From positions 480,001 through 544,000 of the forward strand of contig CBDCRP010000003.1 in assembly GCA_965221165.1 (NCBI GenBank): a stretch of 64,000 nt of DNA, written 5' to 3'. The position numbers were made by a program, and so were the translations under genes. Origin of the DNA: a bacterium (GTDB lineage Bacteria > UBA8248). The notes under the pieces were generated by a model. It searched no databases, was not told the DNA's origin, and saw nothing but the letters and a program-made list of their open reading frames with translations. This document shows positions 1-64,000 of the stretch, piece after piece (within the stretch, counting starts at the first letter, position 1; the number at the start of each line of letters is the position of its first letter).

Positions 1-474
1 CAGGAGATTCGTCCCCGGTGGCTCGAGGAACCCGTGCGCTGGTTCGACGACAGGCGGGAACTCAGGATTTTGGCCCGAAAAACAAACATCCCCCTCTCCG
101 CCGGGGAGAGCGAGCAGACGGGGCACGGGGTCCGAGCGCTGCTGGAGGAGCAGGCGATAGACATCGTGCAGTTCGACTGCACGCGCATGGGCGGATTCAC
201 CATGGGGAAAAAACTCGCGGCCCTGGCGGAACTCAACCACGTGGAAATCGCTCCGCACCACGACTGCTTCATCCACGCCCACATCGTGGCGGCCTCGCCG
301 GCGGGCTGCATCGTGGAGTCCTTCACGGACCCCGAGCGCGATCCGCTCCAGGCCGAATTGTTCGAGAACCCGCCCCGCATCGAGAACGGGACGCTTCATT
401 TGAACGATGCGCCGGGTCTCGGGCTTACGCTCTCGGAAGATGCGATAGAGAAGTTCGGGACAAGGATTGCGTGA
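1..474 (+). CDS. mandelate racemase/muconate lactonizing enzyme (enolase superfamily), C-terminal part, truncated by window start
   Basis: Frame open from base 1: WLEEPV, PLSAGESE, DIVQFD..RMGGFT, IAPHH and PGLGL motifs typical of the enolase superfamily barrel. Confidence 0.85.
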   Translation, partial: QEIRPRWLEEPVRWFDDRRELRILARKTNIPLSAGESEQTGHGVRALLEEQAIDIVQFDCTRMGGFTMGKKLAALAELNHVEIAPHHDCFIHAHIVAASPAGCIVESFTDPERDPLQAELFENPPRIENGTLHLNDAPGLGLTLSEDAIEKFGTRIA

Positions 475-533
475 GGGGGGGGGAATCCCCCGGTGAACGA
501 GAGTTTAACGCGACCTAAGAATAAGCAAGAAAT

Positions 534-767
534 ACTCCCCCCTTGAGGGGGTTGTTGAAAAAGCCCCCCTGACAAGGGGGGTTGGGGGGTTCGGAGGGAA
601 TAATGCTTCACCCGCTCCGCTCGCCATCCCTCGGCTTAAGAACTAACCCCCCTGTCCCCCCTTGTCAGGGGGGTAAAAGCGACACCCCCGGCGAGGGGTT
701 TTTCAACAGGCCCTTGAGGGGGAGTAGCAGAAGCCGAGCGTTTTGTGCGAAGGCTGATGCGTGGGGG
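534..767. repeat. nested palindromic repeat cluster: ACTCCCCCTTGAGGGGGAGT-type REP interrupted by a TGTTGAAAAA...TTTTTCAACA-bounded unit that carries an inverted CCCCCCTGACAAGGGGGG pair
   Basis: cccttgaggg on both flanks (540-549, 711-720); inverted ends at 550-562 and 699-712; inner inverted pair at about 564-590 and 645-673. Confidence 0.7.
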
Positions 768-797
768 GTCAATCACGACTGATGAAGGAGTGATTGC
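768..797 (+). repeat. 30-nt hairpin element copy (gtcaatcac-gactgatgaagga-gtgattgc)
   Basis: 7-bp stem caatcac/gtgattg around the loop shared with copies at 26611, 26971, 35762 and 36590. Confidence 0.75.
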
Positions 798-1009
798 AGG
801 CGGATGAGGAAAAATCGGTCCGTAATTCCTCCTTCTTAGGTGGTTTCCTCCCCCGAAATAACTTGCAAGCAATTCTTCTCCTCTACCGGACCCCCAGATC
901 CCATCGAGTTTCAAAGCGGTTGTTCACCTGCCAATTTTTCAATGCGACGGAGTCCCTGCATAAAGCAATAAGGGGTTCACGATGCCTGGAAAATTCAGCG
1001 TCTTTTAAT

Positions 1010-2332
1010 CTACCAAAACCGCCCAGCGGGTCGATCGAGCCCATAGTGTTCTCGCAACGTCTTGCCTTTATATTCTGTCCGGAACAGCCCGCGACGCTGA
1101 AGAATCGGAACCACCTCTTCAACAAAAGCATCCAGCATCGTGGGAAAAAGCGGCGGCATCACATTGAAACCATCGGCGGCGCCTTCGCGGAACCAGTCCT
1201 CAATCAGATCAGCGACCTGCTCGGGCGCGCCGGCAAAAGTAAAGTGGCCGCGAGCACCGGCAAAACGGGCAAGAAGCCGGCGCAAAGTAAGGCCTTCGTT
1301 ACGCACAAGATTGACGACCATCTCGGACCGACTACGCATGGTTTCGACACTGGAGGGTGGAGGGAAATCGTCCGGCGACAGCGGCCGGTCCAGCGGCAAA
1401 TGCGAGAAATCATGTCCGTCGAACCGTGAAGAGAGAGTACGGCGACCGATCTCCGGGTCATTATTCTCATTGAGATCCTGTTCCATTCGTTTTGCTTCGG
1501 TCTCGGTCGACGCAATCATCGGGCTCAGACCAGGCAGAATCAGGACCTGGTTTGCATCACGACCTGCTGCGACCGCTCGCTTCTTGATATCCGTGTAAAA
1601 CTTCTGCGCCGTCGCCTTTTCGAGGTGGGCCGTAAATACCGCCTCGGCGTGACGCGAAGCAAAATCACGTCCGGCATCCGACGATCCTGCCTGCACCAGC
1701 ACCGGTCGCCCCTGCGGACTGCGCGGAAGGGTCAGCGGCCCCGCGACGCTATAATACTTGCCGTTAAAGTCGATTGGACAAATTCGATCACTTTTGGCGT
1801 AGACGCCACCGTTACGATCATCAACCACGGCGTCATCGGCCCAACTGTCCCACAAATCTTTGACGACCTGGACAAATTCCTCGGCCATTATGTAGCGGTC
1901 CGCATGACTATCCTGACCCGCATCACCGAAATTGCGCGCGACCTTCGCCATCCAGGTGGTGACGATATTCCAACCGGCACGGCCATTGCTAATGTGATCA
2001 ATCGAGTTAAACTGCCGCGCAAGGTTAAAGGCCTCAGAATATGTGCTCGACCCCGTCGCGATCAGCCCGACCCGCTCGGTTGCGACGGCGAGCGCCGCTA
2101 ATAAAGTTATTGGTTCAAGCCAGATTCGCCCGGACCGCGGAGCATCCGGTGTCAACATCAGTGAATCAGCGAAAAAGATCGAATCAAAAAGCGCCGTCTC
2201 CGCACGTTGAGCTAAATCCACATAGTAGTTTACATCGGTAAGCGAGGCCGTCGAAGAATCGGGATGGTTCCAGGCTGCTTCGTGGTGGCCCCGAGATTGG
2301 ACGAACAAATTGAGGTGAAGTTGCCTAGTCAT
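1010..2332 (-). CDS. NtaA/DmoA/SnaA-family FMN-dependent (LLM class) monooxygenase
   Basis: [64 protein letters not shown]. Confidence 0.9.
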   Translation of the reverse strand: MTRQLHLNLFVQSRGHHEAAWNHPDSSTASLTDVNYYVDLAQRAETALFDSIFFADSLMLTPDAPRSGRIWLEPITLLAALAVATERVGLIATGSSTYSEAFNLARQFNSIDHISNGRAGWNIVTTWMAKVARNFGDAGQDSHADRYIMAEEFVQVVKDLWDSWADDAVVDDRNGGVYAKSDRICPIDFNGKYYSVAGPLTLPRSPQGRPVLVQAGSSDAGRDFASRHAEAVFTAHLEKATAQKFYTDIKKRAVAAGRDANQVLILPGLSPMIASTETEAKRMEQDLNENNDPEIGRRTLSSRFDGHDFSHLPLDRPLSPDDFPPPSSVETMRSRSEMVVNLVRNEGLTLRRLLARFAGARGHFTFAGAPEQVADLIEDWFREGAADGFNVMPPLFPTMLDAFVEEVVPILQRRGLFRTEYKGKTLREHYGLDRPAGRFW

Positions 2333-2783
2333 TGAAGATAACGGCTCTCATTAGGGGAAGGCAAGATCATTGAACATCATACCCAATTTACGAACAGGAG
2401 CACAAACTGAGCAAAATCCCATCAAGCCGGCTCTGAAAAGTCCGATTGAAAAATTCATTTATGTATCCTCGTTTTGCTGGATGATTTGTAATTCAAGATT
2501 CACCTAGTGCGTCTCGAAAGATATCTTCCATTTCCTTCTCCAACCAAGCTACAATTTTTTCTTTCCCAAAGCCCTCGTGCGCATAAATCTGTTCGACGAT
2601 GTTGATCATCTTTGGTTGCTTTATTGATGCTGACATAATAATCATTCATTCTTCCAAATCTCATCCGGTATTCGCCTTCCGCATCACGTGAGCGAGTTAC
2701 TATCAGATATGATGTATGACCGTCTTGAATCAAGCGGCCAACCCGCTCCGCCTATCCAACTAGTCAAACCACCAATCCAGAAG

Positions 2784-3674
2784 TCATAAATACTTCTTGA
2801 ACCAGTCGATGGCCTCGACCATGCCGATTTCGTGGTGTTCGGGGCTACAGAAGTAATACGACTCGTAATGCTGGGCGCCCGGGAGCTTGACGATCTTCTT
2901 CGGCTCTCCGCAAGCCTCATAGCAACTGATTTGCTCCTGCACCGGCACGAGAAAATCATTTTCCGAATAGATGAACATAACGGGACGCGGCGCGATTCTG
3001 TCCGCCACCCACTCGGGCTTGTAGCGCCAGCAGGCCTCGGCGCTTTGCAGGTCGTAGTCCTTCACGTAATCGTCGTGTTTCTGGTGATTCTCCTGGATGA
3101 CCTTGAGCGTGTGGGGGTCGCAGATCATGATCTCGGGCAGCGGCATCGTGGTCGGCTCGCCGGTGGCGACGCGCTTGCGGGCGGCCTCCATCACTCGTTT
3201 GTGAAAAGAGTCCCACTCGTGCGGCCTCCTCACAGAGCGCATCCAGCGCTCGCCCTCGTGCACCCCCACGGAGGAGACCACCACCTTCACGCGCTCGTCG
3301 AAGGCCGCCACCCAGATGGCGTTCGCCCCGCCGAAGCTCGTGCCGAAAATGCCGATTCGCTCCGTGTCCACGCCCTCGACCGTCTCCATGTAGGAGATGG
3401 CGTCGTAGGTGTCCTGCGCCTGCTCCAGGGGCCGCTGGCGGCCGCGCGCTCCCTCGCTCTTGCCGAAGCCGCGATGATCGGGCGCAAAGATGAAGTAGCC
3501 CTCCTCCCAGAGGCGTCTGGGAACGTCCATGCCGTAGACCTCCTTCATCCCGCTGTAGCCGTGCAGGCAGATGATGGCGGGACCGGGCGGATCGCCCTCT
3601 CGCCAGCCTTTCGGCGTATAGAGGTGGGAGGCGATTTTGAGGCCGTCGCTGTAGTAAACAATCTCTTCGTACAT
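2784..3674 (-). CDS. alpha/beta fold hydrolase (S9/S15/CocE-like)
   Basis: HGYSG oxyanion region, DHRGFGKSEG, nucleophile elbow GTSFGG, C-terminal D and H of the triad. Confidence 0.85.
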   Translation of the reverse strand: MYEEIVYYSDGLKIASHLYTPKGWREGDPPGPAIICLHGYSGMKEVYGMDVPRRLWEEGYFIFAPDHRGFGKSEGARGRQRPLEQAQDTYDAISYMETVEGVDTERIGIFGTSFGGANAIWVAAFDERVKVVVSSVGVHEGERWMRSVRRPHEWDSFHKRVMEAARKRVATGEPTTMPLPEIMICDPHTLKVIQENHQKHDDYVKDYDLQSAEACWRYKPEWVADRIAPRPVMFIYSENDFLVPVQEQISCYEACGEPKKIVKLPGAQHYESYYFCSPEHHEIGMVEAIDWFKKYL

Positions 3675-3764
3675 GCAGGTTTCCCCTTTAGGCTATGCCG
3701 CGAAAATCGGATTTAACTTAAATTATCAATTCCTTACGGCGAATGCGCCACCGGACATTTCTCG

Positions 3765-4604
3765 CTATTCGACCTCGATGCCCCTCAACTCTCGCAACAA
3801 TTCACCAGAGTCGGGCGCGCGCATGAGCGCCTCGCCGACCAGGATGGCGTCGACCCCCTCATCCACCAGGGGGGCCACCTCCTCCCATCCGAAAATCCCG
3901 CTCTCAGAGACCAGAACGATATCTTCCCTCTGCTCGGGCGTTAGCCGAGCGAATACGCGGGATGTATGCTCCGTATCGACCTCGAAGGTCTTGAGGTTCC
4001 GGTTGTTCACGCCGAGCACGCGGGTTCCGGCTTCCAGGGCGCGCCCGAGTTCTTCCTCGGCATAGACCTCGACGAGCGCGTCCATGCCCAATTCTTCTGT
4101 GAGCGCGCGCAAATCCTCCATCTGCGCCGTTTCGAGGATGGCCGCGATGAGCAAGACGGCGTCCGACCCGCCGGCGCGGGCTTCCAATATCTGGTACTCG
4201 GTGAAAATAAACTCTTTTCTGAGGACGGGGAGAGCCACCGCGTCGCGCACCCCTTCGAGATGAGCCATCTCGCCCAGAAAGCGCCTCCGCTCGGTCAAAA
4301 CCGAAATAGCGGCCGCGCCACCAGCTTCATAAGCTTGGGCGATTTCGGCCGGCTGGAAGCTCTCGGCTATCTGCCCCTGGGAGGGGGAGGCTTGTTTCAC
4401 CTCGGCGATGACGCGCATCAGGCCGCCGTCCGCATCTTCGCCCGAATCGGGCCTCTTTAGCGCGCCCGCAAAATCCACAGTCGGCGGCGCGTCACGCGTC
4501 TGCGATTTGAGATCGGCTTCGGAACGTCTTCTCTTGTCCGAGGCGATGTCCTCTCGGACGCCTTCCACGAGCTTATCCAGAACCGTGTGTGTCGCAATCG
4601 TCAA
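3765..4604 (-). CDS. trpC: indole-3-glycerol phosphate synthase
   Basis: VIAEVKQASPSQG, AISVLTE, PVLRKEFI, GVNNRNL, VSESGI, ILVGEALM. Confidence 0.96.
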   Translation of the reverse strand: MTIATHTVLDKLVEGVREDIASDKRRRSEADLKSQTRDAPPTVDFAGALKRPDSGEDADGGLMRVIAEVKQASPSQGQIAESFQPAEIAQAYEAGGAAAISVLTERRRFLGEMAHLEGVRDAVALPVLRKEFIFTEYQILEARAGGSDAVLLIAAILETAQMEDLRALTEELGMDALVEVYAEEELGRALEAGTRVLGVNNRNLKTFEVDTEHTSRVFARLTPEQREDIVLVSESGIFGWEEVAPLVDEGVDAILVGEALMRAPDSGELLRELRGIEVE

Positions 4605-4652
4605 AATTTCATACTCCCTGGAGAAATCGACAATCTATAGGCTAGCGAAGCC

Positions 4653-4992
4653 GGGCTTGATGAAAAAGTCCTGATTTCGCGATTTGGGATATGTAGCAGA
4701 CCTAGGAGGGAAGAGACTTCATTCCCCTCTTAAGGTTTTTCCCAATTTAGAAGAGGATTCACTCCCCCCTTGAGGGGGAGTCGGTGAGGTGAGGGGGATT
4801 TTGCCCGAAACCGAACCGGTGGGGAGAGTTTTTTCTGTGGCATGTCCCCCCACCGAATCGCTTGCGGGCTTTCGCCCTTAGCTCTTCGACTCCCCCTCAA
4901 GGGGGAGTGATGTCTCCTCTCTCCCAGGTCGGTTCCTTACGACGAATCACGAAATCCGGTCTTTTTCAACAACCCCCTCAAAGGGGGAGTGG
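4653..4992. mobile_element. MITE-like foldback element with TG(A/T)TGAAAAAG ends enclosing an inverted pair of ACTCCCCCTTGAGGGGGAGTC REPs
   Basis: 4658-4685 matches the reverse complement of 4944-4971 at 23/28; second inverted arm gacctaggagggaagagac / gtctcctctctcccaggtc; no coding potential. Confidence 0.6.
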
Positions 4993-5045
4993 TTTGGCCC
5001 GACCCGCAAGGTCTTTATCAACAACCCAAGCCGCACCCGCCTCAC

Positions 5046-6056
5046 TCAGGAATTTGACACTTCCTCGAGACGCGCCAGAACCCCGGCCGCCTCGCCCGAA
5101 TCTATCGCCGCGGCCGCCTGCGCGACGCCTTCTCTCAGATCCCCCGCCCTGTCCGCGGCGATGAGCGCGGCGGCGGCGTTCAAGAGCACGATGTCGCGCT
5201 TTGGGCCTTTCTCACCGGCGAGGATGGCGCGTGTGATCTCCGCGTTCTCCTCGGGCTCGCCCCCCTTCACGGCGTCCGCGCCTGCGCGTTCCAGGCCCGC
5301 ATCCTCGGGCGTGACGTCATACGTCCTGATCTCGCTCCCGTCCCACTCCGAGACGCGCGAGGAACCGGTGAGCGTCAACTCGTCCATGCCGTCGGAACCA
5401 TGAACGACCAACGCCTTCTGACAGCCCACCTGCCGCAACACGTCCGCCACCAGCTCGGTGAGTTCGGGCGCGTACACGCCCACCAACTGGCTTTGGGCCC
5501 GGGCGGGGTTCGTGAGCGGCCCCATGACGTTGAAGATGCTCCGCATGGCGATCTCGCGCCTCGGACCGATGGCGTGCTTCATCGCGCCGTGGAGCATGGG
5601 CGCGAACAGAAAACCCACGCCCGCCTCGTCGATGCACTCGCCCACCTTCTCGGGCGTGGCCTCGATGTTGACTCCCAGGGCCTTCAATACGTCGGCTGCG
5701 CCCGATTTGCTCGACACCGCGCGGTTGCCGTGCTTCGCCACCGGCTGTCCCGCCGCCGCCACGACGAGGGCGGCGCTCGTGCTGATGTTGAAGGTGTGGG
5801 CGCCGTCGCCGCCCGTGCCCACCACGTCGACCACAAAGGGGTGTTTCGTCTTCACCCACGTCGCCTTGGCCCGCATGGAGCGGACGCTGCCCGCGATCTC
5901 TTCGGGCGTCTCACCCGCCATGCGAAGCGCCACCAGATAGGCGCCTATCTGGGCCTGTGTGGCCTCGCCCGTCATGATGAGGTCCATCACCTTCTCCGCC
6001 TCATCCGCGCTTAAGTGCCGGCCTTCCACGAGCTTTCCGATGGCTTCCTGAATCAT
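5046..6056 (-). CDS. trpD: anthranilate phosphoribosyltransferase
   Basis: DVVGTGGDG, TFNISTS, KHGNRAVSSKSGAADVL, FNVMGPLTNP. Confidence 0.97.
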   Translation of the reverse strand: MIQEAIGKLVEGRHLSADEAEKVMDLIMTGEATQAQIGAYLVALRMAGETPEEIAGSVRSMRAKATWVKTKHPFVVDVVGTGGDGAHTFNISTSAALVVAAAGQPVAKHGNRAVSSKSGAADVLKALGVNIEATPEKVGECIDEAGVGFLFAPMLHGAMKHAIGPRREIAMRSIFNVMGPLTNPARAQSQLVGVYAPELTELVADVLRQVGCQKALVVHGSDGMDELTLTGSSRVSEWDGSEIRTYDVTPEDAGLERAGADAVKGGEPEENAEITRAILAGEKGPKRDIVLLNAAAALIAADRAGDLREGVAQAAAAIDSGEAAGVLARLEEVSNS

Positions 6057-6207
6057 GAACGCATATCCTCATAGAGTTGTAGGGTTTTCATTTGTTCCCT
6101 CTGCGTTACAGCCTCAGCGATAGACACGTATTCCCGAAACACGGGTGCCGGAAAGTACGAGAATATCGCCGATTCCGGGCTACCATACCGCGTCCGCGCT
6201 CATTCCC

Positions 6208-6792
6208 TCAAGGCCGCTCGATGGCGCCTTCGAGCGCATTTTTGAGCAGCGCCTTGCCTTCGGGCGAGAGTATGGATTCAGGATGAAACTGAACGCCCGC
6301 AACCGCCATACCCCGGATACGAAGCGCCATGATCTCACCTTCCTCCGTCTCCGCGCATACCTCGATTTCGGAAGGCATGTTCTCGCGCGCAAGCAGGAGG
6401 CTGTGGTATCGCGTCGCCGTCATCGGATTTGAAAGCCCCCGAAAGACGCCCCGCTCGTCGTGGCGAATCTCAGAAGTTTTTCCGTGCATGATCCGCTCGG
6501 CGCGAACGACCTCGCCTCCGAATACCGAGGCAATGGCCTGATGACCCAGGCATACGCCAAGTATGGGGTATTCACCGGCATATCTCTCCACGAGCGGCAT
6601 CGAGAGACCCGCGGATTCGGGCCGCCCCGGCCCAGGGGATATGACGATCAACTCGGGAGCGAGTTCGGCCACCTCATCGAGTTCGAACTGATCGTTTCGC
6701 CACACCGTCACATCCGCGCCCAGTTCGGCCAGATACTGAACGAGGTTGTAAGTGAACGAATCGTAATTATCGATCATCAATACGCGCGTCAT
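6208..6792 (-). CDS. trpG: anthranilate synthase component II (glutamine amidotransferase)
   Basis: IDNYDSFTYNL, SPGPG, ILGVCLGHQ, RYHSL, QFHPES; lies between trpE and trpD. Confidence 0.93.
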   Translation of the reverse strand: MTRVLMIDNYDSFTYNLVQYLAELGADVTVWRNDQFELDEVAELAPELIVISPGPGRPESAGLSMPLVERYAGEYPILGVCLGHQAIASVFGGEVVRAERIMHGKTSEIRHDERGVFRGLSNPMTATRYHSLLLARENMPSEIEVCAETEEGEIMALRIRGMAVAGVQFHPESILSPEGKALLKNALEGAIERP

Positions 6793-6807
6793 GTCGTATT
6801 CTCCGCC

Positions 6808-8343
6808 CTAGGGAAGTCCGCCCCGCGCCACGTCCAGAGCGCGGAGGGAGCCTCGGGCCTTGTTGATGGTTTCCTCGTATTCGAAATCGGGCTTTGAGTC
6901 CGCCACGACGCCCGCCCCCACCTGGAGGTAGAGCTTGCCTCCGCGCGCATAGAGCGTGCGAATCGCGATGCAGGTATCCATGCTTCCGCCAAAACCGAAA
7001 TACCCCACTGCGCCCGAATAGGGGCCCCGGCGCACCGCCTCCATCTCGTCGATGATCTCCATGGCGCGCACCTTGGGCGCGCCCGAGACGGTGCCCGCCG
7101 GAAAGGAGGCCCGCAGCACGTCGAACGCATCCTTGCCCTCGGCCAGTTTTCCCACCACGTTGCTCACGATGTGCATGACGTGGGAGTAGCGCTCCACCAC
7201 CATCTGTTCGGTGACCCGGACCGTGCCGCGCTCACACACGCGGCCGATGTCGTTGCGGCCCAGGTCGACGAGCATGATGTGCTCGGCCCGTTCCTTCTCA
7301 TCGGCGAGCAGTTCATCCGCCAGGGCCCGATCTTCCGCCTCATCGCGCCCGCGCCGACGCGTGCCGGCGATGGGGCGCACCTCGACCTTCTCCCCTTCGA
7401 GCCTTACGAGCACCTCGGGGGATGCGCCCACGAGCGTGACCTCGCCGAGTTCCAGGTAAAACATGTAGGGGGAGGGATTGACCGTTCGCAGCGCCCGGTA
7501 GATGGCGAAAGGGTGCACGTCCAGGGTGCTTTCGAGGCGCTGGGAGAGCACTACCTGAATCGCCTCGCCCGCGTGGATGAGCTCCACCGTATCGGCGACG
7601 ACCTTCTCGAACCCCTCGCGCGTGAAAGACGAGTAAAGGCCCGGCATGTTCTCGACGGGATGCCCGCTACCGCCGTCCAGAGGCGTTTCCTCCGGCTCGT
7701 AAGGCGGGGCGACGGAAGGGCCTCTGAGCTTTTCGATGAGCGCATCGACGCGCGCGCACGCATCCTCGTAGGCGGCCTCGGGGCCGTCATCCGTTATGTG
7801 CGCATGGGCGAGGACGTACATCTTCTGCGCCACGTTGTCGAAGATGATCAGGGACTTCGTGATCATGAAAAGCAGTTCGGGCAGTTCGAGATCGTCATGC
7901 GCATTCTCGGGCAGGCGTTCGATGAAGCGAACCGCGTCATATCCCATGTAACCGATGGCGCCTCCCCAGAACCTCGGCAGACCGGGAAGATCGACGGGTA
8001 TGTACGGCTGTATCAACTGCCTGAGCGCATCGATGGGATCATCGACGGTGAATTCTTCGCTCTCCCCATCCTCCGTGATGCGCACCCGCTTTCCCTTGCT
8101 CTCGAAGATGAGGGAAGGCTCGCTGCCCAAAAAGGTGTATCTCGCCCATTTTTCCCCGCCCTCAACGCTTTCGAGCAAAAACGAGTAGGGACCGTCGACG
8201 ATTTTTAGATAGGCCGACACCGGCGTATCGAGATCGGCGAGGATCTCCCGATAGACCGGAATGATGTTGCCCCGCTCGCAGAGAGCGAGGAAAGTTTCCT
8301 TGTCCGGCGCATGATTTTCTGGGTTCATTTTTCTTCGAGGCAT
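6808..8343 (-). CDS. trpE: anthranilate synthase component I
   Basis: LLESVEGG (Trp feedback motif), NPSPYM, PIAGT, KERAEHIMLVDLGRND, FPAGTVSGAPK; start may be 8328. Confidence 0.96.
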   Translation of the reverse strand: MPRRKMNPENHAPDKETFLALCERGNIIPVYREILADLDTPVSAYLKIVDGPYSFLLESVEGGEKWARYTFLGSEPSLIFESKGKRVRITEDGESEEFTVDDPIDALRQLIQPYIPVDLPGLPRFWGGAIGYMGYDAVRFIERLPENAHDDLELPELLFMITKSLIIFDNVAQKMYVLAHAHITDDGPEAAYEDACARVDALIEKLRGPSVAPPYEPEETPLDGGSGHPVENMPGLYSSFTREGFEKVVADTVELIHAGEAIQVVLSQRLESTLDVHPFAIYRALRTVNPSPYMFYLELGEVTLVGASPEVLVRLEGEKVEVRPIAGTRRRGRDEAEDRALADELLADEKERAEHIMLVDLGRNDIGRVCERGTVRVTEQMVVERYSHVMHIVSNVVGKLAEGKDAFDVLRASFPAGTVSGAPKVRAMEIIDEMEAVRRGPYSGAVGYFGFGGSMDTCIAIRTLYARGGKLYLQVGAGVVADSKPDFEYEETINKARGSLRALDVARGGLP

Positions 8344-8373
8344 CGTCTTTCAAGCGATGCCTCGCCTCCATAC

Positions 8374-8408
8374 AAAAAAAGCCACGGGACCAAACAGGCC
8401 GCCATGGC
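8374..8408 (-). terminator. trp attenuator intrinsic terminator
   Basis: Minus strand GCCAUGG-c-GGCC-uguuu-GGUC-CCGUGGC followed by U7, about 30 nt upstream of trpE. Confidence 0.8.
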
Positions 8409-8445
8409 TCGGGGATTCGCTTTTAAAAAACTCAGACAACAACCC

Positions 8446-8517
8446 TTATGGCGCACCTCCAGATTTGGCGGGGCATCGCCAGGGCCAAGCCTCCATGCAT
8501 GTTTCTCGCGTTCTCAT
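8446..8517 (-). CDS. trpL: trp operon leader peptide MRTRETCMEAWPWRCPAKSGGAP
   Basis: 23-aa ORF with W-P-W directly upstream of the terminator before trpE; below the ORF-track cutoff. Confidence 0.7.
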   Translation of the reverse strand: MRTRETCMEAWPWRCPAKSGGAP

Positions 8518-8583
8518 CCGCCGCCATCCCCATATATGAAATTCCGCTACTCCGTCGAAGATACCCAATTTTTTGAGAAATGG

Positions 8584-9390
8584 TCAAGCGTCGGTTTCCT
8601 CGGGCCCCGGAGCGGCTTCGGGCGGAAGCTTGTCGCCATAGTCCACGCAGACCAGGGAAAGCCCCTGTGGCGGCGCGTTGACGCCCGCCAGAGCTCTGTT
8701 CCTGCCCGCAAGCACCTCCCGCACGGAATCGGCCTCGCGCTCCCCGCGGCCCACCTCCACCAGGACGCCGACCAGATTTCTCACCATGTGGCGCAGAAAC
8801 CCCTCCGCCGTCGCCTCGATGAGCACTTCATCGCCCGCGCGCTCCACGCTCAGGCGATCGAGGCGACGCACGGTGTCCTCGGGCCTCCCCTTCTCCCGAC
8901 AAAAGCTGGCGAAATCATGCTCTCCCTCGAGTATTCCCGCCGCCTGGCGCATCGCTTCGACATCGAGGCGTTTTCGCACGTGCCAAGTGTATGGTTGGCG
9001 GATGGCGCTCGGTGAACGGCGATTGAGGATGCGGTAACGATAGGTCTTGCGAACGGCGTCGAACTGGGCATGGAAACCGCCGGGCGCCTCCCTGCAATCG
9101 AAAATCGAGACGTCACGGCCCATCACGGTGTTCAGGCCGATGCGCACCTTGTAGGGTTCAATTTGCGAGCGCGTATGAAAATGCGCCACCTGTCCCCATG
9201 CGTGGACGCCGGCATCGGTGCGGCCCGAACCGATGATGCGTATCGGCTCGCCGCACATCTTCGTGAGCGCATCTTCTATTTCGCTCTGTACGGTTCGCTG
9301 ACCGGGCTGGGTCTGCCAACCGTGAAAATTCGTGCCCTCGTATTCTATCCACAGGACGAGGCAACGGGTATTTTCGGCGTTCATCGGCAA
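8584..9390 (-). CDS. truA: tRNA pseudouridine(38-40) synthase
   Basis: YEGTNFHGWQ, GSGRTDAGVHA, GEHDFASF, FLRHMVRNLVG. Confidence 0.96.
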   Translation of the reverse strand: MPMNAENTRCLVLWIEYEGTNFHGWQTQPGQRTVQSEIEDALTKMCGEPIRIIGSGRTDAGVHAWGQVAHFHTRSQIEPYKVRIGLNTVMGRDVSIFDCREAPGGFHAQFDAVRKTYRYRILNRRSPSAIRQPYTWHVRKRLDVEAMRQAAGILEGEHDFASFCREKGRPEDTVRRLDRLSVERAGDEVLIEATAEGFLRHMVRNLVGVLVEVGRGEREADSVREVLAGRNRALAGVNAPPQGLSLVCVDYGDKLPPEAAPGPEETDA

Positions 9391-9395
9391 AGCGG

Positions 9396-12245
9396 CTAGG
9401 TGAGCGTCCCGTTCAGCGCTCCACGCAGGGAAATGCCCGTGGCGGAGGTCTCGATTTCGGCGATTCGCTCGGGCGGGCCTTCGGCGAGTAGATAACCGCC
9501 CTCCTCCCCTCCCTCGGGACCCAAATCGATGATGTGATCCGCCGATTTGATGACGTCCACGTTGTGCTCGATGACGACGACGGTGTTTCCTTGATCGACC
9601 AGGCGATGCAGCACACCCAGCAGCTTTTCGATGTCGGCGAAGTGAAGCCCCGTGGTCGGCTCATCGAGAATGTACACCGTCCTGCCGGTGGCCCGTTTGG
9701 CGAGTTCCCTGGAGAGCTTGATGCGCTGGGCCTCTCCGCCGCTCAACGTCGTGGCCGGCTGGCCCAGATGCAGATAGCCCAGACCCACGTCCTGGAGCGT
9801 CTTCATCTTCCAGCGTATGGCGTTGATGTTCTCGAAAAACGCTAACGCCTCATCCACCGTCTTCTCGAGCACCTCGGCAATGTTCCGCCCTTTGTAGCGG
9901 ATGTCGAGCGTGTCGCGGTTGAAGCGCCTGCTCTGGCATTCCGAACACTGCACGAACAAATCGGGCAAAAAGTGCATTTCCAGACGAATGTAGCCATCTC
10001 CCTGGCAGGCCTCACAGCGTCCCCCTTTGACGTTGAAGCTGAAGCGCCCGGCGAGATAGCCGCGCTTTCGCGCCTCGGGCACCTGGGAGAAAAGATTCCG
10101 AATCGGGGAGAACACGCCCGTGTAGGTGGCCGGATTACTCCTAGGCGTTCGCCCGATGGGCGATTGATCGATGGCGATGACCTTGTCGATGAGTTCCACG
10201 CCCTCGATGGAATCGTGCGCGCCGGGCGTGGCGAGCGAGCGGTATATGCGCCGTGAAAGCGCACGATAGAGAATCTCGTCCACCAGCGTGCTCTTGCCGC
10301 TGCCGCTCACGCCCGTGACGCATATGAGCAAGCCAAGCGGAAAATCCACGTCCACGTTCTTGAGATTGTGTTGCCGCGCCCCCCGGATGGAGATGCAATC
10401 TCCGCTCGGCGCGCGGCGCTGCTCCGGGCGGGGAATATCGACTTCGCCAGAGAGGTATCGCCCCGTCAGCGAATCGGCGTTCGAGCAAATATCGTCAGGC
10501 GCGCCGCAGGCCACGAGGTATCCGCCATGCTCACCCGCGCCGGGACCCAAATCCACCACGTAGTCGGCCGATTCGATGGTCTCCCTGTCGTGTTCGACGA
10601 CGATGATCGTGTTGCCCATGTCGCGGAGGCGGCGCAGCGTATCCAGAAGGCGGCGGTTGTCGCGCTGGTGCAGGCCGATACTCGGCTCATCGAGCACATA
10701 TAAAACGCCGACCAGACTGGAGCCGATCTGGCTCGCCAGCCGGATTCTCTGGCCCTCGCCTCCCGCAAGCGTTCCCGAAGGTCTGTCTAGCGTGAGGTAG
10801 TTCAGCCCCACTTTTTCGAGAAATTCGAGCCGTTCGATGATTTCCTTCAAAATCCGCTCTGCCACGAGGTCGCTCCCACCCGCGCGGTTTTGTTCTTCAA
10901 AAAAAGCGCGCAGGTTCTTGATGCTCATGGCGGAGACCTCGGCGATGCTTTTTCCGCCATAGGTTACGGCGAGGCTCTCGGGCTTTAAGCGTCCACCCGC
11001 ACAGGCCTCACACGGCATGACGCTCATGTATTTTTCCAAATCCGCTCTCATGCCATCGCTCGCCGTCTTCTCCATACGCTCGGCGAGGGCCGGCACGACG
11101 CCCGGGAAAACGCGCTCGCGCCTGAGCGTGCGTCTGCCCGTCTTGTGGCGGATTTTCAGCTTCCCGCCTCTGCTCCCGTAGAACAGGATGTTCTTGTGTC
11201 TTTTGGAGAGTTTCGCGAAAGGCTTGTCCACCGGGATCTTTTCGGCCTCCATGAACGCGCGCAAGGCGGAAGCCAGAAAACTCTTACTCCCCGCAAGCGG
11301 GGCGATGGCCCCCTCATCCAGCGTGAGCTTCGGATCGGGAACGACTTTTGCCTCATCCATCCGGTGAACCACCCCCAGGCCGCCGCACTCCGTACACGCC
11401 CCGTAGGGGCTGTTGAAAGAGAACATGCGCGGTGCCATCTCGGGAATGTTCACACCGCACGTCGCACAGGTGCATTCCTCGCTGAAAAGATACTCGGTGC
11501 TGTTGTCCTCGAGAAGAATCACCAGCCCTTTGGCGAGCCCGAGGGCCGTCTCGATGGATTCCCCGAGACGTTTTTCTACGCCCGGGCGGAGGACGACATA
11601 GTCCACCACCACCTCGATGTTGTGCGTCATGTGGCGGTTGAGCGATATCTCATCGCCGAGCTGGAAAAACCGTCCGTCCACCCGCACCTTGAGATATCCC
11701 TTCCGCTCTAAGTCCTCGAACTCCCTTCGGTATATCCCCTTGCGGCCACGCACGATGGGAGCGAGAATCTCAAGCGCTTTCCCCGCGCCCAAGCCCATCG
11801 CCCGGCTTACCATCTGCTCCACGTTGAGCGCGTTCATGGATTGTCCGCACGAGGGGCAGTGCGGCAGGCCGAGGCGTGCGTAGAGAAGCCGCAGATGATC
11901 GTAGATCTCCGTCACCGTGCCGACGGTGGAGCGCGGGTTATTGCTTACCGTTTTCTGTTCGATGGCGATGGTGGGCGAGAGGCCCTCGATGGAATCGACG
12001 TCGGGCTTGCCGATCTGATCGATGAACTGGCGCGCGTAGGCGGAGAGGGATTCGATGTAGCGGCGCTGTCCCTCGCCGTAGAGGGTATCGAAGGCGAGAG
12101 AACTCTTGCCCGAGCCGCTCAGGCCCGTGATGACGATGAGCCTGTCGCGCGGCATGTCGAGGCTTAAGTCCTTGAGGTTGTGCTCGCGCGCACCCCGGAC
12201 CCGGATTTTCCTCTCTCGCCGTGTTCTTCCGTTCAGGGACGACAT
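9396..12245 (-). CDS. uvrA: excinuclease ABC subunit A
   Basis: [22 protein letters not shown], two ABC cassettes and zinc fingers; start moved to MSSLNG at 12245. Confidence 0.97.
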
Positions 12246-12310
12246 GAACTCTCCCGGCGCGCGCCGCCGCGCGGAGGCGGGGCCTCGCAAAGAGCGAGAC
12301 GATGAGCGGG

Positions 12311-13084
12311 CTAGTACCAGATGAGCCCGCCCGTCACGTTGATGTCCTGGGCGGTCATGTGAGCGGCCTCCTCAGAGGCCAGGAAAACGCACAAGGCGGC
12401 GTGATCTTCCGCGTCGACGAGCGTCTTGAGAGCCGCCGGCGCGGTGAAGGTCTGCTTCGCCTCCTCGAAGGTGGTGCCGAAACTCTGCGCCATGTTATCG
12501 ATGACGCTGTCGATCCTGGGGCCCGAGGTGGCTCCGGGGCAAATCGCGTTCACCGTGACGCCGTACTCGCCGAGTTCGAACGCGAGGGTGCGCGTCAAGC
12601 CGATGACCGCCATCTTGGACGCCGTGTAGGGCGTGCGGTTCGGCAGGGGGCGCTTGCCGCTCATCGAACTGATGTTGAGGATGCGCCCGTATTTGTTCTT
12701 CTTCATCGTGGGGATGACGTGCTTCGTCATCAGGAACGTGCCCGTGACGTTGACGCCGAAGCACTCCTCCCATTCCTCGCGCGTCACGTCCTCACACGCC
12801 TGCGTGGGGCCTGCGATACCGGAGTTGTTCACGAGGATGTCGATGGTCCCGAACTCGGCGAGCGTCTTCTCGACGAGGGCCTGAACCTCGGCCTCGTCCG
12901 TGAGGTCGGTGGGCGCGACGAGGGAGGCGCCGTCCGGCATCCCGGCGGCGGTGTCTTCTAAATTCGCGTGTGTGCGCGCGGCGAGCACGACCTTGGCCCC
13001 CTCGCGCGCGAACGTCAGCGCGATGACTTTTCCGATACCCTGCCCCGCCCCGGTGACGATGGCGACTTTATCCTTCAAACGCAT
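12311..13084 (-). CDS. short-chain dehydrogenase/reductase (SDR)
   Basis: [17 protein letters not shown]. Confidence 0.92.
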
Positions 13085-13127
13085 ATTATGACTTCTCCCG
13101 TTGAGCCAGGTACGAATGTATGAATGT

Positions 13128-13550
13128 TCATTCCGCCGAGGGCAGTTCCGCTCCCGGGAACCAATAGCCCAACTCGAAAGCGGCGGTATCGGGCGCGTCG
13201 GAGCCGTGCGTGGAGTTGCGCTCGATGCTCTCGCCCAATTCCGCGCGAATCGTTCCCGGATCGGCCTCCGCGGGGTTCGTCGCGCCCATCACGTCGCGCC
13301 AGCGCCTGATGGCGTCCTCGCGCTCGAGGGCCAGCACCACCGTGCGGCCTGAGGACATGAACGTCGTGAGATCGCCGAAGAAGGGGCGTTCCCTGTGAAC
13401 CGCGTAAAAACCCTCGGCCTGCGCTTTCGACATGCGGACGAGCTTCATGCCCAGAACCTCGAAACCCTCCTCCTCGATGCGCGAGAGAATCCTGCCGCTG
13501 AGGCCGCGCTCGGTGGCGTCGGGTTTAATCATCGCGAACGTGCGTTCCAT
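13128..13550 (-). CDS. ndk: nucleoside diphosphate kinase
   Basis: [28 protein letters not shown]. Confidence 0.97.
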
Positions 13551-13577
13551 ATGCTGTTTCCCTTTCCGTGTGTGGCG

Positions 13578-14474
13578 TTATGCCCCACCCAGCGCCTTGG
13601 CCATGGTCAGGCCCATCTCGGCCGGGCTTTCGGTGACGTGAATGCCGCATTCGTCCATGACCCGCATCTTCTCGGCCGCGGTGCCCTCCCCGCCGGAGAT
13701 AATCGCGCCCGCGTGGCCCATCCGCCGGCCCGGAGGAGCCGTCTGGCCCGCGATGAAGCCCACGAGCGGCTTCGTGACGTTCTCCTTCGCCCAGCGCGCC
13801 GCGTCCTGCTCGGCGGAGCCGCCGATCTCGCCGATCACGATGATGGCCTCGGTCTTCGGGTCGTCCTCGAACATGCGCAAGAGATCGATGTACATCGTGC
13901 CGATGACGGGGTCGCCCCCGATCCCCACGCAGGTGGTCTGGCCCAGACCCTGCTCCGTGAGCTGGGCGACGACCTCATATGTGAGCGTGCCGCTCTTCGA
14001 GATGACGCCGATGGTGCCTTCCTTGTGAATGTGGCCCGGCATGATGCCCATCTTACAGCCGCCGGGCGTGATGACGCCCGGGCAGTTGGGGCCGATGAGC
14101 ACGGCTTCGCCCTCTTCCATGTGGCGTTTCACATACACCATGTCGCGCACCGGAATGCCCTCGGTGATGCACACCACGAGCGGGAGCCCTGCGTCCACGG
14201 CCTCCACGATGGCGTCCGCCGCGAAGGGGGGCGGCACGAAGATGAGCGAGGCGTTCGCGCCCGTCTCGCGGACCGCCTCGGCCACCGTATTGAACACGGG
14301 CGCGCCGTCCGCCTCCTGGCCGCCCTTGCCGGGCGTCACGCCGGCCACCACCGCGCCGCCGCCGCCCGCGAACTCGCGGCTGTATTTTTGACATTGTCCC
14401 GCGTGAAAGCCTCCCTCGCGCCCGGTGATGCCCTGCACGAGGATGCGCGTCTCCTTGTCGATCAGAATACTCAA
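13578..14474 (-). CDS. sucD: succinyl-CoA ligase subunit alpha
   Basis: [27 protein letters not shown]. Confidence 0.97.
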
Positions 14475-14485
14475 AACCAGACCCC

Positions 14486-15646
14486 CTAGCGTTTAAGGGC
14501 CGCGACCACCTTCTCGGCGGAATCGGCCATGGCATTGCCCACGGTGAAATCGAGACCCGAGCCTTCGAGTATCTCGCGGCCCTTCTCCACGTTCGTCCCC
14601 TCCATGCGGATGATGATGGGCACGTTCACGTTCACGGTCTTGACCGCCTCCACGACGCCTTCGGCGAGAATGTCGCAGCGCAGAATGCCGCCGAAGATGT
14701 TGATGAAAACGGCCTTCACGTCCGGATCGTCCATGAGGATGCGAAAGGCGTTCTCCACCATCTCCTTGCTCGCGCCGCCGCCCACGTCGAGGAAGTTCGC
14801 GGGGGACGCCCCGGCGAGTTTGATGATGTCCATCGTCGCCATGGCGAGGCCAGCGCCGTTCACCATGCAGGCGACCGAGCCGTCGAGCTTGATGTAGTTG
14901 AGGTTGAATTTCGAGGCCTCGACCTCGAGCGGATCTTCTTCGTCCTCATCGCGCATCGCGGCCACCTCCTCGTGGCGGTAGAGCGCGTTGTCGTCAAAAT
15001 TCACCTTGGCGTCGAGCGCGAGGATGCGGCCGTCCTTCGTCTGCACCAGGGGGTTGATCTCGAGGAGGGAAGCGTCCATTTCGTCATAAAACCGATAGAG
15101 ATTCGTGACGAATTTGACCCCCTCGCGAACGAGGTCGGCGGGTAAATCCAGTCCATAGACGACGCGCCGCGCAGTCGAGGGCCAAATGGATAATGCCGGG
15201 TCGACGGGAACCTTCAGGAGTTTTTCGGGCGTTTTCGCGGCCACCTCCTCGATGTCCATACCGCCCTCGGTGCTGGCCATAATGGTGGGGCGGCCCGTGG
15301 CGCGGTCGAGTACGATGCCGAGATAGAGTTCTCGCTCGATGTCGCTCGCCTCCTCTACCCAGACCTTCTTGACGAGACGACCTTCCGGCCCCGTCTGGTG
15401 CGTCACCAGCGTCATGCCGAGAATCTGCGAGGCCGCCTCTTTCGCCTCCGCAGGCGTCCCGGCCAGCTTGACGCCGCCGCCCTTGCCGCGCCCGCCGGCG
15501 TGAATCTGCGCCTTGACGACCACCGTGCCGCCCAGATCCGCAGCGATGCGCTCGGCCGCATCCGCCGTCTCGGCGACCCCGCCCCTCGGGACGGCCACGC
15601 CGTATTTCGCAAGTAATTCCTTGCCTTGGTACTCGTGGATGTTCAT
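14486..15646 (-). CDS. sucC: succinyl-CoA ligase subunit beta
   Basis: [43 protein letters not shown]. Confidence 0.97.
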
Positions 15647-15746
15647 CCAGCCCCTCCAGAATCAATGCGAAAATGAATTTTAATGCTGAACCCTCACGTG
15701 CAAATCCCGCGTCTCGAAAACCGATGCCGAAACGCACGAGCGGGCC

Positions 15747-16292
15747 TCACTTTGCAAACTTCTTAAAGCCTTCCGCGAAAATATCTTGCCCCCGGCTGTC
15801 CACGGCAACCACGACCGGAAATTTTTCGACCACCAGCCTGCGAATCGCCTCGGTCCCCAAATCCTCGTAAGCGATGAGTTCGACCTCCTTGACCCGCTTC
15901 GCCAGCAGGGCGGCCGTTCCGCCAATGGCCGCGAAATAGACGGCGCGATGACGGGCGATGGCCTCCACCACCGCCGGGCTCCTGCCCCCCTTGCCTATCA
16001 TTCCGGTGAGGCCGAGTTCCAGCATCCTGGGCGTGTAGGCGTCCATGCGACCGCTCGTCGTGGGTCCCGCCGAGCCGATGATGGCCCCCGGCTTGGGCGG
16101 CGTCGGCCCCACGTAGAAGAGCACCTGGCCCGCCACCTCGATAGGCAGGGTTTCTCCGCGCGCCGCCTCCTCAAGCATTCGTTTGTGGGCTGCATCCCGC
16201 GCCGTATAGAGGACGCCGCTCAACTCGCACATATCACCCATCGAGAGGGATTCCACCACCTCGGGGTCGAGCGGCAGGCCGATCGTCCGCAT
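15747..16292 (-). CDS. class I fumarate hydratase (Fe-S), beta subunit
   Basis: YTARDAAHKR, GSAGPTTSGRMD, MIGKGG, DLGTEAI; TCA context favours fumarase over tartrate dehydratase. Confidence 0.88.
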   Translation of the reverse strand: MRTIGLPLDPEVVESLSMGDMCELSGVLYTARDAAHKRMLEEAARGETLPIEVAGQVLFYVGPTPPKPGAIIGSAGPTTSGRMDAYTPRMLELGLTGMIGKGGRSPAVVEAIARHRAVYFAAIGGTAALLAKRVKEVELIAYEDLGTEAIRRLVVEKFPVVVAVDSRGQDIFAEGFKKFAK

Positions 16293-16293
16293 C

Positions 16294-17136
16294 CTAGAGC
16301 ACCACCTCGGCGTGGCGATGCGCGTGGCATTCCACGTTCACGCAAATCGGCAGCGCTCCGATGTGGCAGGCGTAGGTTTCGACGTGCACGGCGATGCAGG
16401 TGGTGTCCCCGCCCATGCCCATCGGCCCTACGCCGGTCCTGTTCACCGCCTCGAGTATGTCACGTTCGAGTTCTGCGACGAGGGGATCGGGGTTGGGCGC
16501 GCCCAATTCGCGAAACAATGCCCACTTTGCCTGAAGCGCCGCCTTTTCAATCGAGCCGCCCAGACCGATGCCCAATAAAATGGGGGGACATGGGTTCCCC
16601 CCCGATTTGAAAACGTGGTCGACAATCGTCTGAATCACTCCCTCGCGGCCATCCGATGGCTTGAGCATGCGCGCCATGCTCATGTTTTCGGCACCCGTTC
16701 CCTTCGCGGCGAAATAGAGTTTTAGGCGATCACCCTCAACAACGCGGTAGTGGATGACCGCGGGCGTGTTGTCCTTGGTGTTCACGCGGCGGAGCGGGTC
16801 GTTGACCACCGAGCCGCGCAAATAACCGTCCCGATAGCCCTGGCGAATCCCCTCGTTGATGGCGTCCTCCAGAAGCCCGCCTTCTATGTGGACGTCCTGG
16901 CCTACCTCGGCGAAGACGATGGAAACGCCCGTGTCCTGGCAATAAGGCACGCGCTCGGCGGACGCCAGCGCCGCGTTCTCGGTAATCTGGTCGAGCACCA
17001 TGAGGCCGAGAGAGGAGGTTTCACCGGCTTTCGCCTCTTCGACCTTCCGCACGTAGGCGGGGTCGACATGGTAGTTCGACTCGATGGACATCTCGCGAAT
17101 CCTGGCCGTCACTTCGCCTGCGTCTATCGTTCGCAT
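16294..17136 (-). CDS. class I fumarate hydratase (Fe-S), alpha subunit
   Basis: CQDTG, KGTGAEN, NPCPP, GPMGMGG, CHIGALP, CHAHR. Confidence 0.88.
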   Translation of the reverse strand: MRTIDAGEVTARIREMSIESNYHVDPAYVRKVEEAKAGETSSLGLMVLDQITENAALASAERVPYCQDTGVSIVFAEVGQDVHIEGGLLEDAINEGIRQGYRDGYLRGSVVNDPLRRVNTKDNTPAVIHYRVVEGDRLKLYFAAKGTGAENMSMARMLKPSDGREGVIQTIVDHVFKSGGNPCPPILLGIGLGGSIEKAALQAKWALFRELGAPNPDPLVAELERDILEAVNRTGVGPMGMGGDTTCIAVHVETYACHIGALPICVNVECHAHRHAEVVL

Positions 17137-17178
17137 CGCACGTCCATCCCCCAAGTATTCTTCGGTGAAGCAGCGCGC

Positions 17179-18126
<948 letters not shown>

Positions 18127-18145
18127 TTAGATTACATGTTCTAGA

Positions 18146-19396
<1,251 letters not shown>

Positions 19397-19845
19397 TCAA
19401 TGCTCCCCTTAAGTTTCGTCATGCGAAAAAATACGTCGCCGAAAATACGAGAAAACGGAATAGCGGTTTCGTTCAAAGATAAAATTCGCCGAACGGCACC
19501 CGAAAGAATTTTTGGGGCAGAACGCTCGCCACTCATCAAAACGAACTTTACCGCCCTCTCCATATCACGTCCCCCGCTCCGATGCCAGCCGGGGGGAGAA
19601 GATTTTTCATCTCCCGGAGGCATCATAATCCGGCTGGAACCCAGGGGTGAATTCTGATAGGGTGGGGTTGATTTTCAGGTGGCGCGACGCCGGTCGGCAA
19701 ACCTGAACAATTCGATAAATTTAGATAAATTGACGATGTTTTTCGATAAATTTCCGAGGTATTACTGAGGCGCGCTACATCAAGGATGCTCTCATAAAAC
19801 TCGTTCAAAGTCAAGCAGTTATCCTCCCCCGACACGCGGTTTCCC

Positions 19846-20679
19846 ATGGCACATCACACAAGACGAAAACTCGGCCAACATTTCCTGCACGAGAAGAAGT
19901 ATCTCACGCAAATCATTGATTTAGCAGATATTACTCCCGGAGAGCATGTGCTTGAAATCGGCGTGGGCGAAGGCGCTCTCACGCGATACCTCCTCAATGC
20001 CGGCGCCATCGTCCACGGCATCGAGATAGACGAAGCCCTCATCCCTGCGCTCAAGAAGATGGAGGATGAGCACGAGAGATTTCATCTGATTCACGGCGAC
20101 GCGCTCACCCTCGACTACGCCGTTCTCCCGGAGAAGATGAAGCTGGTGGCGAATCTGCCCTACCAGGTCGCCTCGGCCATCACCTCGCAAGTTACTAAAA
20201 AGATTGACCAATTTCCTCTCATGGTTTTGATGGTGCAGCGCGAGGTGGGCGGGAGGCTGTGCTCCGAACCAGGTGGAAAAGACTATGGCTCACTCACCCT
20301 TTGGGTGGGGTATCGCTACGAGGTGAAGCTGTGCCAGGTGGTGCCACCGGGCGCGTTTCGCCCGCCGCCCAAGGTCGATTCCGCGATCATGCGCCTCACG
20401 GCGAGAGAGGAACCCCAGGTGGAGGTGGCGGATGAAAATCTCTATTTCCAGATTATTCAGGCGGGTTTCGCCCACCGCAGAAAAACGCTGTTCAATAATC
20501 TCAAATCATTGAATTTACTTGAGTTAAAAGATGTGAACAGATTCTCCTCAAACCCCGAGGCTTTGCGAAACCTTCTTGGAAGAGCAGACATCGACCCCGG
20601 CCGGCGCGCCGAAACCCTGGACGCTCAAGAATTCGCGAGAATTGCCCGAGCCATGGAATCTCTCATGGGTGGTGCGTAG
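19846..20679 (+). CDS. rsmA: 16S rRNA m6,2A1518/1519 dimethyltransferase
   Basis: LGQHFL, LEIGVGEG, VANLPY, MVQREV, FRPPPKVDS, RRAETL. Confidence 0.96.
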   Translation: MAHHTRRKLGQHFLHEKKYLTQIIDLADITPGEHVLEIGVGEGALTRYLLNAGAIVHGIEIDEALIPALKKMEDEHERFHLIHGDALTLDYAVLPEKMKLVANLPYQVASAITSQVTKKIDQFPLMVLMVQREVGGRLCSEPGGKDYGSLTLWVGYRYEVKLCQVVPPGAFRPPPKVDSAIMRLTAREEPQVEVADENLYFQIIQAGFAHRRKTLFNNLKSLNLLELKDVNRFSSNPEALRNLLGRADIDPGRRAETLDAQEFARIARAMESLMGGA

Positions 20680-20682
20680 ACG

Positions 20683-21567
20683 TTGGCAACCAGAATCTTG
20701 ATTTACCGAATGGGAGCATTCGGGGACACTCTGCTATTGGCTTTATTATTCAAACATTTACGTGCTTACTATGAAAACGTTCACATCACGCTGGCAGCAA
20801 ACCCCAATTATGCAGCCTCACTACTCGACTCGGGGCTGATTCACGAAATTCTCGATGGGGGAGCAGCCCCTTTCCACCTCCTGTTTCACGACCAACCACT
20901 GGAAAACGACGCGTTATATCAACTCATCGAGCCCTACGATACGTGCATGTTCTACACTTCGGACATTTCAGGAGATCTCGCTAAACGGCTGAAATCAAGT
21001 GGGTCGGATAAATTTCAGATCTATCCGCCTTTTCCTCCTGCCTCAGAAGAAATTCACATTTGTGAGTGGATAATGCGTCCTTGGCCATCTTTGGGTCCTA
21101 CCAAGAATGAGAAAGTCACACTGAAATCTTCACAAAAAAATTTAATTTTAGCTGATAAAATATTGAATAAATATGGAATAAAGGATTATTTCTTCATCAT
21201 CCATCCGGGCGGCGGGGGGAAGAACAAATGGGTTCCCCTGAAGATTCTCACCGAAGTCGGGCGAATACATGCGGATGAAACGGGCCATCGATCCATCCTG
21301 GTGGAAGGGCCTGCGGATTCGGTGGCCTGCGGGGAATTTCAAAGGCTTTGGAACGATCCCATCCCGACCTTCAAGGAAGTCCCACCCAAAGTTCTAAGCG
21401 CTATTTTATCAAAATCTTCTGCGTATTTTGGAGGGGATTCCGGCGTTTCTCATCTCGCGTCTCTTTATGCGCCGGACGCCACGATACTTTATGGTCCTTA
21501 TTCCAACATGCGGGTTTGGCACCCCATAGGTTCTCACACGCACTGTGTTCCATGGGAAACAATATGA
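20683..21567 (+). CDS. glycosyltransferase family 9 (heptosyltransferase-like)
   Basis: RMGAFGDTLL, IHPGGGG..KW, GGDSGVSHLA, LYGP. Confidence 0.85.
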   Translation: MATRILIYRMGAFGDTLLLALLFKHLRAYYENVHITLAANPNYAASLLDSGLIHEILDGGAAPFHLLFHDQPLENDALYQLIEPYDTCMFYTSDISGDLAKRLKSSGSDKFQIYPPFPPASEEIHICEWIMRPWPSLGPTKNEKVTLKSSQKNLILADKILNKYGIKDYFFIIHPGGGGKNKWVPLKILTEVGRIHADETGHRSILVEGPADSVACGEFQRLWNDPIPTFKEVPPKVLSAILSKSSAYFGGDSGVSHLASLYAPDATILYGPYSNMRVWHPIGSHTHCVPWETI

Positions 21568-21636
21568 GGGGTTGAGTCTTTTTATTCTTTGAGTCTATTT
21601 TTGCCAAGACAGACGAAACCCCAACAAAAACAAACA

Positions 21637-22365
21637 TCAACCAATAAAGTTGGCCAGCCTGCCCCAGCGCGGTGAACCCGAATCTCCGTTCCAAGACCAA
21701 TAAATCATGAAAGCGGAGCCACGGAGTTTATCGTCCCAACACGGCGTAGACCATAACGAACAAGGAAAAGGCAATACAAAAGCATAACCCGCAAAACGGA
21801 CAGGTATATGATTCACACGCTCACCCATTTTCAAAAAACCCCAAAAACGGCTGTCTTGGCTGTTGTTTCGGTTATCCCCAAGCATAAACAGATGATTCAG
21901 CGGGACTTTCTGGGGACCCCATTTACTCTCAAAACCCACGGCGGCATCATTTGGCTTAAACCGCACGTATTTCTCATCCAGAGACGCACATTTTTCCGGC
22001 GTGTTCGGCGTGGCGCAATTGATGAACACTTTTTTTCCGCGAACCATCACCTCCTCGCCCGGCAAAGCTATGACGCGCTTGATGAAATCCCGCCGTTCAT
22101 CTTTAGGAAATCTGAACACGATAATGTCTCCGCGCCTAGGCTTACGGAACCAAAATATGAATTTATTGACCAGTATATGATCTCCGACAAGGAGAGTATT
22201 TTCCATCGACCCCGAGGGTATCTTGAATGCTTGCACCACGAAGGTGCGTACGAACATAGCTAGCAATAAAGCAATGATGATCGCTTCGCTGTATTCACGA
22301 AAAGTTGATTTTGATTTGCGCTTACTCTTCGCGCTCTTGCTCGTTGCTAAACTAGCATCCGACAC
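21637..22365 (-). CDS. lepB: signal peptidase I
   Basis: KIPSGSM (Ser), FIKRVI (Lys), GDNRNNSQDSR; follows lepA. Confidence 0.95.
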   Translation of the reverse strand: MSDASLATSKSAKSKRKSKSTFREYSEAIIIALLLAMFVRTFVVQAFKIPSGSMENTLLVGDHILVNKFIFWFRKPRRGDIIVFRFPKDERRDFIKRVIALPGEEVMVRGKKVFINCATPNTPEKCASLDEKYVRFKPNDAAVGFESKWGPQKVPLNHLFMLGDNRNNSQDSRFWGFLKMGERVNHIPVRFAGYAFVLPFPCSLWSTPCWDDKLRGSAFMIYWSWNGDSGSPRWGRLANFIG

Positions 22366-22367
22366 AT

Positions 22368-24170
22368 CTACTCCTTGCCCACATCCAAAACCGCCATAAA
22401 TGCCTCCTGAGGCACTTCCACCGTCCCTATATTCTTCATGCGTTTCTTGCCTTCCCGCTGCTTCTCCAGTAGTTTTCGTTTTCGCGTGATATCACCACCA
22501 TAGCATTTCGCCGTAACATCTTTTCTCAACGCCCGAATCGTCTCCCGCGCAATCACCCGGTTCCCAACCGCGGCCTGAATGATGACCTCGAACATTTGCT
22601 TTGGGATAATCTCTTTCATCTTTTGTACCAGCGCTCGACCATGATAATAGGCTTTCTCTTTATGAATGATCGTGGAAAATGGATCGATCGGCTGTCCGTT
22701 CAACAAGATATCCAGCTTTACCACTTCCGCCGAACGGAAATCCAGATGTTCATAATCGAAACTCGCGTATCCGCGGGAAACGGATTTTAATTTGTCATAA
22801 AAATCAAAAAGAATCTCGCTAAAGGGTAGTTCATAGACGATTTGCACTGTGTTTGTATCGATATATTCCATGGAGCGCTGTATACCACGCTTCTCCTGCG
22901 TTAATTTTAGAACGGCACCCACATATTCTGAGGGCACAAGAATAGTTCCCAAAATGAAAGGTTCCTCGATTGCCTCAATCCTTGATAGTTCGGGTAATTT
23001 TGCTGGGCTATCGATTTCCTCTACCGTTGCATCACTAAGCAAAACTCGAAAAATCACCGTCGGGGCCGTGATGATAAGCGTGAGATCATATTCGCGTTCG
23101 AGCCTTTCTCGAATGATTTCCATGTGCAGAAGACCCAAGAATCCACATCTAAAACCAAATCCCAAAGCGACCGAAGTCTCTGGCTCGTAGGTAAAAGCCG
23201 AATCGTTTAGCCTGAGCTTCTCAAGTGCAGTCCTTAAATCTTCATATTCGGCGCTGTCCGCCGCATATAAGCCGCTATATACCATCGCTTTCGGCTCTTG
23301 GAAGCCTTTAATGGCCTGACTCGCAGGTTTGTGGGCAAGCGTAACGGTGTCGCCCACCCGGGTATCGCTCACCTCGCGTATCGAAGCCGACAAGATTCCC
23401 ACTTCACCCGGCCCGAGTTCTTTCACTTTCACTTCATGAGGCGTAAATGTGCTTAAGCTTAAAACTTGGTATTCCTTTCCGGTCGCCATGAACCTGATGA
23501 TATCGCCCTTGCGGATGGTTCCCTCGAACATGCGGAACAAAGGAATAGCTCCCTGGTAGGAATCATACCAGGAATCTATCACGAGCCCTTGCGCGGAACC
23601 TTGTGGCTTTCCTCTTGGAGGTGGAACCCGGTCAACGATCGCTTCAAGCAGGGCTTCCACTCCTTCCCCTTGTTTCGCGCTCACCAGAAGGCATTCTTCC
23701 CTATCAATTCCGATGACATCTTCCACTTGCCTCATCACACGTTCAGGGTCCGCCGCCGGCAAGTCGATTTTGTTGATCACCGGGATAATGGCTAAATCCT
23801 GTCCCAACGCCAGATACGCATTCGCCATCGTTTGCGCCTGGATGCCTTGGGTGGCATCGACCAGCAACAAAGCGCCCTCACAAGCTTGCAGGCTTCTGGA
23901 AACTTCATAGCTGAAATCCACATGACCGGGTGTATCTATGAGATTAAATACATACTCGTCTCCCTGGAGCGATTTATACTGTAAACGAACCGTCGCCGCC
24001 TTGATGGTGATGCCCCTTTCCTGCTCCAAGTCCATAGAATCTAAGACCTGAGACGACATTTCACGCTTTGAAAGCGCCCCGGTCATTTCCAGAATGCGAT
24101 CCGCCAGGGTGGATTTTCCATGATCGATGTGCGCGATGATTGAAAAGTTCCTGATTCGCTCGATGTTCAC
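22368..24170 (-). CDS. lepA: elongation factor 4 (LepA)
   Basis: [45 protein letters not shown]. Confidence 0.98.
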
Positions 24171-24388
24171 AGCTAGGAAAAATCTCTCTGGGAAGGGAAA
24201 TGGCGCAAATGCCGGAACTGCGTGATTCTAGCCGAAAATCTCATATCCGCTCTTCGATTCCCGAGCGTATGACAAAAACAATTCTCGATAAACCTGCTGA
24301 ATTCCCTCATTACCGAGCGAACACGCTATATCAAACTTGTCCAACCTTGGTCAAATTGATTGCCTCCGGAAATACACGATGTTAGCAT

Positions 24389-25864
24389 ATGCAAAGCGCG
24401 ATGTTTCAGCCGTTTATGCGTATTTCGGACTCAGCGAACAGGGTACACTCAACCATGTGCTACCGCAGCCGACATATTGGTGCCCACCTCTGTCTATTAT
24501 CCACTTTCTTGTTATTCGCAGCGCCCACCGCGGCCGCAACGGCTCATCCCTTTGGTAGTCACCTCATCATCAATGCGGTCAAGAAACTACAACCTTCCGT
24601 CGTGCATATTCGCGTAAAACCAAGAGGAAACGAGGGAAATCCGTTGCTTAACCTCTTCGGCAGAGGCCGCCGAAAGGATAATCCCCCCAAATTTGACCAG
24701 GGCGACGCGCCCTTCAGCGGCCACTACAACGTGGGCGCCGGAATTATTGTCTCAAAAGAAGGCCATATCCTGACGAACCACCACGTCATCAAGAATGCGC
24801 AAGAAATTATGGTCAAACTTCATCGAGGAGAGGAGTTCTCGGCCCGCCTGTTGGGTGTGGATAATAAAACCGACCTTGCGCTACTCAAAATAGAATCGCC
24901 CAAAAAACTCCAGGCGGCGCCTCTCGGCGATTCCGATAAAATTGATGTCGGCCAGTGGGTCTTGGCGATTGGCAGCCCTTTCGGCTTGGCGAATTCCGTA
25001 TCCGTAGGAATCATCAGCGCCAAGGGCCGGGACTTGAAAGAAGGCCCCTTCGATGAATATCTCCAAACCGACGCTTCGATAAACCCGGGCAACTCTGGCG
25101 GACCGCTCGCCAATACGGAAGGGATCGTCATCGGGATAAACACGGCGATATTCTCCAGCGGATCGCGCGCCTGGAGTTTAGGCATCGGTTTCGCCATTCC
25201 GATAAACCAGGCCAAAGCCGTTATCGATTCCCTTCGCCACAAAGGCTATCCCGTGCGAGGCCGGCTGGGTGTGTCTATAGCCGCAGTCCCCCGGCAAGAG
25301 GGGAAAAACCTGGGTCTTACCCGATTCGAGGGAGCCAAGCTCACCGAAGTCACACGCGGCGGCCCTGCCTATCGCGCCGGCCTGCGCAGAGGAGACGTGG
25401 TCGTTGAATTTGACGGAAAATCGATCAGTACATGGCAGAGCCTTCCCCGTATAGTAGCCCGCACGAAACCGGATTCCCTCGTGTTGGTAAAATATTACCG
25501 GGAAAAGCGTCTCGAGAGCGCCTATATACGCATAGGAAGCCGCTCGGAGGCGCTCCATTCGCAAAAGACGACCCTACATCCGCTCATGGGCATGAAGGTA
25601 GAGGCGCTTACCCCGCATCTCGCTCAGCGCTTCGGGTTGCCCTATGAGGAAAACAAACTGGTGGTCTCCTCGATTCTGCGGGGCGGCGTTGCCGAGCGGA
25701 GCGGAATCAGGCCGGGCGACGGCATCGAGGAGGTAAACCACCAGCCCGTGAAATCAATCGAGGAATTTCGCTCGGCAATCGACAAGTCCCGCCTCGAGGG
25801 CTCCGCCCTCCTCCTTTTGAAGAGAAAAGAAACAAACCTCTTCGTCGCCCTTCGCATCAAGTAA
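24389..25864 (+). CDS. DegP/DegQ (Do family) serine protease with two PDZ domains
   Basis: TNHHV, DLALLK, QTDASINPGNSGGPL, GIGFAIP and two PDZ domains; true start probably further downstream. Confidence 0.92.
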   Translation: MQSAMFQPFMRISDSANRVHSTMCYRSRHIGAHLCLLSTFLLFAAPTAAATAHPFGSHLIINAVKKLQPSVVHIRVKPRGNEGNPLLNLFGRGRRKDNPPKFDQGDAPFSGHYNVGAGIIVSKEGHILTNHHVIKNAQEIMVKLHRGEEFSARLLGVDNKTDLALLKIESPKKLQAAPLGDSDKIDVGQWVLAIGSPFGLANSVSVGIISAKGRDLKEGPFDEYLQTDASINPGNSGGPLANTEGIVIGINTAIFSSGSRAWSLGIGFAIPINQAKAVIDSLRHKGYPVRGRLGVSIAAVPRQEGKNLGLTRFEGAKLTEVTRGGPAYRAGLRRGDVVVEFDGKSISTWQSLPRIVARTKPDSLVLVKYYREKRLESAYIRIGSRSEALHSQKTTLHPLMGMKVEALTPHLAQRFGLPYEENKLVVSSILRGGVAERSGIRPGDGIEEVNHQPVKSIEEFRSAIDKSRLEGSALLLLKRKETNLFVALRIK

Positions 25865-26065
25865 TATATCCCGTTCCTGAACTCCCTCGATACATATCAT
25901 GCTTCTCCCTAAGGTGTGACTTTTCCGTTCGCCTCCCGTGAATTCCCGCACGGAACTTGGTGGTTTTCGTGAAAACGGCCGAAAAAACGCTACGGCCCGC
26001 ACACCCCCCCCCTTAGCCCCGCCGGAGCGAAAAATCCATATAACGCCTTATTTATCAGCTATATA

Positions 26066-26125
26066 AATTTGCAGATATTTTCGCCTTTTTTCCCTGTTTT
26101 TCCCCTATTTTCACTTTTTTTCATT
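26066..26125 (+). repeat. 10-bp-periodic T-tract array (six degenerate TATTTTCANN units)
   Basis: aatttgcaga/tattttcgcc/ttttttccct/gtttttcccc/tattttcact/ttttttcatt. Confidence 0.6.
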
Positions 26126-26222
26126 TATCCGGGGCGAATCGCCCGCCGGGCGGCATCTTGCCACACGCCCGGCCCCACGCCACTGCGCCAAATGCGGGCA
26201 GGCGCGCACCCCGGTTTTTGCT

Positions 26223-26555
26223 ATCAAACCCGACCGATGAAGGGTTTGCGTCTTTTGTAGGGGCCGCCCCTCCTCGGGGCTGCCCCACCGTTCGCGAACC
26301 GCCCACACATATATGCGTCCCGCGCCCTGTCGCCCCCAATACATGGGCCGCATGTATGCGTGGGACGGCCCTGGGGAGGGGTTCCGTCCCCTACAGGTCA
26401 TTCGCGACCGAGGAGGAAGGGTTTGTGACTTTCGTAGGGGCGGACCTATGTGTCCGCCCGCCTTTTTTCTGTGATTCTCATTTCCGAGCGAAGAAATAGA
26501 GACGTCATTCCGGTGTCAAACCCGACCGAGGAGGGAGAACAAACCCGACCGATGA
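26223..26555. repeat. cluster of GTAG-type REPs and 30-nt hairpin elements
   Basis: gtaggggccgcccc...cccctac (26257-26394), gtaggggcggacctatgtgtccgccc (26434-26459); hairpin copies at 26223, 26397 and 26515. Confidence 0.7.
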
Positions 26556-27040
26556 GGGGTTGTTGAAAAACCCCTCCCCGCTAAGAATTGACCACTGCCG
26601 TCATTCCGGTGTCAGTCCCGACTGAGGAAGGAGGGGCTGCGGAATCCAGTGCCGAGCGGAATGGCAATACTCCGGCTTTTCATCTCCTCGTCATTGGCGG
26701 GAATCAATCAGAAAATAAAAAACAAAGGCAAAACACATGGATTCCGGCATGCGCCGGAATGACGAACAAAGGCAAGAAGCAATCTCTCCCTCATCCCGAG
26801 TAGGCGCGCTCGCGCGCCGTATCGAGGGTTTGACCCTACCGAGGAGGGAGGGTCAAACGGGGCCCTTCGATACAAACGCTCCTTTCTCAGTCGCGTTTGA
26901 CCTTCGGCGGCTACTCAGGGTGAGGTCGATACCGCGGCATGCAAGACGAGGGTTTGACGCGACCGATGAGGTCAGTTCCGACTGAGAAAGGAGGAACTGC
27001 ATTTGCGCTCGCTCCCAGGACCGGGTTTTTCAACAACCCC
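26556..27040. mobile_element. non-autonomous MITE-like element with perfect 18-bp terminal inverted repeats, filled with REPs
   Basis: GGGGTTGTTGAAAAACCC (26556-26573) and its exact reverse complement (27023-27040); no transposase inside. Confidence 0.7.
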
Positions 27041-27092
27041 GAGGAGCGAGGGTTTGCCGACCAATGCGGCATGAATTCCGGGTCCCTGCTAT

Positions 27093-28235
27093 TCACGACC
27101 CCAGCCATCGCTCATGTTGCTGCAAAGCGTAGCGGTCCGTCATCCCGGCGACATAATCGCAGACCATCCGGTGCAGCCCGTCTATTTGCTCCATTTTGCG
27201 TACGTGTTCCGGGATTTTATGGGGATCGGCGATATACAAATGAAACAACCCGCTCAATGATTTCCGGGCGCTTTTCTCCAGGCTCACGACGCGCTCGTTC
27301 TTGTACATCCGCTCCATCAGGAAACGCTTGAGTTCGGTGTTTCTCTCATTCATCCCTTCACCGAAAACAACCACGTCGTGTCCACCTTCCCTGACGTCCG
27401 AAATGTTTTTCAGCTTGCGGCTCTCGATGCGCTCACATGCGGAGGTGATGATGTCCTGAACCTGCGAGTTGATAATTCGCCGAATCGTGTCGTGTTTGCT
27501 CTCTCGCGAGGAAGAGGCGGGAAAAGATCTTTTTGAGCTTTCATAGTGTTCACGCCAAAGGCGCGTATCCTGCAAGTCTTCAAAGTCGAACAGCCGGGAC
27601 GACAGCCCATCGTCCAAATCATGGTTGTTGTAGGCAATCTCATCCGCCACATCGACCACCTGCGCTTCGAGGCTGGGGGAGATCCTGTTCGTCAGACCCG
27701 AAGGCATCGGGCCCTCGTAGCGATGGAGATATTTTATGATTCCCTCGCGGGTCTCCCACGTCAGGTTCAAACCCGGGAACGAGGGGTAGCGCTTCTCCAA
27801 AACCTCGACTATGCGCAAGGCCTGCAAATTATGCTCGAACCCCCCATGCCCTTCCATGAGCTCATCCAGAACCTTCTCTCCGGCATGCCCGAAAGGGGGA
27901 TGCCCCAAATCGTGCGCCAGGGCAACGGCCTCGGCGAGTTCTTCATTCAGGCCGAGAGCGCGCGCGATGGAACGGGCGATCTGGCTCACCTCTATGGTGT
28001 GCGTCAAGCGCGTCCGGTAATGATCCCCCTCATGATTCACAAAAACCTGGGTCTTGTATTCAAGCCTCCTGAACGCCTGCGTGTGGATGATCCGGTCGCG
28101 GTCGCGCTGAAAGGCCGTCCGCATGTCGTGCTCGGGCTCCGGATGCTTCCGCCCGAGAGAATCGGCGCTATGGGCGGCATAAGGCGCCAGCAAGGCCTTT
28201 TCCCGCTCCTCGATGGAAACCCGCGTGTTGTTCAT
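27093..28235 (-). CDS. dgt: deoxyguanosinetriphosphate triphosphohydrolase
   Basis: FQRDRDRI, RRLEYKTQV, RTRLTHT, HDLGHPPFGHAGE, DYVAGMTD; start trimmed to MNNTRV. Confidence 0.93.
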   Translation of the reverse strand: MNNTRVSIEEREKALLAPYAAHSADSLGRKHPEPEHDMRTAFQRDRDRIIHTQAFRRLEYKTQVFVNHEGDHYRTRLTHTIEVSQIARSIARALGLNEELAEAVALAHDLGHPPFGHAGEKVLDELMEGHGGFEHNLQALRIVEVLEKRYPSFPGLNLTWETREGIIKYLHRYEGPMPSGLTNRISPSLEAQVVDVADEIAYNNHDLDDGLSSRLFDFEDLQDTRLWREHYESSKRSFPASSSRESKHDTIRRIINSQVQDIITSACERIESRKLKNISDVREGGHDVVVFGEGMNERNTELKRFLMERMYKNERVVSLEKSARKSLSGLFHLYIADPHKIPEHVRKMEQIDGLHRMVCDYVAGMTDRYALQQHERWLGS

Positions 28236-28257
28236 ATATTCACCTGACCCTCGAGAA

Positions 28258-29193
28258 TTATTCCGTTTCACTCGCAGACGGGACGCCCGCGCGCCATGCG
28301 GCGAACAGGTAGGTCGTCGCCAGAGAAGCCCACGGATGCCACCCGTCCGCCCGTCTGCGCGCAGTCTCCTCATCCACGCGCTCTTTCCCGAAACAATATC
28401 GCGCCACGACCTTCTGCACTCCCAAATCACCGCCGGGAAACACTTCCACGCGGCCGAGTGCGCGAAACAGCATTTGCTCGGCCGTCCAGCGGCCCACGCC
28501 CCGTATCTCGGTCAGGCGCGCCACCGCCTCATCGATGGGGAGAACACGCAGTTCGCTCTCGTTCAATCGGCCCTTCAGAGCGGCGCGCGCCACACCAATC
28601 ACATATTCCGCTTTTCGCTCCGAGAACTGCATCGCGCGAAAGGTGGATACGCGCGCCCCGGCCAGGCGCTCCGGGTGCGGGAAAGCGTAATGCGTCTGCC
28701 CGTCGATGCGCAATTTTCTCCCCCACCGCTTCACCATGCGCCCCCGAATGGCGCCGGCGAACGTCAAATTCACCTGCTGCGCAGTAATAGCCGTAACAAG
28801 GGCCTCGAATACGCTCATGTACCGCACCGGCTTGAGGCCTCTGAATTTTTTCACCACCGGAGCCAGATCCGCGTCGCCCCTCGCCATCCTGTAAAATGGC
28901 CTCAAATCGAGGTCAAAGGCCAAAACGTGTTTCATGGCGTCTGTGCCCGCACTTTGGGCTGATTTCGTCATCCGCCCTTCCGTGGCTATCCGGAGGCGAA
29001 CCGCGCCCCGGCCCTCGCCTTCGTTTTCAGCTTCCAGGAAAACCAGATTGCCGTTCGCATCCTCCACGACCCTGCGGTACACCCCGTCCGCGTAGGAGTT
29101 GACGAACTCCTCATTGGAGACGCGAAAACGCAATAAACTCTCATGAAACAAAAAAGGTTCGGGCGGATGCAGGATTTTCGTCATGGACCCCAT
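28258..29193 (-). CDS. alkA: DNA-3-methyladenine glycosylase II (HhH-GPD)
   Basis: FEALVTAITAQQV, AFPHPERLA, IRGVGRWTAE, FPGGDLGV, WHPWAS. Confidence 0.85.
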   Translation of the reverse strand: MGSMTKILHPPEPFLFHESLLRFRVSNEEFVNSYADGVYRRVVEDANGNLVFLEAENEGEGRGAVRLRIATEGRMTKSAQSAGTDAMKHVLAFDLDLRPFYRMARGDADLAPVVKKFRGLKPVRYMSVFEALVTAITAQQVNLTFAGAIRGRMVKRWGRKLRIDGQTHYAFPHPERLAGARVSTFRAMQFSERKAEYVIGVARAALKGRLNESELRVLPIDEAVARLTEIRGVGRWTAEQMLFRALGRVEVFPGGDLGVQKVVARYCFGKERVDEETARRRADGWHPWASLATTYLFAAWRAGVPSASETE

Positions 29194-29195
29194 GA

Positions 29196-29972
29196 TTACT
29201 CCACCATCCGCCTGCTCACCAGAAAACAGGCGACGACCAGGAATAGAAGCGTAAAACCGAGCAGAAAAGAAAAATGCCAGATGAAATTCTCGACATGTCC
29301 GTAAATAAACAAGCCGCGCGAGATTCTCACCGCATGGGTAAGCGGGAGAGCGTCGGATAAGCGTTCCACCCACACCGGGAGCCCCTTGATGGGAAACAAG
29401 GTGCCCGCAAAGAAAAACATGGGCATGACGATGGCGGAGAAATAAAAATTGAAAAACGAAAAACTATGGGCCAGTGACGTCGCAATGAGCCCCAGGGCCG
29501 CGAACATCACCGCCTCGATAAACAGAACCGGAAGTATCGCCAGCGCCCACCATGAGCCGACCAGACCGAACAAACTCAAAATGACCAGCATCAACGTCGA
29601 GCCAATCAGCGCGCGGCTGGCGCACCAGAGAAGATCGCCCAGCACGATATCTCCCACCGTGAGCGGGGCCATCAGCATGGACTCATAGATATTCTGAATT
29701 CTCATTCTTGAATAAGCCCCGTATGTGGACTCATAGGTGGCGTTCCACATCGCGACGGAAACCATCAAGCCGGGACCGATGAACTGCGCATACGAGATGC
29801 CGTCCAGACTCGGCACCAGCCGGCCCAGGCCGTAGCCAAACGCCACCAGCCACAAAATGTGCTCTCCCAGGTTGCCCGCCCATTCCGCCAGGTAAAAAGA
29901 GCGGTAGTACACCAGATGGCGAACCCAGACGCGAAAGGCGCGATGACTCGGAGCTTGTGGGAGGAACATCAA
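29196..29972 (-). CDS. ABC-2 type exporter permease (NodJ/DrrB-like)
   Basis: Six hydrophobic segments; YAQFIGPGL, ESTYGAY.R, FAGTLFP, LPLTHAV. Confidence 0.85.
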   Translation of the reverse strand: MMFLPQAPSHRAFRVWVRHLVYYRSFYLAEWAGNLGEHILWLVAFGYGLGRLVPSLDGISYAQFIGPGLMVSVAMWNATYESTYGAYSRMRIQNIYESMLMAPLTVGDIVLGDLLWCASRALIGSTLMLVILSLFGLVGSWWALAILPVLFIEAVMFAALGLIATSLAHSFSFFNFYFSAIVMPMFFFAGTLFPIKGLPVWVERLSDALPLTHAVRISRGLFIYGHVENFIWHFSFLLGFTLLFLVVACFLVSRRMVE

Positions 29973-30898
29973 TCTCTAAGCTCCCGGCCCGTGAGCCTCA
30001 GAAACAAATCCTCCAGGGTGGCCGGCCGCCTCAGAAAATCCTTCCGCCCGCAAGAAATCAAATGCTCCATCACCCGCATCCCGTTGTCGCTGTACAGGTA
30101 CAATATATCGGCAACGACCTCGGCGGTTACGGGGAGGCCCTCTAATGAGCCGAGCAATTCTTCCGAGGCGCCTCCCCTGAGCTCGTATACCTCATCGCCC
30201 ACTTTTTCCTGAACCAGGGCTTGTGGTTCGCCTTCCACGAGAAATTTCCCCGTATCCATAATCCCGATGCGGTCGCACATCTGGGCCGCCTCCTCCATGT
30301 AATGCGTAGTGAGAAGGATGGTCAGGCCCTGCGCCTTGAGTTCCCGGAGCCTCTGCCAGACGAGGTGCCTCGCCTGCGGATCCAGGCCGGTGGTGGGTTC
30401 ATCCAGAATCAGGAACTTCGGCTCGTGAATCAGGGCGCGCGCGATGTGGAGGCGCCGCTTCATTCCGCCGGAGAGGGTCTTGATTTGTGAATTCCATTTT
30501 TCGCGGAGTTGCATGAAATCGAGCAGGTGCTCGATGCGGGATAACGACGCCTTCCTGGAGATGCTGAAAAACCCGGCATAGACCCAAAGATTTTCATATA
30601 CCGTCAGATCGCGGTCCAGGGTGTCTTCTTGCGATACGATGCCCATCTGCGCGCGAATGAGCCGGCTCTGGGTGATTACGTCTCTCCCCAGCACCCTCAG
30701 ACTGCCCGCATCGGGATGAACGGCCCCATGCAGCATCTTGATTGTCGTGGTTTTGCCGGCTCCGTTCGGGCCCAGAATCCCGAAACACTCCCCGGACTTC
30801 ACCTGAAGCGAGACGCCGTCGACGGCCTTGAGGGTTCCGAAGGATTTTTCGATGCCTTGAGCGTCTATCACGAATCCAGACAACGAAAACTCCATCAA
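29969..30898 (-). CDS. ABC transporter ATP-binding protein (NodI/DrrA-like)
   Basis: [48 protein letters not shown]. Confidence 0.9.
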   Translation of the reverse strand: MMEFSLSGFVIDAQGIEKSFGTLKAVDGVSLQVKSGECFGILGPNGAGKTTTIKMLHGAVHPDAGSLRVLGRDVITQSRLIRAQMGIVSQEDTLDRDLTVYENLWVYAGFFSISRKASLSRIEHLLDFMQLREKWNSQIKTLSGGMKRRLHIARALIHEPKFLILDEPTTGLDPQARHLVWQRLRELKAQGLTILLTTHYMEEAAQMCDRIGIMDTGKFLVEGEPQALVQEKVGDEVYELRGGASEELLGSLEGLPVTAEVVADILYLYSDNGMRVMEHLISCGRKDFLRRPATLEDLFLRLTGRELRD

Positions 30899-30909
30899 TA
30901 TGACTGGGC

Positions 30910-32160
30910 CTACAAACCGCGAAGGCGCTCCGCCTCCGCCACTCTTTGCACCGCAATGATAAAGGCCGCCGTGCGCAAGGACACGTTTTTCCCCCTTGCC
31001 AGTTCATACACCTCCGTAGTGGCGCGCGCCATGATTTTCCCCAGCTCGCGATTCACCCGCTCCTCATCCCAGCCGAATTGCTGGATGTTCTGCACCCACT
31101 CGAAATAGGAGACCGTCACGCCGCCCGAGCTCGCCAGTACGTCGGGGATCAGCATGACGTTGCCGCCATCGGCCAGAATGTTCTCTCCCCCTTGGGTTAC
31201 GGGAGCGTTGGCCGCTTCCAGAATAATCCGGGCTTTTACGTTTGCCGCATTACCGGCATGAATGGCCCCGCCGAGAGCCGCCGGGAGCAAGACGTCCACG
31301 TCGAGCGCCAAAAGCTCTTCATTGGTGATCGCCTCGACTCCGCCGAGCCCCTCCAGCTCACCCGTCTCCTTGCGGTGCGCCACGGCCGCTTCGATGTCGA
31401 CCCCATCGCCATTGAAATGAGCGCCCCTGCTGTCCGAAATCGCCACCACCTTCACTCCGAGGTCCTTCATGAATCCGGCGGCGAAAGAGCCGACGTTCCC
31501 GAAACCCTGTATCGCCGCCGTCATGGATGCGGGGTCCCAGCCTTCCCTTTTGGCTATCTCTTCATACACCATCACGGCGCCGCGCCCCGTAGCGGCCTCC
31601 CTCCCCGGGGAGCCGCCCATGGCCAGAGGTTTTCCCGTAACACAGGCCGGCGTATACCCGTGCCGGCTGCTGTATTCATCAAAAATCCACGCCATCACCT
31701 GCGCGTTCGTGTTCACGTCGGGGGCGGGAATATCGCGGTATGGCCCCAGAATGTGGTCGATGCGCGCGATGAATTTTCTGGTCAGCCGCTCCAGCTCATA
31801 CACGCTGAGCTCTCTCACGTTGACGCTGATGCCGCCCTTCCCGCCGCCAAAGGGAATATCGACCAAAGCCGTCTTCCAGGCCATCAAGGCCGAGAGTCCG
31901 CGCACCTCGTCCATATCCACTTCGTGGTGGTAGCGGATTCCTCCCTTGAAAGGGCCTCGGGAGCCGTTGAACTGAATGCGGTAGCCTTGCCAAACGCCCA
32001 GGGAGCCGTCGTCTCTGCGGATGGGAATTTCGACTTTCATTTCACGGAAGGGAGTCTTGAGGAGAAGGCGCATTTCATCATCCAGATCGATGAATTCCGC
32101 CGCTTGGTCGAACTGCGCGCCCGCGGTTTCGAATACACTGACTCGCTCGTCTTGCGACAT
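30910..32160 (-). CDS. gdhA: Glu/Leu/Phe/Val dehydrogenase (probable glutamate dehydrogenase)
   Basis: GPFKGGIRY, PFGGGKGG, DIPAPDVNT, ATGRG, QGFGNVG, GVTVSYFEWVQN. Confidence 0.88.
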   Translation of the reverse strand: MSQDERVSVFETAGAQFDQAAEFIDLDDEMRLLLKTPFREMKVEIPIRRDDGSLGVWQGYRIQFNGSRGPFKGGIRYHHEVDMDEVRGLSALMAWKTALVDIPFGGGKGGISVNVRELSVYELERLTRKFIARIDHILGPYRDIPAPDVNTNAQVMAWIFDEYSSRHGYTPACVTGKPLAMGGSPGREAATGRGAVMVYEEIAKREGWDPASMTAAIQGFGNVGSFAAGFMKDLGVKVVAISDSRGAHFNGDGVDIEAAVAHRKETGELEGLGGVEAITNEELLALDVDVLLPAALGGAIHAGNAANVKARIILEAANAPVTQGGENILADGGNVMLIPDVLASSGGVTVSYFEWVQNIQQFGWDEERVNRELGKIMARATTEVYELARGKNVSLRTAAFIIAVQRVAEAERLRGL

Positions 32161-32236
32161 ATCGTCCCCTCAAAAATTTTCCAAAGGATAGAACGCAAGC
32201 GGCTTGGCGAGAGAATCTAAACCCGACCCCGGGGGG

Positions 32237-32470
32237 TTAGTGGCACGAACACATACCTCCGCAGCCGCCCCCGCCGGCCGGGTATCCACCACCAAAAGCC
32301 GACGTCGACGCCGCCGCGCCGGAAGAGGATTTGGCGAACACGGAAAGTTTTTTGTGCACTTTCCCCGACCCGCATTCGGGGCATTCCACCAGATCGATGG
32401 CTTGCGCGGATGGAACGATCTTCTCGAAATCTTTTTCACAGCTTCCGCAAAGAAATTCATACATCGGCAT
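32237..32470 (-). CDS. FmdB-family zinc-ribbon protein
   Basis: MPMYEFLCGSC...ECPECGS...KKLS pattern with a Gly/Cys tail. Confidence 0.85.
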   Translation of the reverse strand: MPMYEFLCGSCEKDFEKIVPSAQAIDLVECPECGSGKVHKKLSVFAKSSSGAAASTSAFGGGYPAGGGGCGGMCSCH

Positions 32471-32493
32471 GACTGTTCTACCCTCCCGGAGGA

Positions 32494-33144
32494 TCAGCGC
32501 ATTTCATTCGCCCGGCGCCAGTCCGCCAAAAATTTCTCCAGCCCGATATCGGTCAATGGATGCTTGAGAAGCTGCGCAATCACCTGAAAGGGCACCGTTG
32601 CGACGTCCGCTCCCATTTTCGCGGCTTCGAGCAAATGGATAGGCGTTCTGATGCTCGCCACCAATACCTCGGTGGCGTAATCGTAGTTCTCGAAAATCTG
32701 CACGATGTCCCGCACAATCTCCATGCCCGGGTTCGAGATGTCGTCCAGCCGGCCCACGAAGGGACTCACGAACGAAGCCCCCGCCTTGGCCGCCAGCATC
32801 GCCTGGACGGGGCTGAAGATGAGCGTGACGTTCGTGTTGATGTTCTCCTCGCGCATGGCCTTGACGGCGCGCAGGCCCTCGACGCCCACCGGAACCTTCA
32901 CGACGACGTTCTCGTGGATGGCGGCCAACTCGCGGCCCTCTTCGACCATCTCCTTCGACTCCGTGGCGATGACCTCCGCGCTCACCGGCCCGTCGACCAC
33001 CTCGCATATCTCCTTGATTCTCGTGTGGTGGTCCGCGCCTTCCTTTGCTATCAGCGAGGGATTCGTCGTCACGCCGTCCAGAATGCCGGTGGATGCCGCT
33101 TCCCTGATTTCTTCCACGTTCGCCGTATCGATGAAAATCTTCAT
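32494..33144 (-). CDS. fsa: transaldolase / fructose-6-phosphate aldolase (TalC/Fsa type)
   Basis: [46 protein letters not shown]. Confidence 0.92.
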
Positions 33145-33278
33145 GTTCTCTCCCGACGGATGTGTTGATACCCCCCACGGGGTCGTGCCCCGCCTCTTCG
33201 AAGATTACGCCACTGCGCCCAAATGTCAACACGGGGAGTATGGGTCGGTTTCGGCTGAAATCGCCATAACCCGCCTGA

Positions 33279-33291
33279 AATCAACATGTTG
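33279..33291 (+). promoter_or_regulatory. IHF consensus site
   Basis: AATCAAcatgTTG is an exact match to WATCAANNNNTTR, next to an AT-rich tract. Confidence 0.5.
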
Positions 33292-33360
33292 AATTTTCAT
33301 TTTTTTCAGATATTTTCAGAATTTTTCACCTTTTTTCACTTATTTTCAGATATTCCCTTC
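33291..33360 (+). repeat. 10-bp-periodic T-tract array (seven degenerate TATTTTCAGA units)
   Basis: gaattttcat/ttttttcaga/tattttcaga/atttttcacc/ttttttcact/tattttcaga/tattcccttc. Confidence 0.7.
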
Positions 33361-33419
33361 GCCCCGAACGAGGCGCAGGCGGCGGGAAGCGGGGTTGCCG
33401 GATCGGCGAATGGATGACG

Positions 33420-34463
33420 CTACAGGAAACCCATTTCCGCGCAGTACGCCAGGAATACGGAACCCGCGTACCCGGCATAAGTCTCCTGGTCTAATATCGT
33501 GTGCTGAAGGTTCCTGCCGCGTACCACATTCTTCATCGGTTTAGCGTAACTACTGTCATAAAACTTGAATCCGGTCTCGCACATATATAGATGACCGGAT
33601 TTATTGTCCACCAACACGTCATGCGCGTAGAATCCCGGGCCCAGGGCGCGTCCGATACGATTACCCAGCGCATGAAGTTGTTCCAAGCGCGGCGCAACCA
33701 GATTTCTATACAGGTGTTCCAGAAGTTCAGAATTTTTCGGGGTATCCTTGTTGTGCACCGATGGGTCGTTTTCTTCGACGTCTCGAGCGCGAACATATAT
33801 CTGCAGCGTGCGTGTGCCGATACAAACCAGCCTCACACATGTAAAATAGACGGAGTCCTCGAACGGGACCCTGGTGTCGATAAATTCCGCATTGTAGCGG
33901 CCATCATCTATTTCCTCGAATTTTTCGACGACAAAGGCATTCTCTGCAGAACCAACTCTTGCGTTGCTGAATATCTTCTTGCCTTCATCCATCTTCAGGC
34001 TCGGCATCCTTATGCCTTGCCGGGACAATGTTTCGTTCGCCTTCCGCTTGTCTCTAATAATGCCGGCGGTTCGATGAGAATTGAAAACTGCGTTTGCTTT
34101 CTTCAGTATATCTTCCGGAATATCGTATTCATCAAGCTCGTCATATAATTCATGAATGAGACTAATCAGAACCGTCGGCACTCCTTCGGAAATTTGAAGC
34201 TCGTGCCTCAAACCCTTGAAGTCGATTATGCACGACGTTGCAATTCCGCATTGTCCCAAAAGTCTGCAAAACGGCGGAAAAAAAAGATTCGGCTGCGCCT
34301 TTCCGCGATTCTTCAATGCATGAGCGCTTAATGCGCAAATGATGACTTTGCCCCTGACTTTCGCGGGCTGAAATCGTCGAATCGGCAAATTTTTCTTCCA
34401 ATGCCTGTTTCTGTAATTTTTGGGGAAAAAGCGAAGAAAGCTATGCTCGATTGTCGTCAACAT
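33420..34463 (-). CDS. hypothetical protein with ATP-grasp-like fold
   Basis: RDKRKANETLSRQGIRMP, AEFID, VRLVCIG and GFYAHDVLVD..SG..YMCE resemble RimK/ATP-grasp motifs; lower GC than the flanks. Confidence 0.6.
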   Translation of the reverse strand: MLTTIEHSFLRFFPKNYRNRHWKKNLPIRRFQPAKVRGKVIICALSAHALKNRGKAQPNLFFPPFCRLLGQCGIATSCIIDFKGLRHELQISEGVPTVLISLIHELYDELDEYDIPEDILKKANAVFNSHRTAGIIRDKRKANETLSRQGIRMPSLKMDEGKKIFSNARVGSAENAFVVEKFEEIDDGRYNAEFIDTRVPFEDSVYFTCVRLVCIGTRTLQIYVRARDVEENDPSVHNKDTPKNSELLEHLYRNLVAPRLEQLHALGNRIGRALGPGFYAHDVLVDNKSGHLYMCETGFKFYDSSYAKPMKNVVRGRNLQHTILDQETYAGYAGSVFLAYCAEMGFL

Positions 34464-34566
34464 GGTATTTTATGACCCATAGCGAAAATGGCGGGCAAAG
34501 ACGAGGCGAGAAGCCGGCCTAGGCTAGCGAAATTTACAGCCCTGCGCAACAATCGACGGAAACAAG

Positions 34567-35649
34567 ATGGTGATGACATCCAAGGCGCTGACGCGGGCGC
34601 TCGCATCCCTCCGGTGCGCTCATAACGATCTGCGGATTATAGCGGGCGATCATGTCAACCCGTCGGGTTTCACCCTGCTGGCAATCCTGAGAAACGAGAT
34701 GTATTTCCTGCCGGATTTCCTCGCCCACTACCGCAGGCTCGGGGTCGAAAGGTTCGTTTTTCTGAACGATCGCTCGGATGACGGGTCTTCCGAATATCTC
34801 CTGGAACAGCCGGATGCCGTCGTTGTGGAGAGCGCCAGGACCTATGGGGAGAAGATCGAGATGCCTCCTTCGTTGGCGCGACGCTTCAAGGATCCCCAAA
34901 TACTTCTTCTCTGGCGGTCCATGCTTCACGAGATGTTCGCCCGGGACCGATGGGCGCTGCAGGTCGATCTGGACGAATTCGTCCACCTCCCCGAGGGAAT
35001 GACCTTCCAGGACCTTGTTGCGCGTTTGGAAAAACAGAGCGCGCGCGCAGTGTGGGGCGTCATGCTGGACGTCTATCCCAAGGATATCGCGGAACTGGTC
35101 GTTCAGAAGGGTTCGCCGCGCCTCGATATGTCCAGGACCTGGTATTTCGATGGAGAAAGGCACTTGCGGCTGCGGTGGGGACAGGGACCCAAAATCGTTC
35201 ATCCGGGGGCCCGCGCAAGGCTCTACCGGGCGTATGGCGTCGACTGGCTGAATCCTGAATCCGGAGTCTCGATGTGGAAGGTATACAGGGAATGGCTGCG
35301 GAAAGTTTTTTTCAGCCACAAACTGCCGAAATACAACTCTCTGGTGAAACCGACACTCCTGAAATGGAAGGACGACAACTCCTTCACTTCCTCGCACCAA
35401 ACCAATCTGCCGGCATCAACGAATTATCTTCTTCCGATCCGGCACTTCCGCTTCGCCGGGTCGCTGTACGGGAAGGTGCAGACGGGGATTCGCGAAAAAT
35501 CCTACCATCGCGGCTCCTTCGATCATCGCCTCCTCTCGGAATTGCTGCGCACAATGGAGGAGCGCAACGGCTCCTTTCTCTACCCGAAATCGAGACCGAT
35601 CGAGTCTTTCGAAGATCTCGCCGGGACCCAAAACGCGTTCGGCCTGTGA
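34567..35649 (+). CDS. glycosyltransferase family 2 (Glyco_tranf_2_4-like)
   Basis: LRNEMYFLPDFLAHYRRLGV, LNDRSDDGS, WALQVDLDEF (DxD). Confidence 0.85.
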   Translation: MVMTSKALTRALASLRCAHNDLRIIAGDHVNPSGFTLLAILRNEMYFLPDFLAHYRRLGVERFVFLNDRSDDGSSEYLLEQPDAVVVESARTYGEKIEMPPSLARRFKDPQILLLWRSMLHEMFARDRWALQVDLDEFVHLPEGMTFQDLVARLEKQSARAVWGVMLDVYPKDIAELVVQKGSPRLDMSRTWYFDGERHLRLRWGQGPKIVHPGARARLYRAYGVDWLNPESGVSMWKVYREWLRKVFFSHKLPKYNSLVKPTLLKWKDDNSFTSSHQTNLPASTNYLLPIRHFRFAGSLYGKVQTGIREKSYHRGSFDHRLLSELLRTMEERNGSFLYPKSRPIESFEDLAGTQNAFGL

Positions 35650-35741
35650 GTCTCCGTGCCGGTTCAAGCTCAAACACCGGATGCGCGCTGCGGAAAAATG
35701 GACAATCGAAGCAACATGGCGCTGCATCTCCTGTCGATGGG

Positions 35742-35832
35742 GTCAGGCTTTCCCGAGGAGGGTCAAATCCGACCGAGGAGGGAGGATTTGCGTAGGGTCA
35801 GACATATATGTCTGCCACCTGCGTGTCCGCCC
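35742..35832 (+). repeat. nested 30-nt hairpin elements followed by a GTAG REP
   Basis: Half element gtcaggctttcccgaggag interrupted by the full copy at 35762-35791, then gtagggtcagacatatatgtctgcc. Confidence 0.7.
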
Positions 35833-35880
35833 GCAGGGTTTTCGTGGTGAGTCGGGCGAGCAAGACCGATGGACTACGCC

Positions 35881-36231
35881 CTAATCCTCCTCCAGATGGC
35901 GGGGCAGGTCCATCGCATCGTGCAGCAGACGAAGCACATCGATCAGAAACGGCTCGCTTTCACCCCCGACGCGGTAGAGTACGAAATGCCGGCCCTTTCT
36001 TCCTCCTCTGGCGACGTGAAGCGTCATCAGCCCCTCTGCGATGTCGCCGCGTTCCCTTGCTCCGGCGATATCCGGCCCTTCTCCTAACGCCTCGATGGCT
36101 CCGCTCAAGGTGTCGGCGTAGATGCGCGCCTGTGTCTCACCGAATCGCTCGGAGGTCCAGCGCAGGATGTTCTGGAAATCGGTTTCGGCAGATGTCGTCA
36201 GTCTGACCCGCCAGCGGCGGCGATCCGCCAC
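35881..36231 (-). CDS. type II toxin, ParE/RelE family
   Basis: VRLT..AE.D...I..WT..RFG..QA..Y, HFVLYR, VLRLLH.AMDL. Confidence 0.88.
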   Translation of the reverse strand: MADRRRWRVRLTTSAETDFQNILRWTSERFGETQARIYADTLSGAIEALGEGPDIAGARERGDIAEGLMTLHVARGGRKGRHFVLYRVGGESEPFLIDVLRLLHDAMDLPRHLEED

Positions 36232-36234
36232 CCC

Positions 36235-36525
36235 TTATGCCTCGGCCTCGGCAGCGGGGCCGGCAATAGCATCCTCGGCAATGTTCGAGAGATGTCGGCG
36301 AAGCGATTCCGACGTATCGAAGGAGCGGAATCGGCCCTTCTCGATATCGGCGACACCCCGGGCTGCGGCCTCGCGCAGGGTCTCCACCCTGTCTTCGTGC
36401 TCTTCGAGCAGCCGCAATCCGGCGCGCACCACGTCGCTGGCCGAGTTGTAGCGGCCCGACGAAACCCGCTCGTCGATGAACCCCATGAAATGATCCCCGA
36501 GTGAAACCGATGTATTGCGCGGCAT
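36235..36525 (-). CDS. type II antitoxin, ParD (CC2985-like RHH) family
   Basis: MPRNTSVSLGDHF..FI...V.SGRY.SASDVVRAGLRLLE; GAAGGAGG RBS upstream. Confidence 0.92.
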   Translation of the reverse strand: MPRNTSVSLGDHFMGFIDERVSSGRYNSASDVVRAGLRLLEEHEDRVETLREAAARGVADIEKGRFRSFDTSESLRRHLSNIAEDAIAGPAAEAEA

Positions 36526-36546
36526 GGCGATACCTCCTTCCCGCGC

Positions 36547-36574
36547 ACTATACCAAAAATTGGTATTCATGCAA
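36547..36574 (-). promoter_or_regulatory. parDE sigma70 promoter with overlapping palindromic operator
   Basis: Minus strand TTGCAT-16 nt-TATAGT with TG extension; palindrome ATACCAA-aaa-TTGGTAT at 36550-36566. Confidence 0.65.
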
Positions 36575-36589
36575 AGGGGTCGGTGGGAG

Positions 36590-36960
36590 GTCATTTCCGA
36601 CCGATGAGGGAGGAAATGCCGACTGAAGAGGGTCAGGCTTTCCCGAGGAGGGGAAGCCTGCGTTTGCCGACCGAGGAGGGAGGAACTGCGTAGTGGCGGC
36701 CCCGCCTCCGCCCGCTTTTGTATGGCCGCTCCCGTCATTCCGGCAAATGCCGGTGGCAACCGCAGGTTGAGCAGGCGGACGGGAAACGCATCTATTCTGG
36801 TCCCGGATAAAAGCAATCCGGGATGACGAACAAAAACAAAATAGGGGGACACAGGGGTCTGCCCCTACGGTTCATTTCGATTTGCAGGCCCCTGTAGGGG
36901 CGGTTCGCGAACGGTGGGACAGCCCCGAGGAGGGTGGCAGACATATATGTCTGCCCCTAC
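36590..36960. repeat. chain of 30-nt hairpin elements plus CGTC- and GTAG-type REPs
   Basis: Copies at 36590-36619, 36632-36661 and 36662-36689; cgtcattccgg...ccgggatgacg; gtaggggc...gcccctac (36894-36960). Confidence 0.7.
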
Positions 36961-37039
36961 GAAACCACCACGCCTCCCGCATTGGTTGGAATCGCAAACC
37001 CTCCACATCGGTCGGGTTCCCCCCTACCCCCCACCCAAC

Positions 37040-37761
37040 CTACGATACGCCTCCGTCCCCCATAAACGAAGAACCGGACTTGACGCCCTCTACCGGCGTT
37101 TTGCCCTCGATATCTCTCGCGGCGGGGTCGGCCCCGGAGTCGAGAAGGGCTTCGACGACTTCGAGGAGGACTTTGTCTTTCGCCGCCGCGTAGTGAAGCG
37201 TGGTGCGCCCGCGCTTGTCGCGCACGTCGGGGTCTGCGCCCGCCGCGAGCAGGGCCTTCACGATGGCGGGGGCCTTGCTGCGCATCCCCGCCCAGTGAAG
37301 GGGAGCGAGACCTCTTCTGTCCGGCGTGTTCACCCGGGCGCCCCCCCGCACACAGTATCTCCACGTTGGTCCCGGTTCTTTTGAAGGCCGTCGCCGCATG
37401 AAGGGGCGTCCATCCGAATATGCCCTGCGCGTTGGGGTCGGCCCCGGCGGCGAGGAGCGCTTCGAGGATCTCGGGAACCTCGCTGAACGCCGCCGCCGAG
37501 TGGAGCGGCGTCCGCTCCCCTTGCGTCGCGCGCGTTCGGGTCGGCCCCGGCCCGCGTCAGGACGGCTATCACCGCCGGGTCTTCGGCGTGGCGCGCCGCC
37601 CAGTGCAGGGGCGTCCACCCGTTCTTGTCGCGCGCATCTATTTCGGCTCCGGCTTCGAGCAGGCTCTCGAACGCTCCCGCGTCCTCGCCCAACACCGCAT
37701 GGTGCAGGGGAGTTGCTCCGTCTTCACCGCGCGCGTTCGGGTCGGTCGATCCACTCGCCAT
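37040..37761 (-). pseudogene. ankyrin-repeat protein interrupted by two +1 frameshifts (pseudogene or sequencing error)
   Basis: About six G.TPLH.A...LL.AGAD.NA repeats spread over three frames; shifts at the C4 run 37517-37520 and the C7 run 37341-37347; AGGAGA RBS before the ATG at 37761. Confidence 0.8.
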
Positions 37762-37882
37762 CCCGTTTCTCCTGTTTTGAGGATGCCCGTTCACACGCAT
37801 CCGGTTTCCCGGTTTTCATGCGGCGGCTATCCCCGTCTCCCCTCGTTTCTCTTGGAACTTTATGCGAACGGATCGACAGGCC

Positions 37883-38146
37883 CTAACTCTCCGCCCCGGG
37901 CGGGCCGCCTCTTTCGGCGAATTTCTCGGCGCACGAGGTGCTGCAGAACGAATGCCTGCCGCCGCCCGCGCGCTTCGTAATACCCATGCGGGAGGGGAAA
38001 AACGTCTCGCACTCGGGGCAATTCAGCATCTCGTCGTCCAGGGCGTCTTGCGTTTCCCGGTTTTTTTGCGTCATGCCGCTGATCAAACTGCGAATAAGGT
38101 AGTATATCCCCCAGGACAACGCCAGATAAAATATGAATCGAAACAT
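37883..38146 (-). CDS. small membrane-anchored metal-binding protein (PP0621/TRASH-like)
   Basis: N-terminal TM helix, EMLNCPEC...FCSTSC. Confidence 0.7.
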   Translation of the reverse strand: MFRFIFYLALSWGIYYLIRSLISGMTQKNRETQDALDDEMLNCPECETFFPSRMGITKRAGGGRHSFCSTSCAEKFAERGGPPGAES

Positions 38147-38219
38147 GAGCGGGGCCTCATGAGGTGCGGCGAGAATCGGACACCGCTACTCTACACCCTG
38201 AACCGCCGGATGAAAAACT

Positions 38220-41472
<3,253 letters not shown>

Positions 41473-41605
41473 GAATCAGGCCACCCGTTGGAAAAAGGAA
41501 AATACATGGGCCGTTTGAAAGTTTTTTCGGGGAAAGCGTTTTCCCGCGCTTTTTAATTTCCGGGCTTTCTGCAAGGAATCAAGACTCTTTTTCTCGCTCA
41601 CTCTC

Positions 41606-42697
41606 TTAATCCCCTACGCAGAAGCTGAAAAACGCATCGAAAAGCGCGCCCGCGTCGTGCGGGCCGGGGCAGGCCTCGGGGTGATACTGCACGCTGAACA
41701 CCTTGGGGGAGTCCGACCTCAAGCCCTCGCAAGTGCTGTCGTTCAGGGAGGAATGCGTGACGGCCACGTCCGCCGGCAGGCTTTCGGGGTCCACGGCGAA
41801 CGAGTGGTTTTGCGAGGTGATGTCCACCTTTTTCGTGCTCAAATCCTGGACGGGATGGTTCGCCCCGTGGTGGCCGAATTTGAGCTTGTACGTCCTGCCG
41901 CCCAGGGCCTGCGCCAGAATCTGGTGCCCCAGGCAGATGCCCACCAGGGGAACCCGGCCCATGATGTGTTTTACGTTTTCGACGACGTAGCCGAGCGCCG
42001 CCGGGTCCCCCGGACCGTTCGAGAGGAAAACGGCCGCGGGTTTTCTCGCCAGCACGCTCTCGGCGGTTTCAGTAGCGGGCACGATTTCGAGATCGAACCG
42101 CTCCCCGAGTTCGCGAAAAATGTTGTCCTTCGCCCCCAGATCGTAGGCCACGCAAAGCGGGCGGCCTTTCCTCTCGCCCCAGGCGTGCGCGGCGGCGCAG
42201 GTGACGTCGCGCACCATGTCGCGCCCGTCCAGCCCCGGACTCGCCTTGGCGCGGGCGATGAGGTTTTTTTCGTCCAGATCCGTGGAGGAGAGTATCGCCC
42301 GCAAGGCGCCCGCCTCTCTGATGTGGCGCGTGAGCGCGCGGGTATCGACGCCCTCGATGCCGGGAACCCCCTGTTTTTTGAGATAAGAATCCAGGTCCTC
42401 GTTCGCCCGGAAATTGCTGTGGCGCCTGCACACCTCCTTCACGATGAATGCCTCGACCCAGGCGCGGCGGGATTCCTCATCGCCGGGGATGACGCCGTAG
42501 TTCCCGATGTGGGGGTACGTCATCACCACCATCTGGCCTCGGTAGGAGGGGTCGGTGAGCACTTCCTGGTAGCCCGTCATCGCCGTGTTGAAGACGAGTT
42601 CACCTTCGGCGTCCGAATCCGCCCCGAAACTCACGCCCCGGAAGATTCTGCCGTCTTCCAGGGCCAGGAGCGCCGGTTTTATTTTTCGACCTTTCAC
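41606..42697 (-). CDS. carA: carbamoyl-phosphate synthase small subunit
   Basis: FNTAMTGYQE.LTDPSY, LSNGPGDP, GICLGHQ, SVQYHPE. Confidence 0.97.
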   Translation of the reverse strand: MKGRKIKPALLALEDGRIFRGVSFGADSDAEGELVFNTAMTGYQEVLTDPSYRGQMVVMTYPHIGNYGVIPGDEESRRAWVEAFIVKEVCRRHSNFRANEDLDSYLKKQGVPGIEGVDTRALTRHIREAGALRAILSSTDLDEKNLIARAKASPGLDGRDMVRDVTCAAAHAWGERKGRPLCVAYDLGAKDNIFRELGERFDLEIVPATETAESVLARKPAAVFLSNGPGDPAALGYVVENVKHIMGRVPLVGICLGHQILAQALGGRTYKLKFGHHGANHPVQDLSTKKVDITSQNHSFAVDPESLPADVAVTHSSLNDSTCEGLRSDSPKVFSVQYHPEACPGPHDAGALFDAFFSFCVGD

Positions 42698-43999
42698 GGG
42701 ACGAGCGCCTCCTTCGCCGAGATCTTCATTTCACCCGCAAGCCTGCTCATCCGCAGGTTCCCGGCAACGACCGTGGCCACGGCGCAGCCCTTGAGCTTCC
42801 AGCCGGCGAAAGGAGTGTTCCTGCCGTTGCTCTCGAAAGTGTCGGGGTCGACTGTGATTTCGCGTTCGGGGTCTAAAATCGTCACGTCTCCCGGAGCGCC
42901 TTCTTTCAGCGTGCCGTAGGGCAGGCCCAGCACCTCGCACGGAGCCGCCGTGAATTTCGCGATCATCTCGGACAGCGTGAGCACGCCCCCGCCCACCAGC
43001 CTGTCCAGCGCCAGGGACACGGCCGTCTCCAGACCCACGACCCCGAACGGCACGGCGTCGAACTCCCGCTGGGTTTCCGCCTCGTAATGCGGCGCGTGGT
43101 CCGAGGCGATGGCGGATATCGTGCCGTCCTTAAGGCCTTCTAAGAGCGCTTGCCTGTTCGCCTCATCACGCAGCGGCGGCGCCATCTTGGCGGATGAGTC
43201 GAAGTCCTGAATCACCTCGTCGGTCAGGGAGAAATGGTGCGGCGTCACCTCCGCCGTCACGCGAACCCCCCGCGCGCGCGCCTGACGCACCAGGTCCACC
43301 GCGCCTGCGGAGGATATATGCAGAATGTGGAGCCTGCCTCCCGTCAGTTCCGCGAGGCGGATGTCCCGATAGACGCAGATGTCCTCGCTCGCCGCCGGGT
43401 TCCCCGCCAGGCCGAGCAGGGTGGACATCGCCCCCTCGTTCATCACCTTGCCGCCCGAGAGCGTCATATCCTCTGCGTGATCGAGCACGCTCACACCGAG
43501 CATTCCGGCGTACTCGAGGGCTGCGCGCATCAAGGCGGCCGTCTTGACGGGCACGCCGTCGTCGCTGAAGGCCACGGCGCCCGCCTCTATCTGCTCGGCC
43601 ATCTCGCTCAGTTCCTCACCCTCGAGGCCCACCGACACCGAGCCGATGGGGAACACGCGGCACGAACCCACCTCGCGCGCGCGCTTCAGGATGCGCTCGG
43701 TAATGGAACTCGTATCGTTGACCGGGTCGGTATTCGCCATGCACGCCACGCCGGTGAAACCGCCCGCGGCGGCGGCGCGGGTGCCGGTTTCGATGTCTTC
43801 CTTGTATTCCTGCCCCGGTTCCCTGAAATGGACGTGCATGTCGATGAACCCGGGCGCAACGACGAGCCCCGCCGCGTCGATGATTTCATCCCCGCCGCGC
43901 GGTAATATGTTCTTTTTTCTGTGCGCGATTTTTCCCTCTTCAATCAGGATATCGCATTTCTCATCGACCCCGTCGGAAGGGTCGATGAGGCGTCCTCCC

Positions 44000-44016
<17 letters not shown>
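42694..44016 (-). CDS. pyrC: dihydroorotase
   Basis: [40 protein letters not shown]; start trimmed to MPLLIRGG. Confidence 0.95.
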
Positions 44017-45031
<1,015 letters not shown>

Positions 45032-45058
45032 ATCCTTCCCCCCGTAGCGCCTGGGTTT

Positions 45059-45589
45059 CTATGAGCGTTTGAAAACGGCGTCCTGGCCGTCGGTTTCCTC
45101 CAGATGCACCCGGACCTCCTCCGGATGGGCCGTCTCGATGTTCTTCCCCACGAAATCGGCGCGAATGGGGAGTTCCCGTCCCCCCCTGTCCACCAAAATG
45201 GCGAGCCGCACCCTGCGGGGCCGGCCGAAGTTGACGAGCGCGGCCAGGGCGGCCCGCGCCGTCCGGCCCGTGTAGAGCACGTCATCGACCAAAACGACGT
45301 CCTTACCCTCGCAAGAAAACGGCAAGTCCGTTTTCTTGAGACCGGTTTTCACGCCGCCGCCCTGGTTCAGGTCGTCGCGGTAGAGCGTGACGTCGAGCGC
45401 GCCCACCAGCGGACGCACGCCCACCAGAGACTGAAGCTCCCCGGCCAGTCTTTCCGCCAAGGGCACGCCCCTCGTGCGAATACCGATGAACACCAGATCC
45501 GATAGATCCGCCGTGCGCTCCAGTATTTCGTGCGAGAGACGCCTCAAGGTGCGCCTTAACTGCTCGGCATCGAGTTGTTTCATCGTCAA
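45059..45589 (-). CDS. pyrR: pyrimidine attenuation regulator / uracil phosphoribosyltransferase
   Basis: GIRTRG, LDVTLYRDD, LVDDVLYTGRT, DRGGRELPIRADFVGKN. Confidence 0.96.
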   Translation of the reverse strand: MTMKQLDAEQLRRTLRRLSHEILERTADLSDLVFIGIRTRGVPLAERLAGELQSLVGVRPLVGALDVTLYRDDLNQGGGVKTGLKKTDLPFSCEGKDVVLVDDVLYTGRTARAALAALVNFGRPRRVRLAILVDRGGRELPIRADFVGKNIETAHPEEVRVHLEETDGQDAVFKRS

Positions 45590-45632
45590 GGCAAAATCCG
45601 ATGTTCGGGCGGCCCGGTATCAAAAAAGACAC

Positions 45633-45665
45633 AAAAAAAACTCCATGCCCAAGGGGCATGGAGTT
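45633..45665 (-). terminator. pyr attenuator terminator
   Basis: Minus strand CUCCAUGCCC-cuu-GGGCAUGGAG followed by U8, upstream of pyrR. Confidence 0.85.
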
Positions 45666-45705
45666 CGGAGAACAGACGAGAAGATGGCAAGCATCCGCGC
45701 TTCCT

Positions 45706-45736
45706 CCTTCGCCGCCTCACGGGACGACATTAAAGG
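45706..45736 (-). promoter_or_regulatory. PyrR-binding RNA element
   Basis: Minus strand CCUUUAA-ugu-CGUCCCGUGAGGCG-gc-GAAGG matches the CCUUUAA..GUCCnGnGAGGy..AAGG PyrR binding loop. Confidence 0.85.
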
Positions 45737-45834
45737 GGAATTTCTATGTCACCACATTATTTCCACCCGGCGAAGAGCCGGCCGGGCTATTTCCTGAAAA
45801 TTAGCAGTCTTTCCGTGAAAGAGCAAGAGGGAAT

Positions 45835-46149
45835 TCACGCGCGCTTCAAAAAATCCATCGGAGCGTTCGAGGGGCGTTCCTCCTCATCGGGGACGTGAGG
45901 CGATTCCTCGATAATCTCGAACAGCCCGGAGGCGTCTTTTTTCGGTAAATGGCGCTCCGACTCCCCCAGGACGCGGATTCGCAGGGTCTTGTTCTCGAGC
46001 CGCAGCCTCAGCACGTCTCCCACTTCTACTCGAGAGGAGGCTTTGGCCGCTTTCCCCTCGATATCAACGGCCCCCCCATCCGCCAGGCTCTTGGCTACCG
46101 GCCTGCGCTTCACCAGGCGGCTATAGCGCAAAAACTGATCCAGGCGCAT
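45835..46149 (-). CDS. S4-domain RNA-binding protein (YabO/RqcP/Hsp15-like)
   Basis: MRLDQFL...RLVKRR.VAK.....G.V...G..AK.S..V..GD. Confidence 0.88.
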   Translation of the reverse strand: MRLDQFLRYSRLVKRRPVAKSLADGGAVDIEGKAAKASSRVEVGDVLRLRLENKTLRIRVLGESERHLPKKDASGLFEIIEESPHVPDEEERPSNAPMDFLKRA

Positions 46150-46159
46150 CTTCACACCA

Positions 46160-47650
46160 TCATTGGGTGATTTCCTTGGGGTCCGCCACGATGCTGCGCG
46201 TCCTCTGCACCTCCACCTCGAACTCGAGCCGCGCGGCTTTCGTATCCGTATCGAATGCGAATGTCTTCGCTTTGTCTTTTTGCTCTTTGCCCCCACCTTC
46301 GGCCTGGAGCGAAAACGCCTTGATCATGTCCGCGAAACTGATTTTGCCGATATACGAATCGGGGAACAGATATACATATTTGAACAAATAGATATTCGCC
46401 GAAGGATCGGGATTGATGAACAATCGCTGCCCCGCTTCCAGTGTCCCGATATCGTCCCTGCCCACACCGGACTCGGCGTTCACCTTCACTTTATCCGATT
46501 TCCAGCGGGGCTTTTCCCGCTTCGAGCCATACGCCCACAGGATTCTTCCCTGTCCGAACAAACCCTTGCTCTCCTGGAGCTTGATCCCGACCAGCCTGAA
46601 AGTGACCTGTTCACGAACATTCTTGAAAACGGAAGACAAACCACTGGGCGAAGCGCCGGGGTCGTAGCTGATTTCCAGAAAAGCGGCTCTCTTGAGTTCC
46701 GCCATCCATTCGCGGCGTCTCTTGGTGAATTTTTCCGCGAAGAGCTTGTTGCGGATTTTGCCCGCCACCTGATCGAGGGTAATCAATTTCCCCGGCTTCA
46801 CCTCATCGACGTGGACGATGTGAAAGCCCACCCTCGTTCTCGTCGGCTTGCTCGTCTCGCCCTTCGCCGTCGAAAAAATGAGTTGCTCCAGTTCCGGGAA
46901 AATCTCGCCTTTCTTCACGGCGCCCAACGATCCGCCACGGCTTCTGGCGGGACCTTCGGAATATTTTTCAGCCATTTGGGAAAAATCAGCACCGGGCTTC
47001 ACAGCCTGCTCGTATGCAAGGGCCGCCCTTTTGCGCTGCGCTTCGATATCCGCAGGGGAAGCCCCCTTGTTCACGGGAAAGAAAATCTGCCGCACTACCC
47101 GGCTCTCGGCCTCCCGGTAATCATCGGAATGCGTATCGTAATAATCCGCAATTTCCTGCTCACCCACCGAAACGCGCGAGCCGACTTCAATGCCCTCCAC
47201 TCTCCGCGCCAACAGCCTCTTGCGAAGTTCACTGCGATATTTGGCGAGAGTTATGCCCTGCGTCGACAAATAAGCGCGCAATTGGGCCGTCGTCGATTTA
47301 TTCTCGCGAAGTATGCCCGCAATTGCGTTTTCAACTTCGTTTTTATCAACGCCCACCCCGAGAGCAGCGGCCCGCTTCAGAATGAGCTTGTTCCCGATCA
47401 TGGCGTCGAGCGCCTCGAGCTCCAACTCGCGAATTCGCCGATTCAGTCGATCTCCCTTGTAGGTTCTCTTCAACTTGTCGACATTCGGCTTCACCAAATC
47501 CTGAAGCTCGGAAAGCATGATGATTTCATTGTCGACCTTCGCGACGATTCTCTCGATCGTCACCGCGGCGGACATCGCCAATGCGGGTGCGCCCAGCAGA
47601 GCGCAAAACGCAATCGTCAAAACACAAAAACGCTTAGCCTGATACGACAT
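46160..47650 (-). CDS. SurA-like chaperone / parvulin PPIase with extra C-terminal domain
   Basis: Signal peptide, ERIVAKVDNEII..SEL, F..MA..YSE....GG.LG, GFHIV; about 165-aa C-terminal extension. Confidence 0.8.
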   Translation of the reverse strand: MSYQAKRFCVLTIAFCALLGAPALAMSAAVTIERIVAKVDNEIIMLSELQDLVKPNVDKLKRTYKGDRLNRRIRELELEALDAMIGNKLILKRAAALGVGVDKNEVENAIAGILRENKSTTAQLRAYLSTQGITLAKYRSELRKRLLARRVEGIEVGSRVSVGEQEIADYYDTHSDDYREAESRVVRQIFFPVNKGASPADIEAQRKRAALAYEQAVKPGADFSQMAEKYSEGPARSRGGSLGAVKKGEIFPELEQLIFSTAKGETSKPTRTRVGFHIVHVDEVKPGKLITLDQVAGKIRNKLFAEKFTKRRREWMAELKRAAFLEISYDPGASPSGLSSVFKNVREQVTFRLVGIKLQESKGLFGQGRILWAYGSKREKPRWKSDKVKVNAESGVGRDDIGTLEAGQRLFINPDPSANIYLFKYVYLFPDSYIGKISFADMIKAFSLQAEGGGKEQKDKAKTFAFDTDTKAARLEFEVEVQRTRSIVADPKEITQ

Positions 47651-48620
47651 TTTCAAGATTTTCCCAATAGTATTTAACTTTAGCATTTCGCTTCAGTTCC
47701 CCGAGCCAGTTCTCGAGCCGCGCTCTTCCCTTATCAATCAACAATTGCTTCCTGATGCTGTCCCGTACGGACGCCAGTGTTTTCTGAAACGGCAACCTCC
47801 GCTCGGGAACCTCGAGCAAATGGAAGCCTGATGGACTTCTGACGACCCGGCTCACCTCATCCAACTTCAAAGATTCAACCACATTCTCGATGTTTTCGGG
47901 TAGCTGCCCTCTCTCGAAATAACCCAAATCGCCACCCACGTCACGCTCGGGACCGATGGAATGTTTTCGCGCAAGGGCCGCGAATGATTCCCCGTCCAGG
48001 ACGCGCTTCCTCAACCGAGAAGCCATTTTAGACGAAGAGACGACGATTTGGCGAACCCGCCAGCGTCGCCTGACCCGGAATTTCTCCTTGTTGCGGGTGT
48101 AGTAATCTTTTATCTCGGAGTCGGAGACATGCAACTTCGAATACACTTCCTTTTCCAGCAGCAGTTCAATCTCGAGCGTCTCGCGCATTGTTTTCAACCA
48201 CAACTCCTCGTCGATTCCCTCTTCTTTCATCAAAGCGCTCAAATCCTGCCCGTCATACTGGCGGCGAACGAATTCGACGAAACGCCTTACCTTCCCCTCG
48301 CTCACATATTCGCCCACCTCACGGAAACGCTGAAGCAAGAGGCGTCTCTCCACGAGCTGCTCCACCAGTATCTTGGGTATGAATTTTTCGGCCTTGCCCG
48401 AAACCTGCTGCTTGCCGCGCGCCATGAAATGCGCACGCACGTCCCCGCGGGTAATCGGCTCGCCGTTCACGCGCGCCACCAGGGCGTCTTTTTTCTCGCT
48501 TCGCGTCTCAAGCGAAGAATCACAACCAGCCAGGATGAACGGCAACACCGAACAAATGCACGCCCACCGGGCTCGGCCGCCTCGAATCAGAAGCCGCGCG
48601 CTCCTCTCATTTTTCATCAT
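47634..48620 (-). CDS. PrsA/PpiC-type peptidyl-prolyl isomerase (probable lipoprotein)
   Basis: LAGC lipobox, VARVNGEPIT, GESFAALARKHS, GGDLG, GFHLL. Confidence 0.85.
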   Translation of the reverse strand: MMKNERSARLLIRGGRARWACICSVLPFILAGCDSSLETRSEKKDALVARVNGEPITRGDVRAHFMARGKQQVSGKAEKFIPKILVEQLVERRLLLQRFREVGEYVSEGKVRRFVEFVRRQYDGQDLSALMKEEGIDEELWLKTMRETLEIELLLEKEVYSKLHVSDSEIKDYYTRNKEKFRVRRRWRVRQIVVSSSKMASRLRKRVLDGESFAALARKHSIGPERDVGGDLGYFERGQLPENIENVVESLKLDEVSRVVRSPSGFHLLEVPERRLPFQKTLASVRDSIRKQLLIDKGRARLENWLGELKRNAKVKYYWENLENVVSG

Positions 48621-48626
48621 GAGAGC

Positions 48627-51600
48627 CTATGCCTCTTCCGCCGCCAACTCGCCTTCGGAAACCTTGCATACCTCCAAAGCATCAAGGACTTCGACGAGAA
48701 AGTCAAAATCCTCCGGCCAGCGCCCGCTGATGCTCGCTCGAAAAGCGTGGGTGTCGGTGAACACCATCCCCGGCATATCGAGAAAAGCGACCGTCAATTC
48801 GTAGTCCCCCGGGAAAATCTCCAGATGCGCCTCCTTGCCGCGAAGGTGGAGAGACTTGATTCCGCAAAGGCGGGCGCGCAACCGGATTTCCCCCAATTGC
48901 AGAAGGTGGAGAGCACGAACCGGCATTTCTCCGTATTTATCCTTGAGTTCCACGCCCAGTTCCCTCAATTCGCCCGGCATCCCGGCCGATGCGATTCGGC
49001 GGTATACGTCCAGGCGCTCGGCCTGGGCCGGAATCCAGGAAGGCGGCAGCGTGCCCGCCACCGGCGCTACTATCTCGGGTTCATGGCGATCGACCGTCTC
49101 GCCCTTCGTCTCCTGAACAACCTCCTCCAGCAGGCGGCAATACATGTCGAACCCCACGGCCGAGATTTGCCCCGATTGGCGATGCCCCAGCAAATGCCCG
49201 GCGCCGCGAATTTCCAGATCGCGCATGGCCAGCTTGAAGCCGCCTCCCAGTTCGCTCAATTCCTCCAGGGCCTGGAGCCGCTCTCTCGCCTGCCTCGTCA
49301 GGGAGCCTGCGCCGGAGACCAAAAGGTATGCGTGCGCCTGAAACCTGTCGCGCCCCACCCGGCCGCGCAACTGGTATAACTGCGCCATGCCGAACATATC
49401 CGCCCGATTGATCATAATCGTGTTCACCGAGGGAATGTCGAGGCCGCTTTCGATGATCGTGGTGCAGAGCAGAACATCGGCCCGCCGGGTCACGAACTGC
49501 TCCATCACCTCTTCGAGATCTCTTTCCCTCATCTGGCCGTGGCCCACGAGAATTCGCGCGTCGGGCGCCAATTTTTGCAGGAGCCGCCGCATGGCGGGGA
49601 GGCTCCTCACCCGGTTGTGCACGAAAAACACCTGCCCGCCCCGGTCGATTTCCTTGGTGATGGCGTCTTTGATGAGTTTTTCGCTGAAGCGGGATATATA
49701 CGTGCGCGGCGCGACCCGGTGGCGCGGGGGCGTTTCGATGACGCTCAAGTCACGCGTGCCGGAGAGCGCCATCTGCAAGGTTCTGGGAATGGGCGTTGCG
49801 GTCAAGGTCAGTACATCCACGTTGACGCGAATTTTTTTGATCTTCTCCTTGTGGGAAACGCCGAAACGATGTTCTTCGTCGATTACCAAAAGGCCCAAAT
49901 CCCGAAACGACACGTCTTTTTGCAGCAGCCGATGGGTGCCGATGACTATGTCCACACGCCCGAGTGAGAGGCCTTCCAGCACGCCACCCTGCTCTTTTTT
50001 GCTTCTGAAACGAGACAGCATCTCCACATGAACCGGCAGCGATTCGAAACGCTTCCCGAAGGTGTCCCGATGCTGGTGGGCCAGCAGCGTCGTCGGCACG
50101 ATGACGGCGACTTGCTTGCCCGCAGAAATCGCCCTGGCGGCGGCCCGGAGCGCCACTTCGGTCTTTCCGTACCCGACATCCCCGCAGATGAGGCGATCCA
50201 TCGGCCGGGAATGCTCCATATCCGCCAGCACGGCGCGAATGGCTTGCTCCTGATCGGGTGTTTCCTCGAACCCGAAGCCGGCGGATATTTCATGGTCGAA
50301 TCCGCCCTCCGCTGAAAAAGCGTGTCCCTCGGCGGCGCTTCGCTCCGAATAGAGGCGCACCAGGTCGCGAGCGATCCCCCGGAGCGATTTCTTGACGTTA
50401 TTCTTCGTCTTCGTCCAGCGATTCCCCCCCAGTTTGTCCAGGGGCGGCGCGGAGCCCACTCCGCGATATTTGTGGATGCGGTCGACGTCGTCCATCGGAA
50501 CGTAGAGCTTGTCGCTGCCCGCATACTGGAGGGTGAGAAATTCATTTTCCCCGTCGCGATGCTCGATGACGCGCGTGCCCATGTAGCGGCCTACGCCGTG
50601 CTCCACGTGCACCACCAGGTCCTTTTCGCTCAAATCCTCAAAACCCTCGCCGGGCTTCGACTGGGGCAGACGGCGGGAATCCCCGCCCAAGGCGCCGACC
50701 AGCAAATCCTGCGCGCGAAAGAAAACCCTCTTCTCCCCGGGCAGCCGGAAGCTGGTGCTGAGCCTGCCCTCCACCAGAACGACGTCGTACCGCGCGTCTA
50801 TGAGAGAAACGCCTTGCGACAAAATTTCCACGCCCACTTCATGCTCGCGCAACAATGCCTGTATCCTCAGGGCGAGGGTCTTCTCCTCCGCCACGATGAC
50901 GACGCTTTCATCTTCCCGGCGCCATGCGCGAAGCTGGTCCACAAACGCCTCCACCCGCCCACGGAAGGGATTGATGTTTTCCGAGCGCAAGACCCCCTGG
51001 GGCTTCAAGTCTTCTTCGGGACTCGCGGCGTCCAGCCCCAGGGAATCGAATTCGAGGCGCGGCCAGATGGAGAGTTCCTCGCGAATTTCCTCGGGCGCGA
51101 GCCATAAACGCTCGGGCGCAAAGGAGACGAGGCCCCGCTCGGGCGCAAGACGCGCCTCCTCGTTCACTTCATCCCACAACTTCTCCATCGCTTCGCCCAG
51201 ATTTTCCGCTTCGCTCAAAACCCAGAGCGCATTCCCCGGCGCCACGTCGAACAACGTCGTCATCTCGGACAAGAACATGGGCGCGAGACCTTCCATGCCC
51301 GAAAAATGCCTGTCCGCATCCAGGTATTCGAGAAGACGTTCCACTCTTTGGCTCGTCTCGGGTTCGGTCATCTTTGAAAGAGCGCGCCGCCCCCTCTCCA
51401 CCTCTTCGGGCGAGAGAACAATCTCTTTGGATGGAAAAACGTCCAGGCTTTGGAGCGAGTCCAGATTCCGCTGTGTCTGGGGATGAAAATGCCGCAGGGA
51501 ATCAAGTTCGTCTCCGCGAAACTCCAGGCGGGTCGGATATGCGTTCTGGGGAGAGAAAAAATCCACAATGCCGCCTCGCACCGCATATTCTCCGGGGGAT

Positions 51601-52091
51601 TCGACCAGCGACCTCCTTAGATACATCAACGATTCGAGCGAGCCCATGAACGCATCCCGCTCCATCGCCATCCCCTCGCTCAACCGAATCATGGCGTCGT
51701 TCAGACGTTCGGGCGGAGGGATTCTCGTCCCCATCGCCGCCAGGCTCGTCAGTACGACACCCCGCTCCCCGCTACGCAAAAGTCGCAGCGCGGACATTCT
51801 TTCGCCGACGACCTCACTGGATGGAGACAACCGGGAAAAGGGATACGCATCCCATGCCGGGAACCCCGGCACCGGCAAATCCCGCGCACCCGAAGCGCCG
51901 AGGAGGAGCTTCATGTTCGCCTCAATCATCTCGAGGCGGCGCTGCTCCACTTCGACGAAGACAACGGGCCCGGGGTGTTCGCGCGCGATCCGCACCAGCC
52001 ACCAGGCGATTGACGCTTCGCTCGCGCCTCGCAAGTGGACTCGTTTGTTCCCATCGAAGCCCCGAAGTGACAAAAAGGATTCATTCATCAT
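48627..52091 (-). CDS. mfd: transcription-repair coupling factor
   Basis: VRGGIVD, VVHVEHGVG, ETPDQ, CGDVGYGKTEVA, DEEHRFG, QLRGRVGR, RDLEIRGAG; start trimmed. Confidence 0.97.
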   Translation of the reverse strand: MMNESFLSLRGFDGNKRVHLRGASEASIAWWLVRIAREHPGPVVFVEVEQRRLEMIEANMKLLLGASGARDLPVPGFPAWDAYPFSRLSPSSEVVGERMSALRLLRSGERGVVLTSLAAMGTRIPPPERLNDAMIRLSEGMAMERDAFMGSLESLMYLRRSLVESPGEYAVRGGIVDFFSPQNAYPTRLEFRGDELDSLRHFHPQTQRNLDSLQSLDVFPSKEIVLSPEEVERGRRALSKMTEPETSQRVERLLEYLDADRHFSGMEGLAPMFLSEMTTLFDVAPGNALWVLSEAENLGEAMEKLWDEVNEEARLAPERGLVSFAPERLWLAPEEIREELSIWPRLEFDSLGLDAASPEEDLKPQGVLRSENINPFRGRVEAFVDQLRAWRREDESVVIVAEEKTLALRIQALLREHEVGVEILSQGVSLIDARYDVVLVEGRLSTSFRLPGEKRVFFRAQDLLVGALGGDSRRLPQSKPGEGFEDLSEKDLVVHVEHGVGRYMGTRVIEHRDGENEFLTLQYAGSDKLYVPMDDVDRIHKYRGVGSAPPLDKLGGNRWTKTKNNVKKSLRGIARDLVRLYSERSAAEGHAFSAEGGFDHEISAGFGFEETPDQEQAIRAVLADMEHSRPMDRLICGDVGYGKTEVALRAAARAISAGKQVAVIVPTTLLAHQHRDTFGKRFESLPVHVEMLSRFRSKKEQGGVLEGLSLGRVDIVIGTHRLLQKDVSFRDLGLLVIDEEHRFGVSHKEKIKKIRVNVDVLTLTATPIPRTLQMALSGTRDLSVIETPPRHRVAPRTYISRFSEKLIKDAITKEIDRGGQVFFVHNRVRSLPAMRRLLQKLAPDARILVGHGQMRERDLEEVMEQFVTRRADVLLCTTIIESGLDIPSVNTIMINRADMFGMAQLYQLRGRVGRDRFQAHAYLLVSGAGSLTRQARERLQALEELSELGGGFKLAMRDLEIRGAGHLLGHRQSGQISAVGFDMYCRLLEEVVQETKGETVDRHEPEIVAPVAGTLPPSWIPAQAERLDVYRRIASAGMPGELRELGVELKDKYGEMPVRALHLLQLGEIRLRARLCGIKSLHLRGKEAHLEIFPGDYELTVAFLDMPGMVFTDTHAFRASISGRWPEDFDFLVEVLDALEVCKVSEGELAAEEA

Positions 52092-52180
52092 GTGAGATTT
52101 CGGATTTCGAATCGAAGCGCACGAGAAAATGAAATGAGTTGGAGCATCCCGTATAACATAAAAACTTTCAGAAGAAGCCC

Positions 52181-53446
52181 TTAATTCAGATACTTCTTGG
52201 TGATAATGAAGTCCCTGAGCACGTTGGAAGAATTCTTGGGCAACTCGACCTCCGAGCCGTTCAGGGACATCTGTGTTCCCGATACGTTCCCCACGGTGAC
52301 GACGAATTTTTCCGACGCCTTCCAGTTCCTTTCCTTGCCCGCCAACAAAAGTAACTCTTCGGTATTTTTCGCATCGACCACGATTCGCAGCCACGTGTCT
52401 TCTGTCGCAAAAATCTTGAGCGTCAACGGAATACTCGCAGGGGCGGGCGGGGCGGGAGCGGGGGTCGCCGGGGTCTGCTCTCCTTGCGGCGCCGCGCCGA
52501 CATTCGGTGCGGTGTTGCGGGCGACCTTGTCTGCGGCTGGAGCACTCGCTTGCGCCGAGGGGTTCTCTGAAACCGGCGGAGTCTCTTGAGCCGCGGTGTT
52601 TCCCCGGGCCGGGGCGCTTTGTGGACCCTGCGCGCTTTCTTGAACCGGGGCACTCCCTTGCGGCGGGCTCGGCGGAGCCTCTTGAACCACGGGGCCCTGT
52701 TGGGCCGGAGGGCTCCCCTCGGCTACAGGATTCTCCTGCACCGGGGCGCTCGCCTGCACCGGAGGCTTCTCCGCAGCCGGAGAAAGCATTTCCTCCTTGT
52801 CTGAAGCCGAAGGTTCTTTCAAGTTCGCCGTCGAGGCGGGAGGACGCTCCGGCTCGGTGACCTTCTTCTCGACAGCGTCCGCTTCTTTCCGTGTTCCACC
52901 TTCATTTTTCGCTTCTTCGTTCACGGCATTGGGTTGAGGGGGCGTCTCCGCCACGGGCGCAACCGCAGATTTTATTCTACCGACAATCGATTCAATCGGA
53001 ACAAGTTCCTTCGTTCTTCCTTTCATGAACCAGAGAAGCCCGCCGCCGGCGAAAAGAAAAACCAGCACGAAAATAAAGGTTGCGGCAGATGAGAATCGGT
53101 TCGTCTGGGGAGGAGGGCTGAAAATGGTTCGGGGTTTCTGCTCTAACTCATGGTCTCCCGGTTGCAGTACACCCGTAGTTTCCCGTTTATAGCTCTCGAC
53201 CACGGCCTTGCTGTCCACGCCAACCGTATCCGCAAAGGCGCGGACGAAACCCAGACCGACCGGGCCTGTCGGCAACCTGTCGAAATCGCCGCTTTCGATA
53301 CTTTCCAGATAGTATGTTCGGATTCGCGTATGCTCGGAGACCGAACGCAGGGGTATCTCTTTTTCCTCGCGCGCACGACGCAGGAAGGGTCCTACACCCT
53401 CTTTTTCTATTCTCGTCATCAATCTCGGGTCGATATTTTCCATCAT
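52181..53446 (-). CDS. rodZ: RodZ-like protein (HTH, TM helix, DUF4115)
   Basis: G.FLRRARE...VSE.TRIR..YLE.IE.G.F..LP HTH; one TM helix; C-terminal TWLRI..D....LL..G. Confidence 0.8.
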   Translation of the reverse strand: MMENIDPRLMTRIEKEGVGPFLRRAREEKEIPLRSVSEHTRIRTYYLESIESGDFDRLPTGPVGLGFVRAFADTVGVDSKAVVESYKRETTGVLQPGDHELEQKPRTIFSPPPQTNRFSSAATFIFVLVFLFAGGGLLWFMKGRTKELVPIESIVGRIKSAVAPVAETPPQPNAVNEEAKNEGGTRKEADAVEKKVTEPERPPASTANLKEPSASDKEEMLSPAAEKPPVQASAPVQENPVAEGSPPAQQGPVVQEAPPSPPQGSAPVQESAQGPQSAPARGNTAAQETPPVSENPSAQASAPAADKVARNTAPNVGAAPQGEQTPATPAPAPPAPASIPLTLKIFATEDTWLRIVVDAKNTEELLLLAGKERNWKASEKFVVTVGNVSGTQMSLNGSEVELPKNSSNVLRDFIITKKYLN

Positions 53447-53601
53447 GCGCCTCACTTCGCAAAAATCCAACAAAAACGACCCGAATCATGAGAAATCACT
53501 CTATTCATAATAGGTTCGAAAGTCAATGTTGGAAAAGCGGGAACCGCCTCTTGCGCCGCCCGTACAAAACCGCAAACGGCGAATGAGGCATCGATTGATT
53601 T

Positions 53602-54471
53602 TTACGAAATAATGGAGAGAATCAAGGGCGTTACATGGCAGATACTCGGATTCGCGACGTCTGCGAACAGGGTGTTCGCACCTTTGCCGTAGAGCACTAT
53701 GGGGACGGGGTTCGTCGTGTGAGCGGATGTTTCCATGTCTTCCACATTCCCGTGGTCACTGCTGAGAATGAACGTATCCTCATCCGGGTCTATATGCCGC
53801 AAGGCGGCCCGCAAGAAGCGGTTCAAACCCGCCAAAACCTCAAAGGCATCCTCAAGGGTTCCGCGGTGTCCGACGTGATCCGTCTGAAAAAACTCATAGA
53901 CCAGCAAATCCTTCGTCCGCGCCATTCCCCCGAGGCGGGCGCCCGCCTCCTCGGCGTCGAGCCTCGCCACATCATGGCCCTGCCCGGCGATTATCTCGTT
54001 CGTGTAGTCGCGATAAACTGCCCTGCCCTCGATGAGGTCCTCGAGGCGATTCAGCGGAATTCCCGCGCTCTCGGCCATCACCGTGCTCACCGAACGTCTG
54101 CGGTTTCTGCCGCGCCTGAAAAAAGGAGGGGTATAGGCGTTGGCGAATCCGACGACGGCGCCCTTCTCGCGGGCGCGCCTGAGGAGGCCGTTTCGAGAGA
54201 CGATCCGGCGCAACTGCGTATTCGGCAGGCCCTGGAGATGCTTCCCCACCGCTTTGGGCGCATTTACGCCCGTGAACAAAGAGGCGCCGCCCGTCGCGCT
54301 CTGGGGGATACCCTCGACGCCGAGGCGGGCATCCGCCTCGATGAGCCGGAAGCCCGGCGCTTCGCCTCCGCACAAAAGCCCCAGCGGAGGCTCCCCCACG
54401 CGGGAGAGCGGATTGCCCGGCGCAGGCTGAGCGACCCCCAGGCCATCCACGAACACGAAAAGAACGGACAT
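53602..54471 (-). CDS. metalloenzyme-superfamily protein (phosphoglycerate mutase/phosphopentomutase-like)
   Basis: FVDGLG, PQSATG...FTG, TDHVGH, SSDHGNVED, HTTNPVP. Confidence 0.8.
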   Translation of the reverse strand: MSVLFVFVDGLGVAQPAPGNPLSRVGEPPLGLLCGGEAPGFRLIEADARLGVEGIPQSATGGASLFTGVNAPKAVGKHLQGLPNTQLRRIVSRNGLLRRAREKGAVVGFANAYTPPFFRRGRNRRRSVSTVMAESAGIPLNRLEDLIEGRAVYRDYTNEIIAGQGHDVARLDAEEAGARLGGMARTKDLLVYEFFQTDHVGHRGTLEDAFEVLAGLNRFLRAALRHIDPDEDTFILSSDHGNVEDMETSAHTTNPVPIVLYGKGANTLFADVANPSICHVTPLILSIIS

Positions 54472-54472
54472 G

Positions 54473-55492
54473 CTATAGCGTTCTTCCGCTGGCCTCTGCG
54501 AACACCTTGAGCTCCTCGATCAGGGCGGCGAACTTCTCTGGTTTGAGGGATTGCGGGCCGTCGCTCATCGCCTTCTCGGGCTCGGGGTGCATTTCGAGCA
54601 TCAGGCCGTCCGCCCCGACCGCCACGGCCGCCTTCGCCAGGGGCGCGACGAATCTCCAGGCGCCCGCCGCGTGGCTCGGGTCCACCACGACCGGCAAATG
54701 CGTCTGTTCCTTGAGCACGGGCACGGCGCTGATGTCCAGCGTGTTGCGCGTGGCCGTCTCGAAGGTGCGTATCCCCCTTTCGCACAGCACGACGTTCGGG
54801 TTCCCCTGGCTCATGACGTATTCGGCCGACATCAAGAACTCTTCTACCGTCGTGGACATGCCGCGCTTCAGGAAAATGGTCTTGTCGGTCTTGCCGACTT
54901 TTTTCAGCAAGGAGAAGTTCTGCACGTTGCGCGCGCCGATTTGCAACACGTCCGCATATTCGCAGCACACCTCGATGTCTTCTGAATCCATGACCTCCGT
55001 CTGGATGGGAAGCCCCGTCTTCTCGCGCGCCTCGGCAAGGAGCTTCAAGCCGTCTTCCGCCATGCCCTGGAAGCTGTACGGCGAGGTGCGCGGCTTATAG
55101 GCGCCGCCCCTCAGGACGTGGCCGCCGCCCGCCCGTACCACTTCGGCGGATTCCATAATCTGCTCCCTGTTCTCCACGGAGCAGGGCCCGCCGATGATAA
55201 TGATCTGCTCACCGCCGATTTCCACCCCCTCGCCCATCGGCAACTGGCTGCGCTCTGGCCTGCCCTCCGAGCTCGCCAGTTTGAAGGGCTTGAGAATGGG
55301 CATCGCGCTTTCCACTCCATTCAAAGAAACAAGCGACTCCAGCATGTATTTCCCCCGTTCATCCCCGATGGCCCCGATCACCGTACGCTCCACCCCTTTG
55401 ATGACGTGCTCCTGGTAGCCGAGTTCATTGATCCTTGCGATGGCTTTTCCTATCTCTTCATCCGTTGCGCCCAGCTTCATCACGATAATCAA
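54473..55492 (-). CDS. aroF: 3-deoxy-7-phosphoheptulonate (DAHP) synthase, type I-beta with N-terminal regulatory domain
   Basis: [48 protein letters not shown]. Confidence 0.95.
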
Positions 55493-55534
55493 AACAAATC
55501 TCCTTTTTCCCTCTCGGAATTTCAGTTGTTTCTC

Positions 55535-55567
55535 AAAAAAAATCGCCGTGAGGCTGTCCCACGGCGA
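55535..55567 (-). terminator. aroF attenuator terminator
   Basis: Minus strand UCGCCGUG-ggacagccu-CACGGCGA followed by U8, about 40 nt upstream of aroF. Confidence 0.85.
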
Positions 55568-55621
55568 ATGTTTCTCTATTGTCCGTGGCGACCGGGCCGT
55601 CCACCCGCCCGCCGTAGGTTT

Positions 55622-55699
55622 TTACATCACGGCGCGCGGACGGACGGTGATAAAACCGAAAAAGCAATATCCCTCAAAAAATCTTCTCATCGTCCGCAT
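55622..55699 (-). CDS. Phe/Tyr-rich leader peptide MRTMRRFFEGYCFFGFITVRPRAVM
   Basis: 5 Phe and 1 Tyr within 10 codons, upstream of the terminator and aroF; alternative start at 55690. Confidence 0.8.
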   Translation of the reverse strand: MRTMRRFFEGYCFFGFITVRPRAVM

Positions 55700-55818
55700 C
55701 TTGCTCGCCTCTGGAATTTCAAAAAATGCATCTGTCTGGAAAAAGCGCCTTAAGATAATCCCGCAAGCCTATAAGAGTCAACCCCTTGGCCGCGGAAATT
55801 TTCAGGTTCTTTCGACTT

Positions 55819-56973
55819 TCACGCCACTTCGGTGAGCTTGCGCCGTCCCGCCCCCGATGGCCTGAGCAGCCGGCCGCCCAGAACCACGTGCGTCGCCTCG
55901 AGCATCTGGTTTCCCTTGCGACGCGCCCCCAGGGAGTCCTCGAAAACGAACCTGCCCTCGCGCATCCGGAACACGGCCACGTCGCCCCTGGCGCCTTTTT
56001 TGAGCGTTCCCACCTTTCCTTTCAGGCCAATCCACTCGGCCGCCGTCTGTGTACTGAGCCGCACCACTTCCGCAAGGGGGAAGCCCAGAGCCAGAAACTT
56101 GCTCATGAGGCTTGGGAAATCATACACCGGACCATGGATGCAGTGCGTATGGAGGTCGGTGCTCAGATTCCCCGGCATCAGGCCCTGCGCCATGGCGCGC
56201 TCCATAATCTCGAAGCTGAAGCTCGAGCGCCCATGCGCCACGTCGAGCAGAACGCCGGAATCCCGCGCCTCCCACACCGCGCGGCGCACCCGTCCCCGTG
56301 TGTCGAGTATGTTCTCCCGCCTGCCGTGAAACGCGTGCGTAAGCACGTCCCCCGCGCGGAGGCGCTTCAAAATGCTCGGCAAAGAAGACGGCGTGTTCCC
56401 CACGTGCGCCATAAGCGGTACTTTCAGGAACTCCGATGCTTCGAGCGCCGCGTCCAGGGGTCTCATGCCGCTACGCTCCACCACGTCGTCGCTCAGGCGC
56501 ACCTTCATGCCGATGAGGTATTTCCGGTGCTTCTGGTAGCACGCCACGGCCCTGTCCACGCGCAGCGCGCGCATGTCGATGTTCTCGCCCAGGCCGTCGA
56601 TCAGGAGCCCGCCTTCCGAGATGTTCAGGTAAGCGCGCACCGTCGGACGGGCTTTATCGAGAAACCACTCCTGAAAACTCGGGTACGTCTGCGCTCCGGC
56701 GCTGCCCGTATCCACCGCCGTCGTCACGCCGCGCGAGAGCATGGTGGCCTCCAGGTTCACGCCGTAGTGCGTAAAACCCTCATAAAAATGGCAGTGGAGG
56801 TCGACCAGACCGGGGGTGACGATTTTTCCCCTGGCGTTCAGCGTCCGCCTGCCCCCCGGCTCGATGTGGGGGGCCACCCGCCTCACGCGGCCGCGCGCGA
56901 TTTCGACGTCCATCGTCCCTTCCAGACTCTGTGAGGGATCGACCACATACCCGCCGCGTATGACGAGGTCCAT
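55819..56973 (-). CDS. amidohydrolase/deacetylase family metallohydrolase (dihydroorotase-like)
   Basis: PGLVDLHCH, GVTTAVDTGSAG, GMKVR, MAHVG, GDVLTHAFHG, DVAHG..SF, STDLH; start trimmed to MDLVIRGG. Confidence 0.88.
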   Translation of the reverse strand: MDLVIRGGYVVDPSQSLEGTMDVEIARGRVRRVAPHIEPGGRRTLNARGKIVTPGLVDLHCHFYEGFTHYGVNLEATMLSRGVTTAVDTGSAGAQTYPSFQEWFLDKARPTVRAYLNISEGGLLIDGLGENIDMRALRVDRAVACYQKHRKYLIGMKVRLSDDVVERSGMRPLDAALEASEFLKVPLMAHVGNTPSSLPSILKRLRAGDVLTHAFHGRRENILDTRGRVRRAVWEARDSGVLLDVAHGRSSFSFEIMERAMAQGLMPGNLSTDLHTHCIHGPVYDFPSLMSKFLALGFPLAEVVRLSTQTAAEWIGLKGKVGTLKKGARGDVAVFRMREGRFVFEDSLGARRKGNQMLEATHVVLGGRLLRPSGAGRRKLTEVA

Positions 56974-57150
56974 GCGGAAAACTCCTTCGACGAAACGGGG
57001 CGCACGCCGTAAATATGGACGAGCGCCGGAGCGGTCAAAAAGCGGATTTGGACCATTATTCCCCCCGAAGCGTTGACATGCAATCGCCGCGGGGCGCTCA
57101 AGCGATGGGCCGGATAAATGAATCATTCAGAGGGGATGTAACAAGGAAAA

Positions 57151-57180
57151 TTGACAAAGTTAAAGTGATCTATTTATATT
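57151..57180 (+). promoter_or_regulatory. sigma70 promoter for the toxin-antitoxin pair
   Basis: TTGACA-18 nt-TATATT about 30 nt upstream of the ATG at 57213. Confidence 0.55.
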
Positions 57181-57212
57181 GCGAACATAGTTGCACATAC
57201 TGGAGAAGAGAA

Positions 57213-57392
57213 ATGGGGCGAAATACAGCGAAAAATCTTGAAGATGTCGCTTATGATGAAGTAGCGAAGGAACTTGAAGATGCCGTTGACGCCAAAATAG
57301 CCGAGAAAATTCTAAGCGATATTCAAGAAGGCCGTGAAAAACTCATATCAGGACAAGAATTAACCGAGACCCTTGATCGCATTATCAAATAG
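57213..57392 (+). CDS. putative short acidic antitoxin
   Basis: 59 aa, acidic, ELEDAVDAKIAE motif; GGAG upstream; stop overlaps the toxin start. Confidence 0.7.
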   Translation: MGRNTAKNLEDVAYDEVAKELEDAVDAKIAEKILSDIQEGREKLISGQELTETLDRIIK

Positions 57393-57652
57393 TGAATCCG
57401 TACGAAATCATATATACGGAGAGAGCCCTACATGCTCTCGAAAAACTGCCAACCAAAAAACTAAAGCGGCAAATAACGAACAAGATCGATAAATTGGTGG
57501 ACAGCGAGGCGCAAGGAGGAATAAGAGTCCGCGGGATTTCGAGCAATGTTTACCGGATAAGATCGGGTGATTATCGAATTCTGTATACCATTGATCGGGA
57601 TTTCAAAATCAACATTCTCGACATCGGGCACCGAAAAGACATCTCCCGTTAA
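57392..57652 (+). CDS. type II toxin, RelE/ParE family mRNA interferase
   Basis: YEIIYT.RA...LEKL, YRIRSGDYRILY.I, ILDIGHRKDI. Confidence 0.9.
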   Translation: MNPYEIIYTERALHALEKLPTKKLKRQITNKIDKLVDSEAQGGIRVRGISSNVYRIRSGDYRILYTIDRDFKINILDIGHRKDISR

Positions 57653-57774
57653 GATATGTTCTTCAATCGAATTATTTTGCCCCGATTCCATAACTAGCTC
57701 ATCCTGGATTCATAAGGCGTCTATCAATTTGCGTATCTCATTCCCATCCAAAACCAAACCGCTGGAGCCATGAA

Positions 57775-58947
57775 ATGAGCCTGCAAACGGAATCCACGCT
57801 GCAATTCGACCTCGACGAAACGCAAAAGATGCTTCGCCAGACGGTCCGCGAACTCTCGGAGCGCTACATCGCCCCGCGCGCCGCCGACATCGACGAGAAC
57901 GAGGAATACCCCGAAGACATCTACCAACTGCAAAAAGACCACGGCCTGCTCGGCATCTTCTTCCCCGAGGAATACTCAGGCGGCGGGATGGGCTTTCTGG
58001 GCGGCTGCATCGCCATCGAGGAGATCGCGCGCGTCTGCTCGAATTCTCCTCTTTTCATCGTGCTCAACATGCTCTCGAGCCGCGTCATCGACTTGAGCGG
58101 TACGCAGGAGCAGAAAAACCACTACATGACGGGCCTCGCCAAAGGCGAGTTGAGAGGCTCCTACGCCCTTACCGAACCTCACGCGGGCTCAGACGCCGGC
58201 AACATCCGAACGCGCGCCGTCAAGGAGGGCGACGAATGGGTCATTAACGGCACCAAGTGCTTCTGCACGGGGCCCGACAAGGCGGACTTCATCACCGTCG
58301 CCGCCAAGACCGACCCCCACGCGGGAACGCGCGGGATCACCTACTACATCATGCCCACCGACACGCCGGGCTTCAGCATCGCCAAGCACGAGCGCAAGAT
58401 GGGGATGCGGGGCATTGCAACCTGCATGCTGAATCTCGACAACGTGGCCGTCCCGCTCGAGAACCAGGTGGGTGAGTTGAACCAGGGTTTCAAGACCGCG
58501 ATGGTAGGCTTCAATCAGATGCGGCCCGCCATCGGCTCGCGCGCGGTGGGTCTGGCCCAGGGCTGTCTCGACTACGCGGCCAACTACGCCAAGGAGCGCG
58601 AGGCGTTTGGAAAGCCCATCGCCCAGCACCAGGCCGTGCAGTTCATACTCGCCGACATGTTCATGGACATCGAGGCGGCGCGGCTGCTCGTCTACCGCGC
58701 GGCGGCCATGGTGGATGCGGGGCAAATCGGCAAGGAGAACGCCAGGTATTTCTCGACGGCCAAGACCTATGCGGCCGACATGGCGATGAAGTGCGCGATA
58801 GACGGCATCCAGGTCCTGGGCGGGGCGGGCTACATGAAGGACCACCCGCTCGAACGATTCATGCGCGACGCCAAGCAGATCCAGATAGTCGAGGGAACGA
58901 GCCAGATACAGCGGATGATCATCGCCCGGAACCTGCTCGACCTCTAG
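57775..58947 (+). CDS. acyl-CoA dehydrogenase family protein
   Basis: ALTEPHAGSDA, INGTKCFCT, KMGMRG, REAFGKPI..HQ, QVLGGAGY, IVEGTSQIQR. Confidence 0.93.
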   Translation: MSLQTESTLQFDLDETQKMLRQTVRELSERYIAPRAADIDENEEYPEDIYQLQKDHGLLGIFFPEEYSGGGMGFLGGCIAIEEIARVCSNSPLFIVLNMLSSRVIDLSGTQEQKNHYMTGLAKGELRGSYALTEPHAGSDAGNIRTRAVKEGDEWVINGTKCFCTGPDKADFITVAAKTDPHAGTRGITYYIMPTDTPGFSIAKHERKMGMRGIATCMLNLDNVAVPLENQVGELNQGFKTAMVGFNQMRPAIGSRAVGLAQGCLDYAANYAKEREAFGKPIAQHQAVQFILADMFMDIEAARLLVYRAAAMVDAGQIGKENARYFSTAKTYAADMAMKCAIDGIQVLGGAGYMKDHPLERFMRDAKQIQIVEGTSQIQRMIIARNLLDL

Positions 58948-58959
58948 GAGCGCGCGGAG

Positions 58960-60126
58960 GTGACTGGAAAGCCAGGCTCTCAAGGCGCGTTCGAACTTAG
59001 CGAAGCCCAGCGTATGCTGGGCGAGACGGTGTATGAGCTGAGCCGACGCCACATCGCGCCGCGCGCCGCCGAAATCGATGAGAACGACGAATATCCCGAA
59101 GACGTCTTCGAGCTTCTGAAATCACACGACCTGCTCGGCCTCTATGTTCCCGAAGCCTATGGCGGGGCGGGGCTCGGCATCCTGGAAACTTGCGTCGCCA
59201 TCGAGCAGATGGCGCGGTTTTGCTCGAACTCTCCCCTATTCTTCTCCGTCCACCTGCTCGCCACGCGGCCCGTCGCCGGCGGCGGAAGCGAGGCGCAGAA
59301 AAACCGCTATCTTGCCGGCGTCGCCCGGGGCGAGTTGCGGCCCGCCTTCTCGCTCACCGAGCCGCACGCGGGTTCTGACGCCGCGAACATATCGACGAGG
59401 GCGGTCAAGGATGGGGATTCGTGGGTGATCAACGGCCATAAATGCTACTGCACGGGTTCGAGCGTGGCTGATTTCATCACCGTGGCGGCGAAGACGGAAC
59501 CTGATAAGGGGGCGAGGGGCATATCTTTTTTCATCGTTCCCAGGGGCGAGTTCCGCGTGGGCCGCCATGAGCGGAAGATGGGGATGCGGGGCATCCCGAC
59601 GTGTGAGATTTTCCTCGAAAAGGCGCGCGTTCCCTTGGAAAACATGATCGGCGAGCCGGGCCTTGGCTTCAAGACCGCCATGCTCGGCTTCAACCAGGCG
59701 CGGCCCGCCATCGGCGCGCGGGGCGTGGGCCTTGCGCAGGGGTGCCTCGATTACGCATCCGGGTACGCAAAGGAACGCGAGGCTTTTGGAAAACCCATCG
59801 CCCAGCACCAAGCCGTTCAATTCATGCTCGCCGACATGTTCATGGAAACCGAGGCGGCCCGTCTGCTCGTTTACCGCGCCGCCTCGATGGTGGATAATGG
59901 CGACTACCAAAAAGAACATGTGCATTTCATTTGCGCCGCGAAATGCTACGCCACCGACGTGGCCATGAAGGCCGCCGTGGACGGCGTTCAGGTCTTGGGC
60001 GGCGCGGGCTACATGAAAGACCATCCGCTCGAGCGGTTCATGAGAGACGCCAAGCAACTGCAAATCATCGAGGGAACCAACCAGATTCAGCGGATGGTCA
60101 TCGCCCAGAATTTATTAAGTTTATAG
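58960..60126 (+). CDS. acyl-CoA dehydrogenase family protein (paralog of the upstream gene)
   Basis: SLTEPHAGSDA, INGHKCYCT, KMGMRG, IIEGTNQIQR. Confidence 0.93.
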   Translation: MTGKPGSQGAFELSEAQRMLGETVYELSRRHIAPRAAEIDENDEYPEDVFELLKSHDLLGLYVPEAYGGAGLGILETCVAIEQMARFCSNSPLFFSVHLLATRPVAGGGSEAQKNRYLAGVARGELRPAFSLTEPHAGSDAANISTRAVKDGDSWVINGHKCYCTGSSVADFITVAAKTEPDKGARGISFFIVPRGEFRVGRHERKMGMRGIPTCEIFLEKARVPLENMIGEPGLGFKTAMLGFNQARPAIGARGVGLAQGCLDYASGYAKEREAFGKPIAQHQAVQFMLADMFMETEAARLLVYRAASMVDNGDYQKEHVHFICAAKCYATDVAMKAAVDGVQVLGGAGYMKDHPLERFMRDAKQLQIIEGTNQIQRMVIAQNLLSL

Positions 60127-60154
60127 TTCAAGTTCCCCATTACGGAGATTCGAG

Positions 60155-60763
60155 ATGAGCCAGATGATTGAAATCGTAAAACCCACCTCCTTCGTTCGCG
60201 CGGGCGACCACCCCCTGGCGGAGCGCCCCGAAGACCTGGGGGGACTCCGAATCGGCTTTTTCCACAACAACAAGCCCAACGCCGACGTTTTGCTGGAGCG
60301 AATCGAGGAGCTTTTCTCCCAACAAGACGAAACGCTGCGCTTTATCCGCTGGGGAAAGCCGAACCCGACCCTGCCGGAGGATCGCCTCGAAGAATTCCGC
60401 GAACAGGTGGACGTGGCCGTCTGCGCGGTGGGCGACTGAGGGAGTTGCACGTCATGGAGTATCCATGACTCGGTGGAGATGGAAAAGGCAGGCGTTCCGA
60501 CGGCCACGTTCTGCTCCAGTGAATTTTCGGCCCTGGGCGCGAACGAGAGAACGGCTTTGGGGATGCCCGGCCTTCCGATAGTCGTCGTGGCGCATCCGGT
60601 GGGGGGAATCGCGCCCGAAAAAGCGCGCGCTCTGGGAGACGGCGCGATGGAGGAGGTGCGGCGCATCCTCACGAGCGATGCCGAATCGCTCCGAAAGGAA
60701 TACCGGGAACGCGAATACGTCCCGCCCCGAAAGACGGTGCGCCACAAGGCGCTCTTCACATAG
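60155..60763 (+). CDS. UGSC-motif selenoprotein (Sec at TGA 60437-60439), 202 aa
   Basis: ORFs 60155-60439 and 60473-60763 are in frame; readthrough gives AVGD-U-GSCTSWSIHD..EMEKAGVPT (UxxC); SECIS-like hairpin follows. Confidence 0.88.
60451..60469 (+). promoter_or_regulatory. bacterial SECIS-like hairpin
   Basis: GTCATGGA-GTA-TCCATGAC: perfect 8-bp stem with apical G, starting 11 nt after the TGA. Confidence 0.75.
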
Positions 60764-60776
60764 GCGGGCCTACAAT

Positions 60777-61853
60777 ATGAACGACCACTCTCAGGAAAAT
60801 CTTGCACTTGAAAGCGAGCGCGTAAAGGTTCGCAACACGCCCGAGGCGCTCGCGCGCCTGCTCGAAGCGCGGGGATGGGGAGACGGCCTGCCCGTCGTCG
60901 CCCCTACGCCCGAGCGCGTCGCCCGAATGGTGGAGGGCGCAGGCCTGGCCCCTGATGCGGAAATCGGCCTCATGCCGCCCCGCCAGGGAGTCATCACCAT
61001 GGAGGCCCTCGCCGTGAACGCCGTGATGGCCGGCTGCCTTCCGGCGTACATGCCCGTTCTGGTGGCCGCGGTCCGGGCGGTGCTGGCGCCCGAGTTCTCG
61101 CTCCACGCGATTCAGGCGACGACCCACCCGGTGGCGCCTCTCATCATCGTGAACGGCCCGGTGGTGGAGGAAATAGGCTTGAACGCCGAATATGGATGCT
61201 TCGCCCCCGGCAACCGGGCGAACGCGACGATAGGCCGCGCGTTGCGCCTGGCGCTTTTGAACATCGGGGGCGCGAGCCCCGGCGTTCTGGATCGCGCCAC
61301 GCAAGGATCCCCTGCGAAATACGCGTTCTGCATCGCCGAGAACGAGGCGGCCTCCCCCTGGGAGCCGCTGCACGTAGAGCGCGGTTTTGCGCCCGAGGAG
61401 AGCGCGGTGACGCTGGTTGGCTGCGAGGGACCCCACAACGTCAACGATCACGTGAGCCACACGGCGGAGGGGATTCTCGCCACCGCCGCCGATACGATGT
61501 CCATCATGGGGAGCAACAATTTCTATCTGCGCGGAGAACCCGTTCTCGCGCTCGGCCCCGAGCACGCGGCGACCATCGCGGGGGACGGCCACACGAAAGC
61601 GGACGTGAAGCGGAGAATCGTCGAACTCGCCCGCAAGCCCGTGCGCCGGCTAAAGCTCGGCGCCATGTGGGGTATGCAGACCTGGGGCGAGGAGATAGCC
61701 AAAAACGAAGGCGATGATGATTTCGAGATTCCGCTTCTCGACGGGCCCCAAGACTTACTCCTCATCGTCACTGGCGGGGCCGGCAAGCACTCGTGCTACC
61801 TGCCCACCTTCGGCCCCACGCGCTCGGTGACCCGGCGGATCGAAAACGGCTGA
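60777..61853 (+). CDS. conserved hypothetical protein, partner of UGSC proteins
   Basis: GDGLPVVAPT, AVNAVMAGC, QATT, NRANATIGRALRL, AENE..SPWEPLHVERGF; starts 13 nt after the UGSC gene. Confidence 0.75.
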   Translation: MNDHSQENLALESERVKVRNTPEALARLLEARGWGDGLPVVAPTPERVARMVEGAGLAPDAEIGLMPPRQGVITMEALAVNAVMAGCLPAYMPVLVAAVRAVLAPEFSLHAIQATTHPVAPLIIVNGPVVEEIGLNAEYGCFAPGNRANATIGRALRLALLNIGGASPGVLDRATQGSPAKYAFCIAENEAASPWEPLHVERGFAPEESAVTLVGCEGPHNVNDHVSHTAEGILATAADTMSIMGSNNFYLRGEPVLALGPEHAATIAGDGHTKADVKRRIVELARKPVRRLKLGAMWGMQTWGEEIAKNEGDDDFEIPLLDGPQDLLLIVTGGAGKHSCYLPTFGPTRSVTRRIENG

Positions 61854-61892
61854 GAACAGAAGGGATTGTAATTCCCTGCCTTTCGTTTTTGC

Positions 61893-62060
61893 TCGTCATT
61901 CCGCAGTGTTTTCATGCGGAATCCAGCGACTTTGCTTTTCGCTTTCGCCTTTCGTGGTCAAACTCGACCGAAGAAGGAGGTATTGTTCCGACTGGAGAGG
62001 AGAAAATACCGCCATGTCGTCCTTCCCATCGGCTCTGGATTCCGGCATGCGCCGGAATGA
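61893..62060. repeat. inverted CGTC-type REP pair enclosing degenerate 30-nt hairpin copies
   Basis: cgtcattccgc...gcggaatccag and tggattccggcatgcgccggaatga (also at 26738); gtcaaactcgaccgaagaagga at 61957. Confidence 0.7.
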
Positions 62061-62220
62061 AGGCGTTCTATGATCAGTGCTTCCCTTATCGGTCGGAGCA
62101 ATCCCTCTCCCGTCGGAACAATCCACCCGTTTGCGTTGCCTCGTGTTCGACCCCGTGCTAGATTTTCGTTTCTAGGAAAGACGAGTATTCTTTTCTGATG
62201 AGATGCGAGAGGGAGAACCC

Positions 62221-62622
62221 ATGGGAAAACAACAAATTAACTCGGAGAAGGTAAAGCCGGTCGGCGCGTATTCCACGGGCTGGAAGGTATCGGACGGGCA
62301 TCTCATCATGCTGGCGGGACAGGTGGCGACCGACCTGGACGGAAACACGGTCGGGGGGGACGACATCAAGGCCCAGGCCCGGCAGGTGTACGAGAACATC
62401 AAAGCCGCGCTCGAGGCGGCGGGAGCGGGGATGGAGGACGTCATCCGCCTGACCGTCTACCTCACCGATCATGCGAATTTTCCGGGCAGCATGGAGGTGC
62501 GGCAAACCTATTTCAACGAACCGTATCCGGCGAGCACGCTTCTGATTGTGAGCGGCCTGGCGAAGTCCGAATGGCTCATCGAAATCGACGCGATCGCCTT
62601 CGTGGAAGACGAGAGCCCATGA
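62221..62622 (+). CDS. RidA/YjgF family protein
   Basis: PVGAYS, LAGQV, QARQVYENI..AL..AG, VYLTD, YPASTL..V.GL....LIEIDA (the position usually Arg in RidA reads Ser). Confidence 0.88.
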   Translation: MGKQQINSEKVKPVGAYSTGWKVSDGHLIMLAGQVATDLDGNTVGGDDIKAQARQVYENIKAALEAAGAGMEDVIRLTVYLTDHANFPGSMEVRQTYFNEPYPASTLLIVSGLAKSEWLIEIDAIAFVEDESP

Positions 62623-63473
62623 GGAGCCCGAGAACCATCGCCGAAGCGCTCGTGGTCGTCAAGGGAGGCGGCGACCTCGCCACCGGCGTGGCGCACCGCT
62701 TACACCGCGCGGGCTTTCCGGTCATGATCACCGAGATCGAGAACCCCACCATGGTCAGGCGCACCGTCTCCTTCGCCGAGTGTCTCTATGCGGATGCGTG
62801 GCATGTGGAGGGTGTAACCTCCATGCGGGCGGACGGCGAAACGCCTGCGGAGAAAGCAGCGAACGCGCGCGCCATCCTGGAAGCAGGTTCGATTCCGGTG
62901 ATGGTGGACCCGCGCGCCGAAACGATTCCCCTCGTTCAGCCCGCCGCTTTGGTCGATGCGATTCTGGCCAAGCGGAACCTCGGCACGCGCATGTCCGACG
63001 CCGAGGTCGTGGTCGGCCTGGGGCCCGGCTTCACCGCGGGCCTGGATTGCCACGCCGTCATCGAGACCTCCCGGGGACACGACCTGGGGCGGGTGATTCT
63101 GGAGGGCGCCGCGAAACCGAACACCGGCGTTCCCGGCCCCATCGGCGGCTACACGACCGAGCGGCTGCTGCGCGCGCCCCAGGCCGGCGTATTCACCTCC
63201 ATCGCCCGGATCGGCGACGCCGTGAGAGCGGGAGAAACCCTCGCCCGTGTGGACGGGGCGGAGGTCACCTCCGCCATCGACGGCGTTTTGCGCGGCCTCC
63301 TGAGGGACGGGGTCGAGGTGAGCGCGGGCTTCAAGGTGGGAGACGTCGACCCGAGGGCCGAGCCCGCCCACTGCCACACGATATCCGATAAATCGCGCGC
63401 CATCGGCGGCGGCGCGCTCGAGGCCATCATGATGTTCCTGTTCGGCGTTTCAGCCATGGAGTATGTGAATTGA
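62619..63473 (+). CDS. yqeB: selenium-dependent molybdenum hydroxylase system protein, YqeB family
   Basis: VVKGGGDLATGVA.RL, VRRTVSF, DAILAKRNLGT, GLGPGF, ETSRGHDLG, PNTGVPG, KVGDVDPR, ISDKSRAIGG. Confidence 0.9.
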   Translation: MRSPRTIAEALVVVKGGGDLATGVAHRLHRAGFPVMITEIENPTMVRRTVSFAECLYADAWHVEGVTSMRADGETPAEKAANARAILEAGSIPVMVDPRAETIPLVQPAALVDAILAKRNLGTRMSDAEVVVGLGPGFTAGLDCHAVIETSRGHDLGRVILEGAAKPNTGVPGPIGGYTTERLLRAPQAGVFTSIARIGDAVRAGETLARVDGAEVTSAIDGVLRGLLRDGVEVSAGFKVGDVDPRAEPAHCHTISDKSRAIGGGALEAIMMFLFGVSAMEYVN

Positions 63474-64000
63474 GCACTGAAATCTTGACGGAAACGGTGG
63501 AAAACGGCGCCTACCGCATCGGGCGCAGCAACATTCCGATCAACGAAGCGAACGGGAACTCCTTCGTTCCCCCCGCGCAGTTCTATCTGGCCGCGGGCGA
63601 TGCGCTCGAGCGCACCGCGTGGGCGGTGAGCCGGAACCTGCCCGTTCTCCTCGTGGGGGAAACCGGCGTCGGCAAGACGCTCTCGGTGCGCCACCTGGCC
63701 CACATGACCAACAACGGCTTCAGGCGCGTGAACCTGAACGGCATGACCACGGTCGATGAATTCGTGGGCAAGCTGATGATCAACGAACAGGGCACCTACT
63801 GGGTGAACGGCATTCTGGTCGACGCCATGCAATCGGGCGATTGGCTGCTCATCGACGAGATCAACGCGTGCCTGCCCGAAATCGCCTTTTGCCTGCACAG
63901 CCTGCTCGACGACGACCGCATGATCGTCTTGTCGGAATACGACGGCCGCATCGTCAAGCCCCATCCGAACTTCAGGCTTTTCGCCAGCATGAACCCCCAT
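63470..64000 (+). CDS. MoxR/CbbQ/NorQ-type AAA+ ATPase, truncated by window end (absent from ORF track)
   Basis: TTG start overlapping the yqeB TGA; PVLLVGETGVGKT (Walker A), WLLIDEIN (Walker B), HPNFRLFASMNP. Confidence 0.88.
   Translation, partial: MSTEILTETVENGAYRIGRSNIPINEANGNSFVPPAQFYLAAGDALERTAWAVSRNLPVLLVGETGVGKTLSVRHLAHMTNNGFRRVNLNGMTTVDEFVGKLMINEQGTYWVNGILVDAMQSGDWLLIDEINACLPEIAFCLHSLLDDDRMIVLSEYDGRIVKPHPNFRLFASMNPH

Follow-up and report, generated by a model that had tools for sequence, protein, structure and literature searches.

Constant loop and variable stem in a family of ~30-base hairpin repeats from one uncultured Nitrospinota genus

The question raised by this stretch of 64,000 nucleotides, called the window below, was whether the short GA-rich hairpins scattered through it form one repeat family and, if so, to what kind of repeat the family belongs and how it spreads. 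The element was described by the motif (G)GTC-[7 nt]-GA-[2 bp]-GANGA-[2 bp]-GA-[7 nt']-C. In the unit of about 31-34 nt the purine-rich left junction (GRRG) is followed by a GGTC head, a stem of 6-7 bp, a 13-nt centre, the return arm and a TGC tail, and the conserved centre folds in the order tandem G·A, 2 bp, GANGA pentaloop, tandem G·A. The consensus of 138 copies gave G-R-R-G at the left junction, AA at the start of the stem and GC(C) as the tail, and no T-run followed the hairpin. The sequence-only reading had taken the element to be defined by structure and not by sequence, which did not hold, since sequence conservation extends over the 13-nt loop, the GGTC head and the TGC tail, and variation is limited to about four inner stem positions. 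This constant loop with a variable stem is what sets the element apart from the known small palindromic repeats (REPs).

The repeat family of hairpins of about 30 bases is real. The window contains 17 occurrences of the core GACYGANGARGGA (up to one mismatch); in 100 shuffles the mean was 1.83 and the highest count 7. At least 138-142 copies are present in the genome (142 matches in search R1), in accordance with the dispersed structured element proposed earlier. All 7/7 flanking pairs were present at 51 of the 121 exact cores of the genome, compared to 4 of 5000 random positions, and a structure-only descriptor found 101 copies in the genome and 0 in a reversed-genome decoy. When public genomes were scanned with 5+5 arm letters left free, 83 of 104 matches paired 5/5 against 16.8 expected from shuffled partners. 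The core-like sites at 4690, 43924 and 62073, with 3/7 pairs only, were taken as chance matches. Copies found by their arms alone carried loops equal to the core or its close variants, so loop conservation is not solely a by-product of the search. The source genome (G000) is a metagenome-assembled genome, 96% complete with 8.5% contamination, and about 105 kb of it is present twice at 84-92% identity, which would favour an artefact of chimeric assembly. This artefact, like a chance pattern, has next to no probability, being refuted by the shuffles, the decoy, the pairing in the public scan and the 47-139 matches per genome in 16 further species, several of which are represented by single-contig assemblies.

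Both helices, the outer stem and the inner 2 bp, covary. The outer stem changed on both sides at 8 of 9 pairs in alignment A1, a count biased by the choice of its 27 rows for perfect stems. The inner pair 17-23, which the search pattern left unconstrained, was CG in 73 copies, TA in 47, TG in 12, CA in 2 and other in 4. The inner helix types under the structure-only descriptor were CC/GG (44), CT/AG (30), GC/GC (10), CT/GG (10), GT/GC (4) and three singles. The stems had been described as freely covarying and the inner helix as CY/RG; the covariation was confirmed for both, while the freedom was not, since the stems follow CA[AG]WYSC (64 distinct arm pairs in 138 copies), and the CY/RG limits proved too narrow, as GC/GC and GT/GC types occur. 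The G·T-type cells outnumbered the A·C-type cells (41 vs 15, p=7e-4), and this preference together with the covariation of both helices shows that it is the purine-rich strand that folds. The mean RNA folding energy was -11.7 for the sense and -7.4 for the antisense strand.

The copies in the window are summarized in Table 1. The seven copies that had been called clean (768, 26611, 26971, 35762, 36590 and 36632 on the plus strand, 26872 on the minus strand) and the halves or variants listed at 26223, 26397, 26515, 26828, 26952, 35742, 36662 and 61957 were all recovered. Their treatment as a single type was right except for 36632 and 35742, which belong to a sister hairpin type with a different loop, TCCCGAGGAGGG. 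The excess of plus-strand copies was local to the window and disappeared genome-wide (67 + vs 71 -), and no bias with respect to the replichore, with local GC skew as proxy, was observed (72 v 66).

Table 1. Copies, halves and variants of the element and of its sister hairpin in the window (^ marks a junction)
Feature	Position	Strand	Remarks
Complete copy GTCAATCAC-GACTGATGAAGGA-GTGATTGC	768..798	+	7/7 pairs; R1 E=5.8e-10; ends a larger composite repeat (...gatgcgtgggg^GGTC)
Variant copy, 5' arm CAAACCC + box	26223..26253	+	short deletion at box/3'-arm joint
Chimeric copy, arms CATTCGC / GGGTTTG	26397..26427	+	arms pair at 4/7
Two-box chain: GTCAAACCC-box, AACAAACCC-box	26515..26568	+	then unrelated repeat
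Complete copy in place of CGTC-type REP loop (CGTCATTCCGG..GGAATCC)	26611..26641	+	empty counterparts: five paralogous REPs with CGAAAGCCG or CGCATGCCG there
Complete copy, 9-bp stem GTTTGACCC/GGGTCAAAC, box TACCGAGGAGGGA	26828..26858	+	inside palindrome GTATCGAGG..CCTTCGATAC
Complete copy GTCAAACGC/GCGTTTG	26871..26901	-	belongs to ~165-bp composite repeat, at least 6 places
5' half (GTTTGACGC + box to GAGG) fused to complete copy (GTCAGTTCC/GGAACTG)	26952..27001	+	three-state series with C2:1270677 (empty) and C2:686928 (single); empty form, GAGG-GGAAC-GCGCTC, in G005 and run X2
Sister hairpin 5' half (GTCAGGCTT-TCCCGAGGAGG), cut in loop	35742..35761	+	orthologous place in G005: full hairpin; in G000 half joined to another copy
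Complete copy GTCAAATCC/GGATTTG	35762..35792	+	genome's best R1 match; GTAG REP directly after
Complete copy GTCATTTCC/GGAAATG, then lone box CGACTGAAGAGG	36590..36631	+	
Sister hairpin GTCAGGCTT-TCCCGAGGAGGG-GAAGCCTGC	36632..36661	+	different loop type
Chimeric unit GTTTGCC-box-GGAACTGC	36662..36689	+	arms unpaired; then GTAG REP
Decayed copy	36993..37030	-	intact copy at orthologous place in relative (locus L105)
Variant copy GTCAAACTC-GACCGAAGAAGGA-GGTATTG	61957..61987	+	5/7 pairs; then further half unit

Nesting in CGTC-type REPs, in other palindromes and in the element itself had been claimed, and filled/empty pairs and chains bear this out. Copies land within the loops of other hairpin repeats or immediately after such loops, at GARG^G of the element's own loop and directly behind stop codons. 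Seven independent filled/empty pairs were found in paralogous host repeats, and because most pairs come from such repeats some of the differences may be divergence and not insertion. At these seven junctions 5-11 target letters are replaced with no target duplication, and a clean cut-and-paste of one fixed unit fits none of them. The left junctions have GAGG^G in common with the box, and three times a likeness is seen between the 3' arm and the host letters that were replaced (GGGAGT->GGGAATG, GGAAC->GGAACTG, GGGCT->GAGGCTG). Half units of 20-22 nt, each a box with either the 5' arm or the 3' arm, are linked into chains and tandem arrays, and the breaks in half units, in chimeric arms and in tandem arrays all fall within the shared box. 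Thirty chains of up to 17 boxes were counted, with spacing peaks at 22 (32 cases), 24 (16), 21 (8) and 20 (6). One spacer is a 545-bp mosaic in G000; in G005 it is plain and 39 bp long, and G007 has another mosaic there, of 292 bp. In the 20-kb stretch with this spacer, 0 of 6 copies lie in blocks aligned to G005 or G007. Comparison of the assemblies shows that copies are gained and lost between close species and that most of them turn over.

The family is confined to one uncultured Nitrospinota genus. The scan of relatives, which the sequence-only reading had put forward, revealed matches in 16 of 22 sister species, with presence differing between close species and with other genera essentially empty; eight matches in other phyla were attributed to chance because their arms pair 3/5 or less. 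Judged by gene calls from a crude caller written for this analysis, 130 of 138 copies fall outside the predicted genes. Among the 130 intergenic copies that have a predicted gene to either side, 52 are in convergent spacers, where 19 would be expected (chi-square p=5e-15). Recurring upstream contexts were TCCGGT (10), TGGGGG (10), TTGAGG (8) and CCGAAG (7). Many copies ride inside larger composite repeats, so that the independent insertions number well below 138. Some copies form inverted pairs 40-100 nt apart, such as C3:1178183/1178227.

The general description of a REP as a 20-40-bp imperfect palindrome, extragenic and in high copy, applies to the element (31 nt, 142 matches, 130/138 outside genes). 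As characterised by Di Nocera, De Gregorio and Rocco (2013, PMC3733652), GTAG and CGTC REPs share with it a palindrome of ~30 nt in more than 100 extragenic copies, a tag left unpaired at one end and a short tail at the opposite end, stems with G·T pairs, enrichment between convergent genes and downstream of genes, occurrence as singles, dimers and clusters, a patchy species distribution and an end that gives TAG stop codons to neighbour genes; CGTC REPs also share the absence of a dedicated transposase. The element differs in its tag, which is GGTC after GRRG, in its variable stem and in the head-to-tail chains of its half units. Its conserved part is the 13-nt centre, which contains a separate 2-bp helix with tandem G·A on its flanks; in REPs, by contrast and according to that paper, the stem is the family signature and the loops are mostly of 2-5 nt. 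Assignment to the GTAG REPs by tag was rejected, as GTAG is present in >90% of their members and GTAG(G)n directly precedes only 10/138 copies. The CGTC super-family, described there with a CGTC (or TGTC/CCTC) tag, an 8-9-bp stem starting with A/T pairs, a 4-5-nt loop and a 3-nt tail (CCA), was rejected on the GGTC tag (first letter C in 4/138), the 6-7-bp stem, the 13-nt centre and the GC(C) tail. The genome's own CGTCATTCCGGC-GAAA-GCCGGAATCCA repeats fit that super-family and host the element.

The REPIN/RAYT system, as treated by Bertels and Rainey (2011, PMC3116915), is likewise a non-autonomous hairpin repeat multiplying within a genome, and some copies of the element do form inverted pairs; the element, however, occurs mostly as singles or head-to-tail chains and not as inverted doublets, and a RAYT gene is absent from the genome. 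RAYT, TnpB and DUF559 genes were all lacking in G000 (0 PF01797, 0 PF07282, 0 PF04480 matches), so the suggested HUH/RAYT link failed and there are no RAYT or DUF559 genes for copies to flank. PF01797 matches in 11 of 23 genus genomes showed no relation to copy number, and no copies flank these RAYT-like genes; the full-length one of G005 has no copy within 1.5 kb, and in G012 three variant copies lie 280-450 nt from a partial Y1-like frame. Assignment to GTAG REPs or REPIN/RAYT by a repeat-flanked RAYT gene was rejected on this ground. No gene family with at least three near-identical copies and no multi-copy IS was present in the genome. A MITE, which would carry IS terminal inverted repeats and a target-site duplication, was rejected for want of a duplication in the seven pairs and of a multi-copy IS. 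The mobiliser had been left unnamed and none emerged from the gene families looked for; none of the genes tested tracks copy number, and neither a transposition intermediate nor a fresh insertion was seen, the public runs being contigs and silent on this point. These results, with the GTAG tag before only 10/138 copies, count against reading the element as a selfish REP.

Mosaic repeat clusters are formed by the BIMEs of E. coli, the BOX elements of pneumococci and the NIMEs of Neisseria. By their general description these resemble the element in short recombining modules, variable tandem units and spacers filled with nested repeats, but in the element the modules are the halves of a single hairpin and are much smaller, with a box of 11-13 nt and arms of 7-9 nt. 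The small dispersed repeats (SDR) of Nostoc (Elhai et al., 2008, Genome Res 18:1484) are reported to be non-coding mobile repeats of 21-27 nt that nest in each other and in other repeats; the small size, mobility and self-nesting are alike, and phylum and sequence differ. No Rfam family matched the motif at the gathering score in the comparison that had been suggested: the window's only match was PyrR at 45631-45740, and the region 26100-27120 gave nothing over the motif at E up to 10. The hammerhead ribozyme core consists of CUGANGA and GAAA joined by three helices; here the second core letter is C in 75/138, there is no GAAA with a third helix, and no Rfam hammerhead match was obtained. Kink-turns or box C-D have a 3-nt bulge before the tandem G·A and an L7Ae-family binding protein; the present loop is symmetric with a covarying 2-bp helix, and PF01248 was found in 0/23 genus genomes. 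A CsrA/Rsm sponge (GGA arrays with CsrA protein) was dismissed with PF02599 in 0/23. Compared to integron attC (57-141-nt folded sites with R/L boxes, in one-orientation arrays by intI), the unit is too short and is dispersed both ways.

The element fits best within the REP class, as a new member or variant, and not outside known kinds. That it is a new family of REP-class selfish hairpin repeats, moved by a factor not found here, is given a little better than an even chance. A folded single strand (ssDNA at the fork, or a cruciform) would be the substrate of a trans-acting factor other than a RAYT/IS200 transposase. This factor would read the loop and need only pairing in the stem, so that the loop would stay fixed while the stems drift by compensatory or hairpin-templated changes, and chains and arrays would be built at the 13-nt box that the units share, by recombination, template switching or slippage. 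It is possible, if unlikely, that no element-specific enzyme takes part and that the spread and recombination are due to replication template switching and slippage at stalled hairpins (microhomology-guided copy choice), with gene conversion between the 13-nt boxes keeping the loop uniform and hairpin-templated repair giving the compensatory stem changes. The lack of the three Pfam families and of near-identical gene copies, the insertions in or beside other hairpins with few letters replaced and no target duplication, the shared GAGG^G, the three host-like 3' arms and the breaks within the box are consistent with such copying; the microhomology cases are, however, few and anecdotal, and copying alone explains neither the need for the purine-rich strand to fold (G·T over A·C) nor the retention of tandem GA and pentaloop across sub-families with swapped inner pairs. 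Identical arms also recur in unrelated flanks, so the arms travel with the element and do not derive from the target. A 30-nt micro-transposon of a new kind is a further, rather improbable description, in which a putative enzyme would read the tandem-G·A/pentaloop hairpin on ssDNA and cut after GARG, and 20-22-nt half hairpins could move or reiterate alone. Since GARG stands at the left border and inside its own loop, such a transposon would be its own preferred target, and it would be the smallest structure-defined mobile unit described, working without RAYT.

A putative role primarily as a cis-acting RNA element, an mRNA 3'-end hairpin (stabiliser, processing or protein-binding site) with its GA-rich loop recognised in the transcript and with the dispersed extras as by-products, is considered doubtful. 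The folding of the purine-rich strand with G·U-type pairs tolerated would suit it, and sense copies dock on stops: a co-oriented stop is found at a distance of 0-5 nt for 18/84 5' ends and for 0/84 3' ends (p=2.8e-6), and within 60 nt for 28 v 4. In convergent spacers copies are nearer the gene to which they are sense (33 vs 19, p=0.07), in co-directional spacers, however, no orientation bias was seen (32 sense vs 32 antisense). Two stop-docked copies are 30/30 identical between species with flanks differing at 3-5 of 45 positions, and one copy is common to G000 and the copy-poor G009; against this, a stop-docked orthologue has 3 loop changes between G000 and G005, with different arms at the same site in another species, and 0/9 other copies examined are conserved between species of ~90% identity. 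The missing T-run, the absence of an Rfam family and of CsrA and L7Ae-type proteins in all 23 genus genomes also speak against an RNA element, while an mRNA 3' hairpin role is argued for REPs in general by Di Nocera 2013 (PMC3733652). Of the stop-docked copies examined, 7/7 are matched by an orthologue in one or more other species, compared to none of those nine, a difference confounded by the adjacent alignable coding sequence. Within the preferred reading of a selfish REP-class repeat, the minority of sense, stop-docked copies, which persist across species, would be old and may have been co-opted as putative mRNA 3' hairpins, by analogy with the proposal for other REPs. GTAG REPs have been reported, in the same paper (PMC3733652), as donors of TAG stops to flanking ORFs.

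The 30-nt hairpin described by the sequence-only reading was found in the window as described when the sequence was read directly. Its core GACYGANGARGGA, the conserved 13-nt centre between two 7-nt stem arms, occurs 17 times in the window with at most one mismatch, as against a mean of 1.83 and a maximum of 7 in 100 dinucleotide-preserving shuffles of the window. The source genome (three contigs C1 to C3, 3.69 Mb, 59% G+C), in which the window spans C3:480001-544000, holds 121 exact cores and 329 with at most one mismatch. The flanks of the exact cores form seven of seven pairs in 51 cases and six in 18, while 5000 random positions gave seven pairs in 4 and six in 57. The 138 cores having at least six of the seven flanking pairs formed the working set. 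For a covariance model, 27 copies were picked for perfect stems, and the genome scan proposed along with the first description returned many more copies, at least 142 matches at E<=0.01 among the 150 candidates scored. The 27-copy alignment showed 98.7% of cells paired (35-55% for slid partners) and two-sided changes at 8 of 9 pairs, values biased by construction because the copies were selected for perfect stems. Three tests free of this bias were used. The inner pair Y17-R23, unconstrained by the search pattern, was CG in 73 copies, TA in 47, TG in 12, CA in 2 and other in 4. A public-genome scan leaving five letters per arm free gave 104 matches, 83 of which pair at 5/5 positions compared with 16.8 expected from shuffled partners. 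A structure-only descriptor requiring pairing (7 nt, GA, 2 nt, G[AG]NGA, 2 nt, GA, 7 nt) found 101 sites in the genome and 0 in the reversed genome. The element is real. No Rfam family matched the motif, either over the whole window at gathering score or over 26100-27120 at E up to 10.

Letter counts at each position of the 138 copies placed the conserved span between three letters before GTC and the C after the return arm, with no conservation beyond. The consensus runs g-R-R-G, then G-T-C-A-[A/G]-[T/A]-[C/T]-[C/G]-C, the centre G-A-C-Y-G-A-N-G-A-R-G-G-A and the right part G-...-T-T-G-C. The stem had been called freely covarying; the covariation held (64 arm pairs in 138 copies) and the freedom did not, as about four inner positions vary with two to three letters each and the position counts show conserved stem letters. 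Copies gathered by their arms alone still carried the core or close variants at their centres, so the loop conservation is not simply an effect of the search. The arms-only search also revealed a sub-family with the inner pair 16-24 swapped from C-G to G-C (GAGCGAGGAGCGA, GAGTGAGGAGCGA). The inner helix types of the descriptor set were CC/GG 44, CT/AG 30, GC/GC 10, CT/GG 10, GT/GC 4 and three singles. These swapped types, together with the arm pairs, indicate that both helices covary around two fixed GA steps and a fixed GANGA loop. The centre presumably consists of tandem sheared G·A pairs around the 2-bp helix, capped by a putative GNRA-like pentaloop. Among non-Watson-Crick stem cells, counted in copies having five or more Watson-Crick stem pairs, G·T/T·G numbered 29 and A·C/C·A 13; with the inner pair included the totals were 41 and 15 (p=7e-4). 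The wobble pairs point to the purine-rich strand as the one that folds. The mean RNA energy was predicted at -11.7 kcal/mol in sense, -7.4 in antisense and -4.1 in shuffled sequences, and with DNA parameters -4.8, -4.0 and -1.9, respectively.

Two super-families of REPs, GTAG-tagged and CGTC-tagged, are distinguished by Di Nocera 2013 (PMC3733652). In GTAG REPs, which go together with RAYT genes, the stem measures 5-13 bp and the loop 2-20 bp; CGTC REPs combine an 8-9-bp stem, a 4-5-nt loop and a 3-nt tail and lack a dedicated transposase (PMC3733652). The same paper reads G·T pairing and position downstream of genes as signs of transcription in both, and describes the spread and role of RAYT-less REPs, with CGTC REPs as the case, as still open. 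This element has the class features of REPs. It falls under neither the GTAG nor the CGTC tag definition, and it inverts the usual pattern by having a conserved, structured 13-nt centre and a variable stem. The most fitting description is a new family of the REP class in which loop and stem divide their roles unusually, with a self-targeting junction and half-unit chains, occurring in genomes that lack a RAYT. No paper on repeats of Nitrospinota was found in the literature searched, a coverage outside which most subscription journals lie. Both known super-families also occur in the source genome (Table). At least two families carry the GTAG tag, and no RAYT gene was found there. The CGTCATTCCGGC/GCCGGAATCCA repeats match the published CGTC-1 definition (tag, 8-bp stem starting with AT, 4-nt loop, CCA tail); with them the CGTC super-family would reach Nitrospinota.

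For the analysis of insertion sites, the 40-nt flanks of each copy were joined and sought as adjacent sequence elsewhere in the source genome. Seven independent filled/empty pairs (sites with and without a copy) were found inside other repeat families, each with a 31-nt unit in place of 5-11 letters and without target duplication. The host repeats are hairpins too, in agreement with the earlier claim that copies nest in other hairpin repeats. One host, the composite repeat entered after acGAGG, provides a three-state series. Assembled contigs from four public runs gave repeat-dominated noise and one useful joint, which matched the empty allele. The host ACTCCCCC... is present about 59 times in the genome, and its slot after cttGAGG holds GGGAGT, a copy, or a sister hairpin, a related repeat with another loop type (e.g. 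GTCGGGCTT-CCCGAGGGGA-AAGCCCGAC); in the composite form the slot is likewise occupied by one of several alternative hairpins. The sister hairpin family of the Table forms eight perfect palindromes elsewhere and has the GTC head and GAGG-rich loop in common with the element. The 3' arm resembled the replaced host letters in three cases. Copying of arms from the target as a general rule was ruled out, and since identical arms occur in unrelated flanks the likeness is microhomology at most.

The spacing of same-strand cores is often 20-24 nt (22 nt in 32 cases, 24 nt in 16, 21 nt in 8 and 20 nt in 6). The genome contains 30 chains of up to 17 boxes each, the box being the conserved centre. In these chains GACYGANGARG is followed by GT and a 5'-type arm or by GA and a 3'-type arm with C/CC, after which a next box is optional. 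5' units and 3' units each form runs, arms that mismatch each other are also seen, and contig C1 carries a run of 11 identical 22-nt 3' units.

Coordinates of chains, host repeats and neighbouring features (C1 to C3, contigs of the source genome; G012, a sister species)
Feature	Location	Strand	Description
Chain-grammar sites	window 26515-26568, 26952-27001, 35742-35792, 36590-36689		half-unit grammar as in the chains
CGTC-type host	window 26611 (copy)		CGTCATTCCGGC-GAAA-GCCGGAATCCA; loop replaced
cttGAGG host			ACTCCCCC-TTGA-GGGGGAGT; entry after cttGAGG
GAGGA host			CAGCCCC-GAGGA-GGGGCTG; entry after GAGGA
acGAGG composite site, empty	C2:1270677		likewise empty in G005 and one contig of public run X2
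acGAGG composite site, one copy	C2:686928
acGAGG composite site, half copy and second copy	window 26952-27001
CGTC-type repeats	window 26590-26650, 26740-26768, 36724-36750, 61893-61930, 62038-62065		CGTCATTCCGGC-GAAA/GCAT-GCCGGAATCCA
GTAG-tagged REPs	window 26258-26290, 26437-26462, 35793-35830, 36690-36720		GTAGGGGCGGACCTATGTGTCCGCCC, GTAGGGTCAGACATATATGTCTGCCACC
Sister hairpin	window 36632-36661, 35742-35761		GTCGGKCTT-[CCCGAGGRGR, either orientation]-AAGMCCGAC
Composite repeat with cttGAGG slot	window 534-560, 715-735		ACTCCCCCC-TTGA-GGGGGAGT, then GCAGAAGCCGAGCG..GAAGGCTGATGCGTGGGGGG; about 59 places genome-wide
Composite repeat of about 165 bp	window 26809-26971; C1:20242, C2:411638, C2:686776, C2:1270682, C3:990148		at least six places; one minus-strand copy inside; ends at start of plus-strand copy
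Two overlapping ORFs	window 35881-36548 (35881-36231, 36198-36548)	-	first ORF a predicted gene bracketed by two copies
PyrR binding site RF00515	window 45631-45740	-	55.7 bits, gathering 54; only Rfam family in window
IS110-family element	C3:1620094-1621471		inserted in GTAG REP beside two copies
IS110, second copy	C3:1254515-1255887		diverged
Duplicated contig ends	C2:1-107000, C3:1-110000		same region of about 105 kb, opposite orientation, 84-92% identity
65-nt tandem repeat	G012:C1, L136 1054-1221		three units, beside a partial Y1-like frame

Genes were called with a purpose-written, crude codon-usage caller (3045 genes, 83% coding). Eight of the 138 copies lie inside predicted genes and the other 130 have a predicted gene on both sides. 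Convergent spacers hold 52 of the 130 (19.2 expected), divergent spacers 14 (19.1 expected) and co-directional spacers 64 (91.7 expected), a departure with chi-square p=5e-15; copies in co-directional spacers are 32 sense and 32 antisense. The excess of plus-strand copies noticed in the window did not extend to the genome, where 72 copies lie on the G-rich and 66 on the C-rich strand by local GC skew. With this skew as proxy no replichore bias was found in the source genome, and as the genome-wide counts are balanced the excess is local to the window. Among 84 copies with the 5' end towards the stop codon of a co-oriented gene, 18 are 0-5 nt from it and 28 are within 60 nt, whereas among 84 with the 3' end towards a stop codon none is within 5 nt and 4 are within 60 nt, a strong polarity (Fisher p about 3e-6). 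The stops of the 18 docked copies, read by eye, are TAG 11, TGA 4 and TAA 3, compared with 33%, 42% and 25% genome-wide. The purines of the left junction come from the stop codon (TAG/GTC, TGAGG/GTC). Copy-less relatives have TAA at the same stop (sister species G013 and a second haplotype), and G005 reads TGAGG/GCC. Donation of TAG stops is likewise reported for GTAG REPs (PMC3733652). Genes bracketed by copies on both sides are ordinary.

The record titles of the public-scan matches are Nitrospinota and Nitrospinaceae MAGs; eight matches in other phyla (e.g. Actinospica, Chloroflexota, Archangium, Paenibacillus) pair at no more than 3/5 arm positions and were dismissed as chance. The model search gave 47-139 matches each, among the matches listed, in 16 of 22 sister species; G009 had 8, G001, G008 and G019 one each, and G006 and G015 none. 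In 28 genomes of 14 other Nitrospinota genera none was found except two in one genome, on two loci 100% identical across 3039 bases. The lone hairpin of G001, which has the same loop on other stems, has no conserved counterpart at the orthologous site of the source genome. Turnover of copies is fast. None of six copies in one 20-kb stretch lies within blocks aligned to G005 or G007, whose genes are about 90% identical to those of the source genome, and one spacer is a 545-bp mosaic in the source genome, plain and 39 bp long in G005 and another mosaic, of 292 bp, in G007. Downstream of window gene 34567-35649 the sister hairpin is complete in G005 and is present in the source genome as its 5' half fused to a copy, the remainder of the spacer being rearranged between the two.

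Stop-docked copies outlast others. Two are 30/30 identical to orthologues in other species despite differing flanks, and one is common to the source genome and the copy-poor G009. Across the genus, the copy is kept in 3-4 of 21 genomes at one docked site, and at least the 5' arm in 8 of 21 at another. At a further docked site, G005 kept the arms with three loop letters changed, only the 5' arm is left in G013 and G007, and the arms of G002 are different. An orthologue was found somewhere for 7 of 7 docked copies examined and for 0 of 9 others, a contrast inflated because gene-adjacent sequence aligns more easily.

Candidate mobilisers were sought in the source genome. Searches there gave no match for Y1 transposases (RAYT/IS200), 0 for DUF559, 0 for the TnpB zinc-ribbon domain and no gene family of at least three near-identical copies, only pairs; the largest near-identical clusters listed come from duplicated contig ends. 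Y1-like frames are present in 11 of 23 genus genomes, unrelated to copy number; G010, G020 and G022, all single-contig assemblies, lack such frames and carry 94-114 copies, among the matches listed, and no copy lies within 1.5 kb of the full-length Y1-like gene in G005. RAYT/IS200 was rejected as mobiliser by its absence from the source genome, the lack of tracking of copy number and the unflanked G005 gene. GIY-YIG, suggested together with DUF559 by the sequence-only reading, gave three matches, one being a 318-aa protein preceded by a copy some 180 nt upstream; the match on a 643-aa frame is taken, from its length, to be UvrC. An HSDR_N-like nuclease gene flanked by copies was rejected, being present in copy-poor and absent in copy-rich genomes. 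IS110-family elements habitually insert in such REPs, and the one beside two copies is incidental neighbourhood, uninformative on the element.

On balance we lean slightly towards a trans factor that reads the loop and would act on the folded purine-rich strand. An enzyme-free origin, in which copies would arise by template switching, is considered improbable. A primarily RNA-level role, which could best be tested on the long-lived copies docked at stops, is equally doubtful. Among particular RNA readings, a CsrA sponge formed by the arrays was rejected as no CsrA is found among the 23 genus genomes. For CUGAUGA...GGA, a hammerhead was rejected on the C at the second core letter in 75 of 138 copies and the lack of GAAA with a third helix, and a kink-turn on the symmetric loop with its covarying 2-bp helix and the lack of L7Ae among the 23 genus genomes.

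Few non-coding features of bacterial genomes are as common as REPs, and this element offers a cleaner handle than most. Its 13-nt structured loop is recognisable, its stems keep a record of numerous compensatory changes, the insertion site is marked by the element itself, and half units and arrays reveal the joining points. Presence in some of the genus's species and near absence in others makes a phyletic search for the missing factor possible. The element explains much of the spacer-length difference between close Nitrospinota genomes, as at the site of 39 bp against 545 bp, and will break short-read assemblies of this group.

Some further observations were made. The two overlapping ORFs of the window are read by us as a probable toxin-antitoxin pair, the first ParE-like by eye; the alignment with G005 covers only the second ORF's stretch, the spacer being rearranged there. 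The duplicated contig ends indicate that two related populations are merged in the MAG, in keeping with its contamination figure of 8.5%. Each 65-nt unit in G012 holds a variant copy with the loop GATTGGTGAATGA, whose 16-24 pair would be T·T.

Follow-up and report, generated by a model that had tools for sequence, protein, structure and literature searches.

[quoted passage not shown] In the D-proline and glycine reductases (Prd and Grd), selenoprotein B works with a substrate-handling second subunit encoded nearby. Closest to the locus described here is a family defined by computation, the UGSC-containing proteins of Zhang and Gladyshev, and it is treated in PMC1976440, PMC2398784, PMC5029168, PMC9312934, and PMC13188914. 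In agreement with the initial annotation of this DNA, four papers list it as a computationally defined selenoprotein family, and two of these give its function as unknown or uncharacterized. According to the relevant sections of PMC2398784, an ocean survey counted 255 Sec-type and 21 Cys-type members, UGSC was among the commonest selenoproteins of aquatic metagenomes, and the family was called a "likely Trx-like fold." A table from a 2016 survey gives 33 UGSC genes in 26 organisms (PMC5029168), and a passage in a 2026 review places UGSC among selenoproteins whose biological functions are largely uncharacterized (PMC13188914). The text and the Figure S1 legend of PMC2398784 also mention a domain, "Unknown_1," that ocean metagenomes show in fusion with the UGSC protein; beyond this 2008 remark, the excerpts of the UGSC selenoprotein literature covered here, some of them search listings, contain nothing on a pairing of UGSC with the partner gene described below.

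We analyzed a window of 64,000 nucleotides of bacterial DNA in which translation table 11 yields two adjacent ORFs, one (60155-60439, 94 aa) ending at a TGA and the other (60473-60763, 96 aa) beginning with GTG. Because the distance between their starts (60473-60155 = 318) keeps both in one frame, the positions and the read-through translation bear out the initial annotation, which had placed the TGA in frame with both ORFs and seen a UxxC motif there (ggc gac TGA ggg agt tgc acg tca tgg). With TGA read as U, a single 202-residue product results, with U95 as its only read-through position, the motif VGD-U-G-S-C-TSWSIHD around it (D-U-G-S-C being residues 94-98), and a GGAG 7 nt 5' of its ATG. 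The joined protein matched Pfam PF24696 across the TGA, from residues 6 to 173 (E 3.2e-47; 161.3 bits against a cut-off of 25), and its score of 142 bits also exceeded the cut-off of 125 set for NCBIfam NF041046, "UGSC family (seleno)protein." These matches confirm its proposed membership in the UGSC family. Like the known members, it combines the U-G-S-C motif with Cys-type relatives and exceeds both curated cut-offs, and no feature sets it apart. The window gene (Table 1) is a new member of a catalogued selenoprotein family rather than a new kind of selenoprotein; the epithet "hidden" that it had been given holds in that plain ORF callers miss it, but not as a claim of novelty, as a curated NCBI family model exists. 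On the sequence evidence, the gene almost certainly encodes Sec, and the annotation of the window is corrected from two short ORFs to one selenoprotein gene.

Table 1. Positions of the features discussed, numbered from the first letter of the window
Feature	Position	Strand	Details and evidence
Tandem acyl-CoA dehydrogenase genes (two)	57775-57947 region through 58947; 58960-60126	+	Acyl-CoA_dh_N/M/1, E 1e-25 to 1e-48
UGSC-family selenoprotein gene (predicted)	60155..60763	+	202 codons including Sec95; stop TAG 60761-60763; sequence, ORFs, read-through translation, profiles
UGA predicted to be read as selenocysteine (U95, motif D-U-G-S-C)	60437..60439	+	Read-through translation, Cys homologs, paralogs
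Putative bacterial SECIS hairpin	60451..60469	+	GUCAUGGA/GUA/UCCAUGAC; 8-bp stem; folding, consensus criteria, comparison
Partner gene, 358 aa, very large unannotated family	60777..61853	+	Start codon 13 nt downstream of the UGSC stop

Relatives of the window protein carry the residue expected to replace Sec. Cys stood in the U95 column in all nine of the full-length database homologs aligned, as the initial annotation had anticipated, and across the alignment of 10 sequences (from which the fragment P0126 was excluded), C95, S97, and C98 were invariant. When the 150 best library representatives were searched by motif, 128 had C-G-x-x at the U95 position. Among 80 loci from other phyla, the 72 UGSC matches comprised 63 Sec-type and 5 Cys-type genes, 1 with neither residue, and 3 that were cut short, so that here, as in the family described previously, Sec-type genes predominate (63 Sec to 5 Cys). 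In the window genome itself, UGSC occurs in seven paralogous copies, and in each of them a single TGA stands at this motif, although one of the seven carries U-G-S-S; this number in one 3.7-Mb genome compares with the 33 genes from 26 organisms tabulated in the 2016 survey (PMC5029168). All 22 of the other genomes sampled from the genus had between 3 and 9 UGSC matches, and exactly one TGA was present at the same place in each of the 150 matches listed, which came from 27 of 41 sampled genomes (relatives plus the window genome, with 34 further UGSC matches beyond those 150).

The same genome encodes selA (564.2 bits), located 1 kb upstream of selB (383.8 bits), as well as selD (329.8 bits), which has one in-frame TGA of its own, and tRNA-Sec (75.9 bits), reported by ARAGORN as tRNA-SeC with anticodon TCA. 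All four lie above their curated cut-offs, and a search for this machinery, proposed as a check on the selenoprotein reading, was thus positive throughout. We propose that a ribosome reaching the UGA would meet an mRNA hairpin that recruits SelB with Sec-tRNA(Sec), that Sec would be inserted at this codon, and that translation would continue to the TAG; every component required by such a mechanism was found in the genome or the window.

The hairpin agrees with its first description, in which it begins 11 nt after the TGA and has a perfect 8-bp stem and a loop containing G. All eight pairs are perfect, the 3-nt loop GUA places G first, and positions 60440-60450 separate the stem from the TGA, leaving 19 nt between the UGA and the loop. 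Unlike the element of E. coli fdhF, it has no bulged base. The consensus of the bSECISearch model, as summarized in the Fig. [quoted passage not shown] With a 3-nt loop (the minimum size), an 8-bp stem, a spacing of 19 nt, and -9.7 kcal/mol, the window hairpin falls within all four constraints, in favor of the SECIS suggested at first. A scan of 60300-60600 against Rfam returned no family, the only two matches being at chance level (E 1.5 and 5.1).

Folded alone, the hairpin was better than nearly all shuffled sequences (z -3.97; 1 of 200 as good), but folds of its context were unremarkable, whether of 71 nt (z -1.45; 22 of 200 shuffles as good) or 45 nt (z -1.39; 19 of 200). It is the comparison across 70 related Sec-type genes, and not the window sequence by itself, that places the hairpin beyond chance. 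In these genes 89.1% of 560 stem cells could pair, compared to 80.6 +/- 0.8% after shuffling (reached in 0 of 500), and pairing fell to 17 to 49% when the partner column was slid. Cells changed on both sides numbered 38, compared to 16.0 +/- 2.5 in shuffles, and five of the eight stem pairs had changes on both sides (a value reached by 46 of 500 shuffles), with the qualification that the hairpin lies within conserved coding sequence and that the 70 genes are related, both of which can inflate covariation counts. One possibility is that the hairpin merely reflects conservation of the peptide TSWSIHD and that Sec is inserted through some other signal; the stem does lie wholly inside this conserved coding stretch, and the fold of the window sequence by itself does not reach significance within its surroundings. 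Paired columns, however, change together despite a change of amino acid, as in TGG..ATC/GTC versus TGC..GTG, where 39 genes have G-C and 28 have C-G at pair 21-27. The loop has G in 67 of 70 Sec-type genes and U in 66 of 70, and this GU is reached through three different codons (AGT in 51, TGT in 14, and GGT in 1), so that the loop codon ends in T in those 66 genes but in C in the Cys-type genes, all five of which have TGC. In three of the five Cys-type genes, whose sequences were listed, the stem is absent. With these observations, a by-product of the peptide retains a slim chance, and we regard the hairpin as a putative SECIS that would recruit SelB.

Could the UGA instead be a true stop, with the gene a pseudogene or a Cys-type UGSC gene in which the stop arose recently by nonsense mutation or through an error in sequencing? 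Table 11 does cut the frame into two ORFs (94 and 96 aa), and Cys-type UGSC relatives exist, yet the same TGA recurs in 7 of 7 paralogs, in all 150 matches listed, and in 63 genes of other phyla, and the family profile is strong on both sides of it. This conservation contradicts a true stop, the probability of which we consider negligible. Contigs from four RNA libraries (two studies) span 60328-60713, with no difference at the codon among those listed, although these contigs represent relatives 90 to 99% alike to the window and are weak evidence on the TGA and uninformative on transcription, strand, or translation. An in-frame GTG 11 codons after the TGA, at 60473, would allow the second half to be made on its own after a stop at the UGA, the two parts assembling without selenium. 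Such a split protein is very improbable: it would lose both U95 and C98, while the family has no other redox residues that are invariant, and would cut a predicted helix (residues 96-111), in a genome that has the full Sec machinery. Moreover, the conserved hairpin with its GU loop is missing in 5 of 5 Cys-type genes, which points to a signal in the RNA that goes with the UGA. Leaky read-through of UGA occurs in bacteria, and a near-cognate Trp or Cys tRNA could in principle insert a standard amino acid here. A dedicated tRNA-Sec with anticodon UCA is present, however, together with selA, selB, and selD; a hairpin fitting the SelB-type SECIS model stands at the expected distance; and in relatives the position is taken by Cys, the residue that usually replaces Sec, all of which leave read-through by a standard amino acid very little credibility. 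The best explanation of the evidence as a whole is that the two ORFs are one gene for a 202-residue UGSC selenoprotein, a reading that is very probably correct.

The predicted structure of the UGSC protein (pLDDT 87.2) has five strands alternating with helices in its predicted secondary structure, and Foldseek and VIA searches with the model returned flavodoxin-, Rossmann-, and binding-protein-like structures (best Z, 10.7), with no thioredoxin among the listed matches, a listing that does not exclude others. The model thus suggests a five-stranded parallel alpha/beta sandwich of the Rossmann or flavodoxin type, in contrast to the "likely Trx-like fold" given for the family in the corresponding section of PMC2398784. 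In this model, Sec95 and Cys98 occupy the end of strand 3 together with the first turn of the next helix, which would be the usual place for a U/CxxC pair that cycles between the selenol/thiol and selenenylsulfide states.

Comparison with selenoprotein B (PrdB and GrdB/F/H; TIGR01917, TIGR01918, TIGR04483, and PF07355) revealed faint similarity around the Sec region. Of 16 UGSC proteins, 9 had weak profile matches to TIGR01917 (best E, 9.9e-5), 5 to TIGR01918, 4 to GrdF, 3 to GrdH, and 3 to PrdB. The window protein scored far under the Grd cut-offs (15.2 bits versus 602.2 for TIGR01917 and 10.8 versus 65.45 for TIGR01918), PF07355 was absent from the Pfam matches of the 16 proteins at E <= 1, and profile-profile alignments of UGSC with the GRDB-family proteins of the genome and of the class were not significant (probabilities of 0.5% and 0.3%). 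Two short local UGSC-GRDB alignments were co-linear (offset about 214 to 218), which is a hint only. The PDB held no sequence relative of the GRDB family. Like UGSC, PrdB has Sec in a UxxC-type motif, as PMC2398784 lists it. In Prd and Grd a second, substrate-handling subunit is encoded nearby, as the partner would be at the UGSC loci. The partner of UGSC, in contrast, matched neither the GrdE nor the PrdA model and gave no sign of a pyruvoyl group. With profile scores under the cut-offs and no pyruvoyl proprotein subunit (GrdE/PrdA) alongside, we rejected membership of UGSC in the Grd/Prd selenoprotein B family; by analogy, the resemblance may indicate a possible way of working.

The gene that follows UGSC belongs to a family that existing models do not cover. 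Four copies searched against Pfam gave no family at E <= 0.1, with one match at chance level (E 0.22), and 35 partner proteins searched against NCBIfam matched only three unrelated families, one member each, at E 0.044 to 0.16; the relatives of the partner nevertheless fill at least 7,997 clusters at E <= 1e-3. Its predicted structure (pLDDT 88.6) had no Foldseek match at E <= 1e-3, the best being a class I fumarate hydratase (2.7e-3; TM 0.24 to 0.28), and a wide VIA search reached a Z of 5.7 at best, with none at 8 or above. The sequence profile found nothing in the PDB better than E 0.086, and look-alikes in the Atlas came only from unnamed clusters of the partner's own family. On the strength of this model, the partner appears to lack a clear solved structural relative, which does not in itself establish a new fold. 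Cys87 is invariant in the partner, as are other polar residues.

The association of this family with UGSC extends well beyond the window. In the genome, which has 13 partner copies and 7 UGSC genes, a partner directly adjoins six of the seven UGSC paralogs, and the seventh has four tandem copies about 2.6 kb away; one UGSC gene is separated from the partner by a molybdenum-enzyme gene in the opposite orientation. Across many phyla, UGSC was on the same strand in 67 of 80 partner loci and within 400 nt of the partner in 66 of 72 matches (40 upstream and 26 downstream), while 13 of the 80 loci had no UGSC within 4 kb. The partner occurs as a separate neighboring gene in many phyla, including in a haloarchaeon and a Bacillaceae genome, and it is also found fused to UGSC. 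Among the carriers, Parapusillimonas granuli and Natrialba asiatica have Cys-type pairs, and Robertmurraya sp. is Sec-type. P0133 and P0138 (549 aa) are natural fusions. Of the five longest partner ORFs at the loci compared, three were fused to UGSC, with both orders of the domains represented, the other two had no family, and none was a thioredoxin fusion. In addition, 20 of the best 150 UGSC representatives were at least 350 aa long, with the partner domain present in all 20. Pairwise distances among 64 UGSC proteins followed those among their neighboring partners (r = 0.847; reached in 0 of 2,000 permutations). Unknown_1 in PMC2398784 is likewise conserved, has no assigned function, and is present in aquatic organisms as a fusion to UGSC, and we infer that it represents the partner family, which in our data has at least 7,997 clusters and is also a separate neighboring gene in many phyla.

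Adjacency and fusion of UGSC and its partner are observed directly, and their physical contact and chemistry are what we propose. It is likely that the two proteins work together, and they probably form one selenium-dependent redox enzyme. UGSC would be the redox subunit of this two-part enzyme, and the 358-residue partner would hold the substrate attacked or reduced by the selenol, as a weak parallel to the selenoprotein B of D-proline and glycine reductases suggests; the Se-S bond would then be reduced again by an external dithiol or a thioredoxin system. Reductive chemistry of the Prd/Grd kind is an analogy that we consider rather unlikely to hold. A fuller picture, which we offer tentatively and give somewhat less than an even chance when all its parts are taken jointly, is that UGSC and its neighbor are two subunits, in some organisms joined in a single chain, of a selenium-dependent oxidoreductase not described before; that its large subunit lacks a clear solved structural relative; that UGSC is remotely related to the domain that carries Sec in protein B of the proline/glycine reductase; and that the seven loci, six adjacent and one separated, are substrate-specific versions for different catabolic clusters of organic acids or acyl-CoA. 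The near-constant adjacency and the natural fusions provide a concrete pair of proteins to express and assay.

With a partner beside or near each of them and different catabolic neighborhoods around them, the seven UGSC genes offer hints for the choice of substrates. Directly upstream of the window gene, on the same strand, lies the pair of acyl-CoA dehydrogenase genes, separated from the UGSC start by a 28-nt gap and possibly part of the same operon. Neighboring genes loosely suggest a substrate from the catabolism of organic acids or acyl-CoA, a guess that stays soft because no third gene is constant around the UGSC-partner pair: in ORF clustering, the commonest neighbor families reached 10 of 87 loci, a count obtained with a crude longest-ORF caller that includes antisense shadow ORFs. 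A thioredoxin-reductase-like gene was present at 4 of the 87 loci.

The window carries a new member of a selenoprotein family that is already known, though not in function, and already covered by curated NCBI and Pfam models. The initial annotation had proposed that two ORFs are joined by a recoded TGA within a U-G-S-C redox motif and that the product is a UGSC selenoprotein; the finding is real, and it was correctly interpreted. The codons ggc gac TGA ggg agt tgc acg tca tgg are in frame with both ORFs, and reading the TGA as U yields one 202-residue product with a single read-through residue, U95, in the motif VGD-U-G-S-C-TSWSIHD. In Pfam, its match is PF24696 ("UGSC family"; E value of 3.2e-47 over residues 6-173, a span that includes the TGA), and it scores 142 bits against NCBIfam NF041046 ("UGSC family (seleno)protein"), for which the cut-off is 125. 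The "UGSC-containing protein" has been named as a selenoprotein of unknown function (PMC1976440), UGSC counted as a major selenoprotein family in an ocean survey that recorded 255 Sec forms and 21 Cys homologs (PMC2398784), a survey count gives 33 genes in 26 organisms (PMC5029168), and the family is listed in the selenoprotein table of PMC9312934. The NF041046 model is given in a 2026 review, which describes the functions of such families as largely uncharacterized (PMC13188914).

The initial annotation called for a search for Sec machinery in the same genome and for homologs with Cys at the recoded position, and both were found. The selA, selB, selD, and tRNA-Sec genes all score above curated cut-offs; selA lies just upstream of selB, ARAGORN calls the tRNA as tRNA-SeC with anticodon TCA, and selD, given its in-frame TGA, probably encodes a selenoprotein itself. 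A near-length protein search returned 10 UGSC homologs, and in all 9 that were aligned (a 120-residue fragment, P0126, was left out), Cys stands in the place of U95, as part of an invariant D-C-x-S-C. The UGSC profile matched 6102 representatives of a 50% cluster library at E ≤ 1e-3, of which 2104 reached ≤ 1e-10 and 215 reached ≤ 1e-30, and a simple motif search found C-G-x-x at the U95 site in 128 of the best 150, another residue in 8, and no pattern match in 14. Seven genes of the window's own genome match PF24696, each with exactly one TGA; six read D/G-U-G-S-C and one reads H-U-G-S-S. Matches occurred in 27 of 41 sampled genomes (relatives plus the window's own), with three to nine in each of the 22 other genomes of the genus, and one TGA was present in all 150 of the matches listed from this sample, which held 34 further matches. 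An MGMT-type gene (methylated-DNA-protein-cysteine methyltransferase), located some 3.3 kb away from UGSC paralog 4, has a TGA at its active site, giving P-U-H-R instead of PCHR; this methyltransferase is a known selenoprotein family, listed in PMC1976440.

The 8-bp hairpin downstream of the TGA had been described as having bacterial SECIS geometry. In the consensus model of PMC13188914 (Fig. 2 legend), the apical loop has 3 to 9 nt, with G in the first two loop positions, mostly then G or U, the upper stem has 4 to 16 bp, the UGA-to-loop distance is 16 to 37 nt, and the MFE is at most -7.5 kcal/mol. The window element, GUCAUGGA-GUA-UCCAUGAC, has a 3-nt loop, an 8-bp stem, a spacing of 19 nt, and a folding energy of -9.7 kcal/mol, so that it agrees with the consensus in all four respects and the description holds. 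Folded alone, it gave a z of -3.97, with 1 of 200 shuffles as good, but in context it was not unusual (z of -1.45 in 71 nt and -1.39 in 45 nt), and a single sequence therefore does not prove the hairpin beyond chance. No Rfam family matched the hairpin region.

Comparison of 70 Sec-type genes (the window gene, 6 paralogs, and 63 from other phyla), rather than the window sequence alone, argues for a hairpin beyond chance. In a gapless alignment of 45 nt from the UGA, 89.1% of 560 cells paired on the window structure, compared to 80.6 ± 0.8 after column shuffling (none of 500 shuffles reached this value), and pairing fell to 17 to 49% when the 3' partner was slid by 1 to 3 columns. Cells changed on both sides numbered 38, compared to 16.0 ± 2.5 in shuffles (0 of 500). 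The count of pairs showing at least one such change (5 of 8) was not significant, as 46 of 500 shuffles equaled it. In all of these comparisons, common descent can lift a set of sequences above its shuffles even where no structure exists. At pair 21-27, 39 genes have G-C and 28 have C-G, and as this exchange also alters the peptide (W-S-I/V versus C-S-V), RNA pairing is kept at an amino-acid cost. The first loop position is G in 67 of the 70 genes and the second is U in 66, the GU being kept through three codons (AGT in 51, TGT in 14, and GGT in 1); the loop codon is TGC in all five Cys-type UGSC genes of the sample, those with a Cys codon at U95.

Contigs of four metatranscriptome libraries from two studies, 90 to 99% alike, span 60328-60713 across the UGA and hairpin, and among those listed no difference from the window was found at either element. 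These contigs are sequences of relatives, from RNA libraries that can hold DNA, and they weakly support transcription of such UGSC genes. Contigs from runs X21 and X22 (depth 45-59) begin to match the window sequence at 60446; their upstream parts differ from it, again with a TGA and then GGG TCC, and they are probably another UGSC gene, from a relative present in those samples.

The potential of this locus lies in the pairing of UGSC with an unannotated, enzyme-like family and in the unusual number of UGSC-partner loci in one genome. Even with the threshold relaxed to E ≤ 10, neither Pfam nor NCBIfam had a match for the partner gene. Searching NCBIfam with 35 family members returned only three unrelated families, with one member each (E of 0.044-0.16), and the 120 relatives listed had no Pfam domain and no name but "hypothetical protein." With 7997 of 8000 scored candidates at E ≤ 1e-3, the family is very large, and 26 columns of its alignment are invariant and 51 nearly so, including DGLP, NAVMAGC (Cys87), RANATIGRA, and C-x-x-ENE, a pattern such as would be expected of an enzyme. 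In one subfamily the C terminus is a short Cys-rich tail (type C-x-x-G-x-C-x-L), and this subfamily pairs with a UGSC subfamily reading U/C-G-S-C-T-S-x-C. In four Poribacteria loci (L097, L101, L107, and L116), partner genes occur without a nearby UGSC gene, and in all four the profile match is split in two near the C terminus, which may reflect a divergent subfamily or an interruption.

The window's own genome has 13 partner copies by tblastn, and a partner directly adjoins six of the seven UGSC genes; at the seventh, paralog 4, there are four tandem copies at a distance of about 2.6 kb, past an oppositely oriented molybdenum-hydroxylase gene. Locus L087 has three tandem partner genes with no UGSC gene within 4 kb. 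A partner-alignment scan of species-representative genomes yielded 590 stretches, 585 of them confirmed partner relatives, and the best 80, which were kept, came from Acidimicrobiales, Alpha-, Beta-, and Gammaproteobacteria, Dehalococcoidia, Rokubacteria, Methylomirabilota, Binatia, Poribacteria, Acidobacteriota, a Bacillaceae isolate, and the haloarchaeon Natrialba asiatica. A same-strand UGSC gene was present at 67 of these best 80 loci, while no UGSC gene lay within 4 kb at the other 13, so that the partner also occurs by itself. Among 72 UGSC hits, 66 lay at most 400 nt from the partner (40 upstream and 26 downstream); 63 were Sec-type, 5 were Cys-type, 1 had neither residue, and 3 were cut by a contig or locus end. 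The H-U-G-S-S variant recurs at loci L099 and L109, whose partners are the closest relatives of the partner of the H-U-G-S-S paralog; loss of the resolving Cys may alter how the protein works.

UGSC and partner also occur fused in one protein. The post-UGA half of a UGSC protein is joined in frame to the partner domain in the 451-aa protein P0133, all 20 of the best 150 UGSC representatives with at least 350 aa have the partner domain C-terminal to the UGSC domain (E of 1e-31 to 2e-147), and three fused ORFs in the sampled loci include both orders. No thioredoxin fusion was present among five long partner ORFs scanned from these loci. The ocean survey notes a UGSC fusion with a domain called Unknown_1 (PMC2398784). 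Pairwise distances of UGSC proteins and of their neighboring partners correlated (n = 64, r = 0.847, reached by 0 of 2000 permutations), a value to which shared ancestry contributes, and for three of six own-genome pairs compared, the window's pair not among them, the nearest UGSC and nearest partner came from the same foreign locus. This shows pairs that travel and diverge as units, nothing more; gene order and fusions lead us to infer that the two proteins may bind physically.

The UGSC structure model (16 sequences; pLDDT 87.2) consists of alternating strands and helices, five strands in all; U95 follows strand 87-93 and precedes helix 96-111. Foldseek matched it to azoreductases, flavodoxins, lumazine synthase, and GTPase domains (TM 0.35-0.49), and a wide VIA search matched it to Rossmann-, binding-protein-, and SDR-like chains (Z up to 10.7); thioredoxin was absent from the matches listed. 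This predicted model suggests a generic doubly wound alpha/beta fold and probably not the thioredoxin-like fold guessed in 2008 (PMC2398784). The partner model (35 sequences; pLDDT 88.6, pTM 0.90) had no Foldseek match at E ≤ 1e-3 and a best VIA Z of 5.7, and the partner profile had no relative in the PDB.

Beyond the recoding signals, family membership, and partner adjacency and fusion established here, U95 and C98 would form a redox pair at a helix N terminus, and the partner would supply the substrate site. Selenoprotein B of D-proline and glycine-type reductases may be the closest mechanistic model, an analogy that serves as a lead. Matches in the Sec region were weak: TIGR01917 was matched by 9 of 16 UGSC proteins (best E of 9.9e-5), TIGR01918 by 5, GrdF by 4, and GrdH and PrdB by 3 each. 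These scores fall far below the family cut-offs, and profile-profile comparison to proteins of the glycine/proline-reductase selenoprotein B family (GRDB; PF07355) from this bacterial class was not significant; UGSC is therefore not a member. No GRDB-family structure was found in the PDB by sequence. The window's own genome has five GRDB-family genes without an in-frame stop, two full length with Cys in S/V-T-C-G-N and three short without Cys there, which judging by their sequences are glycine/proline-reductase-B-like proteins without selenium.

Coordinates of features in the window, in contigs C2 and C3 of its own genome (G000), and in extracted loci (L numbers)
Feature	Position	Strand	Remark
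First ORF	window 60155-60439	+	table 11; 94 aa up to TGA
TGA (U95)	window 60437-60439	+	
Hairpin	window 60451-60469	+	starts 11 nt after TGA
Second ORF	window 60473-60763	+	table 11, same frame; 96 aa from GTG
Partner gene, 358 aa	window 60777-61853	+	13 nt downstream of UGSC gene
Gap	window 61854-62202		only small ORFs
RidA/L-PSP family gene	window 62203-62622	+	follows partner across 349-nt gap
selD, selenophosphate synthetase	G000:C2:975065-976027, locus L001	-	one in-frame TGA
UGSC paralog H-U-G-S-S	L037:7929-8531 (G000:C3:1612033-1612539)	-	Ser replaces second Cys
MGMT-type gene	L035:4132-4728 (contig C3)	-	
Four tandem partner paralogs	L035:11134-15470	-	beyond molybdenum-hydroxylase gene from UGSC paralog 4
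Cys-tail partner	L118:3977-5074		
Cys-tail partner	L119:3920-5035		
Cys-tail partner	L095		
Cys-tail partner	L032:8564-9655	-	
GRDB-family gene	G000:C3:1621822-1622859		
GRDB-family gene	G000:C3:1442458-1443492		
GRDB-family gene	G000:C3:1907398-1907790		
GRDB-family gene	G000:C2:1211493-1211897		
GRDB-family gene	G000:C2:1459391-1459696		

Gene neighbors of UGSC-partner pairs vary between loci. Counted in 87 loci with a crude ORF caller, they include CoA-transferase III and the TctC receptor (10 loci each), short-chain dehydrogenase (8), enoyl-CoA hydratase, luciferase-like monooxygenase, and peptide-type ABC ATPase (7 each), family-5 binding protein and acyl-CoA dehydrogenase (6 each, the latter including the window), and PrpD, thioredoxin-reductase-like flavoprotein, DUF6282, molybdenum hydroxylase, and TPP enzymes (4 each). 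These neighbors point loosely to organic-acid or acyl-CoA catabolism and to no single substrate. In the window, two acyl-CoA dehydrogenase genes precede the UGSC-partner pair, and the RidA gene follows it.
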